Shown here: positions 1 through 64,000 of the stretch, piece by piece
Layout: each line of letters begins with the position of its first letter
Position numbering within the stretch: position 1 is the stretch's first letter
Notes under the pieces: generated by a model
What the model was told of the DNA's origin: nothing
The model's input: only the letters and a program-made list of their open reading frames with translations
The model's database searches: none
Program-made: the position numbers and the translations under genes
From: Octopus sinensis
Lineage: Eukaryota
Direction: 5' to 3'
DNA length: 64,000 bases
Assembly (NCBI RefSeq): GCF_006345805.1
Contig: NC_043007.1
Coordinates: forward strand, 60,450,001-60,514,000

Positions 1-532
1 TATATGTATATATATGTGTGTATGTTTATGTATTTATATATATATGTATATATATATGTGTGTATGTATATGTATTTATATATATGTATTTATATATATG
101 TATATATATATGTGTGTATGTATTTGTATTTATATGTATATATGTATGTGTATGTATATGTATTTATATATATGTGTATGTATATGCATTTATATATAAG
201 TATATGTATATGTATTTATATATAAGTATATGTATATGTATTTATATATATGTATATATATGTGTATGTATATGTATATATATATATGTATATGTATTTA
301 TATGTATATGTATTTATGTATGTATATATATATGTATATATGTGTATGTATATGTATTTCTATATATGTTTGTGTATGTATATGTATTTCTATGTATGTA
401 TATGTATTTATATATATTTATGTATGTGTATATGTATTTATATATATTTATGTATGTGTATATGTATTTATATATATTTATGTATGTATATATGTGTGTG
501 TATATATGTGTGTGTATATATATATATATATA

Positions 533-565
<33 letters not shown>

Positions 566-570
566 CTTAT
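1..570. repeat. Compound (TA)/(TG)/(TATG) microsatellite
   Basis: Sequence is almost entirely tatatg/tgta/ta units; ORFs over it are Y/I/M/C/V low complexity. Confidence 0.95.
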
Positions 571-882
571 ATAATAAAGCTCAATGTCTGTGTATCTGTA
601 TATCTACAGGACAAAAGTGAATAGAAGATACATAAAAACAAATTATGTGTTCTCATGTAAAATTTTACGAGAAAGACGATGAGCTACATAAAATTTACTT
701 TCCATTGCGTTTAGTGGGCTTCAAGCAAGGCAAACACCAGTTGTGAAATTTCAAATACCTCCGATTTCAATGAAAATAACAACATATCTACTAGAGACTA
801 AATGAAGACGATTTCCAAAATTTCGCTATCTTACAATATTATTTACCCCACCCTCCCGATGTATATTTATATGCATGTGTAT

Positions 883-1206
883 GTCGGTGGCATGTAAAAA
901 GCGCCATCCGAATCGTGGCCGAAGCCAGTGCCGCCTCGACTGGCTTCCGTGCAGGTGGCACGTAAAATGCACCAATCCGACCGTGGCCGATGCCAGCCTC
1001 GCCTGGCACCAGTGCAGGTGGCACGTAAAAAGCACCCACTACACTCACGGAGTGGTTGGCGTTAGGAAGGGCATCCAGCTGTAGAAACATTGCCAGATAA
1101 GACCGGAGCCTGGTGCAGCCTTCTGGCTTCCCAGATCCCCGGTCGAACCGTCCAACCCATGCTAGCATGGAGAACGGACGTTAAACGATGATGATGATGA
1201 TGATGA
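883..1206 (+). mobile_element. SINE-like retroposon with (GAT)n tail and 5' subrepeats
   Basis: Two GTGGCAYGTAAAA subrepeats, then the core 'gtggcacgtaaaaagcacccactacactcacggagtggttggcgttaggaagggcatccagctgtag...ccaacccatgctagcatgg', then (GAT)n. Near-identical copies at 11604-11990 (-) and 56729-57191 (+). Confidence 0.85.
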
Positions 1207-1212
1207 TATATA

Positions 1213-1378
1213 TGTGCCAGTGGCACTCACGGAGTCGTTGGCATTAGGAAGGGCATCCAGCTGTAGAAACACTGCCAGATCAGACTGGGCCTGGTGCAGC
1301 CGCCTGGCTTCCCAGACCCCGGTTAAACTGTCCAACCCATGCTAGTATGGAAAGCGGACGTTATATGATGATGATGAT
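1213..1378 (+). mobile_element. Second, 5'-truncated copy of the same (GAT)n-tailed SINE, in tandem
   Basis: Same core and (GAT)n tail directly after the first copy. Confidence 0.8.
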
Positions 1379-1750
1379 ATATATACTTGTATATACATAT
1401 ATATATATATATATATATAAGTATGTATATGTCTATGTGTATATATATGTATGTGTGTGTGTATATATATATATGCATCTGGTTGTAAAACAATGCCTGA
1501 AATAACAAGGAAAACTAGACAAAACAAACAGAACAAATGAATGACCTTTGAAAAATGACCCCCTACTCTGCTCAAGCAGGAACCTCCAGAATAAAGATGG
1601 CCAGTTGAATGCCAGTGGGAATGCAATAAATTCAAGCACAATGTGTTACCAATCTGGATGGAGACACATTCAAGGAATTTCTTTTGTTTTATTCAATCTA
1701 AATTTTTATCATATAAATAATAATTTTTATCATTTTGTTTATTTTTCCAG

Positions 1751-1964
1751 GACAGTCCCCTGAAAGCCATACAAATGCTTTGGGTCAACTTAATTATGGA
1801 CACTTTAGCATCCCTTGCTCTTGCAACAGAGCTCCCAACTGAAGAGCTGCTGAAAAGAAAACCATATGGAAGAACAAAAGCTCTTATTTCTAGAACAATG
1901 ATGAAAAATATTATAGGTCATGCTATTTATCAATTAACTGTTATTTTTGTACTGCTGTTTGGAG
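1751..1964 (+). CDS. ATP2B/PMCA: PMCA exon, TM6-TM7: [71 protein letters not shown]
   Basis: tttttccag acceptor ends 1750; G|gtaagt donor at 1965. [20 protein letters not shown] is the PMCA TM6 signature. 214 nt, ends phase 1. Confidence 0.97.
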
Positions 1965-3553
1965 GTAAGTAACACTTTAATATACATATATATATACTCC
2001 ATATAAGTTGGGCCTATTAACATAAATAGCTTTTTATTTATACTTATAAACTCATCATCTGAAAGTCTCCATCTTTCACTCTCTCTCATTTTGTATTTAT
2101 ACATGTATACATATTTTGTATTTCATACCCAAACTAATATATTTGATGTATTGAATTTGTTTATCCACATTATTGCCTGTATATCCGCTCAACTTGATCC
2201 CTCTAATAGCCTTTCTTTATCTTTTGGAATGAACCCCTGTAAAGACATCAGAATCTAAGGTTGAATCTTTTGAGCACTACTAAGTGCCTTCTATATGGAG
2301 AATCTCTGGATTTTATCTGTGAAGTATAATATATATATATATGTGTGTGTGAAATAGATTTTTTTTCAATAATCATAATAGGGAATAAGCAAAATAAAGT
2401 TTATCTTCATACAACAGACTAATTATTTACATTTTCATAAGTAAATATTGAGGACTAATTTTTCTTATATTTTGAGATGAGATTTCCTATAAACACAGAA
2501 TCCTTTAGAGTGTAATTGTTAATATGTTTGTTAACTTGAAATTGACTATCAGTTTTATTTGATTTCACTCTATATATAAAATAGTTTCTACATTAGCCAC
2601 TAGGTTTATCTTCCCTTTTAAAAAATTTCTTCTGAAGTTACAAATTGTAATCCTTCAAACAACATAAAATTTCCAAATGACTAAGAATCAACAAGAATCA
2701 GTGCCACAAATTCTAAACCTTGTAGCCAGGCTAATCAGCATCTAGTAGTATATGATGACAGCTTCCTACAGCTCCAAAAACTACTCTTTTTCTTCTTTAT
2801 TCCTGCATGACTCCTACTGCTATGTTCCCAAGAGTAACCTTATTCCTTCTACTTTCATGTGCAACAGTGACAATACAGACACCAACGAACAGCATATGTA
2901 ATTTATATCTGTTTAATTGCACATAAATTATATTTTATAACTTAGAAGAAGAAAAACCAAACATTCTGTGGGAACTTTTGGTGAGTGGGGGGAAGGAATA
3001 GATCCTGACATGTGTGTCTTCCTGATACCAGAGACCTAGTTTCAATACTTACAACATAATGGACTCTACTAAAAGCACCTTAGAGCCAGATATGTTATGA
3101 AACCAAGTGACTGACTTAAGAATAACTACAAACTTTCCAACAGGCTTCTGCACAGTTTGTTTACCCATTCTCACTTAAAAGTCTTGGGTCAACCAAAGGC
3201 TGTTTTAGAAAACACTTGCCATGTGAGATAAAATCTATGGGATTTAGAAACAAACTTCTCAACTATATGATCATTGTGAAAAGCACCAACGGAGACTGCA
3301 GGCCTTATCACTGGAAGAAGGCTGAAACAGCATTGTAAGGAATCATTGTAAGGAATGGGAGTGATGGCAAGAGAGATTGATACTGCTCTAGTAGGGAATG
3401 ATTTAATGATAAAAAAACTATCTTTGTCACAGACTATTAAGTATAAATTTGGGCAGATTTCGGAAATAAATTTATTATGTAAACTTTTGATTTTTTATAT
3501 AATATTTTAGTTTTAAATAAATTGCTGAATTGACACCTGTTGATTTATTTTAG

Positions 3554-3771
3554 GTGCTGAAATTCTGGATATTGACAGTGGCAGAATAGAAGAGGCAGAG
3601 AAACACGCACCTCCTTCTCAGCATTTCACCATCATTTTTAACACATTTGTCATGATGACATTATTTAATGAAGTAAATTCTCGTAAAATTCATGGGCAGC
3701 GCAACATTTTATCAGGCCTTAGACGAAATCCTGTGTTTGTTGGAATTTGGGTAGGAACATTAATATCACAG
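3554..3771 (+). CDS. ATP2B/PMCA: PMCA exon, TM8 region: (G)AEILDIDSGRIEEAEKHAPPSQHFTIIFNTFVMMTLFNEVNSRKIHGQRNILSGLRRNPVFVGIWVGTLISQ
   Basis: ttattttag acceptor; CAG|gttcgt donor. HFTIIFNTFVMMTLFNE.N.RKIHG is conserved in PMCAs. Phase matches the previous exon (218 nt). Confidence 0.97.
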
Positions 3772-3929
3772 GTTCGTGTCTTATTGCATTACTTAATTTC
3801 CTTTCAGGTGTTTCCATTGGATTATCATATTTAATCAAACCCAGGATATAACAATGTACTTTTGAGGTCTTATTTAAGAATCAATTGCTATGAATTAAAT
3901 ATTATAGTTAATTGAGACAGTTGGACAGT

Positions 3930-4205
3930 GTGACCAGAGCTGGCAAGCTGAGGTGTTGCACCACACTCCAGTCTGATTTGGCATGGTTTCTACAGTTGGA
4001 CGCTCTTCCTGACGCTCATCACTTTACAGAGTGTTCTAGGTGCTTTTATATGGCACCACACGGATGCTTTTACATGGCACCACATGGGTGCTTTTGCGTG
4101 ACACCACATGGGTGCTTTTACGTAGCATCACACTAGCACTTTTACATGGCACTGCATGGGTGTTTTGCATGACACTGCATAGGCGCTTTTATGTGTCACC
4201 ACATA
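3930..4205 (-). mobile_element. Diverged (GAT)-family SINE copy with about 20-21 bp tandem subrepeats
   Basis: Reverse-complement core (tttctacagttggacgctcttcctgacgc) plus repeated tgcttttacatggcaccaca units. Confidence 0.65.
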
Positions 4206-5443
4206 AGCAGAATTTAGTATTTAGTCAGGTGACACTGCTAATAATTACAACTTATAATATTGGTGCAAGATTATTGGTATAAGTTTGTAAGGGGAGAGTT
4301 TTAACCTCAGTACATGACTCTGAGATGTACAGATATAACAAATATATCATTTGGGGTGGTTTTTTCCAGTGGAAGATGTTCTATTTTATCAACATGATGA
4401 GATTAAAAACAAAGTTCACCATGAAAAGTAACATCATTTTTGTCATGCACAACTTGAGAAATAAACCACTATCCACTTCAAAATACATGGCAGGTCATTG
4501 AAAAAGTTACAGGATAGCGTTTATCACAGGCATGGGCAACCTTTTATTGAGAAGTGAGTTGCATGAAACATGGCTCATCATCATGTGGGCTGTACTACTA
4601 AAAACATTGAAGGTCATTTTTCACTAGGCATGCTATTCAGAATGTCCCACAAGTTGCAGATTGCCCATGACTGCGCTATTACATTGCTTCAGAAAATAGC
4701 TATTTCAAAATCTATTGAAGGACACTGTATTTCTCTGGTCTTCTGAATCTAGTCATTTTCAAAGCTTTTTGTATTTTCCTTCGCAGAAGTCTTGGATCAT
4801 GCTGAATGCTTCTCTCAGTAAGTTGTTTACAGACTAAATATTTCCAGCATCCATATTAACATCATCAGAGACAATATGAGAAGTAAAGATTTTTATAAAC
4901 TAACAAAAGTATCTCCTTTGTTTTTGATGTTAATGATGTCCTCTGTCTAATCAATTTTATTTTTGTATCTTGACATTTTCAATCTACAGACATACCTTGT
5001 TGTCCAAAACATTATTAGCATTTACCTAATCACAAATAGATTTTACGTCAGTATGCTACAGCAGTTTTAAAGATTTAATTCTTTTCATTTGTCCAGATAA
5101 GATTAAAACACAATGGATCAAGATTCTTGGAGAGAAAGGTCTACAGCTGCTTGCTTTCACAATTTTCTATATCAAGCAGTGACATTTTTTTCTCAAAATA
5201 GCTTGACTGATATTAGTGATATTTTCCTCAAAATAGCTTAACTGATATTAGTGTCTTGAAAAATAATGTTATACATTGTAGACAAAGGAACACTTAATGC
5301 TGACAAACTTACAAAAATATTTAAATAGCATTGTTAATAATTGATGGAAAAAATATTTAGTAGTGGTATCTGAATGTGTAAACAATGACAAAGTTCCAGT
5401 TAATGCCAAGGTATTTTACAATTATATTTTAATGTAGCCTTAA

Positions 5444-5588
5444 CCCTTTTGTCAACATATCTCCCCTGATGTTTGGGACAAAAATTAACATGAAATTTTG
5501 ATAAATAGTTTCAATTGAGATCTCTTTAAAACAGCAAGTTTGCTGAACAGAAGCAAGAGTGGACACAATTAAGTTGGTATCAAAAGGG
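5444..5588. mobile_element. Short TTAA-type (piggyBac-like) MITE
   Basis: TTAA(5440-43)|CCCTTTTG...CAAAAGGG|TTGA(5589-92): inverted termini with a near-TTAA flank. Confidence 0.6.
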
Positions 5589-5749
5589 TTGAAATGACAT
5601 TTAATTCAAGCACTCTTTGATTGATTAACTTTTTATACAGAACAGTTTTCAATTTTCTAAATTTGAAGTTAAATGTCTCTGAGAAGAGTTTTAATGTATT
5701 CCTTTGGATTTCTATCCTCACAGTTCTTCATTCTGTTTTATCATTTCAG

Positions 5750-5857
5750 ATTATTATTATTGAATTGGGTGGGTTTGCATTCAGTACTAAGGGACTGAGT
5801 TTAGAGCAGTGGTTGTGGTGTCTTTTCTTGGGAATTGGTGCTCTTTTATGGGGACAG
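5750..5857 (+). CDS. ATP2B/PMCA: PMCA exon, TM9-TM10: IIIIELGGFAFSTKGLSLEQWLWCLFLGIGALLWGQ
   Basis: tcatttcag acceptor; CAG|gtaaga donor; 108 nt, phase 0/0. EQWLWC.F.G.G.LLWGQ is conserved in PMCAs. Confidence 0.97.
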
Positions 5858-7228
5858 GTAAGATATATTTCTCTATTTTACTTGATCAATGACTAATTAT
5901 TCCTTTTCGTTTCAGTCGTTTTTGGCAATTCAATGAATGTTAGTACTTCATATTATTCTCTCTCTCTTGCTTACACACACACACACAACATAAATATATT
6001 ATGAACTTGTAGAATCTGAAAAAAAAACCTGTTAGTCTTTTGTTGGTAAATAGTAATACACAGAGTTCAAACAGTGTATATTTTATACCAAGAGGAAGAA
6101 AAAGGTCTGTTTTTGGTAGAATTCTTCATCATAAAGAGATGAAACATTTATGTTGAAGGTTAAATTGGGAGAAGTGAGAGTGATGAATAATTATTTATCA
6201 AAGTTGGTATTAAAAAAATAATTATGGTTTTTAACTATCAATTTTCAAATAAGTATATCTTTCAGTGGCGAATAAATTTTGCTAATTGAAATAAGCTTAT
6301 GAATCTACACATTTTTGCCCTCAAGAACAAGTCAATGTAGCATAGAATTCTAAAGTTCTGGAACTGATGTATTCTTTGAAGGTATTTTGAGTTGTTGCTT
6401 GGTTATTAAAAAGATTTTGCAAGAAGTTATCAAAATACTTTTTAAAAAATTATAGTCAGTTGAAGAGAGGTGAGGTAAAGTTTCATAGACAAGTGCATTC
6501 AATTTCTACTGAATCAGTAGTGTATTTTATAGATTTATTAAGAATATTTCTCCGCTGTGTTATTTTCACTAAGATTCAAGAAATAATGATGAAGGATTCC
6601 ACTTGCTGACCACTAGTGACCATAACTTCCTTTTGATGCAGCTTTGGTTTGAGAAAGTATTTTGGTGTATCACCTTTGTCTAGCTACTACACAGAGTAAC
6701 ATTTGTTTTAGAGAATCAGATTTTTTTGTCATATGTCACAATAAAAGAAATGGATTGTTTTTCTTGCACAAAAGCAGCTCAGAGTTGACTCTGTAATGCT
6801 GATTTTTTTTTTTTTACCTTCAGTTCATGGTACCCATTTGTTGAACATTTCTTTTGATTTTCCAATATGGTGCAAATGTTGAACTACTAAATGTTTAATA
6901 ACCAATGTTTAGTTCTTCTAGAACCTCTTGAGTTGTTTTGTATGGCTTTACTTCAATAACTTCCCTCAGTTACTCATGTCAATCACAAAAGATTGTCCAC
7001 AGCATCCTTCAAGGTTCGCGCTTCCTCTACAAAAATTTTTAGGGACAATGTCAAGTTGTACATTCATTTGTAGTTCCTTCACCAAATACAGTGAGGATTA
7101 GCAACAGGAAAAGTCTCCAGCTGTACTATAATGCTTCAATAATATATTCATCTAACTCATGCTAGCATGGAAAAATGGATGTAAAGGTTAACAAGAAATT
7201 ATATATGTGACAAACTTTATGCAGTTGT

Positions 7229-7355
7229 CATTTACCAAGACTTACAAAGCATTGGTCAGTCTGAGGCTACAGTAGAAGACACTTGCCCAAGATGATGCAC
7301 AGTGAGACTAAAATTGCTAACTGAGAAGCAAACTTCTTAACACAGCTATGCCTGT
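7229..7355 (-). mobile_element. SINE with tRNA-like head (fragment)
   Basis: Reverse complement aligns by eye to 37152-37320 (gctgtg..taagaa.tttgct...cttggg.aagtg.cttctact). Confidence 0.5.
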
Positions 7356-8160
7356 ACCTTTAAAGGATATTATAAAATTAGTAATGATTACTTGCATGCA
7401 GATTTTACTTAATTTTTAATATGATCCTTTAACTGCATCCCATGGTGAAGCTCCTGCTTGGGAGTTTAGAAGTTTTGGAGAGTATGGAGTTACCCTTTAG
7501 TCATTACAATACTCAGGTTCATTCTGGCTCATGTTAGTAGTACTTGTCAAGGGCTCCAGATATGCATCAAATAGCAGAAGATGGTCCTATGGTTAAGGCC
7601 TACAGAAATCAGTGAAGTGTGCTAAAGGCATGTCACAGAGTCCCCTACCCAACCCAGTGTGTAGACGTGCCCTGATTTCATGTGAACCAACCTTTGTGCC
7701 TCGGGGGTAAGCACAAAAGAGTAGGAGACTAGAAGAGTAAATTTTAAATAAACTGACAGAAAATAATGGGCAAAAACTGATGTGTCTTTCCCAAGAAAAA
7801 TCAAAAATCTTCTGAATTTGGCATGGCAGTCTGTGATCACCAATGCTTGTAGGTATGATACATGAAGAGTGGAAGAGAGAGGTTTTCAAAAATGATTGCA
7901 AGGAAGAATTTATTCAAGATAAGGTTACTAATGACAAATAATACCTCCACAATTCCAAATGTCTGATGCTTAGCTCTGATTTCATAGAAACAACATATCA
8001 TAGGTGATTTATCTGAGGTTTGTACTTAATTTCAGGAGAGAATAAATTGAATCACAATTAAAATGCCATCTCTGGATTTGAATTCAAGGTCTTTGAGTGA
8101 TCATATGCAATTTTTAAGGGGAAGTTCTTAAATTCCAAATTTATTACTGTTTATTTTTAG

Positions 8161-8346
8161 ATTATCACCACTATTCCTACACACAAACTTCCTCATCTTT
8201 GTACATGGGGAACATCATCTGATGCACAATTGGATATGGATGCCATAGATGGAGCGAAATTAGATGCATCGCCGGAGTCAGATGACCATGTTGGTCGGCG
8301 AGGTCAAATACTTTGGGTACGTGGCCTCACAAGACTCCAACAACAG
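8161..8346 (+). CDS. ATP2B/PMCA: PMCA last common exon, N-half of the CaM-binding domain: IITTIPTHKLPHLCTWGTSSDAQLDMDAIDGAKLDASPESDDHVGRRGQILWVRGLTRLQQQ
   Basis: ttatttttag acceptor ends 8160; CAG|gtaaaa donor at 8347; 186 nt, phase 0. RRGQILW.RGL.R.Q is the PMCA CaM site, and the junction is the position of vertebrate splice site C. Confidence 0.97.
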
Positions 8347-9099
8347 GTAAAACATTTTACTTTTTTTTCTTTAATTTGTTCTCTAATATAGAGTTTTAAA
8401 ATATTTAAGTTTAATTTTTATTCTATTTTTGTAAGCTTGTAAATTATTTTAGAGTTAAAAGAAGGAAAAAAAGATATTGCATTGCATGAATTTTCATTGA
8501 GTTTTGCAATGTGAATAAAGTTTGCCTGTTCTTGAAGCTTTTAAACTAATGAGTTTTTCAATTGCTTTTCATACTAAATGAAAAATGTTTATGTAGTTAT
8601 TTTCTCAGATACTGTATTTATGTTAATTATATAGTTATTTTATAAAACAAGGATTAGTCACTTAAACTAAAAAAAAAAATAGTTTAAATATATTTTATTT
8701 TAGTTTAAATATTTACTCTTAACCTAAGAAGGAAAATATATATTTTGATAATTATTTACAATGAATATAATAAATTTCTTTACTCTGTTCTTTAAATTTC
8801 AGAACAATTCCTTCCTAATAGGTGCCCATTCTACATAGTTAGAAATTCCTGCAGATATAAGAGCAGTTATTTGAATTATTTCTCTTCAGTTTTCTGTTTA
8901 ATTAAAATTCATTATGATTAGAATTGGCAATATTTAGTAAACTTCTTGTCGGTTCCTGGCTACAGATACTTTACGATACTGTCTCCTGATTTAATTAAGG
9001 TTTACTATTTTATGTTTCTGTTTCGTTATTTTAACTCAGTTACTTGTACCTTTCAACCTCAGACTCATTTCAAATGGTTAAATTTGTGTTGTAAGCTGT

Positions 9100-9222
9100 T
9101 TTTTTTTTCCTGTTTATTTTTTTTTTCCTTCCAGGTTAACTGAAAATAATTGCTGTTCATATTTTTTTTTTCCTGTTTTATTTTTTTTCCTTCCAGGTTA
9201 ACTGAAAATAATTGCTGTTCAT
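9100..9222. repeat. About 62-bp tandem duplication containing a polypyrimidine-CAG
   Basis: ttttccttccaggttaactgaaaataattgctgttcata occurs twice (CAG at 9132-34 and 9194-96). Confidence 0.85.
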
Positions 9223-10949
9223 AACAGCAATCATGATATTCGAATTTTTTTTTTTTTTATTAAAAAATAAAATATCATTTACTATATTGTACCTAAGTAT
9301 GTGCTTGAAAGCAGGGAAGACAACAGAGGTTTCATTTTCCTTTATTTTCAGTAATTCTTAAATTACATTTTTTAAGTATTTTACTCACATTTCTTTCATT
9401 AATGTGTCAAATTTCTGTTTCCATTCAGCTCCTCTCAGATACTAATTGTCAAAATAGTTATCTTCTAAGAATTTCTTCTGTTAAATACAAATTAATACCA
9501 ATTATTTTCAATAGTATACCAAACTTACTTCAAGTTATTTTAATGTTCATGAATGCATTATTTGATAGAAAACTATGATTCTATGACTTTCATCGTCTCA
9601 TATCTTGCTATCAAATTTTATTTATTGAATTGCTTCATCACATACATATTGCTTTTTGTTGATCTTTTTTTTCTTTCATATTCCTAAATTTCAGTTTACA
9701 GAGCTGAATTCTATTTTCAGTTTGGTTTTGTATTTTTTAGATATTTTTAGTATATTGGATTAAGGACTATAGTAATTAAAACCAAATGAGTAATGATAAT
9801 TATCATTGAGGAAAAGAACTTAAGTAAAACACCAAATTCCTGGTATTTAGATTGAGTTGTTTTTCGCTTATTCTATTGTTAGTCAGGATTTCTATATATC
9901 GTGAGTAATGCTAGGTTTACAAATTCATATGTAAAGTTTGTTTATACTTCTTTATTTATGTCTTATATGTATAGTAAATTGGCTTGCATGATTCAAAATA
10001 TTTCTTTGTAAATATTACTTCAGTTAATATTTTGGCATGCAATAACTTTTTACTCCATACAGCCTACTGAAGACTCGTAAACTTCATTGATAAAAAGTGC
10101 ATTTAAAAAAAGAAGATTATTGTTATAATAGTAATAATATAAGTTTTCTTTATTTTTGGTTTCATCTGGAGGAAGTAGCTATGTCCATGACCTTCACAAA
10201 CCATCTGAGACTGGTGAGATTGATGCAATTAATGCCCCCACCTTTCTGCCACTCTTGAATAGTTGCAGATTAATAGCTGTAAAAAAAACATGTACAAGGA
10301 CAGATTTCCAGAGGGCCAACACTCTGGAGGAAAAGAAACAACCAGTTTACTTCAAGCCAATGAGGAAATAGCAGCCACTCATGTTTCCCTCAAATTCTAC
10401 CTTACTATCTTAAATTAGGAAAGGACACCCTAAACAATGTAGTCCTTGCTATATGCATATATACTCATACACAAACTTGGAGTAAACTGTCTGAAGGTGT
10501 TGTTTCTCCTTGTTTTAATAATGTTTTACATATATGAAACCTTTTTAGTTATACTTGTGATGACAAATGCCACTTTGGCAAAACTGAGTTCTAGAAGTGT
10601 TGTTTTCTGCCCACATGTAACAATAAAATTTTTCACACACCCTATCCTGACAAACCAAACTACATCTCTTCTTTTCCTCACATTTCCTCTTTTCGTGCAC
10701 CATGCCTATGCTTATCTCTAGCTTCCCAATCCTGTCTTCACTACCCTGCTCACAGTATCATCGCTATCCTATTATCCCCCTCTATATACACAGGTTTCAC
10801 CAGTTACTGCATACTCCACTCCCACATACACATACACACACTCTTTGCATTTGTGTGAAGTCTCTAGTCCCTACTCATGCACCTTTGGCAATACCCTACC
10901 ATTTATATTCTGACCTCTGTACCTTAAGGGTATGCCCTGACACTTTGCC

Positions 10950-11603
10950 ACCATCTATCTCTCTCTTGCTCTACGTTACCATTCCATTTATATTCTGATC
11001 CCCATTCCTTGGAATATGCCCTGCCACTCCACCACCATCTCTCTCTTGCACTTTCATTTTATCTATCTATCTATCTCTCTCTCTTGTTCAATCCATTTGA
11101 CTGGGTAACCGTATATCTCCTCTACAGCAGCACACCTGTTTCTGTCTTTATTTTCTCTCTGTCTGACCAGATAACCATGTATCATCTCCGCAGCAAGACA
11201 TCTGTTACTGTCTCTGTCACACACTAACCTTTCATCACCTAGCACAAGATGACCTCCTCCAATGCCCCTCACTTCTATAGGGATCTTTGTCTTGCAAATT
11301 ACTTGCTGACCCTACCATGCTGATACCATGTAAAAAGCATCCAGTCCAAACTGTAAAGTGGTTGACACTTGGAAGGACACTCTGGTGTAAAATCCATGCC
11401 AAAACTGACCTTGCCTGTGATGGTTCCACATAAAAACCAATCAGTCCATTTTGCATGATGATTGATGTTAGGAAGGGTATCCAGCTGTAAAAACTATACC
11501 AAAACAGATACTGAAGCCTAATGCAGTTTTTTGCCTAGCCAGCTCCTGTCAAATCATCCAACACATACCAGCATGGAAAGCAGATGTTAAATGATGATGA
11601 TGA
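10950..11603 (+). mobile_element. Older, long-form (GAT)-tailed SINE copy or copies; 5' boundary approximate
   Basis: Diverged core 'gttaggaagggtatccagctgtaaaaac...ccagcatggaaagcagatgttaaatgatgatgatga'; similar long form at about 34780-35112. Confidence 0.6.
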
Positions 11604-11990
11604 TCATCATCATCATCGTTTAACGTCCGCTTTCCATGCTAGCATGGGTTGGACGGTTCAACTGGGGTCTGGGAAGCCCGAAGGCAGCACCAGGCCAGTC
11701 AGATCTGGCAGAGTTTCTACAGCTGAATGCCCTTCCTAACGCCGACCACTCCGTGAGTGTAGTGGGTACTTTTTATGTGCCACCGACACAGGTGCCAGAC
11801 GAGGCTGGCGAACGGCCACTTTCGGATGGTGTTTTTTTGTGCCACCGACACAGGTGCCGGACGAGGCTGGCGAATGGCCACGCTCGGATGGTGTTTGTTA
11901 CATGCCCACAGCACGGAGGCCAGTCGATGCAGTACTGGCTACAGCCACGTTTGGATGGTTTTCTTATGTGCCACCGGCACTGGTACCACA
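11604..11990 (-). mobile_element. Young (GAT)-tailed SINE, minus strand, abutting the previous copy tail to tail
   Basis: Starts with (ATC)n and is the reverse complement of the 883-1206 core, with several 5' subrepeats. Confidence 0.85.
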
Positions 11991-12290
11991 AAAATACAAA
12001 TTCCATTGATGTTCATCGATTTTGATTTGATTTGATTTTCACTTGCCTCAACAGGTCTTCACAAGTAGAGTTATGTGTCCCAAGGATGAATAATTTCATC
12101 ACAGCCGGAGGCCAGTCGATGCAGTACTGGCTACAGACACGTTTGGATGGGTTTTCTATGTGCCACCGGCACTGGGTACCACAAAAAACAAATTCCATTG
12201 ATGTTCATCGATTTTGATTTGATTTGATTTTCACTTGCCTCAACAGGTCTTCACAAGTAGAGTTATGTGTCCCAAGGATGAATAATTTCA
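11914..12290. repeat. 192-bp-period tandem duplication (2 copies)
   Basis: 11914-12098 is repeated at 12106-12290, differing mainly by small homopolymer-type indels. Confidence 0.9.
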
Positions 12291-12646
12291 ATATGTACTT
12301 CAAATGTTAAACAGTTGATAAATATCACTCCTGAATACTGGCCTGTATTAGGTTTTATTCATAGAAGGGTTTTATCTCCACAACGAAAGCTTACAAAACA
12401 CCTGTCAATTACAGATTGTTTTGGTAATTTTAATGACAAAGAATAATTTTTTTCATGTCCTTTTTGGTGCTAATCAAATCATTTGAGTATTTCTGTGGCT
12501 GCTAAAGAAGAAACATAAGAGTGGAACATACTTCTTTTGTTTTCCAACATTAAATTCAATGAAAATAGTTACATTTCATGAGGTCATCCTACAACGCTCG
12601 TATATGAGTTGACATCTTTTATCTAATACATTATCATCAATGAGTA

Positions 12647-12830
12647 AGGTGGTGAGCTGGCAGAATCGTTAGCTCACCGGATGAAATGCTTAGCAACATT
12701 TTGTCCATCTTCGCATTCTGAGTTCAAATTCCACCAAGGCTGACTTTGCCTTTCATCTTTTCGGGGTTGATAAAATAAGTACCAGTTGAATGCTGGGGTC
12801 GATGTAATTGACTAGTCCCCTCCCACAAAA
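12647..12830 (+). mobile_element. tRNA-derived SINE (second family)
   Basis: gagctggcagaatcgttag...ttctgagttcaaattcc (B-box-like)...ggggtcgatgtaattgact; homologous to 59553-59749. Confidence 0.75.
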
Positions 12831-13049
12831 AACTATAAAAATGTTGAAGCAGATGCCCTGAAGTATTTGTTTTAGCTCATTGCATTCTGAGTTCAAATCC
12901 AGCTATGATCTACCTTTGTGGTAGTTTTAACCAATCATCCAGTTTAACATCTCCACCTGGTATTATGTGTGCTTTTAGTGGAATCAAATTTGTCGCAAGC
13001 ATTCAGACCAGGTTTTTAATTTAACAACACCTTGCTCCTTCTCATCTGT

Positions 13050-13680
13050 CTCAGAAGTCATGTAAAGGGTCATGGACACTACCTTCCCTCTCACTGAAAA
13101 ATCAGAAAGAAAAACAGTATTTTCTCATTAAGGTAGTCACTAGACCATCCCAGAATTGTAATTTAGAAGTTGAAGGGTCATACAGATATAGTTTATTCAC
13201 CAATGTTTCATGAGACATCCACAACCCTGATGTAGATATGTTTTGATTTTAACAACCTGTTGCAGATAAATAGAAGACATTTAAATGATATTCTGGATTA
13301 ACTTTTTTTTTTTTATTATTTGAGTGGAAAACCTTTTCCAGTACAGCTAAAGGAAGACAATGTTTCATACAACTAAAAGGGGGCTTCCTGTGGCTGCCTC
13401 ATCTCTCAAACTATATTTGTCAACCCTTAAACAACTGAAACCAACTTGAACATTTTCTGATATGCTGAATATCTTGGCCATAAACATTTTTGGCAGCACA
13501 ATTTTCTCTTGCTTGAATCCATAAAACATATGCTCCTTATGTTTTTTTTATTTTCTGGTGCTGCCATGTTAAGAAGTGGATTATACAATGCAAACCAACT
13601 ACCTCGGCTACAGCCAATGTTTACGAATGCCATAAGATATTTCCTCTCACATTTACATCTTGAGAATATTTAAGATTAAA
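13050..13680 (-). mobile_element. Highly degraded LINE fragment, possibly a CR1-like RT C-terminus
   Basis: Minus translation YNPLLNMAAPENKKNIRSI... loosely resembles the CR1 RP.LEYA..VW.P..KK.I motif. Weak. Confidence 0.3.
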
Positions 13681-14388
13681 CAGAAGCATATATATTTTTT
13701 ACCTGTCTTCAAATCTTTATTTATAGGATGACTTAATAAATATTTGAGATTTCAGCATTAATTTTATATTTTGAATATTTGTTTTCTTTGTTCTTTCATC
13801 TTTAGATATATTTAAATTTTACCATCTTATAAAAGATCTTTATTTACAGTCTTGCAAAGATGGCAAAATTTAGATATACCAAAATTAATATGGTATTTTA
13901 ATATATATATATATATATATATTATATATAATATATATATATATATATATGTATGTATGATATATGTATGTTTGTATGTATATATATATATATATTGCAA
14001 ACACACAAGTTATACCATGTTGTAATACAGTTATTAAATATTTGCATAAATGTTGAATATTTTATGGTGAGTGCCTTATATACAAAAAGTTTTTATTGAA
14101 AGATTTTACATAAGAATTTAGATAAGATATTTGTATGTATGCATTGTAGAAATTATATATATTATATAAGTATATATACATACACAAGTGTGTGTGCATA
14201 TGTATGTGTATGTATGAATATATATGTATATATGTGTGTATGTATGTATACAAACATACATATTGTAACAACAATAAAAGATATATATATATTGTCATTG
14301 CTATGTGTGTATATATATATATATATATTATATATATAGTTATATAGATATGTGTATATATATATGTATATATATATATATGTTATAG

Positions 14389-14435
<47 letters not shown>

Positions 14436-16268
14436 TAGATAGATAGATAGATATGTATATATATATATCTAGATAGATGTATATATTTATATATATATGT
14501 ATATATTTATATATTAGAAATTATAAAAGCAGTTTCTTGCCCTCAACACTAACTTATGTATTTATCATGAAACTATCAACACGTTTGTTTTTCTTTGTTT
14601 GTCTTTTTGTTTGTTTTTCTTTCTTTGTCATAGATAAAGCATGTTTCTTTTTTTTTTTGTAGTCATTTTCCAACAAATGAATTGCTTTTAGTTAATTTGT
14701 CCTATTTTTAATTAGTGGGAGCTGGCCCACCGAAAAGGTTTTAGAGCTGTTGTCTTATACTAACCATCATTTTACTGTAAGAGTTGCTGCATTTTGAAAC
14801 TAATAATTTAAACTGTAATTCACTTACTCTTACTTTGTCCCTTTTATCTTTAAAAGTTTTTCTTTTTATCCTTTTTTTTTTTGAGTCACTGTTCAAACTT
14901 ATTACCATTTTTTGGGAAGGGAATGTTCTCTTGAGAACCTTGACTTTTTACTTATTTAGATCTTCATTTTAACCATGAGTTGTGGTTTCCTGTCATGAAT
15001 CAGATATAGCCCACATAAAAAATTTTTTTATAACCTTCATTAAACATTAAAAACTTGATAAGAAATAATCAATAAAAGTGGTGGGGGCATCAAACTAACC
15101 TGTTATTTAACCATATTTTCATTCAAACATGCATAATTTCAAAAGTATTGGTATATATATTTATATATATATATCTTATGAATTAGTATTTCTGGGGGTA
15201 TCACTCTATTTGTAAAAGGTAGATTTTATATGCCAAATATAAACTTGCAATGTTAGCCTTTCACCCTACCTGTAAATATAGTTCACTATTGTTTACATAT
15301 GTTTTGATTAATCACATTAACATATTGAATAATCACATTAACATCTTGAAATCACTTTTACCATTTCCCATAACTAATATTTTACTGAAGAAAAATTTCA
15401 TAATATTTAAAATCTTTCATTTACACTGTTTTTTATAAACTAATTAGCAGGATGGAACAAAATTAACTCTAATATACTTTGAATCATTTTGAAAATACAC
15501 CATTTCAAAATATCAATTAACAAGAGTCTTTTTGAAAAAATCACTGAAGAGGAAAAAAAGATTTTTTTTGTTAATAAATTGAATGAATTTATGAATGTGT
15601 GAATGAGTGAAATAATTATTTTTCTAATCAAAGTAAAATTTATTGCAGTTAAAATTTGCAGAGCAAAACTTTTTTTGTTTTGTTTCATTTTATTTTACCT
15701 GTAATATGATTAAGTTGCTTCTATCATTTATCATAAACTTGGCATTCTTTTACTGCCTGTAATTGATGAGACCTTTTTAGCAATGCTCCATTTATACTGG
15801 TATTTCCAGTTCTTCTGTTTTTCACTAAAAGAAAAATTATTCTTTAAGGAGATTTGTTTTCTTTCTCTGTTTTTTTTTTATCCTTTTTTCCTTTAATTTC
15901 AATTCTCTTCAGCTTCAACAAGAAATTGGCTTTCAGACTTACCATTCTTTCCTGTTCAATGTTTTAGTAAGAAGTATTTCAAATTTCAGTTCCTCTTTTG
16001 TTTTCAGTGAAGGTATATCTATTATATCACAAATAATTATTCAATTAGTGTTTTATACACACACACATTCACACAGTCATACACTACACATACTAACACT
16101 TATACATGAGTGTTTGTGTGTGCACATATTCATATATATATATATGTGTGTGTGTGTGTGCGTGTGTGTATCTATATATATATTTATATATATACATACA
16201 TACATACATATATATATGTACCATCTGCACATATATATGTATGTATGTATTATATATATATATATATG

Positions 16269-16320
<52 letters not shown>

Positions 16321-17429
16321 ATTCATTCAATTTTACTCATTTTGCAAGTCATTAAATTCCGGCTATAATTACTGAAATGTGTAAAAACCTACTAAGTTAT
16401 CTTAGTTTTCATTGAATGTATTATTTATTGCAAATATATTTCAATTTCTCTTTTACATGTTTTCACAAGATGTTCTGATTTATTCTGGTAATACCAATAC
16501 AAGGCCATCAGTTCATTCAGTTATTTTTAATCTGTTATCTTTACCCCACCCTCTCTCTCTCACCTGATTATTTCTCTCTCCCTCTCTCTTTTTCTCTTCT
16601 CCTCTTCTATATCTCTCCCTTCCTCTTTTTTAATCATTTACAATTTCTGGAACCAAGATATATTATTCAGACCAAGTGTGTTTGATACAGTTCTTAGGTA
16701 CTGGGTTTTGTAGAGAGAAATCCTAAAATTTCATGTTTGTTCATTCTTTTTTCTATGTGGTTACATTTCGCTACATCTCTCCCAATATATTTTCATACTT
16801 TTTTGGCTCCTTGTTTGCCATTTATCATTTGATTTTTTTCATACTGGAAATTGTTGGTAATGTTGCATGACTTAACATTTTATCTTTTGAATGCTTCCTA
16901 TTTTATTGCCAAAATTTGTTGCCCAAATCTATTCTCTGGTCCTTTTAAAAATTTACTCTGACAATATACTTTCACTTAGGGAACTGTTCCTTTGAACTCT
17001 CAACTGAAAATACTGTCTTATGAATTTGAAAGTCTGTTGGCTGATTCCAACCATTTTTTTTTCTTTTTACCCACACAAAGGACATGGTCAATATGTATGA
17101 ATTTAAATTTGCTTCATAAACATATATTCACATGTTTACGTATGTTGTGTAAAGAAAAGTTTTGTTGGAAAAAAAAAAGGCAGAATTTAGGTACGCTATA
17201 AATTTATAGTTTAGATCTTTATAATCAGTTGTTTTCCTCATCTGCTTATGCAATGCCACAATTTCTTGGCATGATTTCAATAATTAAAAAGAGTACATGT
17301 ATGTGTGTGTGTGTGTGTATACACACACACACATATATGTATGTATATGTGTGTGTATGTATATGTGTGTGTATGTATATGTGTGTGTATTTATATGCAT
17401 GTGTATATATGTATGTATATATGTGTGTG

Positions 17430-17467
<38 letters not shown>

Positions 17468-20073
17468 TATATATATATATATACAATTTTCCAAGCAATG
17501 AAGGAAAAGACTTAAAATAAACATCTAAATTATGATCAACAATATATTATAAAAGGAAACATTCTTTTCAATTGTTTTTCCTTAGACCTCTTACAATGCT
17601 GCAATTGTCCCGAAATGTACCTGAAGAAAAGATTAGAGGTGTTGGGAAGAGGGACGTAAATTTAGTTCTAGTTGAAAATATTATGTTGTTATGATTTAGT
17701 TAATAATTCTTCAAGAACTAATTCTTTAAACCGTTGCAGCATCTTTGCAAAATTCAAAACCGGAAATGATTATTTATTTATATGCATCTTGAACTTCGTT
17801 GAACCTAGTCCCAACACCTAGAACTATTCATTCTACTTATGGTTGCAGTGGTGGTGAGCAAATCAAAAGTAGATTTTCATAGCTCCCTTATCTTTCTATT
17901 AAACTAATAGTTACTGTGCCAGTTTTATCTTGCTCCTTTCCACTATGTGTAAGCAGGAAAATCTAATAATGCTACAAAAGGTTTATTTGTTGTTTTTTTT
18001 TCAAATCCTGTAGCTTAGCCAGCTATGTAATTCTTGTCAAAAGATTCTAGTTGAAGTTTTATACTTCAAGAGAAAAGATAACTAACATAAAAGTTAGAAA
18101 GCTGGTAACTAAACATACACTCCTAAGCAAGAAAAAACAAAACAGTGAACCATTTTAGAAAATATTTTTAAGTAAAAGCTTTCTCTGCAAATTGCATTTT
18201 CTAATTAATGATACTCCTTCAAAATAATATTCCATATTTGAAGGTGTGTGTGCATGTTGGTAGGTAAAATAAGTTTGTGAGTGAATTATTTGAATATGAT
18301 AATACCTGATGTGAGGTTGATTTGCTGTTACCTATCAGTGAAGGGAGGATACAGCTGTTTTTTATAAGCTGTTTAATTCGAGAGATAATTCTTACAGTTT
18401 AAAGTGTACAGTGCAGTTAGGCTCATTTAAAATGTACTATCAAGATTGAAAGCAAATTAATGGAAAATAATTATGTATTTCTTTGAAGTTGGATCCATAT
18501 GATCAAGAATATGAGTGAGATTGTGAAAGAGTTAAATATTTCTTAGTTACATTGATATACATTAAATTTGAGGTTAAATTACACAACTCTGACATGTAAT
18601 TTATATTCCAGAAAGTATGCAACTTAAAACTTGTTTTTTAGTTTCAAAACTGAAGAATACAATTTAAATTAACTCGAAGTTCTTTAAAAAAATCTAAATA
18701 TCACATAGTGTTATCTTAAAAACTACATCCCTAATGAAGAATTATAAATGAACTTTAAGTTCCATAAACACTAAGATAGTTCCAATTATTTGTTGCTAAA
18801 TTTTCTTTAAGTTTGGCCCGTACAAAATAAAATAAATTACTAAACATAATTATATACATAGTCAACTTTTAATAATACCAAATGTAAAAATTTGATATTT
18901 TCCCAACTGGTTCATTTTGGCTTTGTATCTTTTCTTTACTGGGAGTGTATGCCTTCCTTTTTACTTAAAATAATAGTTAACATCTAACTGGCATCCCATT
19001 TCTTTCTTTTTTTTATTATTGATTCTAATTTTAACTGAACATTTTGACTCCTTTTGACTTAGTTCTATAATCAGCAAATTTTTCTAGTTTCTGCTATTTT
19101 GTGGATCTGCAGCTTAAGTCACTAGTGGTTCTTATCCAGTTGAAATAGCTTGTCTTGATTTTATACTTGTTGAAATCACCTCCAGATTAGATGAAACATT
19201 AATGAAAACTTGGTGGTTGTTTCTTTTTTTTCTCTCTCTTTTCTTTTTTTTTTGTTTTCATTGGCACAATTTAGGTGGAATTTGCAGTCCACACTACCAT
19301 AGGTAATTAAATTATTTAAGAAAATAGATCTTGTATGTGAAGACACTTTTAAGTATAGTCAGAATAGTTACAACTTTTGTTTGATAGAAGGAAGCTAAAA
19401 TTTCTACAGAATATATTAACTTTGTCTCAAAGGAAAAAGTATTTGGTAGAGCTATTATGAAATTAAAATTTTCCTGTCAGTATGCAATTATAAGATATGA
19501 AATTTATTAAACCTCACTTAAAATTTCAGTAATCTAGGAGAAACAATATGTTTATTACTCAAAATAAGTTTAGAATTAGCCACATATATTTTAAAATAAG
19601 AAATTGAATACCATAGTATTGAAATATTAAAATTAAAATTAGATGCGTTTTGTTTCTTCAATTTACTTGAGCAATTTCTGTGAGTATTACATGTAATTAT
19701 ATGGAATAATAATAATCTAAAATACTTTTTAAATATTTTCAAGTTTAAATGAAGCATTTAAGCAAAAGTATTGATAATGTTAGTTTCTAAACATAGATGA
19801 ATCTTTAGTATTTGTAAGTAGTTTTTATTTATTCCTTTGATAATATTTCAAGAAAACTCATTTTTATTTCTAGTTATCGTTCTGTAATCCTGACCAACTA
19901 TAATATTCCAATTTATTAATGGCTGATTTGAAATGCCATCTGGAAAAAGTTAAGGTCCATCAAAAAATGGATAACTTTGAACAGTCCTCAGTTGTTAAGT
20001 TTTTTACTGCTACTACTACTGCTGTCATTGAGATGTTAACCTAAATAGCTGACTAATTTTCTTCTGTTGACAG

Positions 20074-20469
20074 CTTCGGGTAGTGCGAGCGTTTAAGAGT
20101 ACTTTGGAAGACCTTGAGGAAAAACGTAGCATTCACAGTTTCCACAGTTTACACAGCATACGTAGTTCGCGTAGCCACCCTGGGCCCCGGCCCATAAGTG
20201 AAGAGGCTTATCACCATGACCACCATTTACGATCAAGTCCACCAGAAAACCTGTATCTTAACACCCCAGAAATTGTCTCCACTCCAATAACTCCACTTGA
20301 TCATCAGCCATTCAAGACAAAAAGCCAGTCATTTGAAAATGTTCCACTGGTTGCTAAGCAACCTTCACCCATACTGGCTCCTGTTAACCAAACCCGCAAA
20401 AAGTCTCCAACAAAGACCTTCAGTCAGTCTGACATTGCCAACACAAATATCCATGAGACTTCAATTTAG
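20074..20469 (+). CDS. ATP2B/PMCA: PMCA alternative terminal exon E1 (131 aa): LRVVRAFKSTLEDLEEKRSIHSFHSLHS...IHETSI*
   Basis: Branch-like gactaat at 20051-57, ttcttctgttgacag acceptor, phase 0; completes the CaM site; C-terminal ETSI is a class I PDZ motif. Confidence 0.92.
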   Translation, partial: LRVVRAFKSTLEDLEEKRSIHSFHSLHSIRSSRSHPGPRPISEEAYHHDHHLRSSPPENLYLNTPEIVSTPITPLDHQPFKTKSQSFENVPLVAKQPSPILAPVNQTRKKSPTKTFSQSDIANTNIHETSI

Positions 20470-20712
20470 TAGTTTTTCATTTGTTAACAAAAGAAAAAAG
20501 TGGAAAATCTTTTCTGTGTGAATTTTTTTTTCCCCCCTTAATGGATCCAGTTAGCAGACCATAACTGATGATGGTGTTAATAATGAAGGAAAGACTCTGA
20601 TAATGAGCATCTCTTTGAGGTGATAGAAAGATCTGGTCGCTCCATATTGCCACTGATCCAATCACCTCCCACATATTCCAAATGCTACCAAGTGAAACTT
20701 GTTATATAAAAA

Positions 20713-20722
20713 AATAAATAAA
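20713..20722 (+). promoter_or_regulatory. Candidate polyadenylation signal for E1 (overlapping AATAAA x2)
   Basis: aataaataaa about 245 nt after the E1 stop and upstream of the E2 acceptor. AT-rich background lowers specificity. Confidence 0.4.
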
Positions 20723-21563
20723 AACTGTTGAAGGGACCACAGAAACCAAAGGTCAAACTGGATTTGACTTTTTTGGGGTGTCATCATTTTGATCAAAGGA
20801 TAATAGATTATTCACACAAGCTTCTGGTGCAGTGCACCTTTTTATATTTTCTTTCATAAGTTCCTCTTTTTTTCTTTATCTTTTTTATTATTTTGTTCAA
20901 TTCAATTTTAAATGTATCTTTTTTTTTTATTATTCTTATTATTACTCACAATTTTTCCCCATCAGTGGATGGACTCCTGTGAATAGTGTCTAACTTTTAG
21001 TCTGATATATAACAGTAGAATAACTTATTACTAAACACTTCACTAACCTCTAACATAAACCTACCACTTCACTGCTCTTAATGAAACATTTATCAGCTGT
21101 GTTGTGATAATCCCATGTGAAGGCGGTGTGTTTTTGTCAACAATTTTCTTTCCATGATCCTCTGGTACTCTTCCCTGCATGGTATTTATGTTCATGTTTA
21201 ACCCAAGATTTTATCCTTTTTTTTTTTACCCAGATGATGTTGCTATTATATGTATTTTGTTTTTACTTTTTATTTAATTCACATTTTCCTTGCTCTTGCC
21301 TTTTTTCCTTTCCAGTTTGGAGACCTAAAATTACCATTGCTTAGAATTCAAATTTGCAAATGTGTGTCATATTAGTTCACATAGTCTTGTTTTTAGTACT
21401 GCACTAGTTTATTAGTCCAAATTTTGTTGTTGTGAAACCTTATCCTTTTATTTTAATTATTAGAGAATGCTGCAATGTTGTTTTCCCTTGTGCTTGTATA
21501 TGTTTGAACACCCTACCCTTGTTTTGTTTTGGTTTTGTTTTTGGTTATTTTCCTGTTTTTCAG

Positions 21564-21740
21564 ATTCGTGTTGTTAATGCTTTCCGCATGGCATTAGATG
21601 CGCGTTACGATGGACATAGCCTGTCCTCGAACTATAGTTCCCAATCACTTGAAAACCTTAGGATGAGGTACAAATTTCCAGCCAGCCCACGCATCGACGC
21701 GTCTGCTAGCACCAACCAGACCGTAGACACATCAGTTTGA
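21564..21740 (+). CDS. ATP2B/PMCA: PMCA alternative terminal exon E2 (58 aa): IRVVNAFRMALDARYDGHSLSSNYSSQSLENLRMRYKFPASPRIDASASTNQTVDTSV*
   Basis: tttcctgtttttcag acceptor, phase 0; IRVVNAFR matches the PMCA b-type CaM half; C-terminal DTSV is a class I PDZ motif. Confidence 0.93.
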   Translation: MRVVNAFRMALDARYDGHSLSSNYSSQSLENLRMRYKFPASPRIDASASTNQTVDTSV

Positions 21741-24700
21741 GCATGTACTGCACTATTTTGGACTATGCCCTGCATCATATTATGTGGTAGTATACAAATG
21801 GGCACTGCAAGAGCTGCTGTTGGAAATAATGTGTGACTTACTTACTGTCACAAATCCCTTTTTCATTTTGTATCATTTGCTATTCATCTTATATTGTTTT
21901 GATATCCTTATTCATTTAGAACTTGGGTTCTGAGCTTGCTTTATATTGCTGAAACTGTGCAGTGTAGAAGTACCTTTCCCCTAACATTACTGATCTGGTG
22001 CCAGTTCCTGCTGTGAAAACTAATCTTACTATAGATATGAAAAAAAAAATTTACTGAGTGCAGTATATCTTTGAAACCTACATCCCCACAAAGATAATTT
22101 AGTTGATATTGATATCAAGCCAATATGCATATCTAGTAGGATAAAAAAAAAACATTATTTACATATATACCCCAAAATTTTCAGATTTCTTCCAATCAGT
22201 TGGGCTGAGGCACGTACATTTTCAATATTAGTTTACTCCTTTTTATAATCAAAACCCTTCCCTTTAAGTTTTAAAATGTTTTAAATTATGAATTTTAAGA
22301 TTTAAAAAAAAAATAAACAAAAACCTTGTTCTTATTTGACTGTCATACTTGAAGCTAGAAGCATGTGTGCAGATGTGTTTACAATTGCTGCCATACTTTT
22401 CATTATGTTCGATACAGTATAAAGATTTTCAGTAATTTTTACATCATCTTTATACCGTCTACTTTCATTTTATGTATGTGCAGGAACTGTGTGTATGTGT
22501 GTGCAATTGCTCATACAAAACACCGACTGCTTTGTTCATTTTATATTTTTCTTTAACCGAAGGCTAATTGTCTCAAATGTGTGGTTGAAATTAAAAATTA
22601 ACCTTTAAAACGTTGAAAAATGGAGAAAAGTTTTTACACAAATTTTTTCCTCTCTGAGTGGAAAATTTACGAAAAAATAAAATTATGGAAAATAACAAAA
22701 AAAAAATTTTTTTAACTTCGAGTTTTATGTACAAAATGATCTTTAAAATGAAATAAATGGAACTAGAAATGATTAATTGATTTTAGAAGAAACATTTTTG
22801 TAATTATTCAAATGTAAATTTTGAAAATCTCTATTTAAAAAACGCAAAAAAAAAAGGTACAGAAACAAAACCATTTTGTAGTGGGATATGTTATGGACAC
22901 CATCATTGGGTGTTTCAATTATTGGAATGGATTAATCTTACACAACTAGTGGGCGTCTTGAAGTATGACTGCAGGTATTGGCTGTGCTGTTAGATACTGA
23001 GCAGGTTTCCTGTGTTTCTAGTGTGATGATAAATATTTACTAACACCAAACACACAGTTTGATTCACATTTTACAAAATTTCCTTTCAGAAAATTAATAA
23101 ATGCAAAAAAAAAAACTTAAAATGAATTGTATTAATTCCTTTAAAATAAAATAATAGTTTCATTATCTTAAATCAACAGATAATTATAAAGTAAATAACT
23201 TTTTAAAATATTATTAAAAACGACTTTAAAATAGCTTACTCTGCAAGAACTTTTAATCTTGCAGTTATTAGTTTCCATGTACTGGCAGTTTTTAGAGCAT
23301 ATCAATATTAACTGACTGCTATGATTTTATTGTCACGGGGAAAAAATTCAAATCTTTGGTATGCTCTCATTCTTATCTCAGATCAGTTCTTTTTTTTTTA
23401 ATTTTATTATTATTAACAGTAGGATGCCAGCTAGCTCTCTGGATGTATGTTTACTTGAGCTTACATGTTCTAGCTGCACTTTATCCTATCTCTCTATCAC
23501 CATACACAAAGTCATTGACTTAAAAACTTCTGTATCAACAATGAGGCAAATAATGGCAGAAAAAGGTGAGATGACTAGGTCATCTGCAGTTCTTAAAGAT
23601 TGATTGGTAATTTAACTGTAGGTTTTGTACCAACAACTGTTTTGTTCTCAGCATTGTTTATCGTTTTTATGAATAAAAACGTTTGACCTGTAGTATTTTG
23701 TTATTGTTTGTAGTTGTTTAAATAACAGCTTTTATTTATTTTTCATTTTTTTCCTTTTCTAATCCTGAATTACTAATTACTATTACTTTCATGTTGCATT
23801 TATGCAATTTATTAACACCAGTGTTCAGTAATTTACTCATAAAATAGTAAATACAAACACCCTGAAATAAAAACCACATTGATGCTAAACTTAGAGACTT
23901 AATCTGGCTGCGTATATTTCTGGAAAAAAAAATTGAAAGCCCATACAATAACAACAGGGCTTTGTGAAAATTCACTCAGTTGTCTTATTGATTAAACACC
24001 ATTTTACTTCTCCTCATTCATATTCTCCCAGTTATAACACAAGTTGCCAGCTGTAACTGTCCAGATTCATCTTGATAAGAATATGTGGGCAGGTTATAGC
24101 CAATATATTTACTGTTGAAATTTACTAAACTGTTCAATAAATGTTGTTATGGGAAGTATGCACGTGTTTGTGTACGTATTTGTGTGATTTTATTGAAACA
24201 ATTTGATTTTCCTTTATTTACTTGAATTCATTATTAAAATTCCTTTGATTAGATATGGAAACCAGAAACAAAGTGTTTGTTTCTGAAAGCCACACTAATA
24301 ATTAAAATTTTAGTGGGACTGATTTGATATCACTGATGTGAAACATTGCTTTGAACTCAGTAATTCTGTAAATAAAGGTTCTACTGAAAGTCTGCAGCAA
24401 AACTCTACTGAACAATCAGTGGTTGCCAGTGTGATTACTGATATCAACATAGATTTAGACTACACATACACACAGATACACACACATTTTTGTCTAAAGC
24501 TTGGTAATCACAGAGAAACTCTTTTATGTGTAGCTGTTGTTCCCTAAATTAAAAGATAATTTTCTGGTGGAACCACTTTTGAAGTTTTAACTCCCAAAGC
24601 ACACACACAAAGCTAATAAACAAGAGCAGGTAAGTATTGAGTTGGAAAACCCATTTGGAAAGAATAAATCGAAGGCTGTCCTTTGACTTTTTCTATTCAA

Positions 24701-27700
24701 AACAATTTTTCAATTCAATATCTACGTGCTATTGTTTAAAGCTTTACATGTATGCTTCGAGCAATACTATTCCAAAAAGAACTATTTCATATTCTCTTAA
24801 AAGTTCAAAATTAGTTGGGGTAATATTTGCCATTTTATAATGAATTATTTCTTTGTTTTCGGTGTATTTTCACATACATTATTTCTTAAAAGTTACCAAA
24901 TTTTAGATACAACTAAACTAATTTAGTTCTAAGTAACTTGTAAGCTCTTAGAATTATACTCATGCATATATGTGCACATTCTAAAACTTTACAAAAGGAT
25001 CTGGAATAAAAATTGAGATATTTTTGTTTATTATTTTGTGAGAAAATAAATAAATAGCAATGAGGTAGAAAACTACTTAATTTTCTTTTGTTTTGTTTTT
25101 TGTGTTTTTTTAAATTTTATTAACACCAAGATTAATAAGCATTGCACTATTCCCTGGGTTTTGTATTCAAATTTCTGGGTGGACAGGTTTTGTCTAAAGC
25201 TGCTAAATATTTACAGTGATACAAATAGTTTTCTGTTTTTTTAAATCATTTCAAACCTTGAGCCCTAATGACAATCTTTCATTCAAACCCTATTTTCAAA
25301 AACTCTTTCAAATTTTCAACCATCTTAAAAATTAGATTTGATTTTATTGTATACAACTATTTGTGAAATTATTGCTATTATTTCAAAATATTTATTTTCT
25401 CCACAAAATAGTCTTTAGAATTTGACAGAACTCCTCACTGACAAAATTGTCTCAATAAAATAGCAATTTATTATATCCACCATACTTGGAAGTATATTTT
25501 AAAAATGTATATTTGAAGATAAAATAACAAAAAAAAAATCATTGAGAATTGTTCTGTGTAAGAGGAAGTGTTAAAAAAAGTGAATTTTATATACACATTA
25601 CTGCTTCATTTACTTCATGCATCATGGATTTCATCGAGCTCTGGATATGAACCAGGAATACATTGGAGTTAAAGAAATCTGCCAAAATCTCTTACAACAT
25701 GTTTTTCCCAAGAACTAAGGTGACATTTGCAACCAGAGAGAATTCCGCGGCAAACATTGGAAGCATTGTGGAGCCAGTTCTGTCGTAATGGTGAAACTTT
25801 CCTTGTCCAAACAACATGACTCTACTTACCCACCTACTTACCTATGTAGCATGATTGTATCCTTCTTCTGCCTTTTTTTATTTTTTTTTATTTTTTCTTC
25901 TCTTTTTTCTAACTTGTCTTTAACCCTCCTCTGTGCTCTTTGATGAGCAGATTCAACCTCTCTCGCTGCTTTCTTCCATTCAGATCAACATTATTCTATC
26001 CAACGTGTCAACAAATGAGCACTTGCAGGCTTACATCTGCTGCTTTTCATTGTTGGCAAGAAATTCTCTCAGTCCTAAGCACCAAATTGTTTACTATGCA
26101 CATCTATCTCATCCTGTCTGCCATTTATCCTAACATCCCAAACATCAGTGTTGTATTTAAAATTGTGTTCAAATTTTCAATATGTATTCATTTCTATTCT
26201 CTAAATAATTTTAAAGCTTTATTTTCTTTGTTGTCAAACTAAAATTCAATAATACAGTTAGGTTAAGAGTTTTTAATATTCAGTGCCCTGACTTTTCTGC
26301 AAATCCTTCATTTGCAAATGTTTATATTCTCAGAATTCTCATTCCTTCTTGTAGAAGACTTTGGAACAGTTGCATTTCATGCAAAATAATTGTTTTTAAT
26401 ATTTGCCCCTGCAAGTTCTTTACTCAAAACGAAATTTTAAAATCTGATATTTAAATATGTTTTGCAAAAAAGCTATATATATTTCCTACACCCATCTCCT
26501 TTTAGTACTCTCTCCAGTTATTGACTCACTTTTACTTTTCTCTTTTACAATTCACTCTGCTTTGTTAAAAATCAAATTCTTATTTTCTATTACTTTCTTG
26601 TTTTCTATTCTACCAAGATTAGATTTTTATGGTAATAATGTAAAATTATATTTATTAAACCAATAATTGTTTCTCTTTTTAATTAGAAAATAAAATTGAT
26701 ACTTTTGTTTTGAACAGCTTTAGGGATTATAATGTCTTTTATGATTAATATCAATTTGAAGAACCCAAATTATTGATTCCTTGGTGAAATCAATACATTC
26801 CCAATCTTTATTCAAATTTTAAATTATTCCAAAAAACTGTTCTCAGTTCTCATCACAAATATATTGACATTTTGGATTTCTAATTTAGATGAATTTATGT
26901 GTGGTTTTATCAATAACCATTTCTCTTTTATCATTTTAGGTTTCTAAATTGGTCTTCATTATCTGCAGATGTAACAAAAAATATTTTAATCTTCTTGCTT
27001 TGAACTGTCTTCATAGATGCTAACTACAATTTAAAATTTTTATCTGCTAGTTCTAGCTTTTGCATATCTTTTTGCACATCAGACAACTTCATCACAATAG
27101 GTTAGATGATGGCACTTAATCAAGCTTCCTTCAGCTTCTTGATACTGATCTTCAATATCAGTTATCATTTCCTTATATACAAACATATGCACATACACAC
27201 ACACACACATATTTGCAGTGATACAAAAAATTTCATATAAAAACAGTTTCCACATTAAGAGCAAAATCTAATCAACTTAATAAACAATATTATGGTATCT
27301 AAACTTATTGCATGTTGCTACAGTTTCTTCGGTGCTGAGACGAAATCTTGATTCTAAACTTGATTTTAAGACTTAAGAATGACTTCCAAAAAATTCTCTC
27401 TACTTCAATCTATATCTTTACAATTAACGTCAGTTTTCATATTTTATTTTTCCAATGCTTGAGACTTCATATTCTATTAAGTTAAACATTTCTATCTCAT
27501 CTTTTGGAATGAAATTTCTTAAAGGCAAGAAAATCATCTTACCTGCCTGCTATTTATTATTGAACACATTTCACTCACTATATGCTAATCTAATTCCTAT
27601 GGTTTATCATTTTCATTATAGTTTAATGGAAATTCTTTGGGCTTCTTTTTTTTTTTTTTGTTTTTTTTTTTTCTTTTACAATCTGGGGTTACTTCCACTG

Positions 27701-29362
27701 TCAAATTATCTTGCTTGAATTGTTTAACAATGTCTGCCTAAAATTCTTCACTTAAGAAATTTTAATTCTTTCTTGTAATTTATATTTTTCTTTTCACTTT
27801 CTCTCTAGCTTCCCATCCAATTTCTAATATTTTTGATTTTTGGTACAAAAATTGTTTACATCTCTAATATAGATTTAGATAACTGTAAGTTAATGAATTT
27901 TATTGCAAGATTCATCTTTATAACAGATTTTTTCTTGCCTAAATGTAAGATATTTGAAACATTAATTAGATCAAGCAAACATTGTACTGAGCAAAGACTT
28001 CTCTCAAAAATGCAAATACATTAGTTATAAATTATAATGTAGAAAATACATCAAAACATTTGACACTAACTTACAAATTTGTAAGTCTTAGATGAAAGTG
28101 TGCTTGCTAATGTTGACCTCTGAACTAAAATAATCAGCAGTGTGCCCGGGAAAAAATATCTTTCAAATGACTAATCCCAGTCTTTGTAAATAATTTGAAA
28201 TGAAGTATGTTACCATAAACAACAGAAGCCATTTGTAATGATTGCTTCTTCATCTTGACACTGCATGATTGTTGCAAATGAGTGCCACCATTATACAAGT
28301 AGTGTCATTTGTTTCCAATCTTCAATGAGAACCAGTCAAAGAGAAACGAGTTATGGCTGGCAACAAGAAGGGCATCCAGCTGTAGAAAATCTGCCTAAGC
28401 CATGCAAGTATGGAAAAGTGAATGTTAAAATGATGATGATGATCTACCATTCAGTTGCAAAACTCAGCTCAAGTTATATATTGTCCAGTATTGCTATTTG
28501 AAGGTATACCAATAATCCTATGAATTATGGTGTATCATTCTATGTACACTCTTGTATAACATAATGTAACAAACTGAAGTGAGATTGAATAAAATATATG
28601 TGTGATATGAATTTTATTTAACTATCTCTTTGCTTTTATTTTATTATTAAATTTGATACAAAATATAATAGCTTAATTCATTAACCATTTCATTATCATA
28701 TTTCTATTGAAATACACTGTCTTTATTTCAATAAATTTTGAAAATAATAAAGAATTTAATAAAATATCTTTTTCGTTATTAAGCTGGTGTTTGAAACATA
28801 AATTAAATTGAAATTTTGATGAACTTTAATTTAGATCACTTTACAACTTTAGAACACTTTAAAAAAATTATACAAAGTGAAAGTTTATATCATAGAACCA
28901 GGGACAGTTTCAGGCAAGCTGGTATCAAAAAAAGGTTTGAAGCAGGTTTATGTATTAAAAATATATTTATAAACATCAGGTATTTTGGCAAGATACAACC
29001 AACTAGTTTTTCTCTTTCACTCTATGGGCTTTTGTACAGCCCATCAGTGCCTTGCCAGAGAGTGCATAGCTCTACAAATACACTGCAGCTAAGGTAAATC
29101 TTCATAAAATATTATATAACAAAGTAACCAACTTGCACAGTACATTAAAATATATTTACATAAAGTTTTAATGCTTGCTTATGCTGTGGATGAATAAATG
29201 GAATCCTAACTTGAAATGTTCCATCAAATAATGTAAAGTAGCTGTCAACTGATTATCTTGCTACAAACTCTGCATTATATATTTCTTTTAATCAAGTCAC
29301 CAAATATTTAATAGGTAAAAATATCCATCAAATTCAGATGTATATTAATCAGAACTGAGGTG

Positions 29363-29364
<2 letters not shown>

Positions 29365-29445
<81 letters not shown>
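29365..29445. repeat. (TC)n microsatellite, about 40 units
   Basis: Uninterrupted tctc run. Confidence 0.95.
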
Positions 29446-29450
<5 letters not shown>

Positions 29451-30768
29451 CTAAAAACTTAGATTCTTCCAACAATCTAGATCACTAGTCAGAAAAAGTT
29501 CTCTAAAATATATCCCTTACTTTTTAAAAATAGCTTTGACAACATATCATTATTACCATAGGGGTAGAGGAGTTGCTACAAACAAGAAACATCTAAACTA
29601 GGTGCTTTACCATTATTCAGGTGTTTTTTTTTATTTATTTTTTTTTAACTTGTGGGTTTTTTAGTTCATGAGCTCTACCGAGAGATCAGCTTTACCTTCT
29701 TTGACTCCACAATTTGGTAATAATTATCATGTGCTGTGTTGAATTCCATTAACTATTGCTCTTTCTTTCCAATTTGAGACATCATGCCAAAGTAAGAAAA
29801 CATTATTATTCTTCTGTGGAGGTTGATTCAACAAACTGGTTGCAGTCTACAGCTAAAGCTACTTCTTCATCATATGCCACTTGCTGCCTTAGTATATAGA
29901 CATATTCCTATTTCTCTCCCTATAAAATCTATAAGTGTTATCATTTTAAGAAAGAAAATTTATATGAGATGAATTCTCAAACCAATTTCAAAGTCAATTC
30001 TAGCAACTTTTGTTAGGTTGCTAATCTGAGGATTAAATTGTAATTATAAAATCATTATTATTGTTATTATTGAGTACAACAAGAAATGACTTCTCAGGAA
30101 CTTGATTCCACATAAAAACCACTTCAATTCCACATAAAATCTATATCAGTTGTAACCTTCAAAACAAAGCTTCAACACCACACTTTAGTATATCTTCTCT
30201 CCTTTTTAATACTAGGATGTCATGCCTAACCATCATCATCATCATCATCATCATATATTTATACTTATCTGTCCAAGGTTACTTAATGTCCCTTGTAGTT
30301 AACCAATACAATAGAGGTAAGCTCCTCGTGAGCCACGTCTACAACATTTTTGATGCCCTATCAATGCCATTTCACTTTACATTGCCTTTGAAAAAAGAGG
30401 TATTGTATGTCACACAAACTCATTACCCCTCTTCCATAAATGTAGGGCCTTGTGCCAACATAAACCACCAATTATTGTGATAACTTAGGATCTATAAAGT
30501 GTGATGAGCAATTCTCCTTCAGCAGTGCTGGCGTCAAAGACTTTTGTGAGCCAGAAATATCAGTTCATTGCATGGGCCAGCTTCTTGCCTAGCATTTGCA
30601 CGTTGCATGCATGTATATTCTTTATATTGTTGTTTTGTTGTTTTTTTCTTTTCTTAATCACAATAATTTTACTTTATCGCTTGTTATGTGTGTATATATA
30701 TATATGTGTGTATATATATATATGTGTGTATATATATATATATGTGTATATATATATATGTGTGTATG

Positions 30769-30799
<31 letters not shown>

Positions 30800-31088
30800 C
30801 TATATGTTATTTTATTTAAAACAAAAAATATAAAGCAATTTTATCAGTATTACTGTCGGTTTTATCCTTTGTTTTGTTTTAATTCTTTTTATTTGACTTT
30901 TTCTTTTTTTTTTTCCTTTCTTGGCAAGTATATATATATACATATATATATATTTAGATTGTTAAATTTTTTTTTTTGTGTCTTTATGCCATGTGATTTT
31001 TTAAAAATATTTATTTTCTACATTGAAATAATATTTTTTTAGAATGTGTTCAATACATGTGTGTATGTGTGTGTGTATAGATATATTG

Positions 31089-31155
<67 letters not shown>

Positions 31156-31210
31156 GTATATATAAAATTTCCTGTTATTATTTTTATTGTTATTATTCTT
31201 TTGTTTTCAG

Positions 31211-31426
31211 ATTCGTGTTGTAAACGCTTTTCAAATGGATTTAGATTCTCACTTGGACAGCTATGACAAACGCAGTCGGCCCTCTGTTGCCAGCTTGCCA
31301 TCTCTTCAATTACGCTCTGGACCATTAAAAAAAAATAATCTTCCAAGTTCTCCTGAAACGGATGAATGTCCAAGTAAACCATGGCTAAACCGTGCCGAAA
31401 GTATCCCATATGCTGACGAACCTTAA
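31211..31426 (+). CDS. ATP2B/PMCA: PMCA alternative terminal exon E3 (71 aa): IRVVNAFQMDLDSHLDSYDKRSRPSVASLPSLQLRSGPLKKNNLPSSPETDECPSKPWLNRAESIPYADEP*
   Basis: ttcttttgttttcag acceptor, phase 0; IRVVNAF start homologous to E2; no PDZ-type end. Confidence 0.9.
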   Translation: MRVVNAFQMDLDSHLDSYDKRSRPSVASLPSLQLRSGPLKKNNLPSSPETDECPSKPWLNRAESIPYADEP

Positions 31427-32250
31427 AGAAAAGACAATTTTTTTAGAAGAAAGAAATTCTAAACTCCCCTTCTCTTTTTCTTCTTGATCTCTATCTTTCA
31501 AGGTTCATAATATTCAATGTCTGTGTGCAGTTTTCATTTCTTAGCTTAAATTATTTTCCTCTGCTTCTCTATTTTGTTACTGTTATCATTGTTGTTGTTA
31601 TTCCTGTTCATTTTCTACATTTTATTTTTCCCTTTTTAATTAGTACAACTGTGGTGAATTAATTTAAAGCACTAAGTTATGTTGTCCCCAAAATTATTTG
31701 ATACCCTTCAAAAAAAAATCTCTATTCATCAACCCCTTATCCATATATTATTTACTTTATAACATTTCACTCTGACTAACACAACCTCATCATATATCAC
31801 CTCTGGTTTATGTTGGACAGTATACCGGAATTTCAAAAACTATTTGTAGCATAAAAACTACTTCAAACAATATATATTTATTCAATATTCCAGAGTATTC
31901 ATTTTCTTTTAAAATGTATTTGAATTGAAAGAGAGAAAAAATATTTCAAAAAAAGTCCTAGAAATTTAGGTATGGAGATAAAATCATTCTAGATTATTTA
32001 TTAACAAAAATTAAACCTATCCCTACCCAACTACAATATTATTTTTCCTCCAGCAACTACACAATGATAGAAAGCAACTTAGATTTCAGTGATTCCACTT
32101 TCTTACATACACATGCCAGTTAGCTATTTCAGACATCATACTTGTTGGAAACTAGATGTAATCAATATTATTGTAAATAAAATAGAATGTCAAAAAACAT
32201 GTTTATATATATATATATATATATATACAAAATGTATATACACACATATG

Positions 32251-32291
<41 letters not shown>

Positions 32292-32984
32292 GTGCATATG
32301 CTCACACAAACATCCACATTAGTCTTTTGATTGAGTCCATAATCACTTCACATGTATTATTTATGCCTTTGAGATTGGCATGAATATCACATCTATTGCT
32401 CTTCTATAAATTTGGGACTTTGTGCTTAGACAAAAGCAGTCGATATTATTTAATCTGTGACAAGTATAATACAAACATGTATTTAATTACTGGTTTGAAC
32501 TTTATTTCATTTCACTTATGTCACCAATCCTTTTGGAAAAGACATGAAATGTTACAAATTTTGGTATCGTTCCTTTAAAAACTCCAAATTCTGTATAAGA
32601 AACTGTTACATACTTTAATCCTGTCAGCATTGAATCCTCCCCTTCTTAGATAGACATAGCTCAATAGAAAATAATTTCTTGTTATTCCATTTTCTCTGGT
32701 CTTTGTCAGGTTAACATTTACAATGAGACTTGTGATCTTCAAACACTAACAAAATTTCCCTGTTTTCCTTCTCCGTGGTTGTTCATTCTTTAATCACCTC
32801 AAATCATGTGCCTCAGTAGTTAGACTGTTTCGTTCCATGTTATTCAGACTCATTGAACATTCATGGTAGTGCAGCATATATTTCATTTTTATAATATAAA
32901 GTACTTGCATGCATGAGAAAAAGTGTATGCAGGGTGTATGCATTCTGTGTGCATGTGTATGTATGCACATGCACACATTATATT

Positions 32985-33063
<79 letters not shown>

Positions 33064-33504
33064 GTGAAACAGATGTATGTGATTTATTTAGTGAGATTTT
33101 CAACTCAGTACAGATCTAATTCACAATCTAAATTTATAGACAATGCTCTTTGTGACATGACTTTGTTTAGTTTTAAATTACATCTGCACCTTTCCTTAAA
33201 ACTATTGATGATATCAATATAACAGTCACCGCGAGCTTCTCCAATCAAGGAATTTCAACATTCTCTATCACTTTTAAACTTTAGCACAAATATCCTTATC
33301 ATAGGTAACGTTTGTGAATTTAATACTGAATTATGTGCATTGATTAGCTATGTGTAATATATGTGTATGTAAAATTGTCTCTGTGTGTGCATGTATATAT
33401 ACACACATTTGTATTTATATGTGTATGTATATATGTATATATTTGTGAGTATATATGTACAAATACATAAATACACATGCATATGTATTGTATCTGTGTA
33501 TGCA

Positions 33505-33547
<43 letters not shown>

Positions 33548-34779
33548 GCACACACACACACACACACACATGCATTTATGTGTATGTATATATGTAAATA
33601 TTTGTGAGTATATATGTACAAATACATAAATACACAAGCATACTTATTGTATATGTATACATATACAATATGTGTGCATGCATGCGTGTGTGTATGTATG
33701 TATGTATATATGGTTCAGTCTGCAGAGTGCAGTGAGGTAACACTGAAGTTTCCTTTCCAGGTTGAATGACTTGAAATAGGTTTTAAGGAAAACCAGCATT
33801 TTGCCAATGCAGCATGTCACCAAATTTGTTCAAGGAAAAGGTATTCACCAATACAAATTGGCACATGTCCTGTCACAAGTGTTAGTGTTACCTGAACAAT
33901 ATTGAGGAAAATGTTGGACTGCTTTAGACATTCTTGAATCTGATTTGTAGTAGCTTACTTCAGCCCCAGCACTTGAGTGGTACTGCTACTTGTTTTGTCG
34001 ACCCCCAGAATGATGAGACAAGGTTGATCTTGGCAGGATGTGAATGTAAAGCATAAAGAGCAGAAATAATTATCACAATGGTTTTTGATGAATGAGGGAG
34101 TTGGAGTATTCTGTCTTTATTTGCATTCCTTTTTCTGCAAGTTTCTCTTGGATCTGAAATGAAAAAGTGCAGATGTTTCTTGAAAACATCTTCATCCACT
34201 CAGTGTAGAACTCTTAATTTTTTGGCAATATATTAATGAGCTGTGGGTCATTATACACTAAACTGTTACAGTATTGGCTTCTGGCTCTAGATGGAGTTAG
34301 TGTGATCTTTAGTACTCTGCTGTTTTGGTGATTGGTAGAGCTTTCAATTCCAAATATTGACCCTATATATAATGCATATTATATATATATATAGTCACAC
34401 TCACTATATCTACCCCTACGTGCCTCTCACCTCCATCTCTGTCACTGTGCATCTTCTTTCTCATCTATCTACAGTTTTATTATACTGTTGCTCCTCCACC
34501 ACCCACTCACTTTTTTATGTACTGCCACCTATCACCTCCTCATCCCTGGCCCACTCCCATTTTCCTTTTTTACCTCCCCCACCAACTGAGAATCACATTT
34601 GTGTTCCCCTCTACCCATAGCGGCCATTAGCTGCAATCACCTCTACCATCTGTCACTTACCTTTCACACTCACAAACTACCTACTCACCCAACCATCTTC
34701 AATATTCTGTCCTTGTTCTTCTTTTCTCCACTTTCATGTAACTTGAGGATGTGCTCTAATATTTCATCTCCACCATCTT

Positions 34780-35112
34780 GTCTCCCTTTCCTGCTGGGGT
34801 AGCCATGTATCTCCTCTGCAGCAAAGTACCTGTTTCTTTCCTTCTATCATATTTTAGCCACTCAACCCTGACAAAAAAAAAGCTACCTCCAGTATTGCAC
34901 CCCATTCATGGAGTCTTGTCTCAGGATTTACTTGGTAACCTCACTAATGCTAGTGTCACAAAAATGCATCTAGTACACTCTGTAAAGTAGCTGGCATCAA
35001 GAAAGACATCCAGCCATAGAAACCATGCAATAAGCAGACATTGGAGCCTAATGCAGTCCTGTCAAAGCATCAAGCCCATGCCAGCATGGAATATGGACAT
35101 TTAATGATGATG
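34780..35112 (+). mobile_element. Old (GAT)-family SINE, long form
   Basis: Diverged core (agtacactctgtaaagtagctggcatcaagaaagacatccagcc...cccatgccagcatgg...atgatgatg). Confidence 0.55.
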
Positions 35113-35999
35113 GTGAGGAGAAGGAAAAGGAGAATTATGGAGACATATATTTTACATATATGCAAATATATTATCAGCAGTGGCTGCTTCTTGTGTCTGA
35201 GAGTTTCAGTTTCTTACTGTTGAAGGAAATATCAGCAGGAAGAAATGCCAGTGGTGTGGATTTTAATTTGCTAAGGAGTGACACACACTGTGATTTCAAG
35301 ACTATCCTCTGCAATACATGTACAATGAGACACTGCAGTAACAAGTGGAGAATTGCAAAGATCTGTTGCTAACTCGGTTGTTGTCTTGGTTGGTACCTTC
35401 TTAAGCAATCTGTCAGGTGTTGCCCTTCTTCTCTAGTTGCAACAATATTCAGATCAACCTTTGTTGTTGTCTACATTCACTTGTTCTGTTGTTGGGTCTT
35501 GAAAAGGGGCTGGCTATGTTCACTCGTGGTTCTCTCCCTTGATCTTTCTGCAATGGGTAGCCTTTACTGAAGTAGTAGATTCCTGACAGTATTACTCTAA
35601 AAGTAATTTGACCATGCCCCCCATCACAACAAAGGAATGACCATCATATATATATATATATATAATGCACATAATGATATCTTTATATATACATATATAT
35701 GTGTGTGTGTCATGTGTATGCATATTATATACATAATGACATGCATATTTTATATATATGTGACAATTACGATGATAGCATGTTTTTTAAACATCTAATT
35801 TATGTCATTAAATGTTCCTTGAAGAGGACATGCATTCAAAAATGCAGTGTCAAGCCTATTGACTTTTCACATTTTTAATGCCAGCCTTTATGTATTGGTG
35901 GTAAATTAACACTATGTGGCTTTTCAATTCTGAAGTATTATCAACAAATGCTAAGCGTCTATGATGGTAACATTGTATATAGTGTGTGTGAATGTGGAT

Positions 36000-36053
<54 letters not shown>

Positions 36054-37061
36054 GTATGTGTATCTATATATATTTAATATAAATATACATATATATACAC
36101 ACACAAACATACATACATTTAATATATATATATATATATATACACATATTTAATGTGTATTTATATGTTTATAAAGGATGCACATTTTGATATTCAGATG
36201 GTGCTCTTTCCACATTCCAAATGTATGATGTCATCTAGTGCTTTAAAACAACTAAATGCAATTGTAACTTTACATGAGCCCAAGTGAAGTATTTGTTTTC
36301 GATTTGTGCTGTGTGACTCAAGATAAATTCAACTTTTAGAATTTATCCTGGTTCATCATTTTATTTAAGTTAACAAACCGCTGCTATTCCATTTCTGTTA
36401 AGCTAAATAGTGCAAACAAACTACAAATGTAAAAGTAGTTAAGTTAATATATGTTTTCTTCCTAAATGTCATTAAATAACTCTTCTGATAAGTGATTTGG
36501 GGTGCTTATTATAAAGATTTTAGCCAAAAGTTGTGTGTTTGAATGTATTTAATGCACATCGATAATGTGTGTGCACAAGCACACGCATATACACACATAC
36601 ACACAACTCTTTCAAAATTGGTTTCATAGGAATCCCTTTGCATGCATATTTACTATTTCTCTGAACTTACTTGCTATAGACTCTGGATTCTCTCCATATT
36701 GTTTCTGGTTTCCTGTACATAGTTATCATTTATCCTCATTTCCTTTTATTTAAAGTTCATTCATGCCTGGTTTGGCAACAGTGCACATACACCCTTTAAG
36801 GTTATTTGTTTTATTGAGTCCCCTTTCTTTTTGTTTTAGGGTTTAGTTGATGGGGTTCTTTTAATTGCTTTCTTCTTTTTCTCCAATTTACAAAACCTTT
36901 TCTTGAAATGGTTTCATTATTTTATCTTCACATTTCTTAGTTTGTGGGGGGGGAGGTCTTTTTTGTTATTTATATTTCTAGAATTATAAAATTGTTTTAA
37001 GTCGATCTTAATTAATGAAATTATTAAATATATCATACGTTGTGTGAATGTATGTATACAC

Positions 37062-37093
<32 letters not shown>

Positions 37094-37151
37094 GTGTGTG
37101 TAGGTGTGTCTGTGTGTTATATATATATATATACACACACACATACATATG

Positions 37152-37320
37152 TAGGGGTGACACTGCTGTGCATTTAAGAAATTTGCTTTACAACCATGTG
37201 GTTTTAAGTTTGGTTCCACTGCACAGTACCTTGGGGAAGTGACTTCTACTTCTATCAAAGCCGTGGATCAGCCAAAGACTTCTGAAGAATATTTGATCAA
37301 AGAAACTGTCTAGAAACCAA
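37152..37320 (+). mobile_element. SINE with tRNA-like head (diverged)
   Basis: Homologous to the reverse complement of 7229-7355. Confidence 0.5.
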
Positions 37321-37973
37321 TGGAACAGAACATTCTTGTTCTCAGAATGTCAGTTTAACACCACCAGCTAGTCTTTGGATGGTTTTAGTATATTCTACTG
37401 TGTTGAAAGCATTTGAGGCAGATCCGAGAATAATTCTTCTCATGTGCCTCAGAAGTTCTGAAACAGGCCATTGGTGTCTGCCTTTCTTTCACTCAATGAT
37501 AATTTATTAGATATGCATGCCTGTGTATATAAGACCTCTGTCAATAATTGTTGACTATTCATTTGTACATGAATATGCTGGCCTCTACAAAATTCTTTCT
37601 ATTTTTTTGAGGAAGACTGACAGTTGGCCATGCATGCAAGTCCTACCACTCGATACTACTGATTTTTATCCAAAGGAAAAGGTTCTCACTTGGATTGAAA
37701 AGACTTAGTATCTGTGTGGTTGTAGGTGTTGCTATCAGAATGCCAAGAATCTGAACAGATACCACAAGGCATCTCATGTGATCTGCTAACAGGTTCACTA
37801 ATTCCTGCATTGGCTCTCTTTTTAGTCATCCCAAAAAGATGATAGGCAAAGTTGTCCGTGCCAGAGTACTGAGAGTGGGAACAAATGCAGCGAGGCATTT
37901 TGTTGAGCACACTAAGAACATAAATATATATATATATAATATACATACACATATCACATATATATATATTATA

Positions 37974-38025
<52 letters not shown>

Positions 38026-41000
38026 CATACATACACACAAACACATTTTATATATATAATATATTGTATGTGTAGTATGTTATTGCAGATATGTAATTGA
38101 CAGCAAAATTTAAGGTAACAGCATAAAGAAATCAGCATTACAGATATCTTTTTGACTGAAATCCACATTACTTATTTCAGATTTATTCCTTAACCGTTAG
38201 CATAATTGCATTTCATCTCACAGTTTATTTTTGTACTCATTGATATGTTGGTAATTTGTGGAAGTCTAATCTTCTTATTCAAATAACAATGTATGGCTTA
38301 CGCTGTTATCTAACCTGCACAACCACTCACATTCTAACTGATCTCCAATCCATTCAAAGAATGAATCACCGAACTGCATCTATGCTTAAAACCCCAACCA
38401 ACATTGCGTATACCTTGTCAATATGAAACAGACATGCATTGGATGAACAGAATGTCAGTTATTCTTCAGAATATGCAAACATTTTTTTCTAAGGCAGCAA
38501 CACCCAGTGCAGTATTTCAGCACATGTCAAAATAATATATGAACACAAATTTAAACCAAGTATATAGATGCTGAAATCTCCCAGTTGCTGAGACACACTT
38601 TATTAGGGAAAAGAACTTCACTTTGAACTGCAGAGAATAATTTGACTTGTTGAAGTTCATATTTTGTATCTTTAAACAGTAAACACACACACACTCACTT
38701 ACTGACATACACACGCAATCCTGCATGTCCAAATTCCCAATTTACCAATGTGACAATGGGGACAAAAATAAACCTGTCTGATAAAGAATTATGAACCCAA
38801 AAGCAAATATGATTAAGCAATAAACGTTAATTCAGCAGCAAAGCTTCTAGTTAATAATAATTTGTAGTATTGTTTTGTTTTTTTTTCATTATCTTATTAG
38901 CATTCATACATAACTACACCAACTCTTCTCACAGTGTAAACATGATACTTGAGATACCTATGCATTTTACATACATATATAACTTGACTGAATGTGATTC
39001 TTATTTGGTATAGATATAACTTGATTTTAATCAGTGTCTGTCTTGACACTTTTTTTCTAAGAATCATGTCTGAAGACTGCCTATATCACCTAGAAAATAT
39101 TACTGGGAATAATATGAAACAGTACCATTTACTTCCCTTCTAATTTTGTTTAATTTCATCATCATGGTCATGATCTTAATGAGTCACCTTTGTTTGTTGA
39201 TTTTAGTTTGATTGTTCAAGAAACTGTTTCTTTCCAAAGTTTATTACCTTCTCTTTCAACTTTATTTAAAGTGTGACTTTACAAAATATAGCTGTTTTAT
39301 ATAATTGTTTGGTTTTAATGTGGCACTAATTTATAATGCAAAAGAAGGTTCTAAAATCTAAAACTTCTTTTGAGGTTTCTCTTATGTACAGTTTGTGTCT
39401 TTAATCATTAACAAATCTTATTTCATAACTAGGCCACTTTGCCCTGTCATATGTTCTTTCTAGTAAAAAAAAAAAAATACAAATAATAATTTCCTGCAAA
39501 ATGGTGCATTGTGTTTCACTGTATCAGAATGCCAGCATTACTGATAATTTTAAGATACCATTATGGACTTAAAAGTCACATATCAAAGAAATAGCCAGTC
39601 GTATTTGAAATTCAACTAGTTCTGTTCAGATTTTTCTGGCTTTTTTGCTGTAATTAGTTTCATCTATTTAGCCAGTTGCTGCTGTTATATTTATCTAGCT
39701 CCATATAATGCCTTTCTTACATCTATTCAAATCAATGGTAAATAAATTAATCATTTTATTTTTACAATATTTTTCTAATATTAGCTACAATTCCCAAATT
39801 ATAGAACAGAAAAGCTGTAACTAACTTTTCCCAAATTATAGGAGATTGCTATGTATTTCAGTAGACTTAATGGTTTCATTATTTGGACTGTATGCAGTCA
39901 CTCTCAGATGAGTCACTTTTTTTTTTTTTTTTTAGCATCTTATACATTTAGATATTTAAACATCTCTTAGATCCAATAACTGCCTATTAATATAAACTAG
40001 TATTTCTACCCAAACTAATTTTACTCAAAACGGGTATGGATTTAAGCTGTTAAAACCATGTTAAAAGGCTTGGTGCATGAGTGTTGGTATGTGTGTATGT
40101 ATGTGTGGGATAACTTAACTCTCAGGGTAATGTTTTTTGGGGTTTTGTTTTGGGGGTTGTTTGTTTGTTTTCAATATTATCTTCAGATAATATTAACTAG
40201 TAATTCAGATAAATTATGCTTTGGTCAAAACAAAATAGTGTAGTTATCTATGTCATTTGTTTTCACTTTCAACTACTATTTAACATAATGTTATGATCTG
40301 AACCTAATCTGTAAGCTATATCTGCAAAAAGCCATTTACACTAAATGGAAAGTTATTCTGAAGATATGTAAGAGATGTTGTTTTTCTCTTTACTTATATG
40401 TTTATTGAAAAGAAATACTATATTATTGAAATATTATTTCATTGTTGTTCAATTGATGTTTTATCTGAAGGCATAATTCACCTGTAACATATCCCTAAAA
40501 AAGAAGTGATTAATATTTATCCTAATTCATTACTTTAGGTGTTCTATGTAATGTTACTCTGCAAAGAAGATAGTTGAATCAATGATTTGTCTCAAATTAG
40601 TCATTTGCTGTGGACACAAACTGACAGTAGTATGGTACTGTTTTCCATATTTGCTAATTATATTAATAATTACCAATTGTTAATAATAAGTAATAGAAAT
40701 GTGAACTGACAACTTTCTTTTCTCTTTGTTTTGAATATAAATTTTATTTCATCTAATAAGCAAAACAATCTGTAGCTTATGTCAAATGTTCTCCTTCAAC
40801 GCAAATGGCATATTTTTTAAAAAAGATACCTAAGATTCTATCAACGTAAATTTCTTCATCTCAGTCTCCATAGAACTTTGACCATCATTTTGAGAGTAAA
40901 CCTGCATAATTCCTTACCTCTATGATAGATATGAAGCTATTAGGTCATATTTTCTACTTAAAAAAATACTGATCAAATGTTTTAAAACAGAATTTTTTAA

Positions 41001-42404
41001 AATTTTATTTGTATATCTTTTTCCTTGTCAGGAAAAACAAAACAACTTCAAATTTTAAAAAAATAGATTTAATATTTCTCCTCTCAAATTTATCCATTTT
41101 ACAAACTATATAAATCTTGTTTCAATAATAATAATTAAAATGAAACAAGATTGATATTCAGCTTAAATATTGGTATTTCCCCTCCCCTATTTGTTATTGC
41201 CACTCTGCTAGAATGACTGATTTTCTCACGTCACTCTTCAGGTTTGCATGAACTGATGAATCTGCTAAATTTCTTATTAAGTGCTCTCACTTAAGCATTT
41301 CAAATTTTATTTTATTTACTGAATGAATGAAACCTGCACTACACAAATATTCTTTCCACCCAATTTTGTTCTTGTCATCATTTATTTTTTGGTGTCATTA
41401 TTAATGTTAATAATTTTTTTTTCCTTTCTCCCAGTGCAAAATATTTTGAGGAAAAGCTAATATCACTTCACAATAAGTGTGGGGGTTGTTCATTCCACTG
41501 ATTTAATTTGTGTAAATATTTTAATAAAAATGTTATGTGGATTCTGCACAATGGTTACTACATACATACACCACATACTACACATGTCCTCTTTGTAATA
41601 ATCACTTCCAGATTGTAGCTGTGGCTTTTGGCTGGGTATAAGTCATTACAAATGTTAAAGTTGCACATATCACAAAATGTATGTTTCTGGAACTCTCACT
41701 GTTTGCTAGCCCAGCTAATAGAAGAAACTATATTGTTTTTATATAATTGCACCACATCTTTAAAACATTTGATCTTAGAATCTTCTTGGATTCTGAAAAA
41801 AAAATGCCTAAACCCGGTAACCTGTGAAAATTCTGATCAGTTTTTTTCAAAAGGTCATCTTATATCCATGCAACTACTTAATCTAGTTTATTAGCCTTTC
41901 TAAAAATATCAAGAAATTACTTTTTATTTTTTTTATCAAAAATTCAAGGGAAAATAAAACAGATTTAGAAATTGAAGAGAAAAACATATACACTTTGTTT
42001 CTATATCTTCAATACAAAACTTTTATTTTCCTCCTTGGCCATCCAGAATGGGCAATTGTTTAAATTATTTGAGAAAATGCAGCTATGTTTCTGAAAACAA
42101 TGAAAGTTTTGTCTTACCATTACATTTGCATTTCCTTCCAAACCAAAATGTTTTCAGTAATAAAATGTTGATTTGTAGAATTTTGCCTGTCAACACTAGC
42201 TCAGTATTGTCATAAAACAGCTGCTACTACTACAAGTTCCTTATGCAAATTGTCTTGCTTGCATCATCATAATTTGTATTGTTCTTTTATAATTATTGTT
42301 AGATTGTTGAACTCTTTAAATAGTGAACTTGTAACAAATGTCAAAACCTTAACAAAAAGCGCTTTACTATATTTCTGGTTGACATTAATCTATGTGTATG
42401 TATG

Positions 42405-42490
<86 letters not shown>

Positions 42491-42725
42491 ATTGTGTAGT
42501 GAAATAGTATTTGTGTACAAAACATAGTAACTAAAGAGGTGGAAGTGTAATCTTTTCAATCCTCTTAAACTTTTGAGATAAAAACTAACAGCAATTATTT
42601 TCTTGCATCAACATTAAAAATAAAGAAAAATACACTTCATTATTTTTAATTGAAGTGTGAGAAACTGTAATCTCATGCTTTTGCATGCCAGTTCCACATT
42701 TGAGTTGTTTGGCTTAAACATTAAT

Positions 42726-42772
<47 letters not shown>

Positions 42773-43536
42773 GTATGTATATATATATATTGCATAACTA
42801 TCTGCAATGCATGCTCTTTGAGAAGAAACACAGCCTTAATGGTTACAGTATCAGCATGCTAAGATTGTAAAATATAGATAGAAAAGGATAGTTTCATAGT
42901 TAAATTAAGTTGGTCACTTGTCATTATTATTATTATGGTAGCTGTGTATCCATGACAGAATCCATAATTTTTATTTAACTCTTCATTATATAGAAGAGTT
43001 GTAGGGTTCTAACTGCCTTCATTTTAATCATATTTAAATCCTTTTATTAAGAGGCTTGCATCATTCTTTATCTCTTTTTAAAAATATGGAACTTAAATTT
43101 CCAGATTTGCTTCCTTGATATAGAAATGAAATTCTAATTACTTTAAAATCTAGTTAACATATTTAAATTAGGAGTCATTGACCAATATAGAAAATGGTTA
43201 GGTTTGTTCTTTCTTTAAAATAGTTATTTAAAAATATTTTAACACATTTTGTTCTTTAAAACAAAAATGAGAAAAAAAAACATTGTGCATTAGGATAAGA
43301 TATCTAATACTACATATTTTCCCCTAGGGACAGCAGCAGCAAATGCATGCATACCCCGGATGACAAGGGTTTAAATCTTATTTTACTGAACGAGGTACCA
43401 TGCAGTTTCCCCTTCTTTCTTTTAAACAACTATCAAAAATTAAGCTGATGACAAAGTTTGGGACTACTAGCAGTCTAGGGCAGTATTTTGTATTTATCAG
43501 AATAATTGCTGTTGTAAATGTACATGCATATGCATT

Positions 43537-43568
<32 letters not shown>

Positions 43569-43921
43569 TCTATAAATGTATATATATATATATATCTATA
43601 AATGTGTATATATATAGATATATATAAAATTGTGTGTGTGTATATATGTATACATATAAAATATGCACACTTTATATATATGTATATATATATACACACA
43701 CATGCTCACAACACATGTATATATATATATATTACATACACACATTCACACACTTATTCTCACAACACGTGTATATATATAATATATGTGTGTGTGTGTA
43801 TGTATATAAATATATATATAAAAATGTGTGTATATATGTATACATATTTAATATGCACACTTTATATGTATGTATATATATATACACACACACACACATA
43901 CTCACAACACGTGTATATACG

Positions 43922-43970
<49 letters not shown>

Positions 43971-43994
43971 TTCACACACTTATTCTCACAACAC

Positions 43995-44060
<66 letters not shown>

Positions 44061-46594
44061 TTGTGTGTGTATATATATATATATATCCTTTCATGTAATG
44101 GTTCACAAAGATTTCACTGGAATGAACTCACTTGACTTTTTTTATTTGTTTTTATGGGGAGTGATGTATAAAAGCTGAATGAAAAATATCAATATTTCTA
44201 GGCATATTTTGATCTATCTGAGTATTTGAATACTCAGCCAAAATGATGTCTAGGTCAGCATATCAGATACTTTGGCAACAACTCTCTTTCTCTTAGAGAT
44301 ATTTTTGGCCACCGTTTGAGGAGTAACTATGGACTACATCTGTCTACTACCACCCAGGCTCTGGTCATTTAAGTTGTTCAGTCATATTCCTTTACCAAAA
44401 AGAAAGAAAAAAAATGAAAAACCGGAAATCAACTATTTGACTATATTTATTTTATACAAATGAAATAAGATTTAAATGAAGAAAAACTGCTTATAATTAC
44501 TTGACAAAAAAACTTGAGATGTGAGGCTACTACAGATGCCAAAAAGTTGGAGTTTGTTACTCTTCCAAAGATTATTAGCATTGAAAAAAAGAAAAAAAGA
44601 GAAAACAAATGTTGGCAAAACAATTTCAAGAGATAATCCCCCTTACCCCCTGAAAAAAAATTAATTTCAATTTTTTTTTTAATTGTTCCTGAAAAAAATT
44701 TCAACTTCTTATTTTGCTATTGAGATATGAAATGCCGTGATTAGGATTCCAAGACATTGGATATCTAATTGTGATTTATCAAAGGATATTTGCCTCTTTG
44801 TGTAAAGAAACACTGATTTATTATTGTTAAAAAAAAAAACTTTGTAAATATGTCATTTAGCCATAGTACTTTGGAACCAATTGAAAATACTCATAAACCA
44901 CAAAACCTTATATTAGACTCAGCTTTTCTTGATGGTTTTTGACAGTTATTTTATTTAATATTTATAAATATAACAAAAATTACTAACAAAAACTTCCCTC
45001 AGTTTTGAACTCTCTCTCTCTCTCTTTCTCTGTCTGTCTTTCTGTCTCTCTTTCTCCTGTCTCTCTGACTCTCTTTCCCTCTCTTGATTGGTGCTTTACA
45101 GCAGCTTATCCATTAGCTTTGTAAACCGATCATCTTTGTAAACATTTTTCTTTAAGCTTGCCAATCTATGGCCACTTTAAATCTGTAGAGAATAAATCTA
45201 CTAGAACTGCAAGTTGAATTCAAGTATAGATTTTTACAGTCTAATAAATTTGCACACATGCATACACACACACATGTACACATACAATCAGTCATGAAAA
45301 AATGCACATGAACAGATTCATAAATTTTTTTAAATAACAGTATTTATTGAATGCTGTTGGAATTATATTAGTCTTAAGACTAGTTTAAAAATTGCAGCTG
45401 GGTAATGAAATTTTACTTTAAAAAAAATATATACATATTGACTTAGAATTTTGCATGCATCTTTCTTGGTGTGTTTTTTTTTCATTAATTTTTTTTTAAT
45501 TAATTTTCTAATTTTTTCTACCCAATTAAAATTTCTCCTTTTTCCTCTTTTTTTTAATCAAAGAGAACCTGGGTGTCACTTGCTAATACATTTTAGCTCT
45601 GATGTATATTGCATCGAATATGTTACATTTGCTGTTGAAATATTACCAGCAGCATCTGTTGATGTAAAATTGCTATTGTGTTCGTAGAATTGGATTCAGG
45701 CTGTCTGTTGAAATTATTAGTTTGTGTGCATTGAGCTGTACATTTTATGATCAGCTCTTTATTATTACAAATAACTATTATTACTATTATTACAAAAATA
45801 ATTATTTCAATTATAATGATTATTACTACTACCACTACTACTCCTACTACATTATTACATTATTTAAACTGTTGAACCCTAGGTCCTAAATGAAATAAAG
45901 ACACCTTTTTATAATATGGATTTTTTTATTTAATTTTTTAAAAATACATGTAGTAATGACAATTTCTTTCAGGATTCTGAATTAATCTCAAGAAAATTCA
46001 TTGGTTACAGACAGGGTTCTGAAGAAAAGTATTGAATTTTGTAAGATTCTCGAAGTTGAGTATGAAGAAATCTATCGTATCTTTTCTTTTAGGGTGCACA
46101 AAAACAGAGTAAGTTAAACTATGGAATCACATTCTATTTGCTGACATTCTAATTCATTGTCACATCCTTGACACAAATAATTATAAATACCACATATTTT
46201 ACAGTCTGACTCGTGTGTAGTTACAGTTTAATATTATATAAATTTACTTAAGAGACATCCTGTTTTTCCTTATTAGGAGTGACATATAAGATAGCCAAAT
46301 GGGTAAGGTATGGTATATACTATTGGCAATCATTTCTTAAGTATATGTTACAAAAGTATCTGATTCTGTCAAGTGGTACTATTGGCGCTTGAATATCAAC
46401 TTTCTACTCCACTGTAGGTATTTCACAAAAACCAATTGCTCTTTACAATGCTTCATTTCTATCTTTATGTAGTTAATTAATAACAGATCTTTCTGAAAAA
46501 GATTGTGCTTTGTGGTGCAGGAGCAAGCCAATCCATATAAGATGTACATCTGCTGAATATTTGCACATCCAGAATTAAGCAGCATATAATTAGT

Positions 46595-47200
46595 TTTTCA
46601 TCATCCTTGCACATGTCCAGTCCTTGCTGGACGAATGCCTCAATATGTTCTCTCCACCAACCAGTCTGATGTTTTCCTCATCCATGTTTGGGTGCTAAAG
46701 AATTTAACAAAGTTTTCATTCCAACTTCTGCATGGTCTTCCCCTCCTTTTCTCTGGATGTGGTATCCACTCTGTCAGTTTGGTATTCCATCAATTGTCCT
46801 TTCTTCTGAACATATGTCCTGTGATAGACCATTTCAGAGTTTTTATTTTCTAGATAATATCCATTAAACCTGTTGCCACTCTTATCCTGTTGTTTCTCCA
46901 CTTATCCATTTTGCTAATCTTTAGCATTCTCCTTTCCATAACTCTTTGTGTTGCTCTTACTTTATTTTTAAAGCTCTTGTTAGTAGTCCATGTTTCTGAT
47001 GCATATGTAATGGTAGGCAGTACACACTGGTTGAAGACTTTTCTTTTTAAACACATGGACAACTAACTTACACTTCATGATGTAATTCAATTTACCAAAG
47101 GCTACCCATCCTAATGGCATTCCTCATTCAATTTCTTTGGTCTGATTTTTAGCCTTTAAGCATATTATTTGTTCAAGATAGGTGTATTGGTTTACATGTG
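46595..47200 (-). mobile_element. RTE-clade LINE 3' fragment (RT C-terminus, decayed)
   Basis: Minus translation LGWVAFGKL...LKRKVFNQCVLPTITYASETW...ERRMLKIS..DKWRNNRIR, ending near a gatgatga tail. Boundaries approximate. Confidence 0.8.
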
Positions 47201-49465
47201 ATTAATTAAAAAATACTTAACTTGAATTAGTTGTTGTACCTGAAAAAAAAGTTAAGATTTATAAGTTGAACATATTTCAATTTATTTATAGCCTAAAGCA
47301 TTTTGGTATGTTTGAGTCACCTTTTTTTACTTATAATTCTTACAATCTCTATGTCAGCCATCTTAATATTGTTGTGCAGCACCATAGCACAGAGTGCAAC
47401 CTATGAGTTCAGCACTTTTGGTGTGCTATGTTTGAGTATATTGTAATGTGACCTGGCCAGGTCTGGTTTGATAACCTCTCTCTATTGATACAACATAATG
47501 AAGCAGTTGAATGTGGATGAAGCAGTGGGTAATTTGGGTATGCTGTGTTTTTAAACACTTATTTGAGCTTATTATTGAAGATTTATTGAAAACAGTAAAG
47601 ATGAACAAGAAAAGTGCTGTGTTTTGGTATAAATTCCTTGAAATTTATCACTTGTAACCATGTAACCTGGTATAGGATTTAGGTATATTGCAGCAATTAA
47701 CATTGCATATATTTTGCTTCGTTGGTTGTCCAGATTAGGTATCATTCTACTATAATATTGTAAAGTTTGTACCAGTGGAGTAGATTACTGAGTTGAACTG
47801 TATTCTTTACATTATCTCATCTTTCACATTAATATGTTTCACTGAGGCAGTGGAGCGGCACAAACGGTAACACACCATATTAAATGCCTTTTATATTTAA
47901 ATTCCTGTCTCTCCATTCTGAGTTCAAATCATTTCATGGTCATCAAAGCCATTCATATTTCGTCCAGTCAAATAAAAGTCAAATAATGGTGTTAATGTGA
48001 GGTCTTACACTTATGTAAATAATCTACCCTCTGAATTCTAATTGGTAATTCAGAAGCTACTGCACAAGTAACCTAACTAGTTGATGTTTTCTTGAATCAG
48101 ACATATTTTTCTGAACAATAATATCAAAAGTGTCTTGTTAAAATAATATGTTCATTTTAGATGACTTGTGACATGACTCTTGTCATGGTTTACAAGGGAG
48201 GCAACCACTTTGACTGAAGCCAAGATTTCACAGAAAAGTATTCAGAGATGATAATATTATTGATTATATTACATGTAAAAACATTTATAGATTAGTTTAT
48301 TGAAATGAATGATCTTTGAAGATTTTTCCATCTACTGATGTCTGGTTAAGAGTTCTGGAATGTCAACTAAAGAAACATGTCAAAAGATAATGCTTCTCAC
48401 TATCTCTACTTTCAAAATTAATAGCATCAGTTTAAACTAGAAAATTACTCAACAGAATATCAGTCTTATTATCACAAGGTACAGATGGTTATGTGGTAGA
48501 CATTCTAGATGACTGTTTATAGCAAAACTTTGAAGGCTTCTCTCAAATTGATGGCACCATGTCAAAAAAACATGAATTTAAAAACAAACAAAAGAACTAC
48601 TTATTCCATCCTGCAGATGAGTGAAAGTGATTGAGCATTATTTAATGTATTAAAATATTGATACTGAAATTAACTGTAAAATTTCTCAAGTTAATATAGT
48701 TTGAGCCTGAGGTAGTGAAATAAAACAAAAGATCACTGATGACCAAAACATATGAAATATAAAAGTGACTTCCATAACGTATTAGGTCATAACAGTACAG
48801 CTGAACACTTAGTTCTTATTGAGTAACCAGGACTAAGGTTAGTAGAATCCATCCTTCTCCAGGTTTTACACTTGGGCTTAAATTTTGTGCTGAAAATTAA
48901 CAAAATACTTATTGTTTTTAGTGTTGCTTCTAGCTACCTGATATGTTGTTTCTACTTCTAATTTGCTTTGCTAATTTACATCACAGCAAAGTCTTTGCTA
49001 TGAAACCAATGAAGTATTGGTGATAGGAAATGAACTGAACATGTCCTGGCTGATTATCTTGTGCCAATCATAGGTATAATACAATAGAATATGCAGACTC
49101 TGACACCACATCCAACACATGTTCTTGCTTACACCTAATATACTAATCCACATTCATTCATTCACACTGTATATCTGGGAAAGCTATGTAGGCAATTAAT
49201 TAATGATGATCCTTTCTAGTGATGTTTCAATACACACCTACACAGTATACAAATTAACAGTAATGATAGCTAATTTTGACCTAACATTCAACCAATCCTT
49301 CTTTGCAATAAATATACATATTGTCAACCATAAATCAATAAACAGTTAATGCTACCGACAACTTCAAACTGGTTAATATAATCTCTAGTAATTGAATCAA
49401 GCATAAGTGAGACTGAAGCCTAACAATTTACTCAATTCTTCCAATACAGAAATATATACATACAT

Positions 49466-49690
49466 CTTTTGACTTTTATTTGTTTCAGTCATTAGATTGT
49501 GGCTATGTTGGGACCCCGCCTTGAAGAACTTTTAGTCAAACGAATCAACTCCAGTACATTTTTTTTTCAAAGAGCCTCATTCTATCATACTCTTTTGACA
49601 AACTGCTAAGTTATGAGGACATAAACACACCAACATCAGTTGTCAAGCAGCAGTGGAGCCAAAGAAAAAACAAAGACACACACACAGATA
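49466..49690 (+). mobile_element. Interspersed repeat (third SINE-like family) ending in (CA)n
   Basis: ttgtttcagtcattagattgtggc...ctaagttatgaggacataaacacacc...; related pieces at about 63061 and 63800-63930. Confidence 0.5.
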
Positions 49691-49766
49691 TGTATATATA
49701 CGGTTTGCCAAAAGTCACATGACAGTAAATCAAAATTCCATAAATACTATCTGTAATTTTGTATTA

Positions 49767-51050
49767 TCACGTCATCCCATAAGTTCTGTCCGAATTTTGA
49801 ATAAAGAAAACAAGTGATCAAATGTTATATTTAATTGAAATTTAATCATCAATGTACTTTCCCTGATTAACTATGACTTCCTTCCATCTATTTACAAGCT
49901 TTTTAATCCCATCAATGTAAAACTCTTTTGGTTTCAAAGCGAAGAACTCTAAAATGTCAGTTTCGACCTCCTCCTGGCTTGTGGAAGCTATGTCCCCCAA
50001 ATGACTCTGTAAACTATGAAACAAATGGTAGTCTGAAGGAGCAAGGTTGGGAGAATAAGGTGGATGAGGAATTTTTTCCCAACCAAGCTCTTCGATCTTC
50101 TGTGATGCAATCTTTGCAGTGTGGGGTCGCGCATTGTCCTGATGAAACATCATTCCTTTTCGATTAACTAAAGCAAGTCTTTTTTTCTTCAAAGCTTGGT
50201 TCAAATGCTCTAATTGCTGACAGTAGACTTGAGCATTGATTGTTGCATTAGGTGGTAACAATTCAAAGTGAATTACTCCTTTGCAATTCCACCAGATAAA
50301 AGAAACTTTTTCCCATGAAGTTCCCTTCTTGGTTGTGGTTGAGCTTTTTCCTTTTTACCAAGCCACTGTTTATGATGTTTAACATTTTGATAGAAGATCC
50401 ATTTTTCCTCACCAGTCACAAGTCTATCCAGAATGGATGAAATGAGTTCACAGGAATGGAGTGAAGAGCAGATGTCAACTCAGGATTTGCGGTTGCTTTC
50501 GGACAATTCATGAGGCACCCATTTTCCAAGGTTAGGAAACTTTGCAAGTTGTTGAAGATGACAATGAACAGTTGTATGGTTTGAACTAAGCTTTATTACC
50601 AATTCTTCAACTGGTAATGCAGATTTTTCTTCAAGTAATGCCTCAAGGAGCTTATCATCAAACTCAACTGGACATCCTGTTCAATCTTCATCGTCAAGGC
50701 TGAAATCTCCACTTTTGAATTTTGCAAACCATCTTCTGCAAGTTCTTTCATTCAAGCATTCTTTCCCATAAACTGAGAGTATGTTTTGAGTCACTTCAAC
50801 TGCAGAGTTTCCTTTTTTGTTCTCATAAAGCATTATGTGCCTCAAATGCTCTTTGGACACTTCCATGTTATAAAGGGTTTTAATCAAAGAAATTTTAATT
50901 CTATCATTCTGTAAAATAATATTTAATTAGTTTAAATGTACGCAAATGCATAAGTATAATTTTTAATTCAATTAGACATTCTAAAATACTATTAAATTTC
51001 ATTCAATTTTAAAAAAGGTAAAATTGGGCAGAACTTATGGGATGACCTGA
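49767..51050 (-). mobile_element. Full-length mariner (DD34D) element, 1284 bp, inactive
   Basis: TA|TCACGTCATCCCATAAGTTCTGTCCGAATTTT ... AAAATTGGGCAGAACTTATGGGATGACCTGA|TA terminal inverted repeats with TA flanks. Confidence 0.93.
49842..50866 (-). pseudogene. Mariner transposase pseudogene
   Basis: MEVSKEHLRHIMLYE...RRWFAKFKSGDFSL, GKWVPHE, HQDNARPH, YSPNLAPSDYHLF, ...GKYIDD*; broken into several ORFs. Confidence 0.9.
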
Positions 51051-51801
51051 TAAATGGAAAAATGTGTCACTCAAGACGGACTTCAGTTTGAACAATTTTC
51101 ATGATGTTTCATGTTTAGATGATTTTATTAAATTCATTCAGTTGTTAAACATAAATAAATCTTGGAATTTCATTTACTGTCAGACAGCTTTTAGCCAACC
51201 TTGCATATATATATATATAGGGATCAAAACAGTTTGACAAAAGCTCCTTGGTACTCAGAGTTTCCGGCTTGATGCTAAATTTCAGCCATGGGAGTTTAAA
51301 AGCTTAGCATCACACTTGAAACTCAAAGAGTTGGAATCAAACTATTTTAATCCATACTGGCAAGCAAAATTCTTACCACATAGCATGCCTATATATATAT
51401 GTGTGTGTGTGTTTTAATCATAGTAATTATAATTAAATTTATGCATTGTCATTCTCATCAGTGTGAAGAATCTTTTGAAGAACATCAAGAAAGTATAATA
51501 AGATGAAATAGAATAAAATAAAACAAAAATAAAAACAAAATAAGATACAATAAGAGAACACATATGGGGCAGTAAGGGAAAATCGGATAATTTACAAACC
51601 AAGTTGTGAAAGGGAAAAATAATGATAACAATAATAATAGTGAGAAAGACGAAAAAAATACTATGATTAGAACTTTTTTCTTACACATTTGCATTGTTTT
51701 TCGAAACGTACATATGCATTAAATCTAGTTTTGTAATAAATCTATTTCTGATTCAACATTTTTCTCCATGCACGCACGCACACATCTAATATACACACAT
51801 A

Positions 51802-52070
51802 CCGTTTTTTTGTTGTAGATGTCTGTTGTGATGATGGAGTTGTGTATCTTGAAGTTGATGTCTAGGAAGGGAAGTTCATTGTAGTTGGTATCTATTGTGA
51901 AGTTGATAGATGGGTGCAGTGTGTTGGGGATGTTATGGAATGTTCATAGATCTTCTGATCTGTTCCAAAAGTTGAAACAGTCATCGCGGTAGCGTTTCCA
52001 CTTTTTCTTAATGTCTACTCTAAAGTCGTGTTCGAAGACTCCCTATTTCATCATATAGTTTATTCTCAAG
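51802..52070 (-). mobile_element. Penelope-like element RT fragment (inverted 5' part)
   Basis: Minus translation WKRYRDDCFNFW...LHPSINFT...ELPFLDI...TTDIYNKK (decayed YxDD palm). Confidence 0.85.
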
Positions 52071-52910
52071 GAAAAACCGACACACACCAATACTTAAATT
52101 TTTACTCCTGCCACCCATCCCACATAAAAAAGAAACATCCCATATAGTATGGCAAGACGCATAGTGACTGACTCACAAACACACCAAATAAAACTAAATG
52201 AACTAAAAAACTTCCTACTAGAACAGAAATCCCCTCTCAAATTAATAAAAAACGGAATCTCAAGAGCAATGAAACTGGACATCACACAACTCAGAACTCA
52301 AAAAAAGAAAAACAAAGAAAACATCATCCCTTTCATAAACACACAACCCTGGAGTTAGCAACATGTTTCAAATTATACATTCAAACTTACCAATAGTCCT
52401 ACAAAGCCCCAAAATGGGAAACATATTAAACAAATATTGCATAAATAACAGTAAACACCAAGAGAAAAACCTGAAGAAATAACTAACAAGGGCAAAATTC
52501 TCATCAGAGAATAAAACCGAATTCTTTGTATAAGAGTGGGGAGATGGTAGATGTGGGATCTGCAGTAACCCCATCGACAAATATATAGAGGGAAACAAAC
52601 AAACAAAATTTAAGAGTGGTCACACATTCAAAGTAAATGCAGACACGAATGCAAGACACAGAACATAATATATTGCATAACCTGTCCCACATGCAAGGGG
52701 GATTATATAGGCGAAACTGGATATTCTTTATGCCAATGAGCCAGAATTCACCGACATGTCCGACAGGAGGAACTGTAAAAGATTCCACTGAGTAAACACT
52801 TAGAAATATGTGGAGAAGGAAAATTTAAGAGCTTTCCCTTCTATAAATGCCCAGGAAAAATATGGAACAATACTTCATAACAAAGTTCTCCCCCAAACTG
52901 AATGGCTGAA
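52071..52910 (+). mobile_element. Penelope-like element thumb, linker and GIY-YIG endonuclease fragment
   Basis: Plus translation TDTHQYLNFYSCHPSHIK..NIPYSMARRI...GRCGIC...NIIYCITCPTCKGDYIGETG...EQYFITKFSPKLN, with frameshifts. Confidence 0.85.
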
Positions 52911-53159
52911 AATATGAAAAGCACAGCAACTTGCCTATAGACCTATCTAGAACTATTAGCTTTGTCTGTATAATAATGTCCTCACAATGTATAAGAAATT
53001 GTATGCATATGTTTCATCAAACTCCACAAGACACTTTCCCTTGTACATTATTACCCATCCTAATATCTTCATTTTTGTAAAGAATTGTTCCTTATCTTCA
53101 TTCCTCTTGAAATATATATATATATATATATATTTTGTGTGTGTATATATATATATATT

Positions 53160-53190
<31 letters not shown>

Positions 53191-53197
53191 TTGTGTG

Positions 53198-53234
<37 letters not shown>

Positions 53235-53989
53235 CTGTGACTGGTGAAATATCACTACTTCTGTAATGATTTGTACTAGATGAAGGACCAATTTTGTAAA
53301 ATAAACTGTAATTTTGTATTAAACACACACACACACACAGTACTGTACATATACATAAATAGAAACAATCTTACATCCAGATTTTCCAACCCATAGCAGC
53401 ACGAAGAACCAAACATTGGACAAGGATGATGATGATAATAATAAATCCATACAATATTTTGAAAAATAACTTTTATTAACCAACTTGTCATCTTCTATTG
53501 AAATAACTGAACAGCTGTATAGATGTAAACACAATTTTTTTCTTCTATCAATAGACCCCACCCCTTAGAGTAGCCACCTGGTTTTGCCATTTTTAAAGGC
53601 CAAGAATCAACTCATCACTTTCTATTGAAAGAACTGACCAGCTGTAAAGATGTAAACACATTTTTTCTTCATTCTCTCTTCCCTTCTCTTTTCCATTGAC
53701 ACTCCTTTCAGATACACAGACACACACACACTCTCTCTCACTTTCTCCCCATTCCTCACCCTCTTTTACTATCTTATATCTCTCCCTACCCCCACACTCA
53801 ATAATACTATAATAAGAGAGGAATCATCTCAAACACATTCAAATCTGAAGAGTCTACTAGAGTAGATGCAAGCACTGATATATGATTTATAAAAACATGT
53901 GACATATTAATAAAGATTTGTAAATATAAAACCATCCAGATTTCTGAGTACCTTATTTCTTCTAATATATAATACCTGTTCATCACCTC

Positions 53990-54041
<52 letters not shown>

Positions 54042-55558
54042 GAAAATAAGACAAGGCAGAAAATGCTAAAATAATTTTATCATGAAATACATTTGTAATG
54101 GTTAGTACCGGTTTCAGCCTTTTCAACTTTTTCAACTAAGAGTAAAACAAAGGTGGATATTAATTAAGAAGAAAAACAATTAAATTGAAGAAAAAATTAA
54201 GTTTTGTAAGTATTTCCATAATCTTCAAATAAGTAGGACATTTTCCCTTTTCGTCTCTCTCTCTCTTTCTCCCTCTTTTCCTTTGTGAAGGCTCAGTAGA
54301 TAGTAGCAGATCTGAAAAAATAGTGTTTACGGGTGCAGAGAAATATTTGGTTATATATATACATATATATATATAGGGTCATCCCATAAATAATGTGGGG
54401 GGTTTTTTCAGTTGCATGAACTAAAAGTCAGAGGGGGATAGGATAAACTACCTGCATCAACTTGCTATAAAAGCAGGTAGTAATTTTACCTTGTATTTAT
54501 TCTTAGTGCAAGTTTTGAAGAGTGCAGTTCGATTTTAACAGTTATTTTTTCAAAACTATAATGGAAGTGACAAAGGATTATATGCAGCATATTTTGCTCT
54601 ATGAGTTCAATAAAGGCAACAATGCAATGGAAAGTGCAAGGAATTAATGCAGTATATGGGGATCTGACAATAAGTGTAAGCCAGTAACAATGGTGATGCC
54701 AGAATTCTGAACCAGAAACTACAACCTAGAAGATGAGCCTCATCCTAGAAGATCTGTACAGCTCAATGAGGACGTCTTGCAAACCCTTGTGGAACAAAAT
54801 CCCATTGTAACTGTTGAGGAACTAGCAGAGAAACTTGGATTTGGTCATTCAACCATTCATTGACACCTGCATGCCATCAGAGAAGTCAGCAAATTGGGTC
54901 AACGGGTTCCTCACAAACTTTCTGAGTTTAATCAGACACAGAGAATGAATGTGTGCTCTTCTTTGTTATCACGTCTCACAAATGAACCTTTTCTTGACCA
55001 AACAGTGATGAGAAATGGGTTCTCTATAAAACTGTCAAGCGCCGAAGACAGTGGGTAAGGAAAGGAGAAACACTGGCACCCCAGGCTAATGAAGGTCTTC
55101 ACCCACGTAAAGTGTTGTTATCTGTTTTGTGGGATATGAAAGGTTTAGTCCACTTTGAACTTTTAAACCCAAACCAAACGATAACAAAGATCTACTGTGA
55201 GCAGCTTAAGCGAGCACTAGAAGAAAATCAACTATCTTTCATTTCAAGACGAAAGGTGCACTTTCATCAGGATAATGCTCGGCCACATACAGCAAGGATG
55301 ACATTCCAAAGGCTGGGGCAGTCTGAAAGGGAAACAATGCCCCATCCACTATATTCACCAGACATTGCTCTATCTAATTATCATTTATTCTGCAGTCTTC
55401 AAAATCATTTGGATGGAAAAAATATGAATTCTGCAGACAAGGCCAGATCAGTACTGGAGGAGTAGTTTTCGTCACAGACAAGTGAATTTTGGAAGAGGGG
55501 ACCTTGCAAGTCTACCTGATAGATGGAAAAGCATTGTAGAAAATGAAGGAGAGTATAT

Positions 55559-56656
55559 TGTTGTGGTTCGGCTGGTACAGTATTTCTTGACCTACTTTGT
55601 TGAGAGTGGAGACGGAAAGCCTGGAATAAAAAGTTACAGCCCTTTGTTTACTGGAAGACTAATGGCTTTTGGAGGGACCTTTAGCCTTGTGCCGGTCGAT
55701 TAGGGGTGAGAGAGATGTGAGGGCCGAGGAAGATAGAGTAAGGAAGAATCTAGTGACAGTGAAGAAGAGGAAGAAGAAAGTAGTGAGAAAGACAGAGTAA
55801 GGGATCTGAGAGCAGATAGAGAGAATATTAGAAGTGCTAAGACAGATTGAGGGGTGGTGAGAGAGCAAGACGTTTGAACAGTCGGATTTTGGTCGTCAAA
55901 GCGAGCGGTTGGACTTAGGAGCAAGAGGTTTTGGGCAGTCGGTATTCGGTCGTCAAGGCAAGTGGTTGGGATTCAAGAGTTTGGCAAGTTGGAGCTAGCA
56001 GTACTGAGAGAGATGAGGTACAATATGAGACATTGGCTAATGTAAGGTACGTAAATTGTGTATTGATATGTGAAGAACAAGAAGGACAAGGAATCGATGT
56101 ATTGAACAGTGAAAAGAAATGAGACAGTGAAAAGAACAATGTGAAATGTGTAAGGACATTGTGTACAGTGTTGTGATTTGAACATTGTATAATGAACATT
56201 GAACTGTTAGGCCTTTAATGTCCTTTGAACTGTATATGCCTTTAATGTGTTTTGAAATAGAACTGTGTCTTCGGACGCGTACTCTTGAAATGCTGATGTA
56301 TTGAACTTGATGTGTTGTTACCGGACGGTTATATTGTATCTGCATGTTTAAATGCTTTGATCTGTGGTATACCTGTATGATGTGTTGATTCTGTTACTTG
56401 CTTGTATTTACCTGATGTATCTTTAAATGTAATTGATGTTGTAACAATTGATTGTCATATAAACTAGTTGTTAAATGTAAGCCAGTTGCCTTGCCTCTTT
56501 GTGTCTCTCTCGGTTGCCTCTGTGCTGCTGCTGCTGCTGTTGTTGTGTCGTTGTCTCTCTCCTCTCTGGTTTCCGTGGCGAAAACATTCGCTGCATCGAA
56601 TGGGCCTGGGTGTGAGGGATTCCGTAACAGTTCGAATCGGAGGTTCCCTCGTAACA
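55559..56656. mobile_element. Solo LTR (1098 bp), gypsy-like, with 4-bp TSD ATAT
   Basis: ATAT|TGTTGTGG...CCCTCGTAACA|ATAT. Removing it restores the mariner C-terminus GAA GGA GAG TAT ATT TTA GGT TAA (EGEYILG*). Orientation not resolved. Confidence 0.8.
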
Positions 56657-56728
56657 ATATTTTAGGTTAAAAAAGAACTTTGTTTATCATAAATCTGAAA
56701 AATAACAGAAGTATAAAAATACCACATT

Positions 56729-57191
56729 GGCACGTAAAAAGCACCATCCATTCGTGGCCGTTGCCAGCCTCGCCTGGCCCCCATGCCAGTGGCACATAAA
56801 AAAGCACCATCCATTCGTGACCGTTTGCCAGACTCGTCTGGCACCACCATCCGTTCGTGGCCATTGCCAGCGCTGCCCCGACTGGCCTCGTGCCGGTGGC
56901 ACGTAAAAAGCACCATCTGTTCGTGGCCGTTGCCAGCCTCGCCTGGCACATAAAAAGCACCATCCATCCGTGGCCATTTGCCAGCTCCATCTGGCACCTG
57001 TGCGGGTGGCACGTAAAAAGCACCCACTACACTCACGGAGTGGTTGGCGTTAGGAAGGGCATCCAGCTGTAGAAACACTGCCAGATCAGATTGGGCCTGA
57101 TGCAGCCTTCTGGCTTCACAGACCCCAGTTGAACCGTCCAACCCATGCTAGCATGGAAAGCGGACGCTAAATGATGATGATGATGATGATG
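56729..57191 (+). mobile_element. (GAT)-tailed SINE with about 5 5' subrepeats, inserted in the mariner right TIR
   Basis: Repeated ggcacgtaaaaagcaccatcc units, the core, then (GAT)n merging into atttatgggatgaccc. Confidence 0.88.
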
Positions 57192-57213
57192 ATTTATGGG
57201 ATGACCCAATATA

Positions 57214-58793
57214 CAGTTGCAGCCAAAATGTTCAGAACGGCATTGTTTTCGCCAGAAAAGTAGGTATAAGTTTTTATCAAAGTTGTTTTATATTCTATAA
57301 TTTTCACAGACAATAAATACAATATTAATTGTTATTGTCTGAGATTTTGGTGTAATTTGAGGGTATAATACAAAAGTTATGGATGATTTAGTGATTTACT
57401 GCAAAACCCATGGCGGCCAAAAGGATCAGAACGGTTGCTTTTACTCCATGTTTTAGTATATTTAACCGGCGAACTCTAATGTTTTGAATTTGTTTACGTG
57501 ACAGTTTGTTTACTAAACATTAGTAAGAATATATTTGTTAATATAATGCCACTTACTCCGTTATCAATTCGTCAGCAGATTATTAAGCTTCGAAAGAAGG
57601 ATAATTTAATTATTGGGTCTATTGCAAAGATTGTTAACAAGTCAAAAAGTGTTGTTCACTGTATTCTTAAGGTCTTCGATGATTGTGGTTCGTGTGAAGC
57701 AAGAAAGTCTACAGATAGGCCAAGAGAGAAGATTGTGCTATGGTAAAGTTGGTTAAAAAGGACAGATTTAAAACTGCTGCTGCTGTTTCTCGGGAAATGA
57801 GCATTGTACCGAAGAAAACGTTATCTCGAAAAACTTGTCTCATCGTTTAGTTGAACATAACCTACAAGCAAGATCACCAGCAGTGAAGCCACTGATCAGC
57901 TCCAAAAATAAAAAGTGTTGTCTTACCTTTGCAACCGAACATGTGTTGTGGTCTCAAGAAAAATGGCAAACAGCGCATTTCAGTGATGAATCTAAGTTTA
58001 TGTTATTTGGCTCAGATGGGAAAAGGTACGTTCGTTGAAAAGTAGGTGAAAAATTGTCGCCTAAATGCCTTAAGACTAGTGTTAAATTTGGTAGAGGAAG
58101 TGTCATGGTTTGGGGGATGATATCTGGAGATGGTGCGGGCCCTTTGGTACGATTACATGGAAACGTAAATGCAGGAGTTTATAAACAACTTGTAAAAGAT
58201 CATGTCTTGCCTGTGCTGAGAAATTCAACTAAGCGGTCCCATGTCACAAGGCTAAGGTGGTCATGAACTTCCTCAAGGCTGGAAAGGTTAGTATTATGGA
58301 TTGGCTTGCTCAAAGCCCAGATCTCAATCCTATTGAAAATGTGTGGAATATTCTAGGAGACCGTTCGAAAGCCAGAAATCCTAAAACAACCGAGCAATTA
58401 TGGAATGCCCTTCAGGAAGAATGGAATAAGATCACCTAGCAAGAAATTGAAAATTTTATTTCTTCATGCAGTCGAAGATGTCAAAGTGTGATTGAAGCTA
58501 AAGGGCTTCACACTAAATATTAAATAATTCCAGTATTCTCTGTTATTTTTGATTATTTTGTTATTTTTTCAACCGTTCTGATCATTTTGGCCGCCATGGG
58601 TTTTGCAGCAAATCCCTAAATCATCCATAACTTTTGTATTATCCTCTCAAATTACACCAAAATCTCAGACAATAACAATTAATATTGTATTTATTGTCTG
58701 TGACAATTATAGAATATAAAACAACTTTGATAAAAACTTATACCTACTTTTCTGGCGAAAACAATGCCGTTCTGAACATTTTGGCCGCAACTG
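57214..58793 (+). mobile_element. Tc1-family (DD34E) element, 1580 bp, with 224-bp IR/DR-type TIRs
   Basis: TA|CAGTTGCAGCCAAAATGTTCAGAACGG... (57214-57437) is inverted at 58570-58793 ...CCGTTCTGAACATTTTGGCCGCAACTG|TA. Confidence 0.95.
57546..58523 (+). pseudogene. Tc1 transposase pseudogene
   Basis: MPLTPLSIRQQII...; FSDESKF; SVMVWGMIS; SPDLNPIENVW; ...GLHTKY*. Carries frameshifts and stops, and the QDNAP segment (second catalytic Asp) is deleted before CHKAKVV. Confidence 0.9.
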
Positions 58794-58817
58794 TATATAT
58801 AAATGTATAAATGTATA

Positions 58818-58938
58818 AATGGAATAAGATCACCTAGCAAGAAATTGAAAATTTTATTTCCTCATGCAGTCGAAGATGTCAAAGTGTGATTGAAGCTAAA
58901 GGGCTTCACACTAAATATTAAATATTAAATAATTCCAG
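58818..58938 (+). repeat. Copy of Tc1 internal segment 58420-58533 lying outside the right TIR
   Basis: aatggaataagatcacctagcaagaaattg...cactaaatattaaataattccag is present at both places. Confidence 0.9.
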
Positions 58939-58969
58939 ATTTAACAAGGTAAAAATACACTCATCTATT

Positions 58970-59077
<108 letters not shown>

Positions 59078-59103
59078 TATATATATATACACACATGCGT
59101 ATA

Positions 59104-59144
<41 letters not shown>

Positions 59145-59552
59145 TGTGTGTGTGTACATTTGATTGTATTTATGCACATAGACTTACCATAGCCAAATTT
59201 TGTTACTGTTGCTGGCTATGTTCATTTTACTATTGTTTGATGTTTCATTTACTCCATGCACACACTTATTTTTTTCACATGTGCTTGGTCCTGCTGGTTG
59301 AAGATTTAAAGGAAATTGTAATTCATTGAACAAAAGAAATACTTACATGACTAGTCATGTGTTAGAGCCCTCTGCCTGAAAGGAAACATTCTCACAAACT
59401 TTCCAGGTGCTGAAATCTGTCCCCCACTTTCCCACTCACTCCTCCTTTCATTGCCTTCATGTTTGAGCAGCCACCATCAATGTGGGCACAATAAACATTT
59501 CCAGTGAGATTGTTGAAATGTTAAAGAGGAGTGTGTACCATATAGAAGGTGT

Positions 59553-59749
59553 ATGCTGGCAGAAACGTTAGCACGCCGGGCGAAATGCGTAGCCGTATTC
59601 CGTCTGCCGTTACGTTCTGAGTTCAAATTCCGCCGAGGTCGATAAATTAAGTACCAGTTATGCACTGGGGTCGATGTAATCGACTTAATCCGTTTATCTG
59701 TCCTTGTTTGTCCCCTCTGTGTTTAACCCCTTGTGGGTAGTAAAGAAAT
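59553..59749 (+). mobile_element. tRNA-derived SINE with 13-bp TSD
   Basis: ATATAGAAGGTGT at 59540-52 and 59750-62; homologous to 12647-12830. Confidence 0.85.
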
Positions 59750-60577
59750 ATATAGAAGGTGTTAGATGAAGTGGAGCCTCAACCTGACGCCTCACAGGCA
59801 AGGAACAAAGGTTGGCAATAGTGAAAGTGTGGGCTGTGCAAACAGTTTTTGCAGATAAATAGGCAGATAAAGTGATTTAGGTAGAGTGTGTGACAGGGTA
59901 ATTAATGCTTAAATATGTCTTGGAAAATGCATCAGTGACACATTAAGTCTGTGACTAATGCAAACTTCCAACAAAACTGAGTGTGATGTAGTGGTGAACC
60001 AGTGAGGCAGACAGAGCCTTATAAAAGATAGCCAGAAGAGAAGCTGGGTGAAAGGGTTTTTTAACAAGAGGAGAAGCAGAAAGACAGGTTTGCTAACATG
60101 CTACAAAGTGAGGATCAGAGACATGTTCCAAATCACAAGGCAGTGTATCAGAAAGAATTAAGATGTTGTGGGAGAGAAGTACATACAGATGAATGGATAA
60201 TGGTACATTTGCACTTTATGATTTTGAGAAAAAAGAGGCATGGAAAAGCTGCTATGATAGAAAAGTCTTCTTGGTGTAGATCTTACATTGGGACCAGCCA
60301 GCCATTCTAAAAGACAGCAGTGTAATAGATAAAGCAATTAAGGATATGAAGAACAGGAAAAATTCCTGGACCATCAGGAATTACTGCTGAAAAGCTTAAA
60401 ATATCTGGAATTGTAGGATTTGGCTTAGTTACCCAAATGGCCAATCACAATATACCAGAAAGTGTCATCCACAATGGCTGGCATAACAGCATTATAGTCA
60501 ACTTTTACAAAGGCAAAGATGCCTTAACCCTTTAGCATTCAGGTTATTCTGTTTAATGTAATGCTTTTATATTCACA

Positions 60578-62074
60578 CTAGCAGTATCGCCCGGCGTTGC
60601 TCGGGTTTGTAAGGGAAATAACTATATAAGCATTTTTAGAGAGTTATAGCAAAAAAATAGCAAAAAAATGCATTAAAAATGGAAAAAAAATTAAGGTAAA
60701 TTTTTTTTTAAATCGTTGACACATCGTAGATATTTTTAGAGAGTTACTTACCTTATATAATAGCGAAAAAATGCATTAAAATGGAAAAATATGATGGTAA
60801 ATTTTTTTAAATCGTAGACTCATCGTAGACGCGCGCTAATACCCAGAAGGGCTCGATATGAATCACGACTATAAGATACCCGGTTTTGGTTACACTGCAC
60901 CGCAAAATGTGGGAGTAGTTAGGAATCTAAATCGTAGGAGACAGACACACAACTTCACTTTTATATATAAAGATATAAGCCACGTAGTTATATACACATA
61001 CTTTGTTATATACACATTCTTAAAAGAAAATGTTATTTTGAACACAACATTTATAAAGAATAAAATATTTTTTGGTTTTTCTCAACCCTTTCGTTACTAT
61101 ATTTCTGACCAAAATAAACCCCTTATGTGTTTCAATTAATTTCTAACGTAATCATAAATTTAGTCTGGTTTCATTAAACAACTATAACTTTTTTATTTAT
61201 CAATATATTAATCTGATTTTTGGAAGATAATTTAATGAAATGTTCTCAACCAATTCTATACTATAATTTTTGTCACAAAGTGACTCTAATTGCAGGTAGA
61301 TACAGGTAAATTCAACAAAATATAAAATTATTAAAATTTTGTTCAAACATCGCTATAGAAAATGGGTTATTAGCTAATATTCAATTGGGTATACAACAAA
61401 ATTTTACAATAGAATTTGTTATTCTGGGTAACTTTCTGATACCCATAATAATATTTATGGCAAAATAAGCCTTAATTTCATTTAAGGTTGTGGGAAATAA
61501 CAAACTATCCTTTCTTTCGCTTTGTTTACGTTTAGCGTAACAGTTCGTTTCCGCCGTAATGATTTCAAATAGGCTCATTCGAAAAAGTAAAAAGAAATAG
61601 TCTAAGGCTTTACTCTTCTGGGAAAGTCTGTGGCTTGGTCCAATTTCTTCAGAAAAATCACCAAAAGAAACAGTTTTTAAATTTTCACTCCATTCAGGTG
61701 CCAATTCATTTTCTTTATCGCTGTCGGAGCTCTCGGATTCACTGTTTTCACTTTAATCATTGCAAACTTGCAAAGAGAAAGTCGTAGAAATTAGAGTGAT
61801 AGCGTGAGTGAATCAGATCGCTCCCTTTTTGTGTGTGTGTGTGTGTGTATGCTATAGCCCACACTAAGAAAAGCACTTGACTAACACACCACAATGTGAG
61901 TTTTCTCTAAATTTTGCTTAATTGGGGTTGAAATTTTAAAAACTGGACCTGGCACGACCCGATTTATTCTACTCTTAAAAATGCTAGGTAAATTGTAATT
62001 GAAGAAATCCTATATTGTAGATTTCTATAAGAGACAAAGGGAGGCAAATGAAATCTGCCTTTTATAATAAGAGA
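60578..62074 (-). mobile_element. Composite non-autonomous Helitron (1497 bp)
   Basis: Minus strand reads A^TCTCTTATTATAAAAG ... CCCGAGCAACGCCGGG hairpin, 8 nt, CTAG^T, with no TSD. A second internal 5' end TCTTTATATATAAAAG lies at 60973. Confidence 0.8.
61381..61770 (-). pseudogene. piggyBac (PGBD/DDE_Tnp_1_7-like) transposase N-terminal fragment
   Basis: Acidic SESESSDSDKENE, then DYFFLLF..SLFEII.AETNCYA...TTLNEIKAYFAINIIMGIRKLP; truncated before the catalytic core. Confidence 0.8.
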
Positions 62075-64000
62075 TTGTTTTGAATTAGTCATGCATTATC
62101 TTATTGTATTAAAATTTCAATGATGTACTTGCTTATTTTTAGTATGACATTGTAGGGTAAGTGTGAGAGGCTGAATATGGCCAGTCTGTACATAAAAAAG
62201 GTATAACATTAAAGAGAAGTAATTACAGAGGTATTAAATTATTGGATAAGGTCATGAAAATTATGGAATCAGTTTATAGCTCAAGTCATTAGGAAGAGAA
62301 TTAGATTACATAAGATGTAGTTTGGTTTTGTACCAGAAAGAAGCATTACTGATACTCTTTTCTTGGTGAGGCAACTGCCTTGTACTCGGCATTTGATGAC
62401 TAGGAGAAAGTTTTCAGCAGAGTCCCTTGCTCTATGATCTAATGGTCACTGTGGAAGCTAAGCATAAACAGAAATGAGAGTTAGCAATGATAATAGTGAT
62501 TAATGCAGTATGCAGTAGAAGTTCAGCAGGGATCAGTCCTTAGTCCCTTTTTATTCATCATAACAGGGGAACTTAAAATCAGATCCCCATGGGAACTGTT
62601 GTATGTTGATGACCTCATTTTCATGGCTGAATCCATAATAGAATTAGAAATAAAATTTCAGGTGTAGAAGCAAAACATAGAATCAAAAAGCCACAAAGTT
62701 AACTTAGCAAGGACCAAAATTTTAATAAGTAGGAAAACAGACAGGACTCTTCCATTATGGAAATGATCTTGCTCAATGTGTAAAAAAGGATGTAGGTAGA
62801 CATTTCATACAGTGTACCCAGTGCAAACTATGAATACACAAGAGCTGCAGTGGTACCAGAGGCATCAACAGAGAAAGTAGACTTTGTATGTGGCAGATGC
62901 ACAGGAGCAATAAACATTAAGAGCAAATGGGAAATATAATTTCTCAAATGCCCAGGTTTCCTAGAAGTAGTAAGTAACTTTTATTATCTAGATGGCCAAA
63001 TTAGCAAATCTTTATTTGGTCAGCTTTTTTGTGGCTAAAATCTTTTTATCTTTTACATAATTCATAATTCAGTCATTGGACTGTGGCCTTGAGATATTAA
63101 GGAATTTTTTTGTTCCCACTGCTTTCATAGATTCCCATGACTCTCTTTTGCCATCCAAATCCATTATTATGAATTTGAATTGGGAGCTTGAGTCATAGTG
63201 AGTCTTTCATCAGCTGATTACACAACCATGGATGCCACCCCTATGGATGTATTGCAGGTCAATCTATTGACAGAACTTGGTGGTCCTAATCGTTGATCTT
63301 CTAGGATTCCTTTGTTCAGCATCAATGTAAGAAGCACCATTGCTTCAGGTGAGCTCTCCACTACCTCTTCACAAGTCACTATGCTGCAGTCCCATGACTT
63401 CACCATATCCCTGGCAGGGTAGCTGAATAGGTGCTATGTCTTGTCAAAGGGCAGCCCTTAACTATGCAGGGCACGGTTATCCACTCCATGAGGTATTTTC
63501 AAAATACTTACATACCCAAATATTAAGAATAATTTTGATAATAATATTGCTAATTATCAAAATATAAGGTAATTAGAAGAGAGAAAATATGACCTTGGCT
63601 GATGGCAATACCAATTGCAAAAATAAAATAACCAGTCTGAATTAGAGGAACATTTGATGTTGCAAATATAGAGATGTTGATTAAAGAAAAGAATAGAAAA
63701 TTGCCAATCAAGCTTAAAATATGGCTGGCTCTAAATGTCTGCTGTAACCCAAATAATGAAAATGTTTCTCTTAAACAAATCAACTCCAATACTTTTTTAA
63801 AAACCTAGTTCTTATTCTGTGGGTCTCTTTTTGTCAAACCACTAAGTTAGTGGGATGTAAACAAACCAAGAATGGGTATCAAATGGTGGTGAGGGACAAA
63901 CAAAAACATGGTGATATTCACACACACAAATATATATATAAATAAATACATATACATACATATATATATATATTCATTTATTCTTCTACTTGTTTCAACC

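What the first reader, a model, noticed from the sequence alone, without database searches (positions are those of the whole stretch)
8161..31426. Three-way array of alternative terminal exons swaps the PMCA regulatory tail at the CaM site
The last common exon ends ...GLTRLQQQ (phase 0). Three separate AG-preceded, phase-0, stop-terminated exons continue it: LRVVRAFK (20074), IRVVNAFR (21564) and IRVVNAFQ (31211). Vertebrate PMCAs diversify this site C mainly by a cassette exon with internal donors, whereas here whole last exons appear to be exchanged, giving three different tails from one pump. This is the strongest host-biology signal in the window.
Basis: partly seen in the sequence, partly recalled or inferred. 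Interest (0 to 1): 0.75.

Follow-up and report, generated by a model that had tools for sequence, protein, structure and literature searches.

The report
Three alternative tail exons, calcium pump
The window holds the 3' end of a mollusc plasma-membrane calcium pump (PMCA) gene whose last shared exon can be continued by any of three conserved, stop-terminated exons, giving three regulatory tails; it is real and old, but it is an ordinary kind of alternative splicing at a site already known to be spliced in other animals.

Summary
The last shared exon, 8161-8346, ends ...GRRGQILWVRGLTRLQQQ|gt in phase 0. Exactly three ag-preceded, phase-0 reading frames restart with xRVVxAFx:
- A, 20074-20469, 131 aa, ends ETSI.
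- B, 21564-21740, 58 aa, ends DTSV.
- C, 31211-31426, 71 aa, ends YADEP.

All three are under purifying selection against related genomes (dN/dS 0.05, 0.19 and 0.02), with stop codons kept. The same A-B-C array, in the same order, occurs in the bivalve Tegillarca granosa and in an unnamed contig whose tail C most resembles that of the gastropod Nucella, so it appears to predate the split of these mollusc lineages.

B has a near-perfectly conserved AATAAA/GT-rich poly(A) block 1.9 kb past its stop. A has an AATAAA at a conserved offset (+244 here, +242 in a relative). This supports separate terminal exons rather than the vertebrate frame-shifting cassette.

The junction falls after residue 18 of the 28-residue calmodulin-binding peptide, which is vertebrate "site C". 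cDNA-like contigs from other taxa join the shared exon to A-type and B-type tails. No C-type junction was found, and there is no RNA evidence for this species.

Tail diversity from single invertebrate PMCA genes is already recorded for Drosophila and C. elegans. This is a new member of a known kind, of moderate interest.

The parts
1751..1964 (+). PMCA exon ([27 protein letters not shown]...LLFGG; ends in phase 1, donor gtaagt)
   Evidence: tblastn with PMCA fragments; splice contexts read
3554..3771 (+). PMCA exon (AEILDIDSGR...[32 protein letters not shown]...GTLISQ)
5750..5857 (+). PMCA exon ([36 protein letters not shown]; last transmembrane segment)
8161..8346 (+). Last shared exon. It ends with the first 18 residues of the calmodulin-binding domain (RRGQILWVRGLTRLQQQ). 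Phase-0 donor CAG|gtaaaa.
   Evidence: aligned to the PMCA4b C28 peptide 2KNE and to PMCA1/PMCA2 structures
19944..20073 (+). Conserved intronic block directly upstream of exon A. It is 72-86% identical to relatives, against 19-33% further upstream. It contains the CTGAC branch-point candidate and is a probable splicing-regulatory region.
20074..20469 (+). Alternative terminal exon A, coding part: 131 aa plus TAG. Resembles the vertebrate b tail (LRVVRAFKSTLEDLEEKRSIHSFHS...), with class I PDZ-ligand-like end ETSI.
   Evidence: (dN/dS 0.05-0.06)
20713..20722 (+). AATAAATAAA, candidate poly(A) signal of exon A, 244 nt after the stop. A relative (L014) has its only AATAAA of the first 660 nt at +242. 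Tegillarca has one at +172.
21564..21740 (+). Alternative terminal exon B, coding part: 58 aa plus TGA. IRVVNAFRMALDARYDGHSLSS..., with class I PDZ-ligand-like end DTSV.
   Evidence: (dN/dS 0.19)
21741..23700 (+). Inferred 3' UTR of exon B, with conserved blocks at 21741-22013, 22197-22422, 22699-22826 and 23570-23718.
23590..23720 (+). Near-perfectly conserved block of about 120 nt, with AATAAA at 23672 followed by a GT-rich stretch. Conservation stops right after it. This is the poly(A) site of exon B.
31211..31426 (+). Alternative terminal exon C, coding part: 71 aa plus TAA. IRVVNAFQMDLDSHLDSYDKRSRPSVASL...ESIPYADEP, with no PDZ-ligand end.
   Evidence: (dN/dS 0.02)
32176..32181 (+). AATAAA 750 nt after the stop of C. 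Only a candidate poly(A) signal, because its surroundings are not conserved.

Best explanation
The window carries the 3' end of a mollusc plasma-membrane Ca2+-ATPase (PMCA, P2B-type) gene. After four constitutive exons, the last of which (8161-8346) encodes the first 18 residues of the calmodulin-binding domain, the transcript can be completed by one of three alternative last exons. Each has its own 3' splice site in phase 0. Each supplies its own copy of the second half of the calmodulin-binding domain (x-R-V-V-x-A-F-x, which keeps the Phe that aligns with the second calmodulin anchor of vertebrate PMCA4b). Each also has its own tail and stop codon, and at least A and B have their own poly(A) site. 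The choice is probably made by competition between splicing of the 8346 donor to the acceptors at 20074, 21564 or 31211 and cleavage/polyadenylation at the proximal sites (about 20.73 kb for A, about 23.69 kb for B). The products differ in three ways. (i) Net charge of the second half of the calmodulin site: A, LRVVRAFK, +3; B, IRVVNAFR, +2; C, IRVVNAFQMD, 0. (ii) The downstream regulatory tail: A is long and resembles the vertebrate b tail. (iii) The C-terminus: A (ETSI) and B (DTSV) end in a class I PDZ-ligand motif, while C ends in the invariant ...SIPYADE(P) with none. By analogy with vertebrate a/b variants, this should set calmodulin affinity, basal autoinhibition and scaffold-dependent localisation. 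Shown here: the exon anatomy, coding constraint, the poly(A) blocks, conservation of the array across molluscs, and the position of the junction in the calmodulin site. Inferred: actual use of each junction in this animal, mutual exclusivity, tissue specificity and functional consequences.
For: Exon anatomy is read directly. Pfam PF12424 (PMCA C-terminal domain) spans the junction in all three virtual isoforms with equal scores of 59-60 bits against a cutoff of 22.9. The junction aligns after residue 18 of the C28 peptide of PMCA4b (2KNE) and at QTQ|I/M in PMCA1 (6A69) and PMCA2 (9GSD). Purifying selection against relatives: A, pN 0.015-0.021 and pS 0.25-0.27; B, 0.037 and 0.17; C, 0.024 and 0.57-0.59. 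There are no frame shifts and the stops are kept. The A-type tail is found in dozens of mollusc and arthropod sequences ending (H)ETS[IM]. The C-type tail is found in 25 mollusc sequences with 30 invariant columns in the 19 that were aligned. The same A-B-C order, each exon ag-preceded, is found in Tegillarca granosa (L019: 617, 1993, 10459), in L018 (partial A, 780, 10037) and in L014/L015. A tblastx search shows no other convincing collinear conserved coding block. B's poly(A) block is conserved, and A's AATAAA lies at +244/+242/+172. cDNA-like contigs join the shared exon to B-type tails (L016, L017, P0044, P0089) and to A-type tails (P0020, P0027, P0033-35, P0038, P0040, P0054, P0075). L016 carries about 980 nt of 3' UTR after a B-type stop, and its three-frame translation shows no C-type exon.
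Against: There is no transcript evidence for this species. No contig was found that joins the shared exon to a mollusc C-type exon. C's poly(A) site is not identified. A's poly(A) support is one positional coincidence, roughly a 2-3% chance. The functional consequences rest on analogy with vertebrate a/b variants (PMC8835232).
Confidence: 0.8

Rival explanations
1. A and B are not separate terminal exons. They are two alternative 3' splice sites of one composite terminal exon that ends at the conserved poly(A) site near 23.69 kb, so A-form mRNAs carry exon B inside their 3' UTR. C is the only truly separate last exon.
For: Only 1.09 kb separates A's stop from B's acceptor. A moderately conserved block (20959-21191, 67%) lies between them. 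The only strongly conserved poly(A) block in the region is the one after B. In L018 the gap between A and B is only about 440 nt.
Against: AATAAA lies at nearly the same offset after A's stop in the window (+244) and in L014 (+242), inside otherwise unalignable sequence, and at +172 in Tegillarca. This points to a proximal poly(A) site for A.
Confidence: 0.13
2. The exons are stop-containing cassette exons, closer to the vertebrate mechanism. A or B can be spliced onward to downstream exons, and all isoforms share a distal 3' end beyond C. The tail would then be set by which exon is included first.
For: Downstream of C, two relatives align with each other for more than 4.5 kb, and a 45-nt element at about 36150-36200 is shared with the window. 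This is compatible with a long distal 3' UTR.
Against: Conserved poly(A) signals follow A and B. Conservation right after B's stop looks like 3' UTR over 273 nt, not like a short donor. A stop codon far upstream of later junctions would normally trigger nonsense-mediated decay (established knowledge). The B-type cDNA-like contig L016 runs about 980 nt past its stop with no C-type sequence visible.
Confidence: 0.05
3. Only one tail exon is used in this animal, and the other two are decaying relics of exon duplication.
For: No RNA evidence for this species was available.
Against: For all three exons dN/dS is 0.02-0.19, with intact frames and conserved stops across relatives whose introns no longer align. 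All three exons persist in order in distant mollusc lineages.
Confidence: 0.02

Closest known systems
Vertebrate PMCA (ATP2B1-4) splice site C, a/b variants
   Same: [quoted passage not shown] The alternative exons each re-supply an xxVVxAFx half-site. One form has a PDZ-ligand end (b: ETSL/ETSV; here A: ETSI and B: DTSV) and one lacks it (a; here C). Tail A aligns with the PMCA2 b tail beyond the calmodulin site (STLEDLEEKRSIHSF ~ SSLYEGLEKPESRTSIHNF, whole match E = 5.9e-12). Tail C shares AFQ and RSRPSVAS ~ RRQPSIAS with the PMCA1 a-type insert.
   Different: Vertebrates insert a cassette exon (exon 21, 154 nt in PMCA1) upstream of the b exon and change the reading frame. Here there are three phase-0, stop-terminated exons with their own poly(A) signals. 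The b-like exon comes first and the a-like exon last. There are three tail types from one gene instead of two main types from each of four genes.
Drosophila PMCA and C. elegans mca-3 C-terminal isoforms (tandem duplicated exon substitution events)
   Same: A single invertebrate PMCA gene gives several C-terminal isoforms, most with a PDZ-binding end: six of seven in Drosophila (PMC11904214). [quoted passage not shown] Sequences that share the GQILWIRGLTRLQTQ form of the common exon with a named spider protein (P0035) carry both A-type (LRVIRAFKSTLEDLEERRS) and B-type (IRVVNAFRSGVD...TETAL) tails.
   Different: Among named hits, the C-type tail (AFQMD...SRPSVISLQSLQ...ESIPYADE) was found only in molluscs. 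The exact exon layout of the fly and worm genes was not examined here.
Alternative last exons (splicing-coupled alternative polyadenylation) in general
   Same: One shared donor and several downstream acceptors, each followed by its own stop and poly(A) signal.
   Different: Here the alternative exons are paralogues of one another at their 5' ends. B and C share 75.6% nucleotide identity across the acceptor and the first codons in a cross-species match. They replace half of a defined protein-binding site.

Membership tests
PMCA (P2B Ca2+-ATPase) C-terminal regulatory domain | Match to Pfam PF12424 (ATP_Ca_trans_C) above the gathering score, next to the last transmembrane exons | tested here: met
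   59.2, 59.8 and 60.3 bits against a cutoff of 22.9 for shared exon + A, + B and + C. Upstream exons match PMCA transmembrane segments.
PMCA splice site C (as defined in vertebrates) | Alternative splicing falls inside the calmodulin-binding domain, after residue 18 of the 28-residue peptide | tested here: met
   The exon boundary at 8346 aligns to ...NRIQTQ|I of 2KNE, 9GSD and 6A69.
PMCA splice site C (as defined in vertebrates) | Mechanism is inclusion of a cassette exon that shifts the reading frame of the last exon | tested here: not met
   Each alternative exon starts in phase 0 and carries its own stop. Conserved poly(A) signals follow A and B. The vertebrate mechanism is taken from PMC8835232. 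RNA confirmation is not available.
PMCA splice site C (as defined in vertebrates) | One variant class keeps a C-terminal PDZ ligand and another loses it | tested here: met
   A ends ETSI, B ends DTSV, C ends YADEP. All eight B-type tails aligned end in [ST]-x-[VILF]. Most A-type tails end ETS[IM].
Alternative last exons | Each alternative exon has its own 3' splice site, stop codon and poly(A) site | tested here: inconclusive
   Splice sites and stops are present for all three. The poly(A) site is strong for B, moderate for A and not identified for C.
Alternative last exons | The junctions are actually used, in a mutually exclusive way, in mRNA | not testable with these tools
   No transcriptome of this species is available. 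cDNA-like contigs of other taxa show A-type and B-type junctions only.
Tandem duplicated exon substitution (mutually exclusive homologous exons) | Neighbouring alternative exons are homologous to each other | tested here: met
   The three start with xRVVxAFx. The B region of L014 (7810-7887) matches the C region of the window (31168-31245) at 75.6%. Homology is limited to the first 10 or so codons.
Tandem duplicated exon substitution (mutually exclusive homologous exons) | The substituted exons have the same length and frame and are internal | tested here: not met
   They are 131, 58 and 71 codons long, and each is terminal with its own stop.

The most novel reading that the evidence does not exclude
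The a/b duality of PMCA splice site C may not be a vertebrate invention, nor convergent as PMC9741552 suggests for this gene family. It may instead be inherited from the bilaterian ancestor. On this reading, mollusc tail A (AFK-STLEDLEEKRSIHSF...ETSI) is the orthologue of the vertebrate b tail, and mollusc tail C (AFQ...RSRPSVAS, no PDZ ligand) is the orthologue of the vertebrate a insert (AFQ...RRQPSIAS). Related AFQ...[KR]GR[PM]S[FL]ASL tails occur in cDNA-like contigs of an unidentified source. Molluscs would then preserve a three-state version of a regulatory switch more than 500 million years old.
Probability: 0.3. Interest if true: 0.55.

Novelty: new member of a known kind. Interest (0 to 1): 0.4.

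Why it matters
PMCA tails set calmodulin sensitivity, basal activity and PDZ-scaffold targeting, so the choice of tail tunes local Ca2+ clearance in neurons, muscle and calcifying epithelia.

The finding gives three things:
- A clean, testable isoform set for mollusc Ca2+ physiology, including shell formation and neuronal signalling.
- A correction for genome annotation. The A-type and C-type exons are currently filed as orphan genes: "hypothetical" or "uncharacterized" proteins in Tegillarca granosa, Nucella lapillus, Mya arenaria, Elysia crispata, Babylonia areolata and Littorina saxatilis.
- Material to decide whether site-C splicing is ancestral or convergent among animals.

Tried and rejected
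- **Tail-C profile against PDB.** A profile of 19 tail-C sequences found no PMCA at E <= 10. Homology of C to the vertebrate a insert therefore rests only on short motifs (shuffle p = 0.0085).
- **Exhaustive search with tail C.** The search of 1.84 billion representatives returned only short genomic ORFs and two repetitive giants. No full-length PMCA with a C tail was found.
- **Degenerate junction scan.** A scan of JGI contigs for GLTRLQxQ|IRVVNAFQMD found nothing. A relaxed pattern found two cDNA-like contigs with a different AFQ-type tail from an unidentified source.
- **RNA fold.** The conserved intron block plus exon A (19944-20472) gave z = 0.25, so there is no unusual structure. Structure does not explain the low synonymous divergence.
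- **Poly(A) site of C.** The AATAAA at +750 coincides with L011, but the surrounding sequence does not align.
- **Species identification.** A literature search for the SRA/ENA accessions of the nearest relatives found nothing, and cluster look-up gave no names. "Cephalopod" remains unverified.
- **Further tail exons.** None was found by motif scan or by tblastx against the two distant relatives L018 and L019.
- **Literature.** Searches for mollusc, cephalopod or invertebrate site C found no dedicated description.
Full report
**1. Observation**

- Exon 8161-8346 is preceded by ag, is 186 nt long in phase 0, and encodes IITTIPTHKLPHLCTWG...GRRGQILWVRGLTRLQQQ, followed by gtaaaa.
- A polypyrimidine tract and ag at 20074 are followed by 131 codons, LRVVRAFKSTLEDLEEKRS...NIHETSI, and TAG TAG.
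- At 21564 there are 58 codons, IRVVNAFRMALDARYDGHSL...TVDTSV, and TGA.
- At 31211 there are 71 codons, IRVVNAFQMDLDSHLDSYDKRSRPSVASL...ESIPYADEP, and TAA.

A six-frame scan for the motif [ILMV][RKDE][VI]V[NKRQ][AS]F finds only these three sites in 64 kb. All are on the + strand and each lies immediately after an ag.

**2. What the gene is**

PMCA fragments from other animals align to four upstream exons. Their boundaries, read from the splice contexts, are 1751-1964, 3554-3771, 5750-5857 and 8161-8346. They encode the last transmembrane segments and the start of the C-terminal tail.

Each of the three virtual products (shared exon plus A, B or C) matches Pfam PF12424, the PMCA C-terminal domain, across the junction. 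The scores are nearly equal at 59-60 bits, against a cutoff of 22.9.

Against solved structures, RRGQILWVRGLTRLQQQ|LRVVRAFKS aligns residue for residue with the calmodulin-binding peptide C28 of PMCA4b (2KNE, RRGQILWFRGLNRIQTQ|IKVVKAFHS) and with PMCA1 (6A69) and PMCA2 (9GSD). [quoted passage not shown]

**3. Are all three exons real?**

Yes. Five related genomic sources were recovered:
- L012/L013, about 99% identical in the exons.
- L001-L010.
- L014 and L015, two parts of one ENA contig.
- L011.

Introns of the more distant relatives no longer align with the window, but the three exons do. Codon-wise comparison gives the figures below, with no frame shifts and identical stop positions.

| Exon | pN | pS | dN/dS |
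|---|---|---|---|
| A | 0.015-0.021 | 0.25-0.27 | 0.05-0.06 |
| B | 0.037 | 0.17 | 0.19 |
| C | 0.024 | 0.57-0.59 | 0.02 |

Protein searches add to this:
- The A-type tail occurs in dozens of mollusc and arthropod sequences, most ending (H)ETS[IM].
- The C-type tail occurs in 25 mollusc sequences, with named hits from Nucella, Tegillarca, Mya and Elysia. The 19 that were aligned show 30 invariant columns, including SRPS, SSPE and the terminal SIPYAD.
- B-type tails occur in close relatives and in several more distant sequences, all ending in [ST]-x-[VILF].

**4. The array is old**

In the bivalve Tegillarca granosa (L019, GCA_029721355.1) the same three exons lie in the same order, each after an ag:
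- A at 617, ending ITETSI.
- B at 1993, ending TETQF.
- C at 10459, ending ESIPYADE.

L018 is an unnamed ENA contig whose tail C most resembles that of the gastropod Nucella. It has the end of A at 1-345, B at 780 and C at 10037. L014/L015 have A, B and then C about 31 kb further on.

In a tblastx search of the window against L018 and L019, the only convincing collinear conserved blocks were A, B and C. The output was cut and full of microsatellite matches. There is therefore no sign of a fourth tail exon. The three-exon arrangement appears to predate the divergence of these mollusc lineages.

**5. Terminal exons or cassettes?**

About 1.93 kb after B's stop lies a block of roughly 120 nt that is almost identical between the window and L014. 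It contains AATAAA at 23672 followed by a GT-rich stretch, and conservation ends abruptly after it. This is the signature of a cleavage/polyadenylation site. Conserved blocks fill the interval between stop and site, as expected of a 3' UTR.

After A's stop, the window has AATAAA at +244. L014 has its only AATAAA of the first 660 nt at +242, although the sequence between does not align. Tegillarca has one at +172. At 2.3 such hexamers per kb, this coincidence has roughly a 2-3% chance.

For C no conserved site was found.

Two JGI cDNA-like contigs (L016, L017) join the last transmembrane exons and the shared exon directly to a B-type tail. They continue for about 980 and 530 nt of untranslated sequence. 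The three-frame translation of L016 shows no C-type exon. Other contigs join the shared exon to A-type tails.

These data favour three separate last exons. No RNA evidence for this species was available, and no contig was found that joins a mollusc C-type exon to the shared exon.

**6. Likely mechanism and consequences (inference)**

The shared donor at 8346 must pair with one of three acceptors. Use of B or C requires that the proximal poly(A) site or sites be bypassed. Use of A is probably regulated through the 130-nt intronic block directly upstream of it. That block is 72-86% identical to relatives, against 19-33% further upstream.

All three tails keep V-V-x-A-F, including the Phe that aligns with the second calmodulin anchor of PMCA4b. 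The net charge of the half-site falls from A (LRVVRAFK, +3) through B (IRVVNAFR, +2) to C (IRVVNAFQMD, 0). A and B end in class I PDZ-ligand motifs, and C does not.

In vertebrates the a variants, whose half-site is MDVVNAFQ, have an altered calmodulin-binding site and lack the PDZ motif found in all b variants (PMC8835232). By analogy, the three mollusc tails should give graded calmodulin control and different scaffold targeting.

**7. Relation to what is known**

- Vertebrate site C uses a cassette exon upstream of the b exon and a frame shift. Here there are phase-0 terminal exons, and the b-like exon comes first. The mechanism differs while the site and the logic are shared.
- The single Drosophila PMCA gene has seven isoforms, six with a PDZ-binding end (PMC11904214).
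- The PMCA family is listed among genes with tandem-duplicated exon substitution in vertebrates, arthropods and nematodes, interpreted there as convergence (PMC9741552).
- I found no paper that describes the mollusc arrangement.
- Annotations currently file the A-type and C-type exons as orphan hypothetical genes in several molluscs. In Tegillarca the PMCA gene model ends before exon C, which is annotated as a separate gene.

**8. A less ordinary reading**

Tail A aligns with the vertebrate b tail beyond the calmodulin site (shuffle p = 0.04). Tail C shares AFQ and RSRPSVAS ~ RRQPSIAS with the a-type insert of human PMCA1 (p = 0.0085). It also shares a similar motif with AFQ-type tails in two cDNA-like contigs of an unidentified source (p = 0.0005 to 0.0045).

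This hints that a-like and b-like tails are ancestral rather than convergent. However, a tail-C-only profile does not retrieve PMCA1, and the exon order is reversed relative to vertebrates. I give this reading about 0.3.

**9. Verdict**

What remains open is RNA confirmation, C's poly(A) site and the species identity. It is a genuine, ancient, well-conserved alternative-last-exon array at PMCA site C, and a new member of a known kind. Interest is moderate at 0.4.

Noticed in passing
window 20074-20469 and 21564-21740, compared with 31211-31426: Synonymous divergence from the same relatives is much lower in exons A (pS 0.25-0.27) and B (0.17) than in exon C (0.57-0.59). Fisher p = 3.6e-4 and 1.4e-4. 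This suggests extra nucleotide-level constraint on A and B, for example splicing enhancers. An RNA fold of 19944-20472 showed no unusual structure (z = 0.25).
   Followed up: partly
window about 36150-36200: A 45-nt element, TATGCACATTTTGATATTCAGATGGTGCTCTTT, lies 4.7 kb downstream of exon C. It is conserved in L011 (about 2800) and L015 (about 13750) inside otherwise diverged sequence. It could be a distal 3' UTR element or something unrelated.
   Followed up: partly
window 49842-50261 (-) and 55112-55465 (+): Two mariner-type transposase remnants (Pfam PF01359 Transposase_1, E = 3e-7 and 9e-9), with HQDNARPHTA...PHPPYSP(D/N)LAPSDYHLF motifs.
   Followed up: yes
window about 1042 (-), 11636-12025 (+), 56662-57141 (-): Three copies of a repeat family with an open frame containing FLQL(D/N)ALPNA(N/D)HSVSVVG(A/T)FYVPP. 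There is no Pfam match. It is probably an uncharacterised interspersed repeat, and one copy sits in the long intron between the shared exon and exon A.
   Followed up: partly
L020 (81-122 +) and L021 (139-180 -), JGI contigs: cDNA-like PMCA contigs of an unidentified organism, in which ...GLTRLQHQ is joined to IRVVNAFQ(D/E)P...[KR]GR[MP]S[LF]ASL.SV. L020 ends in GETSV. This is an AFQ-type tail whose serine-rich motif resembles mollusc tail C.
   Followed up: partly
L019 (Tegillarca granosa CM056599.1) 1-4088 and 10001-10677; named hits: Public annotations split this locus. The PMCA gene model ends before exon C, and exon C (and elsewhere exon A) is filed as a separate hypothetical or uncharacterised protein in Tegillarca, Nucella, Mya, Elysia, Babylonia and Littorina.
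   Followed up: partly
window 18-624, 30500-31150, 33340-33710, 43600-44135: Long (TA)n, (TG)n and (CA)n-type microsatellite tracts create spurious long ORFs rich in Y, I, C and V. One of them abuts the acceptor region of exon C.
   Followed up: no
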